Notes: generated from the letters alone by a model not told the origin. A stretch of DNA of 64,000 bases from a bacterium (GCA_965213685.1 CBDBZY010000041.1:524778-588777), one strand, 5' to 3'; counted from the first letter of the stretch, positions 1-64,000 are shown. A program made the numbers and translations.

Positions 1-424
1 CACATCCTGTTTATTATTACTTGTAGATCTACTGTTGTTTACAGTGGACTACAGCTAGTTTACTAATTATTACACAGTGTGTGCTTTATGAGAAAACTTT
101 CCATCATTTTTAAAGTATATAAATTGTTGTGTAATGACCTTACGACTTGTGCTCTTTTCTATCAAACTCCTTGTAAATACACCTACTGAGTTTTTTGTAA
201 CATGATCAGTCAGCACTCACCACCCATACCTTTCTAACATCCTACTACACCTCCATTCACTTGTACAGCTTTCTTTCATGTGATGATCAAATAGTACAGG
301 GACAGCTGTACTAATACACATGATAGATACATAGGTAGCTACAAACATGGTTTTAGGCTACGCTAACACAGAAGTTGCACAATTAACGATTCAAAAGCAA
401 AACCACAAAGCAAAGTATACAATT

Positions 425-900
425 CTCCAATTAAAGCAGCTTGAAGAATTTTACCAGAGCGAGATCTCCTTCTATAATTTTGTTGCTCCAGAAATTTCTA
501 ACTAACTCAACTCTCTCCTCCAGTTTGCTTTTCATCTTCCTCTTTTCAGTCTAGCGTGCCTCTGCAATATTTCTATAATGTCGAGCTAGTGTTAGAGCTT
601 TATTCCTCTCCTTTCTAGTTCTTTCCTGCACCGTACCGCAGGTACTGTTGCTGACTTGCTGTTGCAGCTGCAGCCAGGTTTGTTTTCAGAGACTGAGTCA
701 CAACAGCATCAAGCAATAGTGGTGCAGTATCAGAGTCATTTTCCATATTTGGTCTTTGAGCATATAATACTGCCTTGCAATCCTGCTTGCCTCAATATTG
801 CGACAAAGAGTTTCATTAGCTCTTGCTTCTCTAATTCTTGCATACTGTAGTTCTTGATCCTCATCTCTCTTCTTCCTTTCCTCTATTTCTTGCAGGTGAA
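425..900 (-). pseudogene. Decayed coiled-coil ORF, probably a transposon accessory gene
   Basis: Reads EIEERKKRDEDQELQYARIRE... and ...RKERNKALTLARHYRNIAEAR*TEKRKMKSKLEERVELVRNFWSNKIIEG, with stops and frameshifts. Confidence 0.4.
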
Positions 901-929
901 CCACACTAAATTTCACAGTACATTCATGT

Positions 930-1070
930 TCAACCTTTGCCTTGAGGGACTGATTCTCCTGTGTCAGTTGTTGATTCTCCAGGACCAGTTGTGTGTTTTC
1001 TTCTCCACTGATGCAATCTGATCATTCTTCTCCTGTTCTTTTGACTGCATTTCTCGTTGCAGTGTTCCAA
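930..1070 (-). other. About 140 bp copy of the kinase-gene coiled-coil region, between ~73 bp direct repeats
   Basis: Nearly identical to 6905-7049. Flanks 857-929 and 1070-1143 are direct repeats. Confidence 0.85.
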
Positions 1071-1675
1071 TCCTCATTTCTCTTCTTCCTTTCCTCTATT
1101 TCTTGCAGGTGAACCACACTAGATTTCACAGTACGTTCATGTCAGCGTTGTTTTATGCCATCCAAAGTACCAGACTGCCAACTCTCCTTTTTAGATTTGT
1201 GTTTATTTAAATGATAATGCTTTCACCTATCTTTCTTTATTTGCAATGAACGATGTCCTCTGTGTGTCTGTAGAGAAATAATTATATCTATGTTAATAGT
1301 TACTGCAGATATGAGGTTAGACATATGTAACTATACACATATATACTGCCTGCTGAATGCTGCCAAGTGGCAGGCCTCAAATCAGAAATGTGAATACACA
1401 AATATTTTGGGCTGACCCTTTTTTGTGTTGTAGTAGTACTATTAGTAGATCATAGGCTATTATTAGGTTGTGCTATTTTTGTATATTCCTATTTAGGTGT
1501 ACTATATTTGTTGTAGTCTGGAAGTCTGCTGATTTAATACCAGTGTTTACAGTGTCACCTCAGAAATTGCTATCTTGTGGTTTGCATGCAGAGTACTGGT
1601 TTCCTGTTTGACTACTCAGCTGCATTTGACAGGCTACTGATAAACATTTTAAGAGTACACAGAACTATGCCGCAT

Positions 1676-1805
<130 letters not shown>

Positions 1806-1845
1806 CCACACCTGCATACATACGTGTACAAACATACGCGCATCA

Positions 1846-2110
1846 CATATCCCTGCCTGCCTGACCACACAAGAGACAGATCTCAGGTCAGAAATGTGGA
1901 CACAAGTCACACACCCCTGCCTGCCTGACCACACAAGAGGCAGATCTCAGGTCAGAAAGACACACATCACACATCTCTGTCTGCCCAACTGCACAAGAGA
2001 CAAGATGTCAGGTCAGAAATGCGGATATACAATACACACATGTACCCACACGAACATATACCCATGTACATATCACATATTTCTGCCTGCCTGATGCAAA
2101 TAGGCAGATG
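1846..2110. repeat. Minisatellite with ~60-70 bp unit (ctgcctgcctgaccacacaagagacagatctcaggtcagaaa)
   Basis: Three to four diverging tandem copies. Confidence 0.8.
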
Positions 2111-2661
2111 TCATATCAGGGGCTTACACGTACAAACACCATACACCCTTGTGTGAGATATAGACACTCATCATGTATAATCCATTTACATGGTTGTAGA
2201 AAACAATACCTTAAAAGTGGAATGAAAATTGAGGTTTCGTTTCACTTGAGCCACACTGTTACATCTTCAAGGTGTTTCAGTATCACAAGCAGGGAAACTT
2301 GATGATGATAGGGGTGATAGGCCATGTTTTTGAATAAATATCCTGTATGAACATATACACCACCAGGATGAGAGAGAAAGATTAAGTGTGAAATGGACGG
2401 AGGCAGAGATTAGAGCAAAACAGGCTGGCATATATGTAGAAAAAGCTCACCACAAGTGCTTTTCCTCCTTTGAAAGTAATGCGACAGCTCTTGGAGAGGC
2501 ATCATTCATCACAGACTAGTGCGAGTATCCCACGCTATTCAGCATGCGCATGCGTAGTTGCGTCTTTATCGTACTATTAAACAGCTCCTCGTGAGTGTTT
2601 GTGGTTGCAGTTGCTACCAAGTCCAGTTACATTGATTTTTCAGTGTGTACCATCCTTTGAA

Positions 2662-4251
2662 ATGGCATCTGGCAACTTTTATGGGAGAGGAGCTATGTTC
2701 ACTTCAGGATCCGGTTCAAATGGAGGTGACGGAAGCGATGGAGGATTTGCATGTTCTATACCTACAGTACGCCTCGTTCACATTTAGTGCAGCCACCCAG
2801 TCATGAACTAGCTAGATTGAACCAGAAGTTAGATCAAATGTTTGTGGTAATAACAGAGCAAAAGTCGGCGATAGAGAAAGGTAAGGTGTGGATGTTATTG
2901 GTAAATCAAAACTGCTATAATACAGAATTCCACTGTTTTCTAGATATACAAAAAGTGCTGATCTCAAGCAACAAGTTCAGACATTAGGGAGAACATGAGT
3001 GAAGTCAGAGCATCAATGAAATGACTTCAAGAGTCAGGAAAGTTAAAAAGAGGTCATATCCCCAAGGACTTATCTGTAAGGGCATTTTATATACAACTTG
3101 TTTTGTCCGCTGCAGTTTACAGTTTCCTTTGTTTTGCAGAAGTGTGTAAAAGACGTCCACTCTAAGTAAGGAAGAACAGTTCAAAGGTTCTGAATAGTAA
3201 GTTTACTAATTGTGATTGGTGTATGCTTTCAGCAACTATCTGCTTTCTTATAGCTATACCAGCACACACAATGCTCAAGTGAAAGAGACTATAATGAGTG
3301 ATATGAAAGTGAAGTTTATGGGCGCATACTCACCTGTTAGAATCAAGAGTAAGGATCACATGAAATGTTATATGTAAAATATGTCTGTTACTAGCTTAGT
3401 TCCAAAGGTCTGTGTTTAAGTATTTCCTCATGCCACTGTTATGTGCTAATTGGCTGTACTTCAATTACTACCTAGAGAGCACATCCTGTTTGAACAATCT
3501 TGTTGATAACGCTTCCTCTTAGCTGTGTTACTACAGTAAAAGGATCTCTTGCATACAAAATTTTGGAGCTAAACAGGTCAGATGTTTATGTACATCATCA
3601 ATGTATTATTCCTTGTACCTGCAGGATCCATCCATCGGACTTACCAGAAGTACAAAAACAGCAAACCAAAAAAAGGTTTTCAACAAAATTATACGTCTTA
3701 ATTTCTCCCTTCTCTTTATTGAATGCACAAAAATGCATCATTCACATGCGTGTGTGTGCGGACACACACACACACACACACACAGCTGTACAGCAGACAA
3801 AAAAGTTTCCTCAAGAGGGAAGAGGAAATAAAGAAATGGTCTGAGGTAGGTCCAGCCTACATGACAGAGGAGAGTGAAGCTGAGGGAGATACCATTCAAT
3901 AGCATCCTCTCAAGTGGCGGTCTGAAGGTATGTCATTTTCTTTTATCTCTCATCTCTCCTTACTTTTTCTTTTTCTGCGGAACTGAGCAAATGGTCCAAA
4001 GGATTGATCATAGAATTGAAAAAGAACCACTGCATGGAACAATACAGCTGAAGAGGAGGGAGCGTTCTGTGCGGTCCGACTCTGGCCCACCCACAACTTT
4101 TCTGAATTGGGCAGTAGATCCTGCCTATCAGAGACGATCTACAGTCCTGATTCCATGTAATGAAAGTTTGTCATCTGGCCAAATATTACAGCTCAGTGAT
4201 TCAGAATCACAGACCACATCAACCCAGGACTCTGACTGTAGTAGTGATTAG
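2662..4251 (+). pseudogene. Decayed multi-exon gene, C14orf93/DUF4616-like, likely transposon-borne
   Basis: Short GT-AG introns. Exon near 3786-3927 reads LYSRQKSFLKREEEIKKWSEVGPAYMTEESEAEGDTIQ*HPLKWRSE, followed by RIDHRIEK...PPTTFLNWAVDP. In-frame stops are present. Confidence 0.45.
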
Positions 4252-5063
4252 ACTAAGTATTGCATTGTGTTAGATTTGAATTCAAGTTTCTATTTATATT
4301 TATTTCGATAATTAAAGAGACCCCCAAGTATATAGTGTGGTTCTAGTATAAGTACTCACTAAACGGCATACTGTGTATGCCCATGAAGGTTTTGTCACGA
4401 TGTGGTGGACGGCACCGTCCTGTATTGCCTGTGGACAGGAAGCAGATACCGCTTACACGTCAATGGCGGGCACCGTAAAAATCCCGTATAAATGTTCCCA
4501 ATACGGACTAATACAAGGTCTGTCCAGAGCTCCGCGAACGCTGCGATTTACCCCACCTCAAGTTTTATGACAGAATTCATTTGCCATCAGTACGGTATCT
4601 GCAATCCGGTACTACACTTCCTGTGAAGAATAACATAATATTATATGCACCAACACTTCATTATGAAAAATGTGATTACAATTGCAGTATACAAAGTTTT
4701 CCACTAACCTCCTGTTACATGCTGTATACATGTAAACCAGATGCTTATAGGTGATATTTTCACAAATGTTTGGGTATAATTAACCCAACACACATAATAG
4801 CAGGTTGTATAGTGTGCGCATGCTTTCTTTACTATAGTAGTGTTAGCAAAATGTATATAATTATGTACATGTAAACCACAATGAACGTTCCACAAATTTG
4901 GGGGTGTAAGCCAACACTGCACACATAATAGCAGGTTGTAGGAGTGAAGTAACATGTATTGCATAGCAGCATACACAAATTATTAAATGTAAAATCAAAT
5001 CACTAGTGGTAGTTCACATGACATTGTACAGTTGTGCATAGTGAGGTGTTATCAGAGAAACAA

Positions 5064-5954
5064 TCAGTGTTGCTCTAATGATCCTACCCATACTTGCTGG
5101 GAATGCCCCCAAACATCCTCCCCTCCAGCCACAAGCAGTTCACCAGAGGGGAGTACTGCACAAGAGGGAGCCCACATTCCCACAGGAAGCTCTCCACACC
5201 TGCTCCATTTTTCCCCTTCTGCTTCATATCTGTAGAGCTCCTTTCTTTTCCCCCACCCTCCTACCAGTAGCAAGTGGTTCTGCAAGGCTAAGAGTGTGGG
5301 GCCACGTACTGGAGGGGATGGCAGTTCCTGCCATGTTGGGCCAGTGGTGGTATTGCGAGTTGCGTTTGATATGAGGGTGGGGAGGTGGGCAGAGAACATG
5401 TGAGGCCGACCACCACTCCAGTGATATGATGAGATGTATACGTAATCACTAATGATGACTGCTGTCATGCGGTGACCCCCCATAGACAGTGGCTGTGCAC
5501 TGTACCACTGGTGAGTGGAGCAGTCCAGGACTTCTACTGTGTCCTTGTTGGGGTACCCACATGCCACAATGAGGTATTGCTGGTAGCCCACAGCAGCTGA
5601 CCATGCTCTACCATTTGGCATTCTTGGGTAGTGCTGAGTATTCCAGCGGTGACCCTCACTGTCCCATGATTGGATAGCAGTGCTGCCTTCCTCACCACCA
5701 GCTAGTAATAGCTGGTCCTTGACTGATGCCATGGAAAACCAGTGCTCAGTGCTCTTTGGCAGCTGAGACCATTCACCAGTGGTAGAGTTGTATTGCACTA
5801 TGACATACTCATTGCTGCCCTCCTTAGCAAACCCACCTCCAATGTGGACATGTCCCTTCAGTAATACAGTTTGGGCACACAAGACTCCAAAGGGCAAGTC
5901 CTTTCCTCTCCTCCATTTGAGTGGGAGGGGCCATCTCAGTGGCTGGACCTGGGG
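5064..5954 (-). CDS. Kelch beta-propeller terminal exon (copy 1)
   Basis: Acceptor tag|CCCCAG, open to stop. Kelch motifs IGGG, LAGG, LVGG, VAGG. Confidence 0.9.
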   Translation of the reverse strand, partial: PQVQPLRWPLPLKWRRGKDLPFGVLCAQTVLLKGHVHIGGGFAKEGSNEYVIVQYNSTTGEWSQLPKSTEHWFSMASVKDQLLLAGGEEGSTAIQSWDSEGHRWNTQHYPRMPNGRAWSAAVGYQQYLIVACGYPNKDTVEVLDCSTHQWYSAQPLSMGGHRMTAVIISDYVYISSYHWSGGRPHMFSAHLPTLISNATRNTTTGPTWQELPSPPVRGPTLLALQNHLLLVGGWGKRKELYRYEAEGEKWSRCGELPVGMWAPSCAVLPSGELLVAGGEDVWGHSQQVWVGSLEQH

Positions 5955-8042
5955 CTATAATGAGGTGAATGATGGCAGGGAGGGAGAGAGGGAGGGAAGG
6001 AGGGAGGAGGGAGGAGGGAGAGAGGAGGGAGAGGAGATAGGGAGAGAGGAAGAGAGAGAGGCGTAAATGAGAGGAGGGGGTATAGGGGAGGTAGAGACAC
6101 CAGGGGAGGGGAGGGAAGGAGAGGGGAGGGGGAGGGGAAAGGGAGGGGGAGGGGGAGGGGAAAGGGAGGGGGAGGGGGAGGGGAAGGGGGTGGGGGAAGG
6201 GGGGGGAGAGGAAGGGGAGAGGGGGTGGGGAGGGGAGGCAGGGAGGGGGAAGGGGAGGAGGGGAGGGGGAAAGGGAGGGAGGGGGAAGGGGAGGGGAAGA
6301 GGGGGAGGAGGGAGGGATGAGAGGAGGGGTGGGAGGGATGGGTGGAGGGGAGGGTGGAATGAGGAGGAATGGAGGGTGAGAGGGGGGGAAGAGGACAGAA
6401 TAACCACAGCTCACAGATTTTGGTTTGGCTGGAGATGTCTTGTATACTGCAGAATTCTTGGTTGTCTGCAAAGAAAGGAAAGAGATCGAGGTGGAGTGAG
6501 GCATGCAAGAATAGAGAATGCTAATCTGCTTTGTCCTCCTTTCCTCTCTTCCTTGCTTTGTTCTTTTTTGCTTCCCCTCGCTATCATTTGCACTTGGAGC
6601 ATTACCTGCACATCAGCTTGCAGTGGTCCTTGAGGGGTCATCTGAGAGTGACCTTTTGGGCTGGGACTGAGCCTAGGGGGAGTCTGGAGGAGACAGGTTT
6701 GCTGTGTTTAGTTCATGACAAGAGATTACTAATCACTACAACAACTTTGTGATATGCACCAATCCTATCAGTTTCCTGCAAAGAATCAGTACTGAGAACT
6801 CTAATACTAGAGTCAGTAGCATGATAACCAGTACATGAATTGATCTCCTCTACTTATAAAAATCATGCATATAACAATACTCACCAACACTTGCTTGCTC
6901 AGCCGTTCAACCTCTGCCTTGAGGGACTGATTCTCCTGTGTCAGTTGTTGATTCTCCATGACCAGTTGTGTGTTTTTCTTCTCCACTGATGCAATCTGAT
7001 CATTCTTCTCCTGTTCTTTTGACTCCATTTCTCGTTGCAGTGTTCCAATGTGCTGGTTCTTGTGTGACTCAATCTGCTGGGTTTGTTTCTTCACTGTCTG
7101 CACCAACACCAACCTGTCCATGTGGCATTCTGCATCATCGATCTCACCCCTGGCCCGCTCCAGTAGTTGCACCACCTGATGGATTGAGGGCCGATCCTCT
7201 GGAAAGCTTTTGAGGGATTGCTTGATCATCTGCACAAGAGGATGGTCATCACAGAACTGGCTGTAGATCTTCTGCATGTACTCCGCTCGCCGCTCCAGCT
7301 CATCTCGAAAAACATGCCTTCGGTGCTCATCTCGGTACACTTGTGCCAGAACCTTATGGGGGAAGCGTTGTGTGAGGGTGAAAATGGCCACCACACCCAG
7401 CGAGAAGATGTCGATCGTCATGTCGTATCGAGACTCGTCTTCCAGTGCCTCTGGGGGCATGTAGATAGACGCACCAGGTGCTTTGGTCATGGTGGCTACC
7501 TTCAGGCTGGGGACAATCCTAGCCATCCCAAGGTCCGCAATTTTGGCTCTCATGGCGGAGTTAAGGAGAACGTTCCTCGCTGAGAGATCCCGATGGATCA
7601 ACGGCGGAGAACGGCTGTGCAGGTAGCAGAGACCTTGAGCGACGTCGTAGAGGAACGAGTGCTTGAGGCTCAGGGGAATATCAGGCCGAGTCTCCAGCAG
7701 GTCGTGGAGGCTGGTCAGCAGTCGCTCCATCACCAGCGCAGGAAGTCGCGAGTCCGGCAGCACGCAGATGCCGAGAAAGAGGACGATGTGTGGGTGGCGG
7801 AGGGTGCTCATGAGTCGGCACTCCTCAACGAACTGGCCTGCCGCCCTCTCCATCTCAGCCTGCGGTATTTCGGAGCGGTCTTGGAAGATGTCGTGGATCT
7901 TCTTGATGGCGCAGACCGCTCCAGGTATCTCCCCCTCCTCCACGCTGCCGTAGGCTCCTGAGCCGATTCTTGTGCCGGTTAGTCGCACGTTTTGGAGCTG
8001 AAACGCCCTCAGCTCGGGGTAATCGCGAAGGAGATTCGCCAT
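5064..8042 (-). CDS. Kinase/coiled-coil/Kelch protein, copy 1 (4 exons, ~725 aa, intact)
   Basis: Exons 8042-6885, 6683-6606, 6465-6415 and 5954-5064, all phase 0 with GT-AG boundaries. Kinase motifs GSGAYG, AIKK, HRDLSARN, DLG, YMPPE, DIFSLG. About six Kelch blades with GG...Y...W pattern. Confidence 0.85.
6885..8042 (-). CDS. TKL-like protein kinase plus coiled-coil exon (copy 1)
   Basis: ORF 6813-8042 holds a complete kinase domain. Donor TTG|gtgag at 6885. Confidence 0.92.
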
Positions 8043-8344
8043 AATAATTGTCGAACGCTCTCTGTGAGAAAATGAACAAACAAGGGCTAGTGATTTATTC
8101 TAGTCACGTGAGGAGGTGAATACCAATAATTATGTTATAAATACCGATATCCAGGTAACCGCGTGCATATTGTTGTATGTATCACTGTGATATTCGTGTT
8201 CGTGTCACGGCTTTACAGCGCAGCGCTAGAGCCACACGTATTTCCGTGCACGCATGCGCGTCGTCTCATGGTGGTCCACTGAGGAGGTTCGTATGTAGAT
8301 GTTATGGAACTGCAGCAGTTCACTAGGGATTAGCCTGCATGAAC

Positions 8345-9463
8345 CAAGCCCGTAGGCAGGGTGGGTGCGTAGGGTGCGTACGCACCCGCCCCGTTTGCAC
8401 AAAGGTCCACCTTGAGCATTATAGTTAACCCTTTAAGGACGATAAGTGTTCCTTTTGGATACAAATTAAAACGTTTACACAGCTTGCCACAAACATCCAA
8501 TTGTGGCGATCTAATAGTATTAGATAACGCAAAGGTAAAATGGCAAGTAGTTAGCGCAGTGGCGTCATAACGTATACCGCTGCGCTAATAAGTGGGCGTG
8601 AACTCGTGGTTCGAAAGTGCTGACTCAGCACTTTTTGCCGACCTACATGTGCGTTCCGAGCCTTCCTTGAGGGCATCGAGGTTGAATTTTGGCATGGAAA
8701 CGTAACAACATTCGTTTTAAGCGTAGACGGAGCGAAAACTCTCCAAGTCTAAGAAATTCCGAGTTATGTCCAGGTCAAGCTGTCCCGCTTCAATGTACAC
8801 GCGTGATGCGGAATGGCTCGAACGGTACTCACGTAAGGCTCTGAATCCTGTCAACCATTGAATACAACCGCTTCAAACATATGTACCATTCTTCCATATG
8901 CATATGCCATACCAGATTGCTTTGTGCCGCGGGAGCAAGAATGTAGGGTGCGCTAAAAAATAGTCACATGCGCAAAAGTTAGCTAATTGCTCTTATCGTC
9001 TATAAAGGGTTAATGTACGTTGTGTAGTTGTTGCGTAACTCAGCGTTTTGATGTGCGGAGCGAGCGTGTCACGCCTACTTCCAGTATAATGCGCATGTCT
9101 GCCCACATGCTAGTCTCGTGAACCAGATCGAATGCTCATTCGCAGCGAATCCCTTCCTCCCCTCCCCCTTTCGCTCCCTCATCACGGGACTACGTGGGTA
9201 CGTGAACCAACGATGCTTGAATTGGAGTCTTTGCTCATATACGTAGCATTATATACGTCTGTGTGTACGATACTTAACAGTTTATTGTTGGTAAGTGTAC
9301 ACCACATTTGACAAATGTATATCATCGGCATTATAGTACTTGAACTAACACACCACTTCATGTAATTGTAACATTCTCTGAATGTGTAACTTAGCCTTAT
9401 TTAATAAGGTCCACTTAATCAAAAGAAAGCACCCACCCACTCCGTTTGCTGCCTATGGGCTTG
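8345..9463. mobile_element. Non-autonomous DNA transposon with 5-bp TSD (hAT5-like)
   Basis: TIR caagcccgtaggcag...ctgcctatgggcttg. TSD tgaac. Absent at the paralogous site near 45020. Confidence 0.7.
8429..9009. mobile_element. piggyBac-like MITE nested in the previous element
   Basis: TTAA flanks. TIR ccctttaaggacgataag / cttatcgtctataaaggg. Confidence 0.8.
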
Positions 9464-10601
9464 TGAACTGATGGTGAGAGAGCCTTCCTTGCACAACCGT
9501 GGCCAATAATAGCAGCTATTACTAGGCATAACAAGGACGGCACTCTTTCACCACTGCTTCAGGATATTCTGTGGAGTCTCAATGTAGGACCATCCTCCAT
9601 ATACCCATCACCAGACAGGACTACCATGTCATATTAGGATAATTAACCCTCCCGCGCATGCGCGGAGGGTTATTGTAGTCGGTGTGTGTAAATTGCAATT
9701 GTTCGTGAGCTTATAATTATAGGGGGACGCTGCATGCAGAAAAACACCCCACATTGTGGTCGCTACTCTTTCCACACCTGAGCTGTATGGTACAGTATGT
9801 GGTAGCAAAATGATTATGTCTGTATAATTATAGCCACTTCATCCTCTCACTAGACCAGACTGAAACAGCTCTTAGCCACGTGCAGATGCCGATCGGGGTG
9901 TGAGCCTCCAAGGCCATTCTCTATCTGCTGTGCTGCTAGTCCTTGAACATGCAATGAAAGGAGCCCCACCCACTTTCACATTCTGATGCCAGCTTGTGGC
10001 ATGACGTCACTCAGAGCGGCACCTCAAGCTCCCACAGCTACGGTCAGCTAGCACTGCTTCCCGGGATCCTGCACGTCACGTTGCCCGCCCACGTGATCCA
10101 CCTCATCCTTGCCCTCATTCTCCTTCTCCTCCAGTGGTACTTGGAATACTCAGCTGTGCAGAAAGAAGTTCTTGGGTTAGTATGACTAGCCTACCCCTGG
10201 CCCTTGCCCTATCAAATGACCAAGTTAATGAGCAAAAGTCCCCTCATGTATTGTTAGTGTCTCTCAGGCTCAGTGCTGCCAAGTGAGCACTGCTGTACTA
10301 GCCGAGCAATTTGAATGTCTACCATATCTGCTAGCAATAATTGTGTAACTTCCACAGATCAAGATAGCTGATGCACATGTACAGTACATGCAAATACAAA
10401 TAGAGACCACTCACATGTACATGCACACACAAATTGTTCTCCAGTCCAGTGGCTACATACAGGGCAGAGGGAGAGTACAGAGAGCACCAACTAACAATGC
10501 CACACACTTTGAATGAATAACATTGCAATGATTAGCAACAGTACATACACATGTAAGTCCATCTCACAAAACAATTACTATGCAGTACATTTTGATAATG
10601 A

Positions 10602-10753
10602 TCATTTTGAGGACTCCTCATACACACTCCTCCTGTACTGTCCTCTGTCTGGTAGTATGTAGAGGGCAAGACTGTCGATGACTGTGGTAGTGAGAGTGAG
10701 GAGACCCATCCCAGATGCCAGGTGGAGAAGGAGGGTGAGTAGGGAGAACAGGC
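10602..10753 (-). pseudogene. P2X receptor terminal exon (TM2 and C-tail), orphan copy A
   Basis: GLFSLLTLLLHLASGMGLLTLTTTVIDSLALYILPDRGQYRRSVYEESSK* fits the P2X TM2 pattern G.F.....SG..L......D...LY......Y...Y. Acceptor ccctcag. Confidence 0.7.
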
Positions 10754-11017
10754 CTGAGGGAGGGAGGGAGGGAGGGAGGGAGGGAATGAAATTAAGGGAA
10801 GGAGTTACATGTACATTACTTATTTTGGTAAAGAAACATGCAGCAATTGAGAGAATAATATTACCTTGCCATTCACCTTGCCTTCTCCCGGATTCTGCAG
10901 TCCTGAACATTCCACAAAACAGTCCCATTCCCAATCTGACAGCACCTGGAACAGAAAAAGAACATACATGTACCATATCATGTACATATATACATGGATA
11001 TACCATGTGTGAATGGG

Positions 11018-12192
11018 TCAAGTTATAATGGAACGTTATGTTGGTACCCTAAAATTAAACATTTTTGAAGTACAATTGTTAGTATAGTTGTATGCCTTTT
11101 TCTATTACACATTTCACTCTGGTTTTAGGGAGAGAGCTACTCTTAAAGCTTGCTCCAGTAATTTGCATGAAAACTGAAGTGAAGAAGTCACAGATGTACT
11201 TCACAAAATTAATGCACTTCACATGTCAGGAGGTATGGGAGGTATACCTTTTTGACATTGCAGTAGCATGAAACCCTCCAACATTATAGCCTCACCACTT
11301 ACTCTGTACAGTGCATGAACTTCAAAGTAGCTGTGGGTTACTACATGTATGAGTGCATGGACCATGGCATTCAGTCATGAATGCATGCACCCATACATGT
11401 ACTTGAGTAGTCAAGTTGATGCACTGTGTGAAGGAAGTAGGTCTGAATGCTGTGGATCCATGCACTCATACAATGTCATATAGTAACCCACAGCTACTTT
11501 GAAGTTGATGCACTATGTGAAGGAAGTAGGGCCGAATACCATGGATCCATGCACCCATACATGTACTTTGAAGTTGATGCACTGTGTGAAGGAAGTAGGG
11601 CTGAATCCATGCACTCATACATGAAATCTCAGTCAACAAGACAAGGCAAATCAAAGCAACTACGCCCGAAGACAACTCCTTTTTCTCAAGAGAGAAAAAG
11701 GAGCTGCCTTAGGCGGGATTCAAACCCGCAACATCCTGCATACTAGGCAGACACTCTACCAGCTGAGCCACCAAGGCAGCCCAGCTGGGCAGGCTGAATC
11801 TTTAAAGGTTATGCAATGCAAAGGGCGTCTCTCCCCTGATAAACAGGGTAACTCTAACTCAGTACTGTGGAGTAACCCACAGCTACTTTGAAGTTGATGC
11901 ATTGTGTGAAGGAAACAGAGTACTAAGTGGTGAGGCTATAATGTTAAAGGATTTCATGCTACTGCAATGTCAAAAAGGTACACCTCCCACACCTCATGAC
12001 ATGTGAGGTACATTTGTGATGTACTATATTTTATGACTTGTTGTATCATTTTCATGCAAATCACTGGAGTAAAAGTAGCTCCCTAAAACTAGAGTGAGCT
12101 GCGTAACAGAAAAAGGCATACAACTTTACTAACAATCATACTTCAAGAAGGTTTAATAATAGGGTACCAACATAATGCTCCATTTTAACTGG
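11018..12192. mobile_element. Foldback element with ~330 bp inverted arms and internal tandem repeats
   Basis: 11018-11345 is the reverse complement of 11870-12192. Internal repeats of gaagttgatgcactgtgtgaaggaagtagg. Confidence 0.75.
11625..11870 (-). mobile_element. tRNA-derived SINE-like repeat
   Basis: Minus strand shows A box ggtggctcagctggtagag and B box gggtttgaatccc. Related pieces at ~52120-52210 and ~53640-53715. Confidence 0.65.
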
Positions 12193-13392
12193 AACTATTC
12201 ACATGTGCACACTTAACAGCCCCACACATAATGATGACAGTCATGTGACCTTTGCTCCTGCAGGTTTGGGGTGCCTGGGGAGGAGGCTGGCCAGTGGCCA
12301 CTGACCATGTACACATGTGCACTGCACAGTAGCTTGACCATGATGTGGCTGCCCTGCAGGAGTCTGCCAGCCTTCAGAGAGTGGTGCTGTCTACCTCACA
12401 CTGTGCTCCATGCATGAGGTGAGCCTTCTGCATTGGTGGGAGAGAGAGGGAGGGAGGGAGGGAGGGAGGGAGGGAGGGAGGGAGAGGGGGAGGGAGGGAG
12501 TGAGGGAGGGGGGGGGAGGGAGGGAGGGAAGAAGAGGAAGGGAGGGATGGAGGGAAAGAGGTATGAAAGAAGGGAGGGAGGGCTAGTACAGTGTAAGTAA
12601 CCTCATTTCCAGGCTCTCCCCCTAGTGCAAGCGTATGATTTTTACATTCTTGTACCCTAAAGGTCATATGTGTGTGCTAGTGGGAGAGCCTGGGAATGAG
12701 GCCGCAGTGTAAACAAGTAATACACATACACATGCACATGGGCCACAGTGGGACTGGCCTGCAAAAATGCGGGATTGTATGCACCTGTGATACCATAAAC
12801 ACCAGTTGTTAGGCACATGCGCCTATAGATGTAAAGAGTAAGACATTATGCACTTAATAATGAATATCGCTAAACGAGAGTTCGGTATACCACAGTTATA
12901 GTGTCCATAAATGTGCTCGGTCCTGTACAGCAAGCCAAGAGTCTATCCATTGTCAATGTTGTCTGCTTTACCGTCGTCAGTTGCTTCTGGCACCTAGCGA
13001 CTACGAGCCGCGTATTTATCGCATGTGCCTAATAAAAGGGTGTGGCAGATATCTAAAAACTATGCGCTTAACAGTGAAGCTTAATAACAAGGTGCACCTA
13101 ACAACCGGTATGTGCATGTACAGTACATGTACATGTAGATGTATACATGTATGGGCCTACAAGGTGGCTCTCCTGCTGGCCTAACCCTCTCTCTGAGGTC
13201 TCTGATGGCAGTGTCAGTCACTCCCTCTCTCCCTCCCACGGCAGGCCACAAGGTCAGAGGTCACCACAGAGCCTCCCTCTGCAGTCCCCAGCCATCCCTC
13301 ATGAAGTGTGGGAGTGTGGGAGTGTGTGGTGGAGGAGCACAAGATGCTCTCGACTGTAGTTGTGCCCTCCACACTCCACTGGTACACACATG

Positions 13393-13476
<84 letters not shown>

Positions 13477-14085
13477 ATACATAACATTGTACATGTACAT
13501 GTACATGTATATGTATGGGGCACAGAGCAATAGGCACAAAGACAATCAGAGCAGAGGGTGACCTGCTGTAGGATGAAGAAGAACTGAACTTGCAGGTGCA
13601 TGTCCTATAAACATATCTATGGGAACCAGTGCACAAGATAAAGCAACTAACTATCATGAGCCACTTTTGAACATTAACCAGCCTCAGAATGGCACATCAG
13701 CTAGCTGCGCCACTTCTTATTGGCATGTTGCGCCGAGGGTTCTGCACTTCAGTGCATTCATTTTCTAAGCCTTTGAGGCTGTTGTAAATTGTTGGTGTTC
13801 GTTCGTTTCTTTCTTCCTTCTTTTCCTTCCTCCTTTCTTGCCCATGCACACACTTTACTGCTCCACATACTGCACTGCACACACAATACCAGAATGCACA
13901 CACATGCATGCACACACGTACATGTATACGTGCATGTGGTTTTGTCGCAAGCTATAGTGTGCATTGAATAGAACTAGCGACTTTCTCTCCTTCACGCAGA
14001 ATGAAGCTCTCTGCAGGCTCACCTCGTCCGTGTCCCTGAGAGGAATCTCTATGGAGGACGCACCAGGTACGTAGCGCGTGGCCAT

Positions 14086-14183
14086 CTCCACTCGCTGCCG
14101 CAGGAGAGAGGGAGCAGAGGCTGGAGCGATGGAGTGCAGTGAGCGTGAGGTGCTTCTATTTAGAGCACATGGGCGGAGTTAGT
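14086..14183 (-). promoter_or_regulatory. CTR9 5'UTR and core promoter with GC box (copies at 33586-33683 and 55966-56063)
   Basis: gggcggagt GC box and ctaaata element upstream of the ATG. Nearly identical in the three copies. Confidence 0.5.
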
Positions 14184-15133
14184 CCTGCCGCGTGGTCGGG
14201 CCAGCAAAGAGCGTGTCTCCATGCGACTGGTGGTGCGAATGGACTGCGCAGGGCAGGGCGGAGAGTCACAGCAAAGGGAGATCAGTTATGAGTATGGAGC
14301 GCAGCCATTGTGGAGAGTGGTGCGGATGAAGCTTATCGGGCACATGTCGTCCTTAGGAACTGCGAGATTAGAGACACTGGCCGGCTCGCTATCGCTCACA
14401 AATGGGGCACCAAGGCCCGGATGCCATGACCCTACAGCGCACTGCTCTCCACTATCACCTCATATCATACAACAGTGTTGTCCCTTCCTCCGCTGCGTGC
14501 CTCCCTCCTTTCCCCTCCCTGTCTTTCTTCTCCCCTCACACTCTATCTCCCCCTCCTCCTCCTCCTCCTCCTCGTTTCCTCTCTCTCTCTCACTCACTAC
14601 AGTGTGTAGGACTACAATGCCCAGAGTTGGTTTGACCCGTTTATTTGGTTGAGTGACCAGGCAAGGGCTAGGAACTACTCTACTTCCATCATGCCCTCAT
14701 CACACTGGTAAAAAGATTTTAACACTTGACCCCTCACTACATGTACTTCTCTTCCTCCTCTTTCTCCCTCCCTCCGCATCTCTCGTTCAAATTTCTTCTC
14801 CCTCTCTCCCTCTCTCCCTCCCTCCCTCTCTCCTGCAGAATTGGCACTGGAGGAGACAGCACAGGGCACTAAATACAGAACTGTCAGTGCCATCAAAGCC
14901 ATCCTGTGAGACACGCACTGCAGTCAGAGACAATTGTCTGTAATTGCTGTGTGTCCTCACCATGTAGTCACTGTATCCCCCTCTCCTCCCCCTCCTTCTC
15001 CTCCTCTGCCTCCTCCTCCTCCTCTTCCTCCTCCAGATTTCTCTATCACTCACTCTCCCCCTCCCTCCATGCTTTCTCTCATACTATTACTGCTGTCTTC
15101 ATCAGTCCAAACACGTGATGTCACAATTATTCT

Positions 15134-15578
15134 TATTGGGGCGAGCCTTAGCGAGCCCCTTCTAGTCCACTCAACACCTGCGCTGTCTGTATATATATAT
15201 TATCATGTATCGTACGACCGTCACCTTCCGAGGGCGCATGCGTACGATTTAAATTCAAAAGCGGCACGTGGGGTTTACATCGAACGTACATCGGACGTTG
15301 AAGTTCAAAGGTCTCAAAGGTCGACTTGGCGCAGCGTCGCAACATGGACTCCGAGCAGAGAAGAGAAGCAAGGCTGAGCCGTAGAAGAGAACGCGAGAGA
15401 CAGGTCGGTAAACACTCCGTGAACCGTCGCCCTTCGCTCTCTTCCATTTCTGACACGTCCCACTCGTCCAGCTTGCGCTTTCTTCCAGCCATTTCGCACA
15501 ACATAAAATGTCACTTCCACTCGGCAACAAGTCAAAGTCGGAAGTAGGCTCGCCCCACAATGCTTGCATTTCGACTAG
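15134..15578 (+). mobile_element. Non-autonomous Helitron/Helentron-like insertion
   Basis: Subterminal IR ggggcgagcc...ggctcgcccc and 3' CTAG. Absent at paralogous sites ~34795 and ~56960. Confidence 0.55.
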
Positions 15579-16188
15579 TGTTATGAACAAACTGCCTTTA
15601 AATCAAAAAGTTTAATTGAATTTTACAAAGTTCACAATGCATTAATGTAACACACGTATCAGCTAGTGTAGGGTGTTGGAGTGAATGTGTAGAAATGATA
15701 ATCCAACATTTCATTATGAAGATATGATTTCAATTGTTACAGTATACAAAGTATTTCATGTTATGTGTTATATACATGTACACCAGATACTTATATGTCA
15801 TACTTCACAAAGGTTGGGGTATAGTTAATCCAACACACATACACGTAATAGCAGGTTGTAATGTGCATATTATGCTTTCTTTACTATAGTAGTATTAAGC
15901 AAAATGTACAATATAACGTCTAATCTCACATAACATGATGTACACATGTTAACTCAGTTAACAAGACAAAGGCAAAGTAAATATACATGTAAACCACATA
16001 TTCTACAAATTTGGTGATGTAATTAAGCCAACACACATAATAGCAGGTTGTAGGAGTGAAGTAACATGTAATACATAGCAGCATACACAAATTATTAAAT
16101 GTAAAATCAAATCACTGCAATAATTAGTGGTAATTAGTTCACATGTACAGTTATGCATAGTGTGCTGTTATCAGAGAAGCAATCAGTG

Positions 16189-17145
16189 TTACTCTAATGA
16201 TCCTACCCACACTTGCTGGGAATACCTCACAACACCCTCCACCCCTCTGGTCACAAGCAGTTCTTGCTGGGAATACCTCTCAACACCCTCCACCTCCCCT
16301 CCAGCTACAAGCAGTTCACCAGAGGGGAGTACTGCACAAGAGGGAGCATACATTCTCACAGGAAGCTCACCACACTTGCTCCATTTTTTCTCTTCTTCCT
16401 CATATCTGTAGAGCTCCTTTCTCTTCTCTGACCCTCCTACCTCCCTCCCTCCTACCAGTAGCAAGTGGTTCTGCAGGGCTAAGAGTGTGGGGCCACCTAC
16501 TGGAGGGGATGGCAGTTCCTGCCATGTTGGGTCAGTGATGGTGTTGCGAGTTGCATTTGATATCAGGGCGGGGAGGTGGGCGGAGAACACGTGAGGCTGA
16601 CCATCTCTCCAGACATATGATGAGATGTATACGTAATCACTAATGATGACTGCTGTCATGTGCTGACCCCTCACAGGAACTGGCTGTGCACTGTACCACT
16701 GGCGAGTGGAGCAGTCCAGGACTTCTACTGTGTCCTTGTAGGGGAACCCACATGCCACAATGAGGTATTGCTGGTAGCCCACAGCAGCTGACCATGCTCT
16801 ACCAGTGGGCATTCTTGGGTAGTGCTGAGTATTCCAAGGATGACCCTCACTGTCCCATAATTGGATAACAGTGCTGCCTTCCCAACCACCAGCTAGTAAT
16901 AGCTGGTCCTTGACTGATGCCATGGCAAACCAGCACACTGTGCTCTCTGGCAGCTGAGACCACTCACCAGTGGTAGAGTTGTATTGCACTACGACATACT
17001 CATTGCTGCCCCGCTCAGCATTCCCACTCCCAATGTGGACCTGTCCCTTCAGTAATGTAGTTTGGGCAAAGCGGATTCCAAAGGGTAAGTCCTTTCCTCT
17101 CCTCCATTTGAGTGGGAGGGGCCATCTCAGTGGCTGGACCTGGGG
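16189..17145 (-). CDS. Kelch beta-propeller terminal exon (copy 2), open, with no kinase exon in its unit
   Basis: Acceptor cag|CCCCAG, 319 codons to stop. About 17-aa tandem duplication near the C-terminus. Confidence 0.8.
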   Translation of the reverse strand, partial: PQVQPLRWPLPLKWRRGKDLPFGIRFAQTTLLKGQVHIGSGNAERGSNEYVVVQYNSTTGEWSQLPESTVCWFAMASVKDQLLLAGGWEGSTVIQLWDSEGHPWNTQHYPRMPTGRAWSAAVGYQQYLIVACGFPYKDTVEVLDCSTRQWYSAQPVPVRGQHMTAVIISDYVYISSYVWRDGQPHVFSAHLPALISNATRNTITDPTWQELPSPPVGGPTLLALQNHLLLVGGREVGGSEKRKELYRYEEEEKKWSKCGELPVRMYAPSCAVLPSGELLVAGGEVEGVERYSQQELLVTRGVEGVVRYSQQVWVGSLE

Positions 17146-18693
17146 CTGTAATGAGGTGAATGATGCAGGGAGGGAGGGAGGGAGGGGGGAGGGGGAGGAA
17201 GACAGAAGGAGTGATGTAGAATAGTGGCATGGAGAGAAGATGAAAGAGAGTAGGAGTGAGGAAAGGGGGAGGAAGGAGAAAGATAATTATGATAATGATA
17301 TTCCATGCACTTGTCCATTATTGTTTTGTATAATTATACACAGGTATGGTATAGCTGGCTAGTATTGCAGGAGGCAATATCTATGGTCCACGGCATTGCC
17401 ATTCTTACAACACCATTCTTAACACCTCATCATTAATTAGCTATTATTAATTCCTTGGCAAGGAGGTTAACGATTAAATTTTACGAGTAACACACTATAT
17501 CCCATCTTGTGTGGCTGGCTCACAGGTGGAGGATGTGCACTGTTCTGGAGAATGGCCACACCAGTCTCTCCTCTCTCACCATATGTGTGAGTGTCTTCCT
17601 CTAGCTCTTCCTCCCTCCCTCTCCCTCCCTCCCTCTCCTTCCCTCCCTCCCCCTTCCTCTCCTTCCCTCCCTCTCCTTCCCTCCCACCTTGTGCAGTTTT
17701 AGTTTAGAGGGATTTGCAGTTGATTAATTCTTAGTTCAATTACCAATGCTGGAGCAATTTTGTTTAGTTTTCCTAATTAATTTTGTTATACTTCGATCTC
17801 TTTAGAACTTCAACACAATTCTTTTGATTATAATATCCCTGATTACTTGCTAGTAAGGATGTAGTTAAAAACACAACAACAACTTACTGTAGTTTTTGTT
17901 ACATGTAGATATTAACAACAATACCATTTACTAGAAGGTTGCACAGATTACTACAGAATTCAACACAATGACTGCAGTAACTGTGTACTGACTTTGCAGT
18001 ACTGGTTTTAATTAACATTACTGTGGGCTGTGATAATTAGGTTAATGTACTTTTGTTGCAATTAACTACTACAGTCCCACCCTCCTTCCCTTCCTCTCAC
18101 CCTTCCCTCACACACTCGCCCCCTCCCCTCCTCCTCTCCCCTCTCCTCCCCTCTCCCTCCCCTCCTCCTCTCCCCATGCCATATGATTGTGTGTGTCCAC
18201 CTCTAGCTCTTCTTCCATCCCTTCCATTCTCCCCTCTCCTTACCTTCCTACCCCCTTATCCCTCTCTCCCTCCCCCCTCCTCCCCTCCCCCCTCGTCTCC
18301 TCCCTCCCCTTCCCCCATCCCCCTTCCCTGCTCTCCCTCTCCCTCTTCTACCTCCCCTCCTCCCTCCCTCCCCTCCTCCCCACCTTCTTTCACCCTCCCT
18401 CACTTCCTATCTTCCCTCCATCCTTCCTTCATCCCTCCTTCGTTAACTACATGTATAAACTACATTGTAGTGAACAGATATCCTTCTGGTGCATGAACTG
18501 AACTAAGAGAAACTGTAACTACAACTAAAACAGGTTCATTGAACTGATTGGCTGCATTCAAAACCCCCTCCCCCTCTCTCTCTCTTCCTCCTCCCCTCCC
18601 TCCTCCTCCCTCTTATAAACACAAATAGGCCTGTGTGGCTAGGTGGATCCATAACAATGCTAATACTATACTACACTAGTCAGATAACATTGA

Positions 18694-18739
18694 TATTCAA
18701 ACGTTTCGGTAGCCATACGGCCACCATCATCAGTGAAAA
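18694..18739 (-). ncRNA. Minimal type I hammerhead ribozyme
   Basis: TTTTCA-CTGATGA-T-GGTGGCC gtat GGCTACC-GAAAC-GTT-TGAA. Core boxes, 7-bp stem II and TTCA/TGAA stem I. Confidence 0.8.
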
Positions 18740-19519
18740 CTGAAACACAGAACAAAACACTCACATGATATAGGCTATGAACTGGAGGCATAGGGACAAG
18801 ATTGGAACGTGCCGAACAATGACCAACTATAGTCAAAGAACAATGCAGACATAGACAGACAACCCAGGTCAGCACTTGGAATCCACTAGGTCATCATACA
18901 TTGGTGGTAGATTGCCTGTGTCTCTGCTCAGTGTGTGGTCGGTGAATCAAATGTGGATGGCCTCCTGGATCAATCTAGAGTGGTAATCTGGGCAGCTAGA
19001 GAGAACACAGGTGTTCTCCCAGTCAACAGGGTGGCTGGCAGTCCACGCATGCTCAGCCAGGGCAGAAGAATTAAAATCAGCTGTTCTGACGGCTCTCTTA
19101 TGCTCAGACAAACGTTTGCATAGTCGACGTCCAGTCTGTCCGATGTAGACCATTGGACAGTTGCCACAGGGGCTCTTGTAGACGACACCCGATATCTGGA
19201 GCTCAGGCACCCTGTCCTTTGGTCGAGACAGTAATTGCCTGAAAGTCTGAAAGGGTTTATAACACACCCTAATCTGCAATGGAGTCAAAATGCGTTCGAT
19301 GCACTCAGACACTCCACGGACATAGGGAATAACAGCACATGCCCTGTACTCTGGTGTTGATGAGGGTGGAACAGTACGAGGTGACTGAGAAGATTGAATG
19401 AACGATCGCGGGTAACCATTCAATCTCAGGGCAGATGTAACACGGCTGGTTTCCTTGATCTGGCCACGTTGTGATGACGAATGGGTTGAAGCCCTAGAAG
19501 AAAGGGTACATACTACCGC

Positions 19520-19565
19520 CATAGATATTAGAGACACGTAACCGGTTATGTGTCTAATATCTATG
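19520..19565. mobile_element. 46-bp hairpin MITE with 7-bp TSD
   Basis: catagatattaga...tctaatatctatg flanked by ctaccgc on both sides. Interrupts the Penelope ORF. Confidence 0.85.
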
Positions 19566-20517
19566 CTACCGCTCTCTTGTGAGAAAAAGGATGGTGGGAG
19601 GAGAAGTCAAGGTATCTATCTGTGTGAGTTGGTTTTCTATATACAGATGTGTTGAGAGAGCCATCAGATTCCCGGTAGACGTTAACATCAAGGAATGGTA
19701 GTCCGCCATCATTCTCAACCTCAACCATGAACTGAATGGAGCACTCGATGCTATTGAGATGTCCTAGTAGGTGATGGACCCTGTCAACACGAATCACAGT
19801 GAATACGTCATCAACGTACTGCTTCCAGAATGGGAGTTAAATGTCATATGAAGCCAAGGCATGTTCCTCCACATCTTCCATGACAAGATTGGCAATGGAG
19901 ACAGACACTGGGGAACCCATGGCTGTCTCATATGTCTGTTTGAAAAACCATCCCCGAAAGCAGAGGTAGGTGGCTTTGAGACAAAACTCAAGAAGGCAGA
20001 GTAACTCCTGGACTGACAAGTTCGAACGTGATGGCAACATATCATCAGATGAAAGTCTGCGGTTGGCAGCATCAAGAGCTAGCTGTACCGGAACCTTTGT
20101 AAACAGGGAAACAACATCAAACGACACCAAACGTTCATCTGGGCGGATGGCTTTGGATGTGATGAACGACACAAACACAGATGAACTGCGTACAAATGAG
20201 TCCGAGTTACCAATCAATGGAGCCAAATCTTTGAGAGGTACTTGAAGAGTTCATACGACAGTGACGAAACAAAGGAGACAATGGGTCTCAATGGAATACC
20301 AATGTTATCTGGCTAGTGTAGTATAGTATTAGCATTGTTCCTCCCTCTTGTTCCTCTTCCCCCATTTCTCAATCCTTACATCTCTCGTATATACCTCCCT
20401 CCTCTTCATCCTTCCCTTCCTCCCACTCCCTTCCACCCTCTCTCTCCTCTCCCATTACACATGTTTCCACACTACTAGAGATAGTTACCACTACATGTAA
20501 ACCACCCACTGCAGTAC

Positions 20518-20577
20518 CTGCTCATGAGCGTTGGCCTGATTAGGAGAGCTCATCTGAGAGGAAGCTTTGGGGGCAGT
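20518..20577 (-). CDS. Linker exon of the kinase-Kelch family (TAPKASSQMSSPNQANAHEQ)
   Basis: ttag|ACT...CAG|gtac, phase 0/0. Similar to 6606-6683. The paralog begins at the window end (~63990). Confidence 0.6.
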
Positions 20578-23419
20578 CTAAAGGAAAGGAATATCACTGT
20601 GAAATATCTAATTGTAAGGAACACTGTAGCAAGGAGAGAGTGAATGGGAGAAGAGAGGAGGAGGTCTAGAGGAATGGGTCTAAATATTAATGTGGTAAGG
20701 TGGAATGAAGGGGAGAAGGAAGGAGAGAGACTAGGGAGGAGGAAGGGAGGTGGGAAGAGATGGAGGAAGGGGGAGTAGGGGAGGAAAAAGGGGAAAAGGA
20801 GGGAAGAAGGGGAGAGAGGAGGGAGGAAGGGGGGAGAGAGGAGGGAGAGAGGAGAGAAGAAGAGGGAGGGGGAGGAGAGAGAGGGGTAAGGAGGGGAGGG
20901 GAAGGGGAGGGGAAGGGGAAAGGAAGGGGGGTAAGGGAAGGGATGAAGGAAGGGGAAGGAGGGAGGGTGGAATCAGAGGAGGGGCGAGGGTCAAAAGGTT
21001 AACCTATTACAAGAGCGCATGATAAAAAAGCGCGGAGGAAACTCTCATATTCACCTGCTGGAACGGGCGGAATATGCGTAGCGTACTAAATGTAGCCACA
21101 CTTCCGTTTGCAGGAATCCGTATGAAGTACACACATGACGTGTATAGCTTCAAAAAAAGTTCAAAGCCACAGAATAGGTGTGTTAATTGCGTGCGTTCTA
21201 AAAATAGTACTGGCAGGTTATTCTGCCCGTACCCGAATCCCGTGAAGTTGGATGCTCTTCCTCCGCGCTTTTTTATCATGCACTCTTGCTATTATGATCA
21301 CATACGCCATATATAATACACAGGACTCTGCATATTTCACCACTGCGCCCGAACAACACATCCCTGATCTTGTTAGTATAAGGATGTAGTTGAGTACACA
21401 ACAACAACTTACTGTAGTTTTAGTTACATGTAATTACAACAATATAATACTATTTAATAGAAGTCTGCACAGATTACTACAGAATTCAACACCATGACTG
21501 CAGTGACTGTGTACAGATTTTGCAGTACTGGTTTTAATTAACATTACTGTGGGCTGTACATGTGACAATTAGTATTGGTTGCACTTTTGGTGTTAGTTGC
21601 AGTTAACTACTACAGTCCCACCCTCCTCCCCCCTTCCTCCCCTTCCTCTCACCCTTTCCTCACACCCCTCCTCCCCTCTCCCTCCTCTCCTCCTCTCCCC
21701 ACTCCCCATGTCATATGATTGTGTGAGTGTCTACCTTAATCTCTTCTTCCATCCCTTCCATTCTCCCCTCTCCTTCCCTTCTTCCCCCTACCTCCCTCTC
21801 CTTCCCTTCCTCCTCCTTCCTCTCTCCTCTCACCCTTCCCTTGCCTCTCCCCCTCTCCCCTCCTCCCTCCCTCTCCCTCCCCCATTTCTCCTCCCCCCTC
21901 TCCCCCTCCCTTTTTCCCCTCCCCTCCCTCCCTTCCTCCCCCTCTCCACCTCCCCCTTTCCCCTCCCCCTTTCCCCTCCCCTTCCTCCCTTCCTCCTCCC
22001 CCTCCCCCATCCCCACTCCCCTCTTCCCTCACTCCCATTCCCCTCCTTTCTTCCTTTGGGGGCAGTCTGGGGAAATGTATACAATGAGGTGACTGATGTA
22101 GGGAGGGAGGAGAGAGGGGAGAGGGAAGGGGGACGGAAGGAGGAAGAAAGGGAGAGATCATTATTGTTTTCCTCACAACTAATCTTCCCACTGGAGTAAT
22201 GATTACTAGGAGGGAGGGAGAGAGGGGAGCAAAGAGTGGTGGGAGGAGGGGAGGGTGGTAGGTAGAGCACAATATGCTCCATAGCTTGCCTATTATTCTA
22301 TTCAGCAATTCTAAACTTAGCCTACTATTCCTTCAGTTCCTGCCTATTATTCTCAAGTTTCTGCCCATTATGATCATAATTATTATGTAAACAAAAAAAT
22401 GAAACCACGTACAGTAGTACAACAAAAAGCCATTGCACGTGTAGAAAATGAGTCATTACCAACGATTCTTCTGTGCTGGATGAACTTAGGTTGCTGGAAC
22501 GTAAGTTATGAGAGCTACACTTCGCCATTCATACACGCTTATCATGTGGTTCGTGCGCCTACGCTTATATTATTCCTTCACGCCACTCTCATTATTTCGG
22601 AATTATGCCCGCTGCTTGTATATCCATATTATGCTGGAAAATATGCCAGCATATTGTGTGCAGGCCTAGGGTGTGGTCGCTGTGGTGGGAAGAGGATGGG
22701 GAGAGGGGGGAGGGGTTATAGACTGGCTGGCCATTTTGTTAAATACTTACTAAGAACGGAGTAAAGGATTGCACTGCTAGGCTGGTCCACCATTACTAAT
22801 TTAAAATACCGAAGAGGCTGCCCTAGCAATCCTGCCATTGACCACGTGCCCAGATATGTAGGTAGTCCACCATTACTAATGAAAGAATGAGGGAATTCGG
22901 ATGTATCAACTTAAGTATTTGACACTGCCCACCACTCTTAATGCTTATATTGAAGGGTGTGCTATAACATCATATTGGAGGAGCCAATTCCAGTGAAACA
23001 TCTGAATAACAGACACATGGACTTCTGTCTGTTGTAGAGAGGTTGTCTGTATCTTGGAGGTTTCCCCTAACTTTGGGGTTATATATATGTGCCATGTCGA
23101 TCAAGAATAGCGTGCAGAAGTATCTTTGATTTCATTACTTACTTAATGGCCAGTGAAGTCATTAGCAATATAGCTACTAACCTACAGGCTGATCACATTA
23201 CCAGCTCCTCTTGAAACAAATGCTTTGCTGGATACTGGGAGGAGCCTGACTCAGTGAAGCACGGGAACAGTATCATGCTTGGAGATGATGATTTTATGGA
23301 GTAAGGAGTCATCAACAAGACAGCCGTGCTTCTAAGCAAAAAGAATTATGCAGGAATAACTTTTTTGATAATGTGAGCAAAATAGGTACAGGGCCTAACT
23401 GTGCAACTCTTATGTGTAG

Positions 23420-23549
23420 GTTAGTAACCCAACGCGAGTTTGTCGGGCATTTAGAATCCCCAGGGTGTGTTTACAGAGGGCGAAGCCCGACTATGTAAAC
23501 ACACGTGGGATTCTAAAGCCTGAAAAAACGAGGGTTGGGTTACTAACCA
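23420..23549. repeat. Long imperfect palindrome centred on gggcgaagccc (transposon terminus-like)
   Basis: gttagtaacccaac...gttgggttactaac with nested stems. Confidence 0.6.
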
Positions 23550-24119
23550 GCTTAAAAATGGCGCGAGGTTACTAACTATCTGTCAGCAGAGGAGGTTGGA
23601 CACGATGTTGTTGTTACGTAATTATCACATGACCAAATGCATACCATAACCATAAGCCCGTATTAAGAGCGCATATAGCGTCTGAGAACGTAGCGAGGTC
23701 ATGGCCGTGCTTAGGTGGGATTAAGAATTAAAAAGAACCTCAAAATGGCCACTAGTTACTTGATAATGCGTTAGTAGCTTCTCTCCTGTCCCAGCACTCG
23801 TAAAGAAAACGGAAGAAAGCAAACGTAGCTAAGAAATTCAACCTTGGTAGCAAAGTGGTCGGGGCGCTTAGTCTCTACGGCTACCTTGGGATATGAACGA
23901 CAAATTGTTAAAGTTTAAACGAAATCCATTCGTGGCTCCCCAAGAAACTGAGGCCAGAACAAACATGGTTCTTCAAATGAAGTTTTCTATAGAACGCGCT
24001 CTGGAATGCAATTTTATTCCAATCTAAGGAGAGCTCACGTGGCCGTGTCCGACCTCCTCTGATCTGTCGGTGACCTGGGTTTACTTAGCGAAAAAAATCT
24101 CCTCATTATCATCTTAATT

Positions 24120-24440
24120 TATGGATGCCATTTTCTAAAGCATGTTATTTGGTGCAGCCTTCCTCAGCAGCAGCTGAGGGTGTCTTTTCGATTTTATTAT
24201 ATTCACCTTCTCTACTGCACAAGAATCATCATTGGAAGACTATAATACAAGTATCAATCATGTTGTAATACAAGTATAGAGCTTTGTTTAAGGCTTTGTA
24301 CATTCGGAAAAGTAATATTATGGTAACTCACAAGAAAAATTGGCAACATGAAAAGAAAAATTGGCCGCTTGAAAAGAAAAATAGGTGGAATAAAGGAAAT
24401 AATTATGCTAAGCGTTGAGCATAATCCACAAAGGCCTAAG
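24120..24440 (+). mobile_element. hAT transposase C-terminal remnant and right end
   Basis: LVQPSSAAAEGVFS...QESSLEDY. Ends aggccta. Confidence 0.55.
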
Positions 24441-24499
24441 CCTGGGGCTGGCTTGCTTCCTGGGCATCAGACTGTCACATCGCTCACATTTGGCTGTGT

Positions 24500-26930
24500 G
24501 TCAGAATGAGAGCAGATTTTTACCTCATAACTACAGCAGTCCAATTAATTCTAATCGTGTTGGTTTGCATTGTACAGGCACTACACAGCAATAAAGAGAA
24601 GGTTACTTTAACCTTGCTAACGTTATCTAAGTTGCAGCTGATTGACACCATGTCACTCCCATGTTGAGTTTCTATTTCTCCTATATCCTTGAGACTGATA
24701 GCATGTGTGCAATGTGTAGAGTGATTCCAGAGCATAACCAGAGTAATGTTTGCTATGGTAGGAACTTGACATGTGACAGGTAAACAGCCCATAGGGGCCT
24801 CACTGCTAGGCCATGCTCAATGGACCAAGTGAATGCAATTTACTCTATTCCTCAATCCTCCACATTTCTTGAGGGATATCCTACACATTTTGAACATTCT
24901 ATATACTACTTCAGTGCCAGATGTTGAGAGAGCAAATGTGCAACTGAGGTAGCCATATTAAATGGTTAAAGTAACCATGAAATTTTTGCAGTGTACTAAA
25001 CACTGTTTCCTACAAAATTAATAGGCTATTTTATGGAGTGCTATTAATACGTACAAAAAACATTGTAGTACGTCTTGGGTACTCAATGAACCATTTCATC
25101 ATTTTTGCTGCACTCTGGAGACTCAACCTCCACACACTGTATCACTACACAGCAATAGTCTGGCGGATATGATCCATTTCATTTTAGGGCAATGAAGTGC
25201 ACATTTACAAACATTAAGCATGTTAGATTGTGCATAGCACCATCAATTACATTCACAAACGTTGAGCATGTAAAATTATGCATAACAACCATCAATAGCA
25301 CTCAGATAGTTATTTATATTAAACTGACACTTAAACTATGTTGTATAATTTCAACTATGATTTAGCAAATTAACAAACACAAGTTACAAGATTTCAGTTG
25401 ATCGTAAGGACCTACATTTTCACCATCCTAGCTCAAAACTTGTGCTAACAACACAATAGTTCTAGAATGCTATGACATCATATTCCAATCATGCTCATCC
25501 ACTCTTCATCTTTTATGTAAATAGACAATATTCATGTCAGATTACCCTCACTTGAGTACACACATAATATTACACATTTCTGCAATAACAATAATTTAAA
25601 AGCAACTTGACGGTTATGGACTTTCCAGGTGCTTGTCATCATTCTCTGGAGACATAATGAAGAGCCTCCACTTTCCGCACTATACTATTCATTAGTCTAG
25701 TAGCCATGTTTTAACACGTTATACTGGACTTTCGATTGTGAGAATTACCTTCAATTTGCTACACAGCAAAAAAGAGATGGTTGTTTCAACCTTGAGTAGG
25801 GTTATCTCAGTTGCAAGCACTCAAGTATAAAGTTATCATATGGTTCCCACACTACAATTCAACAGTTATGAGTTGCATACTGTGTCTTATGCTGTCTCTA
25901 GATTGTGTATATAGGGTGCATGTCTCCAGGGTAATGGGTGATGTGACATGTGCTTGAAACATGATGGGTAAGTAGCATACCTCTCCTACACAATCAGTGC
26001 CATAGTCGTGATCAGTCAGTGCTATGTCATGCTCAATCAACTTGTAACTCCCTTTTCCTTAACTGCTCAATGGCCTCATTACTTAGAAGATCTCCTACAC
26101 ATTCTGCACATTCTATAGTGCCAGGTATTGAAAGATGCAACTGAGATAACCTTACATATGGGTTAAAGTAACCATCATTCTTTTGCAGTGTATGTGTATA
26201 CTCTTTTTTTATATCTGTCCTCATAGGCGTAAAAATACATACAGTTCTAAGATTGGGGGATACAGTAGCTGCTACTTGTCGCGCGTAGTTTGCGTATCGC
26301 CCTCCCTCTGTCCTAAGACTTTTGGGAGGAGGGGCTGTAGAACTGAAGAGAAACATTAGGGGAGGGCTATAGCCCCCAAAGCCCCCACGGTTCCGATGCC
26401 TATATACCTATTATACTCACGGCGGCACATATATTTAGAGCGCTGCGACTTTGACGCCTCCTTATGTTGAGAGATTGCAACTTACAAGCACGTGGCAAAA
26501 GAAAAGATCTATCTCATCCTCTCACCTGCCACAATAGGTACGATGTGAAGACACGGGAAGGTGTATGATAAGTTGCTGTCACGTTTCTCAACTGAGGTGC
26601 GATATCTGTGACTGCAATCACCCTTCTTCATGCAGGAGGCATCAGGAATCAGACTTTGCTATAGTAAGGTGCTAATGACCCCTCTTGACGTTCTTGAGGT
26701 GCTGCTAGTCTACCTTTATAGTTATTCCCCAGTTTTGACGTCACCCAGAGCGTAGATAATGGACATTATTCAGGTCATCCTCGTCACGCGTATTAGGTAC
26801 CACGGGGCTCACCCACGCGTCTTCCTCTTCCCATTCTTCCCACAAAGTATCCTCAGTTTCACAGTGCAGTGTCTGTCCCACTGCAATGCAAATGTGCGCT
26901 GTGTGTGTTTCATTACATACTATCACACCT
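24500..26930 (-). mobile_element. Decayed transposon-derived ORF fragments (CACTA-like terminus cacagcaaaaa at ~25762)
   Basis: Related segments at 24850-25010 and 26040-26200. Homologous piece at 47430-47665. Confidence 0.3.
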
Positions 26931-27665
26931 AGTACGCAGGGGCGGCGGCAGCCAACTTTAGTTGGGGGGGCGAGGCAAGATAACGTGTTTGCGGAATCTA
27001 CGCGGCCAAAAATCTAATCCCGATTCGAGGACGTAAACGTGCCCGATACTGTACGGAATTACAGTATTGGTACGTTCAGTTGGGCCAGTCCCATTGTATT
27101 TTTTGTATGGGGCCCGCCTTACAGCTCGAATCGACATGAAACCCCAGTGTCGGTTCGAGGCCGTAAGGGCCTTACGTGCTCGATTCGAGCTCCTCCTTGT
27201 CCTCGATTCGATACCTTACGGCAGTCGGTATCGAATCGAGCCCAATTATTATTGGCTGTGTACGCTGTACGTACGCGCTACATATAGGTTATACAGCTAG
27301 TCCATGGGCCCTTAGTAGCGTCCTCGTTTCGCTCGGACGCTACAGCCCAGGGCCCTCGGGTTTCTAAATCACGTATTTCCATTGGACGAGCTGTATAACC
27401 GGTTTAGACTGTGCGTACACATTGCTTATTAACAAGCGTCCGTAGCAACAAGATTTCAAGTTTAGTGCAGTCGCCTGTAGAGATGAAAGCCTTCTTCTGC
27501 GACGAAACAAACGACGAAAAGCTCGACATTGATGCGCTCATGCTGGCAGCAAGCCAGCATTACGAGCGGACATTGTTGACTCCGTCGTGACCCAACGCAG
27601 GGCCTAACCTACCTGCGCCGAGCTCTACTGCCCAGCTATTAAAGTGCTGCTATGTTCCTATATGT

Positions 27666-28034
27666 ACAAGTAATAAAAACATTTTCAAAAAATGTTGAGG
27701 GATGTAGGGATGGCAGTGCCAAAACCCGCAGAAACTAGATATGGTGGTGGCAGTGTCCAGGCAAGACAGGGTATACAAGGACTACACAAGTAACCCCATC
27801 CCTACATCTTTTTTTTCTCCATGATAGTACTGTGTATACCTAGGCTATGGTATGAGATGACTGGGAAGGGTTGCACTTGAAAAAAAGAAAAGATGTAGGG
27901 ATGGGGTTACTTGTGTAGTCCTTGTATACCCTGTCTTGCCTGGACACTGCCACCACCATATCTAGTTTCTGTGGTTTTTGGCACTGCTATCCCTACATCC
28001 CTCAACATTTTTTGAAAATGTTTTTATTACTTGT
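27666..28034. repeat. Inverted repeat with ~150 bp arms and ~75 bp spacer (foldback/MITE)
   Basis: 27666-27814 is the near-perfect reverse complement of 27889-28034. Confidence 0.9.
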
Positions 28035-28072
28035 TTGTACTCTTTTTCCTTGTACAATAGTACAGTAACAAT

Positions 28073-28753
28073 GCTGGAATGGAATAGCTAGGGGTCCAGA
28101 AAGGCTTAGAACGCGAGCGTTCGCGAGTTAGGAAGGCTTTCCTATGTACGCGCACTATGGGCGTGTCGGTGCCATCCCTACATAGAGGGTCTACCGACTC
28201 TCTGATAGTGAAGTTGGACGCTACTCGAACATGCCACATTCAGCGACTACAGCGGAAATTAATAGGCGTGGCTTTTCGCGAGGCCCGCCCTCACGTGCTT
28301 ACCGTTTACGCCACGTGACAATAACTATTACAAATATGATTTCCAAATATGGGAAGTTGTCCGGGCCTTCTAGTTTCTGCCCATTTGGGAAGGTACTAAG
28401 AGTTTTATTAGCGCAGATCGTACTTTGTAGTGATTACAGTGGATCCGTGAAAGAACTACGGTGATTACTTCAGCCAGTTTTGAGGAGCGTTAGTCTAAAG
28501 AAATGTCTTAAGAAGAAGAAGAAGAATAGGAAAGAAAGACAACGACCTTTGGAGAGTTTTCTGGTAGTAAGTCAAGGGGTGCGTTTTAACTACTTGGGGG
28601 GTATTGTTGGATAGAGAAACGCTGGAATAGAATAGCTAGGGGCCCAGAAAGGCTTAGAACGCGAGCGTTCGCGAGTTAAGAAGGCTTTCCTATGTACACG
28701 CACTATGGGCGTGTCGGCGCCATCCCTACATAGAGAGTCTACCGACTCTCTGA
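28073..28753. repeat. Element with ~135 bp direct repeats (28073-28206 and 28621-28753), possibly Helentron-derived
   Basis: Highly similar direct repeats around a (GAA)n-containing core. Confidence 0.7.
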
Positions 28754-29199
28754 TATATATATATATATATATAATCACATTATATTATTTAGGGGGGAGC
28801 ATTAATTAGTGATATGCAGGTGGCATAGTTGAAATACACAGTATAGTTAATTCCTCCATAACTAATTCTGTGCGCAGAGTATTCTAACCATGCAGTCCCC
28901 CCCTCCCCCCCTCTCACTAATTCAGTGTGCCCTGGGCCCTGGCCCTTGCCCTGTCAAATATGACCAAACATCATGTAACCTCATATATCCCATCAAACGA
29001 CCAAGGTTAATGAGCAAATCTGCCCTCGGGTACTGGTATTGCTAGTATCTCAGACTAGTCTTGTTTCGGTCTGGGAATGAGACTAGTCTCAGACTTAATT
29101 GGTGCAGCTACATGTAAGTGAGTACAGTACGTTGCACTATAGGCAAACAATTTGACTAATGAATGTTCACCGCATGAACATCCACTCAAAACTGTGTAA

Positions 29200-29600
29200 C
29201 TTCCACGATTCAAGATAGATAATGGCTTAAATGTATATGTGCACCATGAAAGATCTTTGCCCCATATCTGGTTGGGCATATGGACCATTTTCATTCTGAG
29301 TTTTATTCTTATATGACATTGTGTAGGCTTGCTGCTTTGTTTTCTTTAAATAAATTTAATATTATTCTAAGCTGTTGAAGTTGTTACAGATGTATATTTT
29401 TATAAGCCGATGAGGTTGTTACATATACTTATTTTTCTAACTAAGCCATTGAGACTGTTCTCCAAATGTTAAACTCTATTTTTCTAAGCCATTGAGGTTG
29501 TTGTTAAATTTAGTTTGTTTTATAGTGTGTGATTCTTTCTTTCTTCTCTGTTCTCTTCTTTCTTTCATTGTAGCGCACTATGCATGTGATTGTTCATGTA
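29200..29600 (+). repeat. Tail repeat of a Penelope-type element (tttctaagccattgaggttgtt units)
   Basis: Reverse complement of 52230-52470, which adjoins the RT remnant. The motif recurs at ~13760, ~53715-53820 and ~56316. Confidence 0.55.
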
Positions 29601-29736
29601 TGACATAGCTATAAAGGCGAACAATTTGAATGATCAACACATCCATCTGCAATTGCATGACTTCCACAAATCAAAATAACGTGCATGTACTAATTATACA
29701 AATTGTTCTCCAGTCCAGTGGTTAAACACAAAGCTT

Positions 29737-29792
29737 ATCCCAGACAGAGGCAGACACCAGGTGGAGGAGCAGGGTGGGTAGGGAGAACATGC
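29737..29792 (-). pseudogene. Truncated P2X terminal exon, copy B
   Basis: GMFSLPTLLLHLVS, then a deletion. Confidence 0.65.
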
Positions 29793-30994
29793 CTGAGGGA
29801 GGGAGGGAGGGAGGGAGGGAGGGAGGGGAGAGAAGTAGAAACAGGGAAAGGAGAGAGGGAGGAAGTCAATGAGGGAGGGAAGGAAGGAGGGAGAGAGGAG
29901 GGAAAGAAGGAGGGAGGGAGGAGAGAGTGGGAGGGAAGGAAGGAGGGAGAGAGGGAGGAAGGTAGGAGATGGTAGACTAGGAGGAAGGGGGGTGGTATCA
30001 TACACAATGTACACGGCATGTTTGGCATGGAAACAGAGGAGGTGTTTGTATGGTATGGTGGTCATTCACCTTGCCTTCTCCAGGTTTCTAAGACTCACAA
30101 AAAACAGCCCCATCCCCAACCCGACAGCATCTGCAACAGATGAAAGCATAACGTATCATGTCAGGAGCCACATGAAGAGTGGTGAAGGAGCATACAAGTG
30201 CAGTTTATCAAAACATAGCACTACAGTCATAGTTGAACTGCTGTGGGGCCTCTGGCTGGCCTCCAACAACTTCCGTATTAGGAAGCTTTTGAATCCACAC
30301 GGCGGTGTGGATATTACATAAGTTATACACTCTTTTGCCGCCCTTCGGGTGGTTCATATGTTCCTGAATGTGTAATGTGCATGTACATGTACACTGTACT
30401 TGTATATACAAACTTTGGAGTAGAGTAGAAACTGAACGGCGTATTGTATCCCCTGGTACTCCTTTGAACCATGTGGCATCAGCATATGTACAATGTACTT
30501 ACATGACAATACATGTACATGTACAATGTCATGTAGAATGCTATGAACACGTTATCCCATGTATGATAATAATTATTACGACACACATGTACACTGTATG
30601 TAGGTCACCTAATGTACTTGTACTATTTTGGAAGTGTTTGAGTTTCCAGCACATGTATGGTATGGCCACAGTGTGTATATACAGCAGCACAGTGTCCAAA
30701 GCAGTCGTCTGGTCCTCCTCACTGTCTGCATACAGTAGCATGCATCTGAAATGAGGTGGAAAGAGGGGGAGGGGGAGGGGTGCAGAGGGAGCAAGTAAAG
30801 TATAGAGAAGAGGAGGGAGGGAGAAAAACAGGTGCAGAACAAGAAGTGCGCAGCCACACAAGTGTACATGTACTTTATGCTACAGCTTCATGTGCACTGC
30901 TATGAATAAATAGAAAATTTCACTCAGTGTGGCTCCTCCCCTGATGGAGAGGAGTTACCGGTCGATCCCTAGAGGGATTCTGAAGGCACATACA

Positions 30995-31145
30995 GAGTGA
31001 TATTGAGAATTGTGAGGGCTGGCTGTCACCCGGTGGTCATAGCTCAGGTGGCACTGACAGTTAAAGACAGAGGCCCCCGGTTCAATCCCGGGTGGCTGCT
31101 GATTTTTCAGTTCTCTAAAAATATTCCCAAGCCTTTCCTCATGTA
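30995..31145 (+). mobile_element. tRNA-derived SINE (paralogs 32850-33003 and partial 54905-54965)
   Basis: A box tagctcaggtgg and B box ggttcaatccc. Confidence 0.65.
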
Positions 31146-31389
31146 CTTACGCTACATGTACATGTACTGTACAGAAATGTAACCTCATGTAGCATACAAT
31201 AGCATACATACATCTGCAATGAGATGGAAAGGGGGGAGGGTAGCAGGGGAAGGAAAGAGGAGGGAGGAAGAGATCCAGGCACACAACATGTGTGCACTAG
31301 CAACTGGCCCACATGTCATGTGTATTTATGCTACCTGCACATGTACATGACATTATACATTTTATACATACACACAAATAAACATACAA

Positions 31390-31548
31390 AAGGTCTCGAG
31401 ATCTCCCTTGCACATTCGATGACCTATGACCAAAGTGACCTGGGTCAGCACAGACGAATCCAGGTCTGTGAAGATGGCAGAGCACTGGTTGGTCTTCTCA
31501 CGGTCTGGCGGCAGACAGTGCTGGGAGGTGGCAATCATGTGGCGCTCG
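31390..31548 (-). pseudogene. Isolated DOCK-family (DOCK1-5-like N-terminal region) exon
   Basis: SERHMIATSQHCLPPDREKTNQCSAIFTDLDSSVLTQVTLVI resembles the DOCK motif SE.......GLP.D......A.FTDL.S..L. Confidence 0.6.
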
Positions 31549-33750
31549 CTGCTCGTGGGGAGAGGGAGGGAGGGAGGGAGGGAGGGAGATAGGTTGGAAG
31601 AGCATGTCCAAACATACAGTGCCATACATGGATATACATGTACATGTACATGTACTGTACATGTACACTGTCCCATGAGTACATTTACACATGTATCTGA
31701 AACAGGAGAGGCAGAGGGACAGGGAGACAAGGGAGAAGGGAAGAGGATTGAGACGTACAGTGTCGAGGGTAGAAGGGGTGGATGAATAGAGGATGGATCG
31801 AGGGAGGGAGGGGGAGGGAAGGAGAGGGAGGGAGGGGGAGGGAGGGAGGGAGGGAGGGAAGAGAGGCATGGAGCTTGAGCAGCAGCACAAGCCCCACATG
31901 GAGGTGGAGGGGGTGCACTGTACAGTAGAGGGGAATACTGTGCCAGTAGCACAATAGCACACATCACTAGACACCCACCAGCCTCACATGCACACCACAC
32001 AATACACCACTGCACTGCCCCACCCTCACCACACTATACCTTGACAAGCACGCATGGGTACATGTACGTCACTGAGCCAGACAAAAGAAGGCAGGGGCGG
32101 AGCTTGTTCTGCTGTATTTGGTCGGTGGGAAGTAGCCATGACACACTATTAGCGGCTAACTGTTGGAAGTACGGAGAAGGGGTTAATGTTTTTCACAACA
32201 GTAGCAGGCCTACACCACCTGCTTTTGTGCACAATTGCCATACACAGCAGACACACGTGTGTATGTAGTAGCATGGATAGAAGGTTGCATGGTAGATGAG
32301 TTATGGAGGCTAGAGGGAATGTGCTGACATCCCCTTGCGAGTACCACTTCCGCAAGCTGTTCCAAGGCAAGAGCCTAGTACTGGCACACGCGATGAGCTA
32401 GCAATCACATGAGTAGCAAATGACGTAAGTGTTGAAAATGCCAAGGAAATTCACTACCTGTCCCAGACCACTTCACTTTTGGGTGGTCTGGGAATGAGAC
32501 TAGGCACAAAATGTGAGTAAAATCAAACTAAGAGAGCTGTTCCCAACACATGTGACCTCTGACCTGTGTAAAGAGCTCTTTCTTCTCCCTCCTGGCCTGC
32601 TGGACGTGGTAGGCTGCCAGAGTGTCCAGGACAGTCATCTGGTCCTTCTCACTGTCTGCATAGCTCATGTCTGCATCTGAAACAGAGATGAGGGAGGGAG
32701 GGAGGGAGGGGAGGGAGGGAGGGAGGGAGAAAGAGGGAGAGAGGGAGGAAGATAGGGAAGAAAAGGTGACCTATACATATACATTGTACATGGCTCCTCC
32801 CCTGATGGAGTTACTGGGCGATCCCTAGCGGGATTCTGACGGCACATACAGAGTGATATTGAGAAGGCTGGCTGTTACCCAGCTAGTGGCCATAGCTCAG
32901 GTGGTAGAGCACTGACAGCTAAAGTCAGAGGCCCCCGGTTCAATCCCGGGTGGCTGCTGGTTTTTCACGGTTCTCTAAAAATATTCCCAAGCCTTTCCTC
33001 ATGAGTGCATGAGTGTACATGTGCCACAGCATGTGAAACATTTTCTTTTGATCACTGACCACTTCGAGATGCCTCCAATAGTCTGACAAACTCTTCATGT
33101 TCATTCTGCTTGTAGTAGTGGAGCTGATGGCAGAAGAGAAGGAGGAGGAGAAGGAGGAGGAGGAGGATTTCCCACCTGCCATATAAGGTAGAGGGGGAGT
33201 ACTCACAGCGAGGGCCACCTATGTATGCAGAGGAGCTCTCTCATCTCTGAGGATACTGATCACCTCATCTCCCTCTGGTAGCTGGTCAATGTCCAATTCA
33301 ATCACCTGGACACAGGGAAAAGGCTGGCCATGTGCCCATGCACACACTTTGCTGCTCCACACACTACACTGCACACACAATACCAGAATGCACACACATG
33401 CATGCACACATGTACATGTATACGTGCATGTGGTTTTGTCGAAAGCCATAGTGCGCATTGAATAGAACTAGCGTCTTTCTCTCCCTCATGCTCACGCAGA
33501 GTGAAGCTCTCTGCAGGCTCACCTCGTCCGTGTCCCTGAGAGGAATCTCTATGGAGGACGCACCAGGTACGTAGCGCGTGGCCATCTCCACTCGCTGCCG
33601 CAGGAGAGAGGGCGCAGAGGCTGGAGCGATGGAGTGCAGTGAGCGTGAGGTGCTTCTATTTAGAGCACATGGGCGGAGTTAGTGTATACATGTAGGGACC
33701 CTACATGTACAGTATGTTATACGTGTAGGAATGTACATATAGGGCATAGG

Positions 33751-34174
33751 CACCTGGTGATGGAGTTCTCTGGTGACACAGGTGAGGAAGAAAGAATAAA
33801 GAGACAAACTTCTGTCCCGGGCATCGAACCTGGGCCCAGTGACTGGGAGTCCAGTGCACCAAGCGAAAAGCCATTACCCGGGACAAAAGTTTGTCTCCCC
33901 ATTCTCCCTAGAGGGGTTCTGACAGCACAAGATTAGGGTGGTCTGTCAGTGGGATGTTGACTGAATAGTCAACGAACACTGCCAGCATATAAGGAAGAAT
34001 GGGGAGACAAACTTTTGTCCCTGGTAGTCTTGTCGCTTGGTGCACTGGACTCCCAGTCACTGGGCCCAGGTTCGATGCCCGGGACGGAAGTTTGTCTTTT
34101 CATTCTTTCTTCTGCACCTGTGTCACCAGAGAACCTTGTGTAGGAATGTACTTGTTGCCAGGTAACTCCATCCT
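33751..34174. repeat. Foldback made of two inverted tRNA-like units
   Basis: 33764-33905 is the reverse complement of 33997-34134. Each arm has a B box ggttcgatgccc and an anticodon-like arm. Confidence 0.8.
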
Positions 34175-34373
34175 TCATCTTATCCTCTTCCTCATCTTCC
34201 AGATTGTTTTCCTGATCGTCCCCTTCTTCCTCTTCTTCCTAGTTAACCTTCCTCCTCTTCCTTCTCCTACTCCTCTTCCTAATAATTGTTAGTCCCTCCT
34301 CCCACTCCTCCTCCTACTCCAGATTTCTCTATCACTCACTCTCCCCCTCCCTCCTTCATGCTCTCTCTCATAT

Positions 34374-34738
34374 CAGTGGCGGCTCCTGGGGGGTTTCTGG
34401 GGTTTCTGGAAACTGGTCAAACTTTGCCTGCCATTAATTTTCACCGCCGAGCATAGCGCTACGCGTGAGCATTGCTTATTAGCGGTGAGAATTCAAGGTT
34501 ACATTTGATTTTGTTTGCACAACTGCTCAACATATGGCTCAGATTCAATCTCTGGAGGCCTGATTTTCAAAATTTTCCTGGGGGGGGCATGCCCCCCTAA
34601 GTAGTCTTGCGTGCATTGCATACGTTTGGAAAATTCGTATGGCTCGCGAGACTACCCCCCCAAGTACTGCAATGTTTTGTCTGCAGCAAATTCTTAACCC
34701 TTAGAAACTACTTGACTTTTGTTCAGGAGCCACCACTG
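34374..34738. mobile_element. MITE with 5-bp TSD (hAT5-like)
   Basis: TIR cagtggcggctcctg / caggagccaccactg. TSD catat. Empty site near 56908. Confidence 0.75.
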
Positions 34739-35178
34739 CATATCACTATATTACTGCCGTCTTCATCAGTCCAAACATGTGATGTCACAATCATTCTGAT
34801 TGTCTGAAGAAACTGCTTTTAATTAATAAAATTCTACAAAGATCACAACGCATTAATAAGACAACGCACATATCAGCTAGTGTAGGATGTTGGAGTGAAT
34901 GTATAGAAATAATAATAATGAACACTTCATTATATGAACAAGGTGTTTTGTTTACTACGGTGTAATATGATTGTTGTACAGTATACATGTAAACCAATTT
35001 TAGTTAATCACAAATTAAATGTTAATTATTAAGCCAACACACAAAATAGCAAGTTATAAGAGTGAAGTAACACGTAATGCATAGCAGCATACACAAATTA
35101 TCTATGATAGCACATCACTGCAATAATTAGTGGTAGTTCACATGTACAGTTGTGGTGTTATCAGAGAAGCAATCAGTG

Positions 35179-36069
35179 TTACTCTAATGATCCTACCCAC
35201 ACTTGCTGGGAATATCCCACAACACCCACCACATACCCTCCAGCCACAAGCAGTTCACCAGAGGGGAGTACTGCACAAGAGGGAGCAGCGATTTCCGCAG
35301 GAAGCTCTCCACCCTTGCTCCATTTCTTCCCTTCTGCCTCATATCTGTAGAGCTCCTTTCTCATCCCCTTCCCTCCTACCAGTAGCAAGTGGTTCTGCAG
35401 GGCTAAGAGTGTGGGGCCACATACTGGAGGGGATGGCAGTTCCTGCCATGTTGGGCCAGTGGTGGTGTTGCGAGTTGCGTTTGATATCAGGGTGGGGAGG
35501 TGGGCGGAGAACACGTGAGGCTGACCACCACTCCAGTTATATGATGAGATGTATACATAGTCATTAATGATGACTGCTGTCATGCGGTCACCCCCCACAG
35601 GCACTGGCTGTGCACTGTACCACTGGTGAGTGGAGCAGTCCAGGACTTCTACTGTGTCCTTGTAGAGGTACCCACATGACACAATGAGGTATTGCTGGTA
35701 GCCCACAGCAGCTGAGAATGGTCTACCAGTTGGCATTCTTGGGTAGTGCTGAGTATTCCAGCGATGACCCTCACTGTCCCATAATTGGATAGCAGTGCTG
35801 CCTCCCAAACCACCAGCTAGTAATAGCTGGTCCTTGGCTGATGCCATGGAAAAGCAGCGTTCAGTGCTCTTTGGCAGCTGAGACCACTCACCAGTGGTAG
35901 AGTTGTATTGCACTATGACATACTGATTGCTGCTCTCCTCAGCATACCCACCTCCAATGTGGATCTGTCCCTTCAGTAATGTAGTTTGGGCACACCGGAC
36001 TCCAAAGGGCAAGTCCTTTCCTCTCCTCCATTTGAGTGGGAGGGGCCATCTCAGTGGCTGGACCTGGGG
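35179..36069 (-). CDS. Kelch beta-propeller terminal exon (copy 3)
   Basis: Open 297 codons, paralog of 5064-5954. Confidence 0.9.
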   Translation of the reverse strand, partial: PQVQPLRWPLPLKWRRGKDLPFGVRCAQTTLLKGQIHIGGGYAEESSNQYVIVQYNSTTGEWSQLPKSTERCFSMASAKDQLLLAGGLGGSTAIQLWDSEGHRWNTQHYPRMPTGRPFSAAVGYQQYLIVSCGYLYKDTVEVLDCSTHQWYSAQPVPVGGDRMTAVIINDYVYISSYNWSGGQPHVFSAHLPTLISNATRNTTTGPTWQELPSPPVCGPTLLALQNHLLLVGGKGMRKELYRYEAEGKKWSKGGELPAEIAAPSCAVLPSGELLVAGGYVVGVVGYSQQVWVGSLE

Positions 36070-39000
36070 CTGTAATGAGGTGAATGATGCAGGGAGGGAG
36101 GGAGGGAGAGAGAGAGAGAGAGAGAAGGAGGGGGGAGGGGGAAGGGGGGAGGAGGGAGGGAGAGGGAGGAAGACAGAAGGAATGATGTAAGAACAGTGGC
36201 ATGGAGGGAAGGTGAAAGAGAGTAGAAGTGAGGAAAGGAATAATTAATTTTGTTATACTTTGATCTCGACACAATTCTTTTGATATATCCCTTTAGCTCC
36301 AAGTGTGTGCTGCATGCTACCGCTGTGGAGGGAGCCACGCCGCCAGGGACTGCCGGTACCGTGACAGCATTTGTAACTTCTGTCACAAGAAGGGGTACAT
36401 TCAACATGTGTGCAAAACTCGCCTCCGCCAACAGCGGCAGTCAGCACCCGAGCAGACTCCGCCGCTGCAGGTGGGAGGCCAACAGCAGCATCACACCCAC
36501 AAAGTTGATAGCAAGGCCCCGCCTACAACCACATCTGCCTCATCAACACCTCCTGCACAGCCTTGGACAGTGGACTGCAACATGTTCTTGGTGGAGGCAG
36601 ACAGAGTGGCATCTGTCAAAGCCACAGTTACTACTGATGGTGCCCAGCTGCAGATGGATGTTGACACTGGTGCTGCACTCTTCCTCATCAGCAAAGCCAC
36701 ATACTCCAAGCTGTGGCCAGCTGGCCGAGGCCCCCAGCTAATAAAACCTGCTATCAGACTCCAGACATACACAGGGGAGGAACTAAAGCTTGTTGGGGAG
36801 GCATCCGGTTGGGTCCAATACCAGAGCCAACAGAAGGACCTCAGCCTTGTGGTGGTGAAAGGAACGGGCCCCAGCCTCCTAGGCCGTGATTGGCTGAGCA
36901 AGGTCCGGCTAAACTAGGCCAAAATCCACTCACTGACTACACCACACACACCACCTTAGACCAGGTGCTCACCAAGCACAGTGGCCTGTTCAAGGCGGAG
37001 CTTGGCACGATCAAGGGTGTTGCCGCCAAGTTGCACATCAACCATGATGCCAACCTTGTTTTTACTGCCCCTGCTCTGTCCTGTATGCACTCCGATTAGT
37101 GTAGTTATAGTTAACTATAACTAAAACTAAAATATATTTTAGTAGCATCAAAACAACTATTGTAGCAAAACTAGAACTAGAATTTACAGTTTGCTGGAAT
37201 TGGTGTAACTAAATCTAGAATCGTTATAACCTTCCGCAAGAAAACTAAAACTAAAATTATTGTACCAGTAGATACTAGTATCGTCCGCGCATTAAGCGCG
37301 CGCGCACCCGAAATCGAAGATGTCATTATAGCGCACGTGATCTGCCTCGTGCACTCAACTCATGATCATTTGTGCAGTATAGTATATCATACACGAAGTT
37401 GCAAGCCAGTGAACTGAGTTCCGAGCACGGGTATTAGGCAAGTATAGGGATCTAGCACGTGTTTGAGAATGTTGTCGTCTGACTCCGAGTCCGAAGGTGC
37501 CGGTGTGGCAGCTACCCCCGTATCCTCACGAAGCTTCAGTACATCTCCTTCTCCATCTACAAGTGGAAGAGGTTCTGTTGGGCGTCCTCGCAAAAGCTTA
37601 GTGTGGGACTATTTCACGTACGATTTCAGCAGCAACAAGAGTATATGTCAAGTTAGTTCCGAGTCTCACAGTGATGCTGAAGCCACGAGTCCCATCAGTG
37701 TTTGTGGCCATCGTATTACCGGTAAATTCACCACAAACTTAAGGAGTCATCTGAAGAAAAGCCACACAAATTGCTATAAAGAATTAGTGACAAAAGAAGA
37801 GAGTGCAAAGGAGGAGGAATTGAGAGGGAAGACTAAAGCTGACAAGGGACGTGCTGGGCCTGTGAAGCAATCGACATTGATGGAAGTCATGCAACGAAAG
37901 TATGACAAGACCAGCAGTCGGTGGCAAGACATTACACGCAAGATGGCCATGTTTATTGCCACTAGTAATGTCCCTAATGCAGTTGTGGAGAATGCTGAAT
38001 TTCGGCTTTTGATGGAAACCTTGGATCCTCGCTATCAAACACCAAGTCGAGCAAGGATGGCAAAAGAAATGGATCTACTGATGGCTGATATGAAGGGTAG
38101 AATCAAGGTTTTCCTTGACTCCGCACAGAAGGTATCTGCGTGTACAGATATCTGGACAAAGCGTGGCATGACATCATCGTACCTTGGAGTGACCGCCCAT
38201 TTCTTTTCCAGACATGATCATCGACGTCACTGTGTGACACTTGCAGTACGTGTCTTTCCTCATCCCCATACAGCTGACAGAATTCGAAGTTTGTTAGACG
38301 AAGTCCTCAAGGAATGGGATGTTGACCAGAAGTTCTATTTTGTCATCACAGACAGCGGAAGTAATATGGTCAAAGCTTTTCGGAGTGATGTATTGGCATC
38401 TATCACAGATTACAGTGAAGGGTCAATGGATGAAGATGTTGGTGAAGCGAACAGTGGTGATGATGCAGAAGATGAAGATGAAGATTTTGATGTGGATGAG
38501 GATAATGACTTTGACACCAAAGAAATGCAACATGACATAGTATTTTCACAGTGTGGCAAGCGACTTGCTTGTTTTGCTCATAGCCTTCAGCTAGTTGTCC
38601 AGAAGTTCAAAGATGATTCACTTAAACCTCTCATGAAGAAGGTTTACGCTCTTGTTAAGAAAGTCAACAAGTCATCAAGAGCTACAGGAATTCTGTTGTC
38701 CTTGTGTAACAAAAAGCTGGTTACCAATGTTCCAACTCGATGGAGCTCAACATTTCTGTTGTTAGATCGGCTACTTGATGTGAAGGGTCCACTAAGCACT
38801 GCTTTGGATCAGCTAGAGTGGGACAATCTGGCTCACAGTGAGTGGAAAACTATCGAGATGGTACACAAGCTATTGAAGCCCTTTGCACAGTATACTGCTC
38901 TAATATCAGGAGAAGAGTATACAACTCTGTCAAGTGTCATTCCTATCCTGATGGAGCTGCAACTGCACCTACAGGATATGGTGCAAGTCCCAGAAGTTGC

Positions 39001-42000
39001 TTCAGTAGCCACCACTCTACGATCAGAGTTGAATCGACGATTTCGTAAGTACACAGATCCTGGAGATGAAGATTTTGAGCCAATCTATGTTGTGTCCACC
39101 CTCCTCGATCCACGGTACAAACCACTGATCAATGCAGTACAGATGAAATCAGGAAAAGATGAACTGCTAAGAATGCTCAAAGTCAATGACTTAGACAGCC
39201 AAAGCTCAAGTCAGTCTTCTCCCATCCAGTCTTCTCCCACCCCCTTACCCGAAGAAGAAAGTCCAGTCAAGAAACGTCAACGTTTCAGCTACCTGTCGAA
39301 AGTTCTTGAGGAAAAGTTGCGACAAGGAAAAGAGAAAGCAGCTCGTGAGCCTCATGGAAAACAAGAGCTTGAACGATACTTAGACAGCGTGCCTTCCCTT
39401 GGTGATGATGATGACCCTCTGGTTTTTTGGGTGGAACAGAAGGATGCGTATCCATTACTTTCTACCCTGGCTGCAGATATCATGTGTGCCCCTGCATCAT
39501 CAGCTGCTGTGGAGCGAATATTTTCAACAGCCGGGGAAGCCACAACTGGAAAACGCAATAAGTTAACTCACAAGAACCTTGAACGAGAAGTTCTGATCCG
39601 TAGAAACAAAGAATATATGTATACTTAATGTTTGTGGCTACTGTGTATTACATGCATTCATGCATTTTTTATATGAATATTTCTGTTTTTTGTTGTAATA
39701 ACCGAACCTTTCCATTCAGTAATTAAATAGTTCTCATGTTTAGAAGTATCTGGGAGTAAATTGATTCATTATGAAATTACTTGAACTAAAAGTAGAACTT
39801 ACCTCAGTTTTAGTAAGTAGCACCACAACTAAAATTGAATGCTCCTGATTTACTAAAGCTAAAACTAAAAATTCAAGCATTAGCTAAGAAATACCAAAAC
39901 TAAAACTAAAATGACATTGAAATGCTAATGTGTTACTGCAACTAAAACCAAATAAAAGCAACTAACTAAAACAACACTAACTCCGATCAAGGGTCAATCA
40001 AGCCCTGGAGAGGCTGGAGGCAGCTGGCGTCATCGAGCTATTGCTTTTTCTGAGTGGGCAGCACCCATTGTTCTGGTTGTCAAATGTGATGGTTCCATAT
40101 GAGTTTGTGGCTACTACAAACTGAATCAGGCTGCACACATTGATGCTTACCCCCTTCCCCTTGTGGATGATCTGTTTGCCTCTCTGGCTGGGGGACAAGT
40201 GTTCAGCAAGCTAGACCTTGCCCATGCGTATCAACAACTGCACGTCGACAAAGAGTCCCGCCAGTATGTCGCAATCAACACTCAAAAGGGGTTATTCCAA
40301 TACATCCGTCTACCTTTTGGAGTGGCTGCTGCACCAGCCATTTTTCAGTGCACTATCGAGTTGATTCTGAGAGGACTCCCTCACGTGTGCGTGTATCTTG
40401 ATGACATATTGGTGACAGGAGAGTCAAAGGCAGCACACATCCGCAACTTAAGTGCTGTACTGGAACGTCTGGAGTCTGTGGGTGTTCACCTTAAACGTGA
40501 GAAGTGCGCATTCATGCTCCTAGAGGTCAAGTACCTTGGTCATCGGATATCTGCGAAAGGACTCCAATAGGCCCTGGCACAATTTGCTCGAAAATTTGCC
40601 CAAATGTCTTTTCTTTTTTTCCCACATCTCTTCCCTAAATTTCCCACAGATCATCCTATATTTTCTGACCTAGTGGTGAACTCTCCATCACACATAAGAC
40701 AAACATCATACATATATACATTGTAAAAAGTGAAAAATATGATACTTTATTCATTATTGTTGCACTGCATCATTACTGAAAGTTCTTCCATGGCAAATTC
40801 CTGGCTAGTGTAAAACCTGTTGTTTGAAAGGAAGAATTGTAAATGCACACGTGAGTAGTTGATGAGTCATCTAGTTGATACTTGGTGTGTACAGAGAAAA
40901 CAGTAAGGACCAATCCTTGCTGAAAATTTCTTCAGTTTTTACTGAAACTTCCCAGCAAGGTAGCGCATATATCTTGATTGCTAGAGCCTACCCATTTTTC
41001 CAAAAAATGCCAAGCAATTTGTGCCAGGGCCTAGACTTCAACCCCTGGCAAGCAAGGTCAGGGAGGGCATCCTGGCATCTGCCAAATGAAGAGGCTGCAT
41101 GGCACAAGGGTACATGTATGTCTGGTGGCCAGGGATGGACAATGGAGTTAGCCGTGAGGCATTGTGCCAAGTGCCAAGAGCACCAGAAACTCCCGCCTAA
41201 AGCCCCAATGCACCCCTGGGAGTGGCCAGACCGTCCTTGGGCCTGTGTACACATTGACTATGCTGGGCCCATCCAGGGGAAGATGATTCTGGTGATGGTG
41301 GACACTCACTCTAAGCGGCCAGAGGCACTCTTAGTATCCTCAGCCACTTCTCAGTCCACAATCGAGAAGCTAAGGATAGTCTTTGTCACACACGGTTTAC
41401 CGGAGGTGTTGGTCTGACAATGGGCCAGCTTTCACAAGTATGGAGTTCCGGCTACCTTCACTGAATCCAATGGAATTAAACACCTCACGAGTCCCCCACA
41501 CCATCCGGCCTCGAATGGATTAGCTGAGAGGGCAGTCTAGACAATCAAGACAGCCATCAGGAAAGGTGATAGAGGAGTCAACCTGGAAACCCAGATATCG
41601 AGGTTCCTTTTCCAATATTGCCTAACACCATATTCCACCACAGGTGCAACCCCTGCGGAGTTGTTGATGGGAAGACAGCTTCACTCGAGACTAGACCTGC
41701 TACATCCAGACGTGTCATGTCGAGTTTGTGCTAATCAAGAAAGACAGAAAACGCACCATGACCTTCACTCCTGCCAATGAACCTTCGACGTTGGTGACCC
41801 AGTTTCAGTAAAGAACCAGGGAACTGGCCCACCGTGGCTACCAGGGAAGAGCAGCGAAGTTGTCAGTCCACAGCGCTTCATTGTGCAACTGGCTGATGGT
41901 CGTTGTACTGACCGCCATGTTGACCATGTGAAACGGCGAGTTCTCCAGCCTGAGGGCTGATATGGACATTAGCCAGCCAGACCAGTACACACTGGATGAT

Positions 42001-44686
42001 GATGATCCTCAGTCGAATGTGCCAGACAACTGTCTGCATACTGGTGTGACTCCTACCTGGCAGCCCCCAGGGAGTGAAGCCTCAACAGAGCTACGTAGAT
42101 CAACTTGTGACCGTCACCCTCCCTCTCCCCAATCGTCTTATGTGAACTGGACAGTTATGTATGTTGGCTCTAAAACCATTGTATTAGCACCGTGTATGTG
42201 TCATTTAGGAGAGAGGAGACATGGTATCTTTCATATCACTATGTCATATGTAAATTGTGCATTGTGTATTGCGTGATTACTTGTGGTTGCTTAATTGTAT
42301 CGTCCCTTAAGTCTATTCATTGCTCTGTACATTTTGTCAGTCCATGTATCAGTTGAGTAGCTTACACAGAGTGAGGCTCGGTCTACCCAATACAGGACTA
42401 GTAGTAGCCGTGGTGTTTAGTTCGTTTGTAGGACCAGTGTGAGGATGAACTCCCTAGGTCACTACAGGGCACTCTGCATGTTTCACCACCACACCCAAAC
42501 TTAGCTAGTTGAAAACAGTCTCTACATGCTTCAGTTTAGTTTTGATGCTATTTTAGTCACCACTAGCAAGCCCCGTTGAACGTTGTGAGTATATATCCCT
42601 GTACACACATCGTGCCAAAGGAATGTTTGGAATGTCATTACTACTTGTACATACACATAGGCATAACATACACAGGCTTTTTCATGGAGGGTACAGTGGC
42701 TAAAATGCCATCGAAACTAAACAGAACCACTGTTTTCAACAGGTTACCATCGGGGCAAACTGGTGGTGAACTTGTCTGCTATACATTCTTGATGGCACAC
42801 ATGACCATAATAATTTGACCTTTTGACCCTGTCGAACCACCTCTGGGGTGGAATGAGGAGGAGTAGAGGGTGAGAGGGAGAGAGGGAGAACAGGAGAATA
42901 GCTACAGCTCACAGATCTTGGTGTGGCTGGAGATGTCTTGTACACTGCAGAATTCTTGCTTGCCTAATAAGGGCAATAAAGAAGTGGACAAAAGAAGAGA
43001 ATGAATGCTAATCTGCTTTGTCCTCCTTTCCTCTCTTCCTTGCTTTGTTCCTCTTTGCTTTCCCTCACTATCTTTTGCACTTGGAGCATTACCTGCACAT
43101 CAGCTTGCAGTGGTCCTTGAGGGGTCATCTGAGAGTCACCTTTTGGGCTGGGACTGGGCCTAGGGGGAGTCTGGAAGAGACAGGTTTGCTGCGTTTAGTT
43201 CACTTCAGTTTAGAGAATTACTAAGAATTAAGATACTGCGTAAGAGAATTAAAGATACTGTGTAAGAGAATTAAGATACTACATTTAGTTCATTTCAAGA
43301 GGACCACTAATTACTACATGAACTGAGCGATATGTGCCAATCCTGTCTGCTTCCTAAAGTTGATACTGAGGAGTCCATTACTGGAATCGATACCTCATGA
43401 CTACAATAGGGAGTTGAATCTCCTATACTTAGTATTACATGTATAATCATTCATGCAGACATACACATTATTATGCCATTGCTCACCAACACTTGCTTCC
43501 TAAGCCGTTCAACCTCTGCCTTTAAAGACTGATTCTCCTGTGTCATTCGATGGTTCTCCTGTGTCAGTCGATGATTCTCCTGTGTCAGTTGACGAATCTC
43601 TTGTTTGTTTATCTTCTCCACTGATGCAATCTGATCATTCTTCTCCTGTCCTTGTGACTGCATTTGCTGTTGCAGTGCTCTGATGTGCTGGTTCTTGGAG
43701 AGAATCTGCAGCTCATGTGACTGAATCTGCTGGTTTTGCTCCTTCACTGTCTGCACCAACACCAATCTGTCCATGTGACATTCTGCATCACTGATCTCAC
43801 CCCTGGCCCGCTCCAGTAGCTGCACAACCTGATGGATTGAGGGCCGATCCTCCGGAAAGCTTTTGAGGCATCGCTTGATCATCTGCACAAGAGGATGGCC
43901 ATCACAGAACTGTCTGTAGATCTTTTGCATGTACTCCGCTCGCCGCTCCAGCTCATCTCGAATAACCTGCCTTCGGTGCTCATCTCGGTACACTTGTGCC
44001 AGAACCTTATGGGGGAAGCATTGTGTGAGGGTGAAAATGGCCACCACACCCAGTGAGAAGATGTCGATTGTCATGTCGTATCGAGACTCATCTTCCAGTG
44101 CCTCTGGGGGCATGTAGATGGACGCACCAGGTGCTTTGGTCATGGTGGCTACCCTCAGGCTGGGGACAATCCTAGCCACCCCAAGGTCAGCAATTTTGGC
44201 TGTCATGGCGGAGTTCAAGAGAACGTTCCTCGCGGAAAGGTCCCGATGGATCAACGGCGGAGAACGACTGTGCAGGTAGCAGAGACCTTGAGCGACGTCG
44301 TAGAGGAACGAGTGCTTGAGGCCCAGGGGGATATCGGGCCGAGTCTCCAGTAGGTCGTGGAGGCTGGTCAGCAGTCGCTCCATCACCAGCGCAGGAAGCC
44401 GCGAGCCCGGCAGCACGCAGATGCCGAGAAAGAGGACGATGTGTGGGTGGCGGAGGGTGCTCATGAGTCGGCACTCCTCAACGAACTGGCCTGCCGCCCT
44501 CTCCATCTCAGCCTGCGGTATTTCGGAGCGGTCTTGGAAGATGTCGTGGATCTTCTTGATGGTGCAAACCGCTCCAGGTATCTCCCCCTCCTCCACGCTG
44601 CCGTAGGCTCCTGAGCCGATTCTTGTGCCAGTTAGTCGCACGTTTTGAAGCTGAAACGCCCTGAGCTCGCGAAGGAGATTCGCCAT
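35179..44686 (-). CDS. Kinase/coiled-coil/Kelch protein, copy 3 (4 exons, ~739 aa, intact, 6.8-kb TE-filled intron)
   Basis: Exons 44686-43487, 43170-43093, 42963-42913 and 36069-35179, all phase 0 with GT-AG boundaries and open. Confidence 0.82.
37097..39979 (+). mobile_element. Full-length hAT transposon
   Basis: 8-bp TSD actccgat (37089-37096 and 39980-39987). TIR tagtgtagtt / aacaacacta. Subterminal aactaa repeats. Confidence 0.95.
37469..39628 (+). CDS. hAT transposase (BED zinc finger, DDE, hATC dimerisation; ZBED-like)
   Basis: 719-aa intact ORF. VWDYF..C..C..TTNLRSHLKKSH, TDIWT, ITDSGSN, CFAH, TRWSS, PASSAAVERIFS. Confidence 0.95.
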   Translation: MLSSDSESEGAGVAATPVSSRSFSTSPSPSTSGRGSVGRPRKSLVWDYFTYDFSSNKSICQVSSESHSDAEATSPISVCGHRITGKFTTNLRSHLKKSHTNCYKELVTKEESAKEEELRGKTKADKGRAGPVKQSTLMEVMQRKYDKTSSRWQDITRKMAMFIATSNVPNAVVENAEFRLLMETLDPRYQTPSRARMAKEMDLLMADMKGRIKVFLDSAQKVSACTDIWTKRGMTSSYLGVTAHFFSRHDHRRHCVTLAVRVFPHPHTADRIRSLLDEVLKEWDVDQKFYFVITDSGSNMVKAFRSDVLASITDYSEGSMDEDVGEANSGDDAEDEDEDFDVDEDNDFDTKEMQHDIVFSQCGKRLACFAHSLQLVVQKFKDDSLKPLMKKVYALVKKVNKSSRATGILLSLCNKKLVTNVPTRWSSTFLLLDRLLDVKGPLSTALDQLEWDNLAHSEWKTIEMVHKLLKPFAQYTALISGEEYTTLSSVIPILMELQLHLQDMVQVPEVASVATTLRSELNRRFRKYTDPGDEDFEPIYVVSTLLDPRYKPLINAVQMKSGKDELLRMLKVNDLDSQSSSQSSPIQSSPTPLPEEESPVKKRQRFSYLSKVLEEKLRQGKEKAAREPHGKQELERYLDSVPSLGDDDDPLVFWVEQKDAYPLLSTLAADIMCAPASSAAVERIFSTAGEATTGKRNKLTHKNLEREVLIRRNKEYMYT
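40568..41033. mobile_element. hAT-type MITE
   Basis: TIR taggccctggcacaa. TSD gactccaa/gacttcaa. Confidence 0.85.
43487..44686 (-). CDS. TKL-like protein kinase plus coiled-coil exon (copy 3)
   Basis: ORF 43451-44716. GSGAYG, HRDLSARN, DLG, YMPPE. Confidence 0.92.
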
Positions 44687-45509
44687 ATTGCTCTCTGTGA
44701 GAAAATGAACCAGCAAGGGCCAGTGGGTGGGGCTGGTTTATTCTTGTCACGTGAGGAACGCAAGTATGACGTCACCAAGTATGAATGTATGCGCATTGTG
44801 GTGTATAGGCGCGTGCGTATTGTGTTGAATCTCGTATCACTGTGATATTGGTGTTTTGTCATTTTGCATTACAATGCCTCGGCTTTCAGTTATTCACATG
44901 ATTATAACTCTCACTAGTGCAGCGCCCTCGTCTCATGGTCGTCCACTGAGGAGGTTCGTATGTAGATATTATGGAACTGCAGCACTGAGTTCTCTAGGGA
45001 TTCTCTAGGGAGTAGCCTGCACGAACTAATGGTGAGAGAGAGCGTACGCGTTCCTTATGCAACTGTGCCCAATAATAGCAGCTATTACTCGGCATAACAA
45101 GGACGGCACTCTCTCACCGCTGTTTCAGGATATTCTGTGGAGTCTCAATGTAGGACCAGATGTCTGTGTTGGGAATATTAATAATTATAAATTATACGTG
45201 TAAACAATCAATAATCACCTTCTGCTTGCAGCAATTCCCCCCCCCCCCCCCCCCCCCCCAAGACGTGGATGCGCCGACACATATAATGATGTCTGTGTTA
45301 TATACATGTATGTACACAGCATATTTAAAAGAGGCAGTGTCCTCATGCACGTGACGCTGGTCTATACATGCAGTATGCACCTTGACCACAGAGCTTCCCT
45401 TGCTCACACCAATAGTGATGTAGGGAGATGTAATGAGAATTTGCTTTCTTAACTTTGTAAATAATCATGATGAAATGGACCAGGCATGCAACTTACCTTT
45501 AGATCTGTG

Positions 45510-46466
45510 TAGGCCCTGGCACAAATTGCTCTTTTCCCACATTTCTTCCCTAAATTTCCCACAGATCATCCTGACCTAGTGGTGAACTTTCCATCACACA
45601 TAAGACAAATGTCATGCATATATACATAGTAAAAAGTGAAAAATACAATATTTTATGGTTAAAGTCATCTTCATTTATTGTTGCACTGCATCATTACTGA
45701 AAGTTCAATAGAGCCTTCCATGGTAGATTACTGGCTAGTGTCAAAGCTGTTATTTAAAGGAATAATAATTGTTAATGCATGCATGGCTAGTCGATGAGTA
45801 GGCTTGTCCCAATTATGCTAGCATAATTTTAGAATAATAGGGACAGTTTCAAGTTGAATTAGCATAGAGAATAATGCTGGAATAATGGGTAGGTTTTCTC
45901 AAATTTTAGAGGCGGGGCTCATAATTTGGTGGAAGAGGAATGGGGAACGCCTTCCTAGGTGGTCAAAAGCATGCAAAGACATACTCCTGTTGCAGCCTTC
46001 ATCAGCTGCTGCTGAATGCCATTTTATCGAACTCTCTCAGATCGACAAGAGCTTGCATTCAAAGATTTTGTATATAGAAACCTCTGTGATATTACAATAC
46101 AATTCAAATTTTGTAATGTTTTCATGAGTGTTTTGTTGCATCATGTTCTCGTCAAAAATCATTTAAACATTGGAATAATTGGCAAGTGATTAAAGAATAA
46201 TCGACATGTATTATAGGAATAATAGGTAGGTTTTCAAGCATAAAAGAATAGAATAATAGGCAACTTATTGAGCATAATTGGGACAAGCCTATTGATGAGT
46301 CATCTAGTTGATACTTGGTGTGTACAGAGAGAACAGTAAGAACCAATCCTTGCTAAATATTTCTCCAGTTATTACCAAAATTTCCCAGCAAGGTAGCCCA
46401 TATTTCTTGATTGCTAGAGCCTACTCATTTTCCCAAAAAATGTCGAGCAATTTGTGCCAGGGCCTA
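45510..46466. mobile_element. hAT-type MITE (same family as 40568-41033) with a nested element
   Basis: Same TIR. TSD gatctgtg/gatctatg. Confidence 0.85.
45799..46291 (+). mobile_element. Internally deleted hAT derivative
   Basis: TIR taggcttgtcccaattatgc. TSD tcgatgag/ttgatgag. Remnant WWKRNGERLPRWSKACKDILLLQPSSAAAE. Confidence 0.85.
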
Positions 46467-46719
46467 GATCTATGCAGTGAGTATTTTGTATGAATATACT
46501 TTTATACAATTTTGCAAAGGATACACCAATGTAATAGCATATAAAAATGCACCCATATAATCTAATATACATTATAAGTTGTACCCATACAAGTTTTATA
46601 AGTTGTACATTATAAGTTGTTACCCATATAATCTAATAACTATATTATTATATGCTATAAGTTGTATATATACACTAAATGAGTACAACAAAATTAGGCA
46701 TTACATGTTAGTATATTTT

Positions 46720-47390
46720 ATCATGGCGAAGTTGGGCCCATAAAAGACTTTAACCTACTGCCCCAGCTCTCAAGGCTGGGCACCCAGGATCCTGCTTTCT
46801 TGTTTTTTCGTTTTGTATGTTGTGTCTTTTGTGTTTTATGTGTACTTGAGGTTCTTTCTCTTCGTCTTTCTAACATTTCTGTAGCTAGGATGTTATATAC
46901 ATGTTTTTCCATGTATGGAGGAGTACGATGTAGTTCTTAAATGCCGTAAGTAAATACCACAAGAGCACAATCAACAGGTAAGTTATTCCACATAGTAACA
47001 CATGTAGTTTTTGGCGTAAAAGAGCATTTTAGATGGTTGGTATGGGCTGCAGGTTACTGGTTGTTAGTAGACTTTGATGGTTTGGGAGGTGATTGAATAA
47101 ATGCATTATGAGTCCATGTGCTCATTTTCATTAGCACATTCTTAGGGCAATTTTTGTACTTTTCCAAGGCAGCTGTGTCAGTAGCGATAGATGTGGGTAC
47201 CTATGTGCACCATATTCTAAGTGCACTGCTTGTTCTTACATGCCTAAAGTGGCAGTACCTATTGCTACATGAAATAGGCACTGCACTCTCACTATATGTG
47301 GAGTCTGTGTAAGGTCTTGATCCGATGCCCAGGACTCAGCAACCACAATAATATTATTGGTGAGATGGTGCCTTCTTTGTACCTCTGTGC
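46720..47390 (-). mobile_element. 3' fragment of a LINE (L2/CR1-like), decayed
   Basis: ...CSFTPKTT...MWNNLP resembles the SF.P.T...WN.LP C-terminal motif. Confidence 0.4.
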
Positions 47391-48050
47391 TAAGTAACAG
47401 TAGTACAGCATGTGCAGAATAATATAATTCAACCTTGGTACAGTTAACTCAGTTGCAAGCACTCAACCATAATGTACAATTGCATGAGCAGTTGTAAGTT
47501 GCATATTTTTATATATCCCATGCTCCCTATGAAATGTGTAGGGTGTCTCCAGAGTTATGTTTGATGCAACAGGTGCTTGAAACACGATGAGTAAGCAGCA
47601 TACCTTTCATGCACCATCAGTGCCATAGTCATGGACAATCAGTGCTATGTCATGCTCAATCAACTGGAGGTGTTTTTCAAGCAGAGAGAAGAAAGTAATA
47701 ATAGCATGCTGATTCAGATTAAGACTTTCTGAACTTGCCTCCTGTCTGCCTGAACTGCCCACCATGCATGCTGGTGGTTGAAAGATGGCGTATAGAGAAA
47801 GACTGCCAGCTGTTGTCTCATTTTCTTTGTCATTGTGGTCTGTCATGGCCACACCGTAACATTGGATGCTTGTCCTTGTCTTCTGTGGGTTCTCTAGTAC
47901 TGTCATACCATAAAAATATTATAGATAATATAATTATACTGTACTTGAAGTTCATTTCATGAGCACCTGCTCACACCTGCGATTGTTTGTGAGCATATAG
48001 GGGGACGCTGGACATAATTATAGAGAAAGAATACGTATTGCAGCCACTAC

Positions 48051-48475
48051 TAGGCCTTGATGGATTGATAATAATAGGCAGCAGAAAGAATTCCAGGATA
48101 ATAGGTAGTCATTTTGATCCCAAAAATAATAATAGGTAACTTTTGCAGTCATATGAATGGTAAGTCACATCCTGTCCAGATTTTGATATCCCTGTGGTCT
48201 ATTGTTACCGGCAGTTATTGTTTCTACTAGTATACCTTTGTTTTTTGCCACCTGCATCAGCAGAGTCACGTGTGCAGGCTGCAGTCCACGAATAACTATA
48301 TCACTAGTGTGTATATGTACTGTTTGTGATGCTACTGGACCAGTTCTGGTTAAACTTTGTATTACGTTCTGGTACAATGAAAAGCATAATATACAATGAA
48401 AAGGATAATAGGTAAGACTTTCAAGAATAGATCTACAAGAATAGAATAATAAAGGGAAAAATCCATCAAGGCCTA
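48051..48475. mobile_element. hAT-type MITE
   Basis: TIR taggccttgatggatt. Perfect 8-bp TSD gccactac. Confidence 0.88.
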
Positions 48476-49392
48476 GCCACTACTATGTCGACAGCTGAGC
48501 TGTATGGTACAGCTCACATAATTATGTGATAGCAAAATTAATGATTATGTCTATAGCTACTTCATCCTCTCACTAGACCAGACTGAAACAGCTCTTAGAT
48601 ACGTGTAGACTTTGATCGGGTTGATTGCTGTCAGGTCGTCAACTACCTCCTTGAGTACTAGCGTCATCTGGGATCATATAATACAGTACGTTGTACTGTA
48701 TCAATGCTTACTAGGATGGTAAGAATGCGGGAAGCTGTTCTCTATCTGTTGTGCTGCTATATAGTCCTTGAACACGCAATGAAAGGAGCCCCACCCACTT
48801 TCACATCTGATGCCAGTTTGTGGCATGACGTCACTCAGAGCGGTACCTCCAGCTCCCACAGCACTGCACTTCCCGCACATCACATTGCCTGCTCACGTGA
48901 TCCCCCACTTTCTTGCCCCTCATTCTCCTTCTCCTCCAGTGGTGCTTGGAATACTCAGCCATGTAGAAAGAAGTTAGTATAACTAGCCTACCCCTGGCCC
49001 TTGCCCCATCAAATGACCAAGTTAATGAGCCAAACTCCCCTCAGGTATTGCTCAGGCTCAGTGCTGCTAAGTGTGCACTGCTGTACTAGGCAAGCAATTT
49101 GACCAATCAATGTCTACCATATCTGCTAGCAATAATCGTGTAACTTCCACAGATCAAGATAGCTGATGTACGTGTACAGTACATGTAAATACAAATAGAG
49201 ACCACTCACATGTACATGCACACACAAATTGTTCTCCAGTCCAGTGGCTACATACAGGGCAGAGGGAGAGTACAGAGAGCACCAACTAACAATGCCACAC
49301 ACTTTGAATGAATAACATTGTAATGATTAGCAGCAGCACACATGTAAGTCCATCTCACAAAACAATTATTATGCAGTACATTTTGATAACAA

Positions 49393-49544
49393 TCATTTTG
49401 AGGACTCCTCATACACACTCCTCCTGTACTGTCCTCTGTCTGGTAGTATGTACAGGGCAAGACTGTCGATGACTGTGGCAGTGAGAGTGAGGAGACCCAT
49501 CCCAGACACCAGGTGGAGGAGGAGGGTGGGCAGGGAGAACCGGC
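49393..49544 (-). pseudogene. P2X receptor terminal exon (TM2 and C-tail), orphan copy C, open
   Basis: GRFSLPTLLLHLVSGMGLLTLTATVIDSLALYILPDRGQYRRSVYEESSK*. Confidence 0.72.
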
Positions 49545-50865
49545 CTGAGGGAGGGAGGGAGGGAGGGAGGGAGAAAGAGAGGGAGGGAGGGAGGGGGGAA
49601 AGGGGAGAGAGGGGAGTGGTAGGTAATACATGACAATCACAAGGGCAAGGACTGCAAGTGTGGCCATAACAACTGATGGCACCTGTACCTGAACAACAAC
49701 AACACATCCATAGTACTTAATATATTATGTACATGCATATACATGCACATATTGTATGTGTACATGTACATTGGAGTCATGTGCAAATAGTCGTACATAC
49801 TGTACATGCACATGTACAAAAGGGGTTACTGGGGGAAATGGTGCTGAGCCTAAAGGAAGGAGGTAGGGAGGGAGGGAGGGAGGGGAGGTAGGGAGGAAGG
49901 TAGAGAGGAGGATGGAGGGAGGGGAGGAGTGAAACAGTGGTACTAACTGACAAGGCACAAAGCAGGAGGAGCACAAGGCAAGAGGAAATAAAGGCAGAAT
50001 GGAGGGTGAGGAATAGACCTTGATATATTATGCTGGCATAATTTTGAGAATAATAGGTAGTCAAAAGAATAGGGAAATAATTGGTACGAAAGTGAGAATG
50101 ATCGAAGGTTGTGTGAAAGTATAAAGTAATAAAAACACTTTGGCACCATGTTTTATTGCTCCACCCATTGCATGCCACGCACACATAATGAGGCTCACAG
50201 ATTATCCAGTATTGTGGGTAGATCAATTAATTAGTGTGCATTATTAAGAGTGTGCCGTAATGGCGGACGGAGATTCAAACCAGCCAGGTTGCAGTCTTGT
50301 GGAGGTTAAAGGTAAGCTCTGACTGAAGCAGGGAAAATGATTGATAGAGAAAGGAGGAAGGAATGGGAGAAGGGAGCGAGGGAGGGAGGGAGGGAGGGAG
50401 GGAGGGAGGGTGGAGGGAGGGAGGGTGGAGGGAGTACATGTACATGTACACTACATGAGTACATATGCATGATGTATGGGTACACGTACGTACATGTACA
50501 CATGTGCACTGCACAGTAGCTTGGCCATGATGTGGCTGCCCTGCAGGAGTCTGCCAGCCTTCAGAGAGTGGTGCTGTCTACCTCACACTGTGCTCCATGC
50601 ATGAGGTGAGCCTTCTACATTGGTGGGAGAGAGAGGGAGGGAGGGAGGGAGGGAGGAGAGAGAGGAAGGGAGGGAGGGAGGGAAGGAGGGAGGGGGAGAG
50701 GAAGGGTGGGAGGAGGAAGGAGGGAGGAGGAAGGAAGGGAGAGACAAAGGGAAGTGGGGTAGGAGGGATTGCATGTACACATGTACATGTACATACACAT
50801 TGCATGTGAATGTACACATACAGGTACATGTACGTGTGTACAGGTAAACAAATGTACACTGTTAC

Positions 50866-51004
50866 ATGTACCTGTACGTGTGGCAGTGCACTGTACCTGT
50901 ACGTGTGGTAGTGCACTGTACCTGTACATGTGGCAGTGCACTGTACCTGTACGTGTGGCAGTGCACTGTACCTGTACGTGTGGCAGTGCACTGTACCTGT
51001 ACGT
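50866..51004. repeat. 25-bp minisatellite, ~5.5 copies, overlapping a CTR9 splice donor
   Basis: Unit gtgcactgtacctgtacgtgtggca. Confidence 0.9.
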
Positions 51005-52229
51005 GGAAGGCCCTGGCCAGTTGGTAGCAGCTTTCTGCCTGCATGGCCTCCACGTCAGTGCCATGGAATGAGTGGAGAGCTAAGTGCTGCACCATACCAT
51101 AGTCCTGGGAGGGAGGGAGGGAGGGAGGCAGCAATGTACAGTGCACCTACACTGTATATACGTATACACTGTATATACATGTACATGTACATGTATATAC
51201 ATGTACACAGGTATACAGCTGTAGTATCTCTTGTAAGCAATACAAAATGATACAGAAGGAAGGGGAGGAGGTGAGTAATGTACAGTGAACCTACATCTGT
51301 ACATGTACTGTACATGAAGCCTTTCCTCATGTACATGTACATGTACATGTACATGGAGGTACAGTATACATGTACATGTCATGTACACTGTAAATGTACA
51401 TGCACATGTAATACAAAATGCTACAGGAGGGAGGGGAGGAGGTGGGAGACCTTCTTGAAGAAGAAGTGGTTGGCCAGGTGATTGAGGACCATGGGATTGG
51501 AGGAGTCGATTGTGTAGGCCTTTGAGAGAAGCTCAACACCTTTCTTGATGGAGTCATGCTGGGAGGGAGGGGGGGGCGGAAGGAGGTGGGGAGGGGGGGA
51601 AGGGAGGGAGGGAGAAATGGGGAGAGGGAGGAGTGGGGGGAGGGAGAGACGAGGGAGGGAGGGAGGGAGGGAGGGAGGGAGGAAGGAATGGAGGGAGGAA
51701 GGGAGGGAGAGAGGGAGGGAGGGAGGGGTGAAACGGAGTGGGGGAGAGAGAAGGAGAAAGGATGGAAGGGGGAGAGAGGGAGGTGTCCTCACAGTTCCAC
51801 TTACCTGTTTGCTGTTCAGCTCCAGAATAGCCATGCCCACCAGAGCACCCACACAGTGATAGTCCAGCTCCAGACACCGGTGGAACGCCATCCTGTGGGA
51901 GAGGTACAGTACATGTACACATGTACAGTACAACTCATGTGTCCCCATAAAGATTCAGACAGTGGTCATGGGACAGTTGTGTCTGCATAATACTGTTCAC
52001 CTCGCCTTCTCCAGATTTCCGAGCTTTACAAAACACAGTCCCATTCCCAATCTGACAGCACCTGGAACAGATTGACAACACATTCTTACATATACATGTA
52101 CATGTATTAATCAGTTAATGAGACGAGGCAAAGCAAAGCAACTACACCCGAAGACAACTCCCTTTCTCTCTAGAGAAAAAAATTGAGCTACCTCAGGCAG
52201 GATTCGAACATGTACATGTACATGAACAA

Positions 52230-53380
52230 TCACGTGCATAGTGCACCACAACTTGAAAGAAAGAAAGAAAAGAACAGAGAAGAAAGAAAGAAGAATCACA
52301 CACTATAAAATAGACAACAACCTCAACGGCTTAGAAAAAAATATATATATATATATTTTTTTTTAAAGAACAAAGCAACAAGCCTACACATATAAAAATA
52401 AACTCAGAATGAAAGGCAGATGGTCCACATGCCCAACCTTGAGAGCTGGGAATGGGGCTTAAAGATCTTTGATGGTGCACCAACTCTCACCACCCATGTG
52501 GACCATCTACCATCCATACACAAGACGCACAAACACAGAGCACAATCCTAAAAACCAGGCACAAGCAACAGCTCACCTTCTAGCTAAAAACAATTCAAAA
52601 AATGATGTGCAGCTGTATATTCGCTTAGATATAGTACATAGTACGAGAGTAGTGATCACATGATAGTGTGGTCATGTTGACTGACCACACCCCTATCTCC
52701 AGTATCTACATGTCTACATAGGTCATGTCTTACTTCCAGTGGAATGCAAATCCCTTCTAATACTTGCCTCTTCATACTCACACCATACTTACTGAACAAA
52801 TTTATATGTTTTCTAGCAAACTTCTTAAAATATGCACACAATTTGTCATACAAGAAACCTTGAGCTATCAATCTTCTGGTAAGTAACTTATGGCTAGCAC
52901 AAAAGGTGTCATATGTATCACATATTCTACTAATCCGTACTAACTGAGAAAATGTACACCCCACATGTAGGATTGGCAGGTATATTACTAGACATAAACG
53001 GAAAGTTAATGATTTCAAAACTAAAATTGTCCCTTTTATAATACACTTCTGTTATGTATTTATTACCACATATGCTAATCAGAATGTCCGGGTACGACAC
53101 CCTATTGGCTGCTTCACTTGTTTTTTTAAGGCTCAATTCTTTAGGGTATATCTCACCAATTGCCGCATCAAACGTAGCATTATTTAGAGTAAGCAAATCA
53201 TCTATGTACCTCGATCACAGTATCACTAAACATTTTGGCTGCACACATGTTGTCCTTCATCAACTTCTTCATGTATAGGTATTCATAATGAAACAGAAAC
53301 AGATTGGCCAGTTGAGGTACACAATCTGTTCCCATGGGGATACCAACTGTTTGGCGATACACCTTATTACCCACTTTAAT
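52230..53380 (-). mobile_element. Penelope-type RT 3' remnant (probably Naiad-like) inside a CTR9 intron
   Basis: GIPMGTDCVPQLANLFL, YIDD, KRDNFSFEIINFPFMSSNIP, SQLVRISRIC. No C-terminal GIY-YIG. Frameshifted. Confidence 0.75.
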
Positions 53381-54101
53381 GTACATGTATGTACAGTGTA
53401 CATATACATACAATGTAGTACATGTACATGTACCTGGGCAGTTTGGGTTTGTCCTGAGAGCCTTCTTGTAGAAGACCAGAGCTCCCTTGTAGTCCTTCTT
53501 GTTGTAAGCAATGCACGCCTTACCGGATGTTCTCTGGGGACTGAGGGAGGGAGGGAGGGAGGGAGGGAGGGAGGGGGGGAAGTGTACATGTACATGTACA
53601 GTATGGGAGGTGGGTTCCTCTGGTGCCCCGACCGACTCTTTACTACTGAGTTATATATGAGTACATCAGGGGAGAGACACTGTTGCCTTCCATTGAAGAT
53701 TCAGCCTGTCCAGCTTTTCTAAGCTGCTGAGGTTGTTGGAGTTACCTACGTTTCTAAGCCCTTGAGGCTGTTTACTAAGCAATAAACTACATTATCTTTC
53801 TAAGCAACTGAGGATATTGTAAGATTTATGTGTGTGGTCTGGCTTTCTTTCTTCTTACGTTTCTTTTCCTGCAATTTGCAGTGCGCTATGCATATGATGT
53901 ACATGTACAATATTCAGATGTACATGTACATGTACTCTTTAACACATGTACATGTACATGTATTAAAGAGTACATGTATTAGGGTGTGCACGGTTACTGT
54001 GTTTGATGGTTAGGACAATTGTGATGAAGCTGAGTTGCTGACTGGGTTTTGAACGTAAACCTTAGGATAGTACCATCAATCCTGCACTCCTCTGCCACCA
54101 G

Positions 54102-54175
54102 AGACCCAGTGGCTCAGTGGTAAGTGTCTGACTAGTATTCAGAAGGTCCTGGGTTCAAATCCCAGCTGGGTCCAG
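54102..54175 (+). mobile_element. tRNA-derived SINE or pseudo-tRNA (AGT anticodon-like loop)
   Basis: gtggctcagtggtaa...ctgactagtattcag...gggttcaaatccc. Confidence 0.55.
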
Positions 54176-57100
54176 ATTTTTTTCAGGACTCCTTCAGCAG
54201 CTCAGCGTGACGTAGAGAAACAGTTTGTGATTTGTTTGAGTTAAATCATGTATGTACATGTACATGTGGCAGCATGGAGTGACCTGCTGTAGGACAAAGG
54301 AGAACTGAGCGTCAGCCTGATCCATCTTGTCTCCCTCTAGCAGAGAGAAGTACGCGCGGCCCAGCAGATGGTTAGTGTCATACATGATGATCTTGTCAGC
54401 AGTTGTGTAGAGGAATGTCGCCTGTGAGGGAGGGAGGGAAGGAAAGAGGGAGGAAGAGAGGAAGGCAGGAGTGAAGGGAGGAAGGGAAGGAGAGAGAAAG
54501 AGGCAGAAAAAGAGGGAGTGGTGGATGGAATAGGGGAGGAAGGGAGGTGAGGAGGGAGGAAGCACAGGAGGAGGGAGAGAGAAGGTAAAACGTGAGTAAA
54601 ATAAGAGCTGTTCCCAGCCCATGTGACCTCTGACCTGTGCAAAGAGCTCCTTCTTCTTCTCCCTGCTCTTCTCCCTCCTGGCCTGCTGGATCTGGTAGGC
54701 TGCCAGAGTGTCCAGGACAGTCATCTGGTCCTTCTCACTGTCTGCATAGCTCATGTCTGCATCTGAAACAGAGATGATGGAGGGAGGGAGGGAGGGAGGG
54801 AGGGAGGGAGGGGAGGGAGCAAAGAGAAGAGAGGGAGGGAGAAAGGGAGGGAGGGAGGGAGGGAAGGAAAGTAGAAAAGGTGACCTGTACATACACCTAC
54901 ATACGGAGTGATATTGAGAATTGTGAAGGCTGGCTGTCACCCGGTGGCCATAGCTCAGGTGGTATTAGCCTCGTACCCAGTCTCTCCCACCGCACACACA
55001 CAATGATTGATGACCTTTGTACCCGGAAGGATACGCTGTGGGAGAGACCGGTACACGATGCCATTTTATTACACGAAGGGGTACAAAGGGGTAAAAAGAC
55101 CTGAAATTAGCGTGGGCAGAGTCACGGAATACTGCCTACGCATTACCAATAATGCCCACGTGCGCGGAGTAAGGGCGGTGCAACTCCACTTAGCTACTGC
55201 GGCCTGGGGGAGGCTAGGTTGTAGATCCAGGAGAAGAGGTTAGACAGTAGATCAAAAGACCAGAGTCTCTAAAGCTAGACTCTAGATCCGGAGGAAGGCA
55301 CGCTACATCTAGGTCTAGACCTCTACATGTACTGTAGATCCAGACTCTAGATCTAGGAGGAGACGTGCATGGCTACCGTTCCAGTAACTAACGAGTTCTT
55401 CTGATCACTGACCACTTCGAGATGCCTCCAATAGTCTGACAAACTCTTCATGTTTATTCTGCTTGTAGAAGTGGAGCTGATGGCAGAAGGGGAGGAGGAG
55501 GAGGAGGAGGAGGAGGAGGAGAAGGAGGAGGGAGAGGAGGAGGATTTCCCCACCTACCATAATTATAAGGTAGAGGGGGAGTACTCACAGCGAGGGCCAC
55601 CCATGTGTGCAGAGGAGCTCTCTCATCTCTGAGGATACTGATCACCTCATCTCCCTCTGGTAGCTGGTCAATGTCCAATTCAATCACCTGGACACAGGGA
55701 AAAGGCTGGCCATGTGCCCATGCACACACTTTACTGCTCCACATACTGCACTGCACACACAATACCAGAATGCCCACACATGCATGCACACATGTACATG
55801 TATACGTGCATGTGGTTTTGTCGAAAGCTATAGTGTGCATTGAATAGAACTAGCGTCCTTCCCTCCCTCACACACGCAGAATGAAGCTCTCTGCAGGCTC
55901 ACCTCGTCCGTGTCCCTGAGAGGAATCTCTATGGAGGACGCACCAGGTACGTACCGCGTGGCCATCTCCACTCGCTGCCGCAGGAGAGAGGGAGCAGAGG
56001 CTGGAGCGATGGAGTGCAGTGAGCGTGAGGTGCTTCTATTTAGAGCACATGGGCGGAGTTAGTGGTCCAGCTGTGTCTACATCATAACATGTTCGTTATG
56101 TATTATGCGTGTACGTCGGAGCAGCAAAGAACGTGTCTCAGTTGGTTTGACCTGTTTGTTGACCGGGCAAGGGCTAGGAACTACTTTACTTCCATCATGC
56201 TTGATCTTATCACGCAGGAGTGCAGGTAATTCTTAACACGTGATCCCTCACTACACGTACATGACATTGTTCACGAGACTAGACATTGTACATGTGTAGG
56301 GCTGAGAGACGTATATTTCTAAGCTGTTGTTTGTGTTCTTTCCTTTCTTAATTCTTCTTTCTTTCTATTTATAGTGCTTATACATGTACATGTACATGTA
56401 TATGTGATTTTTCATGTACTTCTCTTTCTGTTTTTTTCCCTCCCTCCTCCCCTCATCTGTCCTTCAACTTCGTTATTCCTTTCCCCCTCCTCCCCCTCTC
56501 TCCCTCTCTCCCTCTCTCCCTCTCTCCCTCTCTCCCTCTCTCCCTCTCTCCCTCCCTCCCTCTCTTCTGCAGAGTTGGCACTGGAGGAGACAGCACAGGG
56601 CACTAAATACTCACAGAACTGTCAGTGCCATCAAAGCCATCCTGTGAGACATGCACTGCAGTCAGAGATAGTTGACAATTGCTGCATGTCTTCATCATGT
56701 AGTCACTCCATCCCCCTCTCCTCTTCCTCCTCCTCCTCCTCCTCCTCCTCCTCCTCCTTTTCTTCCTAATTAATCCTCTCTCCTCCTCCTCTTCCTAATA
56801 ATTAACCTTCCCCTATCCTCCTCCTCTTCTTCCTCTTCTTCCTCCTCCTCCTCTTCCAGATTTCTCTATCACTCACTCTCCCCCTCCCTCCTTCATGCTC
56901 TCTCTCATATCATTATTGCTGTATTCATCAGTCCAAACACGTGATGTTGCAATCATTCTTATGTTCTGAACAAACTGCTTTTAATCAAAAAATTATTTTT
57001 ACAAAGATCACAATGCATTAACACAACACACAGAATATCGGCTAGTGTTGGAATGAGTGTATAGGGATAATAATATATACACCAACACTTCATTACGAAA

Positions 57101-57529
57101 AATGTGATTTCAATTGTTCCACTATACAAAGTTTTCATGTTACATAACGTATGCATGTAAACCAGAATCATACTTATACAATCATGTAATTATAGCAGCT
57201 ATTTTCACAAACGTTGGGTATAATTAAGCCAACACACATAATAACAGGTTGTAATGTGCTTTCTTTTCTATAGTAGTATTAACCAAAATGTACAACATAA
57301 CGTCTAATCTCACATAACACAATGTATACATGTACATGTAAACCGCAAGACACATATTTGGGGATGTAATTAAGACAACACACATAATAGCAGGTTATAG
57401 GAGTGAAGTAACATGTAATGCATAGTAGCATACAGATTATTAAATGTAAAATCAAATCACTGAAGTAATTAGTGGTAGTTCACATGTACAGTTGTGCACA
57501 GTGAGGTGTTATCAGAGAAGCAATCAGTG

Positions 57530-58432
57530 TTACTCTAATGATCCTACCCACACTTGCTGGGAATACCTCCCAACACCCTCCACAATCCCCCCAGCCACAA
57601 GCAGTTCACCAGAGGGGAGTACTGCACAAGAGTGAGCATACATTCCCACAGGAAGCTCTCCACACTTGCTCCATTTCTTCCCTTCTGCCTCATATCTGTA
57701 GAGCTCCTTTCTCACCCCCGACCCTTTTACCTTACTCCCTCCTACCAGTAGCAAGTGGTTCTGCAGGGCTAAGAGTGTGGGGCCACCTACTGGAGGGGAT
57801 GGCAGTTCCTGCCATGTTGGGCCAGTGGTGGTGTTGCGAGTTGCATTTGATATCAGGGTGGGGAGGTGGGCGGAGAACACGTGAGGCTGACCACCACTCC
57901 AGACATATGATGAAATGTATACGTAATCACTAATGATGACTGCTGTCATGGCCCTACCCCCCACAGGCACTGGCTGTGCACTGTACCACTGGTGGGTGGA
58001 GCAGTCCAGGACTTCTACTGTGTCCTTGTTGGGGTACCCACATGCCACAATGAGGTATTGCTGGTAGCGCACAGCAGCTGACCATGATCTACCAGTGGGC
58101 ATTCTTGGATAGTGCTGAGTATTCCAGCAATGACTCTCACTGTCCCATAATTGGATAGCAGTGCTGCCTCCCTCACCACCAGCTAGTAATAGCTGGTCCT
58201 TGACTGATGCCATGGCAAAGAAGCACTCAGTGCTCTTTGGCAGCTGAGACCACTTCCCCCTACTGGGGTCATACCTCATAACAATGTAGTCATTGTTGTC
58301 CTTCCTAGCCTGCCCATTAATGTAGACTTCTCCCTTCAGTGCTACTGTGTGGGCACACTGGACTCCAAAGGGCAAGTCCTTTCCTCTCCTCCATTTGAGT
58401 GGGAGGGGCCATCTCAGTGGCTGGACCTGGGG
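57530..58432 (-). CDS. Kelch beta-propeller terminal exon (copy 4); upstream exons extend beyond the window
   Basis: Acceptor cag|CCCCAG, open 301 codons. First blade is divergent. Confidence 0.88.
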   Translation of the reverse strand, partial: PQVQPLRWPLPLKWRRGKDLPFGVQCAHTVALKGEVYINGQARKDNNDYIVMRYDPSRGKWSQLPKSTECFFAMASVKDQLLLAGGEGGSTAIQLWDSESHCWNTQHYPRMPTGRSWSAAVRYQQYLIVACGYPNKDTVEVLDCSTHQWYSAQPVPVGGRAMTAVIISDYVYISSYVWSGGQPHVFSAHLPTLISNATRNTTTGPTWQELPSPPVGGPTLLALQNHLLLVGGSKVKGSGVRKELYRYEAEGKKWSKCGELPVGMYAHSCAVLPSGELLVAGGIVEGVGRYSQQVWVGSLE

Positions 58433-60326
58433 CTGTAATGAGGTGAATGATGCAGGGAGGGAGGGAGGGAGGGAGAGAGAGGGAGGGAGGGAGGGAGGGA
58501 GGGAGGGAGGGAGGAAGGGAAGGAGGGAGGGAGAGGGAGGAAGACAGAAGGAGTGATGTAAGAATAGTGGCATGGAGAGAAGGTGAAAGAGAGTAGGAGT
58601 GAGGAAAGGGGGAGGAAGGAGAAAGATAATTAATGCACACATGTATATGACATTGTGCTAATGACATTCCATGTAAACAATTCTGTACACAGGTGTGGTA
58701 TACATGTAGCTGGCTAGTAATGCAGGAGCTATTGATTAATTAGCTACAAATTCATTTATTATTTCCTTGGCAAGAAGGTTAACCATGTACACTAGGGTAA
58801 CACACTATCTCATCTTGTGTGGCTGGCTCACAGGTGGAGGGTGTGCTCTGTTCTGGTGTCTGACTATTGAGGAATGGAATGGCCACACCAGTCTCTCCTC
58901 TCACACCATATGTGTGAGTGTCTTCCTCTAGCTCGTCCTCCCTCCCTCTCCTTCCCTCCCACCTAGTGCAGTTTTAGTTTAGAGGGATTTGCAGTTGATT
59001 AAACTTCTTAGTTCAACTACCATTGCTGGAGCAATTTTGTTAGTTGCCCTAATTAATTTTGTTATACTTCGATCTCTTAATAGAACTTCAACACAATTCT
59101 TTGATTATATATCCCTGATTGCTTGCTAGTAAGGATGTAGTTAAGTACACAACAACGTACTGTAGTTTTAGTTGCATGTAGTTATAATTAACAACAATAC
59201 CATTTACTAGAAGGCTGTACAGATTACCACAGAATTCAACACAATGACTGCAGTAACTGTGTACAGACATGGCAGTACTGGTTTAAATTAACATTACTGT
59301 GGGCTGTGACAATTAGTGTTGGTTTAATGTACTTTTGTTGTGATTAACTACTACAGTGCCACCCTTCTTCCCTTCCTCCCCCCTCCCTCCCCTTCCTCTC
59401 ACCCTTCCCTCACACCCTCACACCATCAACCCCTCCCCTCCTCCCTACCCTCCTCCCCTCTCCCTCCCCTCCTCCTCTCCCCGTGCCATATGATTGTGTG
59501 TATCTAACCTCTAGCTCTTCTTCCACCCCTTCCATTCCCCCCTCTCCTTCCCTTCCTACCCCCTCCCCCCTTTTCTCCTCCCTCCTCCTCCCCTCCCCTG
59601 GCAGCCCCTTCCCTCCTCCCTCCCCTTCCCCCGTCCCCCTTCCCTGCTCTCCCCCTCACCCTTCTCCCTGCCCTCCTCCCTCCCTTCCCTCCTCCCCCAC
59701 CCCCATCCCCCTCCCCTTCTCCCCTCCTTCTTTCACCCTCCCTCACTCCCTATCTTCCCTCCATCCTTCCTTCATCCCTCTTTCGTTAACTACATGTATA
59801 AACTAATGGAATACATTGTAGTGAACAGATATCCTTCTGGTATTCACATGCATGAACTGAACTAAGAGAAACTGTAACTAATTCAAAGGCAATTTATGTT
59901 AGACAAAATCATAACTAAAACAGGTTTATTAAACTGATTGGCTGTGTATTGTTGTCTTTGACTTGGCCGAGAGTAAGACTCGATAACTGATTATTTACTT
60001 ATGCACAGTACATTTATACAAGACTGCACAGTCTCTCTGGGGGATGTATGGCTACTCCAGATCTTGATCGAGTAACGATCCTTTCTCGAGTAGTTGTAGC
60101 TGGATCAGCTGGCTGGTTGGTGGATGTGGAGTTATCCACGGTCTGTGGAATGATTTTTAGTTGTTGCCTGTTCCTTCTGACTTCTCCGGATGGAGTGTCT
60201 ACTATGTAGGATCGGGGAGCACTGGCTTGTCTCACAACTGTTCCAGAACTTGTCCGGTCATGTGTCCTGATCCACACATCTGTGTCACTGGGAATGGGAG
60301 GTAGGTCTTGGACTCTATGTCGTCTG

Positions 60327-61691
60327 TCATAGTCTCAGGATTCGTGGTGGGAGGCTGTCCAGGTTCTTTGACCTTAGCAGTGGCACCAATGGCTTGTGAT
60401 CTGTTTCAATTTGAAACTTCCTGCCAAGGATGTATGTTGCGAATTTCTCGCATGCCCATATGGTTGCCAAGGCCTCCTTCTCGATCTGTGCGTATTGAGT
60501 TTCGGTCTCCGTCATTGATCTTGAGGCAAATGCAATGGGTTTCCATTCTGATCTCTCTTGCTGCAGGAGGACGGCACCTAGTCCGTAGGATGAGGCATCA
60601 GCACTGACTTTGATTGGTGTCTCTGGACTGTAGAGTGTCAGGACTTGTGGCTTCATGAGCTCAGCTTTGACATTTGCGAATGCCTGGTCTTGTTGTGGTC
60701 CCCACAGCCATGTTGACTTCTTGGTCAGCAGTTGTCTCAGTGGATGGGTTAACTCTGCCAGATTCTGGGAGAATTTCCCTAGCTGGTTTGTCATGCCCAT
60801 AAAGCGGCGAAGTTCCGAGATGTTTGTGGGTGGTTTCATTTCCACGATCGCTGAGACCTTGTCTGGGTCTGCTCTTATTCCATCCTGATCAATCAGGTGC
60901 CCTAGGAACTTCAGCTGCTTCCTTTTGAACTCACACTTGTTTGGGTTCAAAGTGACTCCTGCTGAGTGGATTCTCTGCAGTGCTTTGGTTAGCCGCTGGT
61001 TGTGTTCTGCTTCGTCTTTCCCAAATATTAGGATGTCGTCCATCAGACATAGCACACCATCAAGGCCTGTGAGAATTGCTGTCATCCTCTTCTGGAGGTG
61101 TTCGGGAGCACTGGAGATTCCGAATGGCATCTTTGTGAAATGAAACCTTCCAAAGGGGGTGATAAATGTTGTCAGCTGTTGAGAGCTCTTGGCTAGTGGT
61201 ATCTGCCAGAACCCACTGTTGGCGTCCAGCTTGCTGAAGAGCTTGGCTCCTGAGAGTTGTGCCAGTATATTGTCAACCTTTGGGAGGGGATGGATTTCAC
61301 GAAGCACTGACTCATTCAGTGGCTTCAGGTCAATGCAGATCCTGATTTTCCCATCTCGTTTGGGAACAACCACCATTCCAGCACACCAGGGTGTTGGGTC
61401 ACTGCTCTTTTCAATCACTCCCATGGACTCCATCTTGTCCAGCTCTTGTTTCACCTTCTCTCGGAGGGGGAGGGGGACATGTCTTGGAGTGTAGATGCAG
61501 TGGGGTACTGCTCCATCCTTGAGATGTATCTCAAATGGCTCACCTAGGTTGCCTAGGCCTTCAAAAAGGGAGGGGAACTGTTTCTGGTAGTCCTCTGTTG
61601 TCTCGGTATTGTCTAACCGAATGGCCAGTCTCAGTGCTGTGATAGCTGGAAGTCCAAGGAGGTTAGACTTTAGCCCTCTGACAACAAACAC
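60327..61691 (-). CDS. Gypsy Pol (RT and RNase H); integrase core deleted
   Basis: KLDANSGFWQ, MPFGISSAPE, LMDDIL, ADASSYGLGAVL, TDHKPL. Confidence 0.85.
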   Translation of the reverse strand: MFVVRGLKSNLLGLPAITALRLAIRLDNTETTEDYQKQFPSLFEGLGNLGEPFEIHLKDGAVPHCIYTPRHVPLPLREKVKQELDKMESMGVIEKSSDPTPWCAGMVVVPKRDGKIRICIDLKPLNESVLREIHPLPKVDNILAQLSGAKLFSKLDANSGFWQIPLAKSSQQLTTFITPFGRFHFTKMPFGISSAPEHLQKRMTAILTGLDGVLCLMDDILIFGKDEAEHNQRLTKALQRIHSAGVTLNPNKCEFKRKQLKFLGHLIDQDGIRADPDKVSAIVEMKPPTNISELRRFMGMTNQLGKFSQNLAELTHPLRQLLTKKSTWLWGPQQDQAFANVKAELMKPQVLTLYSPETPIKVSADASSYGLGAVLLQQERSEWKPIAFASRSMTETETQYAQIEKEALATIWACEKFATYILGRKFQIETDHKPLVPLLRSKNLDSLPPRILRL

Positions 61692-61996
61692 TGGTTGTGT
61701 TGCTGCTTTCCCTTTGTGGCTGAACTTCCCAGGGAACTGTCCAATGCAGTGGAGTGGCTCTCGGGATGGTCCATAGAGAACCTTGGTGGAGGGTGAGGTT
61801 TGCGGGCTCTGTAACTTGGTTCTGTAGGCATCCTCAGAGATGGCTGTGACTTCCGCACCGGTGTCCAGTTTGAACTGCAGGCTGTGTCCGTTCAGCTCTA
61901 ACGTTGTTAGCCATGAAGGATTCCGCTGAGATCCTAACTCGCCTAAGAAAACAGTATCTCTCTCGCTCTCGATTGCTGCGTCTTGCGTCTGCTTTG

Positions 61997-62779
61997 TTAG
62001 GCAGTGTGCTGCGTAGTGCCCTTTCCTGTTGCACCGGTTGCACGTAGCGTCTTTCGCCGGGCATCTCTCGCGAGGGTGGGGCTCTTTTCCACAGTGAGTG
62101 CACGTCCTGTGCTGGAGTTTGTCTCTGGGGTTCCTGCTGCGGTCTCCTCGGTTGGGGTTGCTCTGCGGTGTCCTCTGTTGGACGGCGTCGGGCGTCGGCG
62201 AGAGTGGAGCTGCTCGAGGTCGGCGGTGTTCGAGGTGGGCGGGGCTTTCAGAGCTTTTTGCTGCTGCCCTACTGCCTCTCGCTGTCGGATCTTCGTTTGG
62301 GCTTTCTCGAGGGTTAACTCCGGATCGAGCTGAAGCTGTTGCGACAGTGCGACGTCTCGAATGCCCACGACGAGTCGATCTCGGATCATCTCGTCCCTCA
62401 TTGCTCCGTAGTCACAGGTGTCTGCCAGTGCGTATAGCTCCGTGATGTATTTTTCGGCGGTTTCTCCTTCCCTTTGGTTCCGTCTGTTGAATCGTGCTCT
62501 CTCGTAGATGACGTTCCGCCGTACTTGGAAGTAGCCGTCGAACTTGCCGAGGACTGTGTTGTAGGTCTTGTGCTCTTCTTCCGTGATGCCTGTGGATGCG
62601 AGGACGTCTTCCGCTTCTTCTCCGATGCAGTAGAGGAGAGTGCTGACTTGCTGCGTGTCCTCGGAGCTACCGAGTCCGGATGCGACGCGATAGTGCTCAA
62701 AGCGGCGTCGCCATCGCGGCCAGTCGTCGGGGTTCCTGAAGTTGAAGGGCTCGGGGGCCTGGAGGTGAAGTGCTGCCAT
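61997..62779 (-). CDS. Gypsy Gag
   Basis: WPRWRRRFEHYRVASGL, IYERARFNRRNQ, IRDRLVVGIRD. Frameshift before the zinc knuckles. Confidence 0.8.
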   Translation of the reverse strand: MAALHLQAPEPFNFRNPDDWPRWRRRFEHYRVASGLGSSEDTQQVSTLLYCIGEEAEDVLASTGITEEEHKTYNTVLGKFDGYFQVRRNVIYERARFNRRNQREGETAEKYITELYALADTCDYGAMRDEMIRDRLVVGIRDVALSQQLQLDPELTLEKAQTKIRQREAVGQQQKALKAPPTSNTADLEQLHSRRRPTPSNRGHRRATPTEETAAGTPETNSSTGRALTVEKSPTLARDARRKTLRATGATGKGTTQHTA

Positions 62780-64000
62780 TCTCCTTTTGGGCTATAGTTG
62801 CGCACCGCTGCCACCATGTATTGTTGTCTTTGACTTGGCCGAGAGTAATACTCGATAACTGATTATTTACTTATGCACAGTACATTTATACAAGACTGCA
62901 CTACCAAATAAAGTATACAGCCATATAGTAAAGGATATACGGATAGGTGACTAGAGTAACTCTAAGGAACTAACACATTAACAGTTATACAGTAACATAC
63001 GGTACCAAGTATGATCTAAGTGTTAATACATAGTGTTCATTCCACAGGCTGCATTCAAATTTCTTCCTTACCCCTCCCTCCCCTCTTTCTCCTCACCCCC
63101 CTTCCTCCCCCTCTTTCCTTCCCTCCCTCTTCTCAATCCTTACATCTCCCCCACCTCCCTCCCCCTTCCCCCTTCCATCCTTCCCTTTACCTTCCCCCCT
63201 CCCTCCCCCCTCCCCTCTCCCTCAACCTCCACCTCCCTTCCTCATTCTTCCCTCATACTTCCCTTCCTCTCTCTCTTTTCTCTTGCCCACCCTCCCCCAC
63301 TCCCTCACCTTCCCCCTCTCTCACTTCTCCCCTCATTTCTTCTCATACTCCCCTCACCCTCACCCTCCCTCCCCCTCCCTCCCTTCCTCCCTGCCTCCCC
63401 CTCCCTCCCCGTCCCTCCCTTCTTCCCTACCTCCCCCTCCCTCACCCTCCCTCCCTCCCCCCTCCCCTCCCCCCTCCCCTCCTCTCTCCCTTTATCCCCC
63501 CCCCCCCCCCTCCCTCCTCCCTTCTCCCCTGCCTTTTCTTCACCCCTTCCCCCCCCCCCTCCTCCTCCTTCCTCTCTCTCCTCCCTCTCCCCATCCCTCC
63601 TTCCTCTCCCTCCTCCTCTCCCTTCCTATTCTCAACCTCCACCTCCCTTCCTTATTCTTCTTTCCTCATACTTCCCTGCCTCTCTCTCTTTCTCTTGCCC
63701 CACTTCCCCCTCCTCTCTCCCCCCTACCCCCCTCCCCCTCTCCCCCCTTCCTCCTCTTCCACCTCTCCCCCCTCCCCCCTCCCCCCTCCCACTTATCCCT
63801 TTCCCCTTTACCTTCTCTCTCTCCCTTGTTCACCCTCCATCCCTCTCTCGTATATACCTCCCTCCTCTTCTTGTCCCTTCATCCTTCCTTCCTCCCACTC
63901 CCTTCCACACTCTCTCTCCTCTCCCATTACATATGTTTCCACACTACTAGAGATAGTTATCACTACATGTAAATCACCCACTGCAGTACCTGCTCATCCT

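Follow-up and report, generated by a model that had tools for sequence, protein, structure and literature searches.

Do the kinase and Kelch genes arrayed on this stretch of DNA encode a family of intracellular receptor kinases whose recognition surface is being diversified, as the original prediction from the sequence had proposed? The stretch analysed (the window; 64,000 nucleotides, CBDBZY010000041.1:524778-588777) belongs to a eukaryotic contig within a mixed bacterial bin, and its end is the contig end. The cluster is part of an animal genome, probably that of a sponge, a placement suggested by the only relatives that carry a species name, whose Kelch domains share 35% identity with those here.

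Gene structure and the surrounding array

Our analysis of the window revealed two four-exon genes (A and B), each comprising a kinase and coiled-coil exon, two linker exons and a Kelch exon, together with two more Kelch exons without a kinase of their own (Table 1). The four open Kelch exons that had been predicted were all present on the minus strand, were 83-86% identical to the first exon, and each matched the Pfam profiles Kelch_1 (34-46 bits; cut-off 20.1) and Kelch_6 (41-52.5 bits; cut-off 25.3). Only the Kelch exons of genes A and B have a kinase exon to themselves; K541 and K582 are kinase-less copies.

Exon 1 of gene A terminates at a GTGAGT donor, and the AG/GT splice sites and frame of the linker exons are preserved in four intact paralogs. 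The relative P0001 is a single open frame collinear with both large exons, RefSeq models from the demosponge Halichondria panicea contain kinase and Kelch in one protein, and an intronless 691-aa kinase-coiled-coil-Kelch ORF is present on the same contig. Splice sites and homologs together suggest that the kinase and Kelch exons are likewise joined at this locus. No kinase exon was found between K541, which carries a 22-codon internal duplication near its C-terminus, and the next upstream Kelch exon. Any kinase partner of K582 would sit past an LTR retrotransposon and the contig end. The E-box TCACGTGAC, a candidate promoter element kept across the paralog alignment, occurs twice in the window (0.26 expected), both times upstream of a kinase start codon, and a count of two was reached in 4 of 100 shuffles.

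Table 1. Features of the kinase-Kelch cluster in the window.
Feature	Position	Strand	Basis or remark
Orphan 3'-end fragment of kinase/coiled-coil exon	928..1071	-	97% identical to 7049-6905
Gene A exon 4, six-blade Kelch, 296 aa + stop, hypervariable top face	5064..5954	-	Pfam Kelch, AF2
Gene A exon 3, 51 nt, phase 0, linker	6415..6465	-	splice sites, frame
Gene A exon 2, 78 nt, phase 0, Pro/Ser-rich linker	6606..6683	-	splice sites, frame
Gene A exon 1, kinase domain + ~90 residues of coiled coil (386 aa)	6885..8042	-	Pfam Pkinase 4.6e-37
Candidate promoter element, E-box TCACGTGAC	8103..8111	-	61-69 nt upstream of gene A ATG
K541, kinase-less Kelch exon, 318 aa, open, conserved acceptor	16189..17145	-	alignment
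Gene B exon 4, Kelch propeller K560, 296 aa	35179..36069	-	Pfam, alignment
Gene B intron 3, 6.8 kb, packed with transposon remnants	36070..42912	-	Pfam, exon positions
Gag-protease remains in gene B intron 3	36297-36917	+	Pfam
hAT transposase remains in gene B intron 3	37448-39628	+	Pfam
Reverse transcriptase remains in gene B intron 3	40103-40570	+	Pfam
Gene B exon 3, 51 nt	42913..42963	-	splice sites, frame
Gene B exon 2, 78 nt	43093..43170	-	splice sites, frame
Gene B exon 1, kinase + longer coiled coil, 400 aa	43487..44686	-	Pfam Pkinase 1.9e-36, alignments
E-box TCACGTGAC, second copy	44746..44754	-	upstream of gene B
K582, kinase-less Kelch exon, 300 aa, open frame	57530..58432	-	alignment

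The 589-kb contig carries 12 close Kelch exons, nine of them with open frames, versus only four intact kinase exons, the broken copies amounting to 3/12 for Kelch and 1/5 for kinase. At a divergence of ~10%, all indels within the nine open Kelch copies are multiples of three; in a kinase-linked copy outside the window (K407) one base pair is deleted, through either genuine decay or an error of assembly. The birth-and-death array that had been claimed is real, and the window belongs to this tandem cluster, which is laden with transposons. Alongside pseudogenes and fragments, the array contains transposon insertions and young duplicates that are still 98% identical; the orphan fragment in Table 1 is debris left by partial duplication. 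In the PHI test on the paralogs, none of 2000 permutations gave a value at or below that observed, and exon distances between paralog pairs disagree with intron distances, showing that segments have been swapped among paralogs via recombination or gene conversion. A tandem birth-and-death array and exchange between copies, both marks of a diversifying receptor family, are found here together.

Diversifying selection in the loops of the Kelch propeller

The AF2 model of the Kelch exon (pLDDT 97, pTM 0.93, 26 strands) predicts six four-stranded blades closing into a propeller, whose top Foldseek matches were solved six-blade Kelch domains (E 4e-19, TM 0.75), with the Kelch domains of NS1-BP, KEAP1 and KLHL proteins at TM 0.72-0.76. 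The D-A and B-C loops form the ligand-binding face in solved Kelch domains; that they lie on one face of the modelled propeller is based on DSSP strand order and textbook propeller topology.

The motif strings from which a hypervariable face had been proposed (GGEE/GGWE/GGLG/GGEG, CGYPN/CGFPY/CGYLY/CGYPN, HR/QH/DR/RA and others) are all visible in the Kelch alignment, and the substitutions cluster above chance: a tree-free count, which scored 295 of 320 columns, found 11 codons that need a minimum of four or more amino-acid replacements, against 0.94 expected were every codon neutral. Codon models in our own implementation (GY94, F3x4, NEB posteriors; neither PAML nor HyPhy) gave an omega of 1.34 for the Kelch exon under M0, with pairwise values of 0.41-1.57 (45 pairs). 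The comparison of M1a with M2a yielded 2dlnL=192.5 (omega2=11.9 at 8.6% of sites), that of M7 with M8 yielded 192.8, and a star tree of seven lineages gave an LRT of 215.7 with omega2=15.1. Recombination among the paralogs inflates these LRTs, and greater weight can be given to the tree-free count and to the classes defined by structure. Seventeen Kelch sites had P(omega>1)>0.9, namely residues 25, 26, 42, 46, 49, 71, 72, 88, 135, 161, 162, 178, 217, 234, 236 and 261 of gene A exon 4 and an insert after residue 278; Y, W, R, C and D are over-represented at them, and three of the 17 adjoin indels, where the alignment is less certain.

On the structural model the selected sites are unevenly spread, with 13/17 strictly within the D-A and B-C loops and 16/17 within two residues of them (Fisher p=4e-4 and 1.4e-4, respectively), all 17 inside or adjacent to these loops, and 0/17 in the A-B and C-D (bottom) loops. 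Each blade has one to three selected codons in its D-A loop and one to three in its B-C loop. When the top-loop class was fixed beforehand from the structural model, pN/pS was 1.48 in top loops compared to 0.37 in bottom loops, 0.76 in strands and 0 in the termini. The sister pair K366/K582 shows nonsynonymous to synonymous differences of 19:1 at foreground codons and 17:14 in the remainder, and both the background and the foreground pN/pS of the kinase-less K541 match those of kinase-linked exons. Kinase-less Kelch exons keep their frames open and evolve just like the kinase-linked ones. Neither an omega at or below 1 at the loop sites nor an even spread of variable sites, the two refuting outcomes examined from the original prediction, was observed. 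These data show that ~17-25 codons in the D-A and B-C loops are under strong diversifying selection, while the propeller scaffold is under purifying selection, which at a background omega of ~0.5 is not very strict. As expected of a diversifying receptor family, omega >1 is concentrated on the modelled ligand-binding surface, and we are confident that diversifying selection acts on the binding face of the fused kinase-Kelch family.

Selection tests run separately on the kinase, as the original prediction had advised, set it apart from the Kelch loops. Pairwise omega was 0.32-0.42 for the whole kinase exon and 0.19-0.39 for the kinase domain (six pairs). With an overall omega of 0.2-0.4, the kinase exons evolve under purifying selection; a weak M2a signal (LRT 6.65, p=0.036) comes from only four sequences.

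The same positions are variable in two other, independent sets of relatives. Among 10 Kelch exons from other assemblies, the same 16 positions were hypervariable (5.25 vs. 2.32 distinct residues, p=6e-7), and among 23 unique H. panicea Kelch regions they held 4.69 vs. 1.82 distinct residues (p=7e-9). This recurrence, the omega of 12-15 at ~8% of codons and the excess of replacements beyond neutral decay, the open frames, and the conservation of bottom loops and termini have largely refuted an explanation without adaptive meaning, in which decaying duplicates with relaxed loops are elsewhere homogenised by gene conversion and the mosaic is only apparent. Such an explanation would accommodate the significant recombination, the broken copies and a whole-exon omega near 1, but we consider it highly improbable.

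A targeted mutational process rather than selection, be it local hypermutation or templated patch insertion, would be in keeping with the fact that the 19 codons with the greatest variability have a synonymous rate (0.48; five changes in 10.4 sites) nominally above that elsewhere (0.25). Templated exchange does occur, because YPN and YLY patches are common to otherwise unrelated copies. However, these 19 codons change nonsynonymously at a rate of 1.57, over threefold the synonymous value. Immediately beside the hypervariable codons the synonymous rate is normal (0.21), and any mutational process would therefore need codon-level precision. We know of no such targeted mechanism in animals outside lymphocyte-type systems, and this explanation is scarcely credible.

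Kinase, coiled coil and proposed function

The kinase exons of genes A and B, described beforehand as almost identical, are 88% identical over the ORF, with a kinase-domain dN of 0.021. Their motifs (GSGAYGS, CAIKK, HRDLSARN, DLG, PPE) provide the Gly-rich loop, VAIK Lys, HRD, Asn, DFG-type Asp and APE-type Glu expected of an active eukaryotic protein kinase, H150, R151, D152, N157, D170 and E198 do not vary across an alignment of 53 sequences, and judged by these residues the TKL-like kinase appears active. Only two solved chains matched it at E<=1e-25, EGFR and plant CTR1, neither of them STE20. Automatic RefSeq names for the H. panicea proteins are inconsistent (OSR1-, TAO3-, MAP4K4- and TNIK-like). 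An OSR1/SPAK (STE20) identity was rejected, as Pfam detected no OSR1_C domain, the solved chains matched are those just named, and the label is an automatic best-hit name.

The coiled coil, previously proposed to oligomerise, is predicted to form a parallel dimer, with a model score of 0.56 versus 0.00 for the best control; among proteins whose solved form is a pair, 20 of 30 attained the mark for this score, compared with 1 of 23 whose solved form is a single chain. Repeated runs agree on 80% or more of the contacts, which are in register, and partner pLDDT is 83 or higher. The most hydrophobic stretch (19 residues, 1.86-2.02) sits inside the kinase core, with D, S, R and P interrupting it, and therefore no membrane segment was seen in a simple hydropathy scan and by inspection, nor was a signal peptide, the N-terminus MANLLRDYPELRAF not being hydrophobic. 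A transmembrane receptor kinase was rejected on these grounds, and the encoded proteins look cytosolic in the hydropathy scan.

We propose that the protein, laid out as a TKL-like kinase, a parallel dimeric coiled coil, a Pro/Ser-rich linker and a six-blade Kelch propeller, would bind a fast-changing ligand with the propeller face, the likeliest ligands being proteins or peptide motifs from viruses, bacterial symbionts or pathogens within the cell. When the dimer binds its ligand, or clusters on a multivalent one, the kinase would be turned on via trans-phosphorylation; alternatively, binding may let the kinase phosphorylate the bound target. The extra Kelch exons are probably alternative 3' terminal exons, conversion donors, or both. 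It seems reasonably probable that the family consists of cytosolic recognition kinases that act as dimers and are locked in an arms race with their ligand, and by analogy with known systems we lean slightly towards a role in non-self or immune recognition.

Selection on the binding face is silent on ligand identity, and the face could instead recruit endogenous targets, in an internal conflict with transposons, selfish elements or fast-evolving host proteins, with the kinase as an ordinary regulatory enzyme that has a diversifying substrate adaptor, comparable to the F-box and MATH-BTB proteins of nematodes and plants. The cluster is full of transposon insertions, and solved KLHL Kelch domains are substrate adaptors (KLHL3-WNK, KEAP1-Nrf2), but nothing ties the kinase-Kelch family to transposon control, and the same hypervariable positions across distant sponges fit any long-lasting conflict equally. 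We regard this alternative as unlikely. Sponges reject allografts, and the face might also distinguish self from other conspecific sponges, as fungal HET-E/HET-D WD40 propellers do. A hypervariable propeller face with exchange among paralogs, seen here, is also what has been reported for het-d/het-e (PMC1805685). However, the diversity seen here is between paralogs, and the proteins look cytosolic. To our knowledge cytoplasm is not shared between cells of different sponge individuals, unlike in fused hyphae, and allorecognition is very unlikely.

Relatives and comparison with known systems

More than 40 annotated kinase-Kelch loci are present in H. panicea, dozens of them clustered on two large scaffolds (e.g., XP_064407301, 'serine/threonine-protein kinase OSR1-like', and many 'uncharacterized protein' entries LOC1353520xx/LOC1353375xx); no published description of the family was found in the literature searched. 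Kinase, short coiled coil and six-blade Kelch follow in the same order, the Kelch part begins with 'L(K/T)WRRGKD', and homologous loop positions are the most variable. Some isoform models there pair a single N-terminal part with several different Kelch parts, and others do the opposite. The H. panicea proteins differ in a Kelch domain only ~35% identical and ~120 extra N-terminal residues, and some have a non-kinase N-terminal part.

The closest solved folds (profile E down to 3e-41) are those of the BTB-BACK-Kelch proteins (KEAP1, NS1-BP/IVNS1ABP, KLHL2/3/12/17/20), CUL3 substrate adaptors with six-blade propellers that are peptide-bound in solved complexes according to structure entry titles. 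Sequence identity to them is 14-20%, their partner is the CUL3 ubiquitin ligase rather than a kinase, and they are conserved single genes whereas the kinase-Kelch family is a hypervariable array. No Pfam match to BTB or BACK was found in any exon or in the relatives P0143, P0262 and P0001, which rules out membership of the BTB-Kelch (KLHL) CUL3 adaptors. The F-box and MATH-BTB proteins of nematodes and plants also form large tandem families, with positive selection on the domain that binds substrate and conservation of the one that recruits the enzyme, but their domains and output are different.

The TRIM5alpha and fish finTRIM genes are reported to have diversified through duplication and positive selection (PMC2657112). 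Like the kinase-Kelch family, they combine an enzyme module with a coiled coil that dimerises and a binding domain at the C-terminus, built there as RING, B-box, coiled coil and B30.2/SPRY, whereas here a propeller is used and the output would be phosphorylation instead of ubiquitination. No Pfam match to RING, B-box or SPRY was found in the window exons, and with only the coiled coil of the tripartite motif present the family does not belong to the TRIMs; the likeness is one of logic, in which a kinase would replace the RING.

In the hypervariable propellers of fungal HET-E, HET-D and HNWD, a few positions per WD40 repeat, on a protein-interaction surface, are reported to be under positive diversifying selection, and family members to exchange sequence (PMC1805685, PMC2873952). 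The two loop clusters per blade and the recombination of the kinase-Kelch family are alike. The fungal proteins, of another kingdom, have WD40 instead of Kelch repeats and an N-terminal NACHT or HET domain instead of a kinase, and they shuffle repeats of varying number whereas the kinase-Kelch unit is a whole six-blade exon. NACHT and NB-ARC had no Pfam match in the window exons, which sets the family apart from NLR or HET-E-type receptors.

A tentative and rather doubtful extension of the proposed recognition role is that a germline cassette system serves intracellular recognition in sponges, with a few constant 5' modules (kinase and coiled coil and, in some species, other N-terminal modules) and a larger archive of hypervariable Kelch terminal exons, combined by alternative 3'-exon choice, gene conversion from kinase-less exons, or both. 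If true, this would be a combinatorial repertoire of dimeric recognition kinases, built from propeller and kinase in one of the earliest-branching animal phyla, with an outcome like that of Dscam or protocadherin exon choice or the chicken antibody pseudo-V archive.

Kinase-Kelch genes on a eukaryotic contig

The four open Kelch exons that had been predicted were all recovered on the minus strand with outer coordinates that fit the set (see table), and the strings of variable residues quoted between identical blocks appear exactly as listed in our alignment of these exons, in which the other copies are 83-86% identical to that of gene A. The two kinase domains, described as almost identical, are so within the domain, their exons being 88% identical over the open reading frame. 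The small exons 2 and 3 of gene A and the splice sites are kept in four intact paralogs, and gene B has the same four-exon layout, with a 6.8-kb intron 3 that holds the hAT transposase and retrotransposon remains.

Coordinates of features in the window and, where so marked, elsewhere on the contig (C41)
Feature	Position	Strand	Remarks
Gene A exon 1	8042-6885	-	kinase + coiled coil, 386 aa, GTGAGT donor at end
Gene A exon 2	6683-6606	-	78 nt, phase 0, linker
Gene A exon 3	6465-6415	-	51 nt, phase 0, linker
Gene A exon 4 (Kelch)	5954-5064	-	open frame; Pfam Kelch; reference for identity
Kelch exon K541 (kinase-less)	17145-16189	-	open frame; Pfam Kelch
Gene B kinase exon	44686-43487	-	
Gene B Kelch exon (K560)	36069-35179	-	open frame; Pfam Kelch
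Kelch exon K582 (kinase-less)	58432-57530	-	open frame; Pfam Kelch
691-aa kinase-like + coiled-coil + Kelch ORF	C41:348487-350562 (L016:337-2412)	+	intronless, distant paralog
hAT transposase; LTR-retrotransposon gag-protease and RT remains	36297-41417	+	inside gene B intron 3
Retrotransposon pol (RT, RNase H)	60327-62791	-	upstream of K582
219-aa ORF	18947-19606	-	GIY-YIG-like motif; without Pfam match
Exon-like ORF pieces with TPR repeats	~49200-55000	-	Pfam TPR_1/TPR_2 at 53198-53650
CT-/GA-rich tracts in introns	5955-6410, 17146-18500, 21600-22330, 59350-59800, 63020-64000, elsewhere		low complexity
(CA)n microsatellites	~1650-1800, ~13400		

Relatives support the joining of kinase to Kelch, namely P0001 (582 aa, from a 1.8-kb public contig, 52% identical and collinear with the kinase exon plus the Kelch exon), RefSeq proteins of the demosponge Halichondria panicea in which kinase and Kelch occur together, and the intronless 691-aa ORF, which is probably a pseudokinase because it has HRG in place of HRD and DFA in place of DFG. 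Contig C7 carries another two distant pairs of kinase and Kelch, at 152-155 kb and 161-164 kb.

Just two copies of the E-box motif TCACGTGAC are present in the window, against 0.26 expected (8103-8111 and 44746-44754, both on the minus strand); each lies 61-69 nt upstream of a kinase start codon, and the motif is kept in paralogs outside the window. We take it to represent nine of the ten bases of the CLEAR element, to which TFEB/MITF-type factors bind. Within intron 1 of gene A, a block of ~45 nt (~6745-6790, minus strand) right after an AG (GAAACTGATAGGATTGGTGCATATCAC…) is kept in all five paralogs above the surrounding intron and could represent a splicing element or a micro-exon of 36 nt. 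K541 carries an in-frame 22-codon tandem duplication of its last-strand segment (…GVERYSQQELLVTRGVEGVVRYSQQ…).

The window corresponds to 524,778-588,777 of C41. The assembly (8 Mb, 71 contigs) is filed as prokaryote and is a mixed bin, a mixture that is invisible in the reported completeness and contamination values. Most contigs have a G+C content of ~65% and look bacterial on composition alone; several long ones have 44-53% (C64, of 1.6 Mb, C18, C41, C16, C51 and C7), among which C16, C18 and C51 were placed with the others solely by G+C and by repeats common to the window flanks. The window itself reads clearly as eukaryotic, since it contains introns, microsatellites, long CT-rich tracts and retrotransposons, and its host would be a sponge or close to one, because H. 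panicea supplies the sole named relatives of these kinase-Kelch genes. Kinase or kinase-Kelch relatives of the C41 genes were also seen on C7, C64, C4 and C57.

The low-complexity tracts give rise to spurious frames of 150-330 codons, reading 'PPSLPPSLP' from the CT-rich strand and rich in Gly, Glu and Arg from the opposite one, which could pass for proline-rich proteins. The motif of the 219-aa ORF is presumably typical of Penelope-like elements. The TPR gene, which has a Pfam match to TPR only and which we take to resemble the Paf1-complex protein CTR9, looks like a housekeeping gene that separates K582 from gene B within the array.

Selection and structure of the Kelch propeller

Pairwise Nei-Gojobori omega ranged from 0.41 to 1.57 in the Kelch exon (45 pairs), from 0.32 to 0.42 in the whole kinase exon (6 pairs) and from 0.19 to 0.39 in the kinase domain (same 6 pairs). 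Codon models (GY94 with F3x4) were fitted to 10 Kelch exons with our own likelihood program; M0 gave an omega of 1.34 (lnL -3098.75), and M2a (lnL -2950.53) improved on M1a (lnL -3046.78) with a likelihood ratio statistic (LRT) of 192.5 and omega2 = 11.9 at 8.6% of sites, the comparison of M7 with M8 giving 192.8. Seventeen Kelch sites had P>0.9. In the kinase exon M0 omega was 0.42, with a weak M2a signal from four sequences only (LRT 6.65). Run separately on the two parts, as the original prediction had proposed, the analysis finds omega above 1 at Kelch sites and well below it for the kinase exon as a whole.

Deep nodes of the Kelch tree are weak (bootstrap 21-41%) and the PHI test shows that the Kelch paralogs recombine (0 of 2000 permutations at or below the observed value, with 42% of informative site pairs incompatible), so tree-independent tests were added. 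A star tree of seven Kelch lineages gave an LRT of 215.7 with omega2 = 15.1, and counting distinct states per column found 11 Kelch codons that need at least four replacements, against 0.94 expected if all codons were neutral.

AlphaFold2 with a 70-sequence alignment predicts a six-blade propeller (pLDDT 97, pTM 0.93), which among solved folds comes closest to the Kelch domains of NS1-BP, KEAP1 and KLHL proteins; an ESM Atlas search returned generic Kelch clusters only. Residue classes were set from DSSP strand order before variability was inspected. The selected sites cluster in the D-A and B-C (top) loops, as anticipated, with 13 of 17 strictly inside them, 16 at most two residues away and, by the AlphaFold2 model classes, none of the 17 in the A-B or C-D (bottom) loops. 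The pN/pS ratio was 1.48 in the 111 top-loop codons, 0.76 in strands, 0.37 in bottom loops and 0 in the termini, and Tyr, Trp, Arg, Cys and Asp are enriched at selected positions. Judged by strand topology rather than by model coordinates, the selected sites would lie on one face of the propeller.

Relaxed constraint was rejected as the source of this variation on the replacement counts against neutrality, the pN/pS by loop class and the star-tree LRT. Hypermutation was rejected on the same results and on the synonymous rate; in the two codons either side of the hypervariable codons this rate is normal (0.21 vs 0.25 in the rest), which makes a regional mutation hot spot behind them unlikely.

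The same Kelch positions are variable in 10 exons from other public assemblies (5.25 vs 2.32 distinct residues on average, p=6e-7) and in 23 unique Kelch regions of H. panicea (4.69 vs 1.82, p=7e-9), the latter ~35% identical to those of the window. As the positions vary in two independent sets of relatives, the hypervariable face is an old property of the family and not peculiar to this contig.

Array organization and kinase-less Kelch exons

By tblastn, the contig carries 12 close Kelch exons (72-100% identical), nine of them with an open frame; the other three are K407, with a 1-bp deletion, and the clearly dead copies K522 and K117. On the kinase side there are four intact exons, one broken exon and two coiled-coil fragments; between one and four Kelch exons come after each kinase exon on the gene strand. 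A whole gene was duplicated within a 7-kb segment at 98% identity. H. panicea has well over 40 such loci, mostly on two scaffolds in runs of consecutive locus numbers.

In a kinase-less unit the Kelch exon is preceded by ~1.5 kb of intron specific to the family and followed by ~1 kb of 3' flank, and the splice acceptor is retained in all such units. Background and foreground pN/pS are alike in kinase-less (0.55 and 2.4) and kinase-linked exons (0.50 and 2.0), so the former experience, or until recently experienced, the same selection as the latter. The conserved block of 1.3-1.6 kb found 5' of kinase-less Kelch exons occurs on this contig beside Kelch copies only, on which ground a mobile element (transposon carrier) was rejected as its identity; it was also considered as an alternative first exon, for which it holds no convincing open frame.

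At one H. panicea locus, isoforms X3 and X4 have an identical 473-aa N-terminal part with Kelch parts only 86% identical, and the Kelch parts of X3 and X5 are identical but follow differing N-terminal parts, which suggests that Kelch exons may serve as alternative terminal exons, these isoforms being predicted models that similar paralogs may confuse. A role of the kinase-less exons as gene-conversion donors is compatible with the PHI result and with intron and exon distances. The latter strongly disagree between pairs (intron d=0.041 vs exon dS=0.126 for K448-K582; 0.159 vs 0.067 for K246-K541), and suggest that Kelch exons were exchanged separately from their flanks.

In some H. panicea isoforms the kinase is replaced by an unrelated ~470-aa part without Pfam match, the same Kelch exon being kept; this module had no match in the available part of the present genome. 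The H. panicea relatives, including P0291 and P0307, have ~120 extra N-terminal residues, also without Pfam match, that look death-fold-like.

A candidate intracellular sensor

All catalytic motifs are present in the kinase, which would be TKL-like or tyrosine-kinase-like rather than STE20, since EGFR and plant CTR1 come closest to it among solved structures. The coiled coil was modelled as a parallel in-register dimer with a score of 0.56 (best control 0.00), at least 80% of contacts agreeing between runs and pLDDT being at least 83; among proteins of solved structure, 20 of 30 pairs and 1 of 23 single chains reached the mark applied, and the model supports dimerization without proving it. 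The protein sequence gave no indication of a signal peptide or membrane segment. Given these features, the protein could act as a cytosolic dimer in which both propeller faces would bind a fast-changing ligand, and the kinases might either be activated via ligand-driven clustering or phosphorylate the bound target.

Sponges are densely filled with microbes, yet how their cells distinguish partners from enemies is, to our knowledge, poorly understood, and work on sponge recognition has so far dealt mostly with genes of the NLR, SRCR and TIR types. A hypervariable peptide-binding propeller fused to a kinase in a large family would represent a new candidate type of intracellular sensor in early animals. 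It would offer defined contact residues for mutation, a kinase read-out, and paralogs of different specificity that could be used as baits for symbiont, viral or host proteins. In a full-text literature search, with subscription journals and supplements outside its scope, we found no description of a sponge kinase-Kelch family. A study of MAMP challenge in sponges (PMC6208332) reports differential expression of 'Kelch motif containing' and of Ser/Thr-kinase transcripts, neither specified further, which could not be linked to this family. In RefSeq the family is scattered and appears only under automatic names, which are inconsistent and misleading, and it has gone unnoticed within eukaryotic contigs that contaminate bacterial bins.

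The ligand might be viral, bacterial (from a symbiont or pathogen), transposon-derived or allogeneic; we favour non-self proteins inside the cell, by analogy with TRIM5/finTRIM (PMC2657112) and the fungal HET-E family (PMC1805685). The principle of a conserved enzyme, a coiled coil and a hypervariable binder in a tandem array is already known; what appears to be new is that sponges couple a kinase to a hypervariable Kelch face and that Kelch cassettes are present in surplus. The arrangement familiar from TRIM proteins would also have arisen with a kinase and a Kelch propeller.
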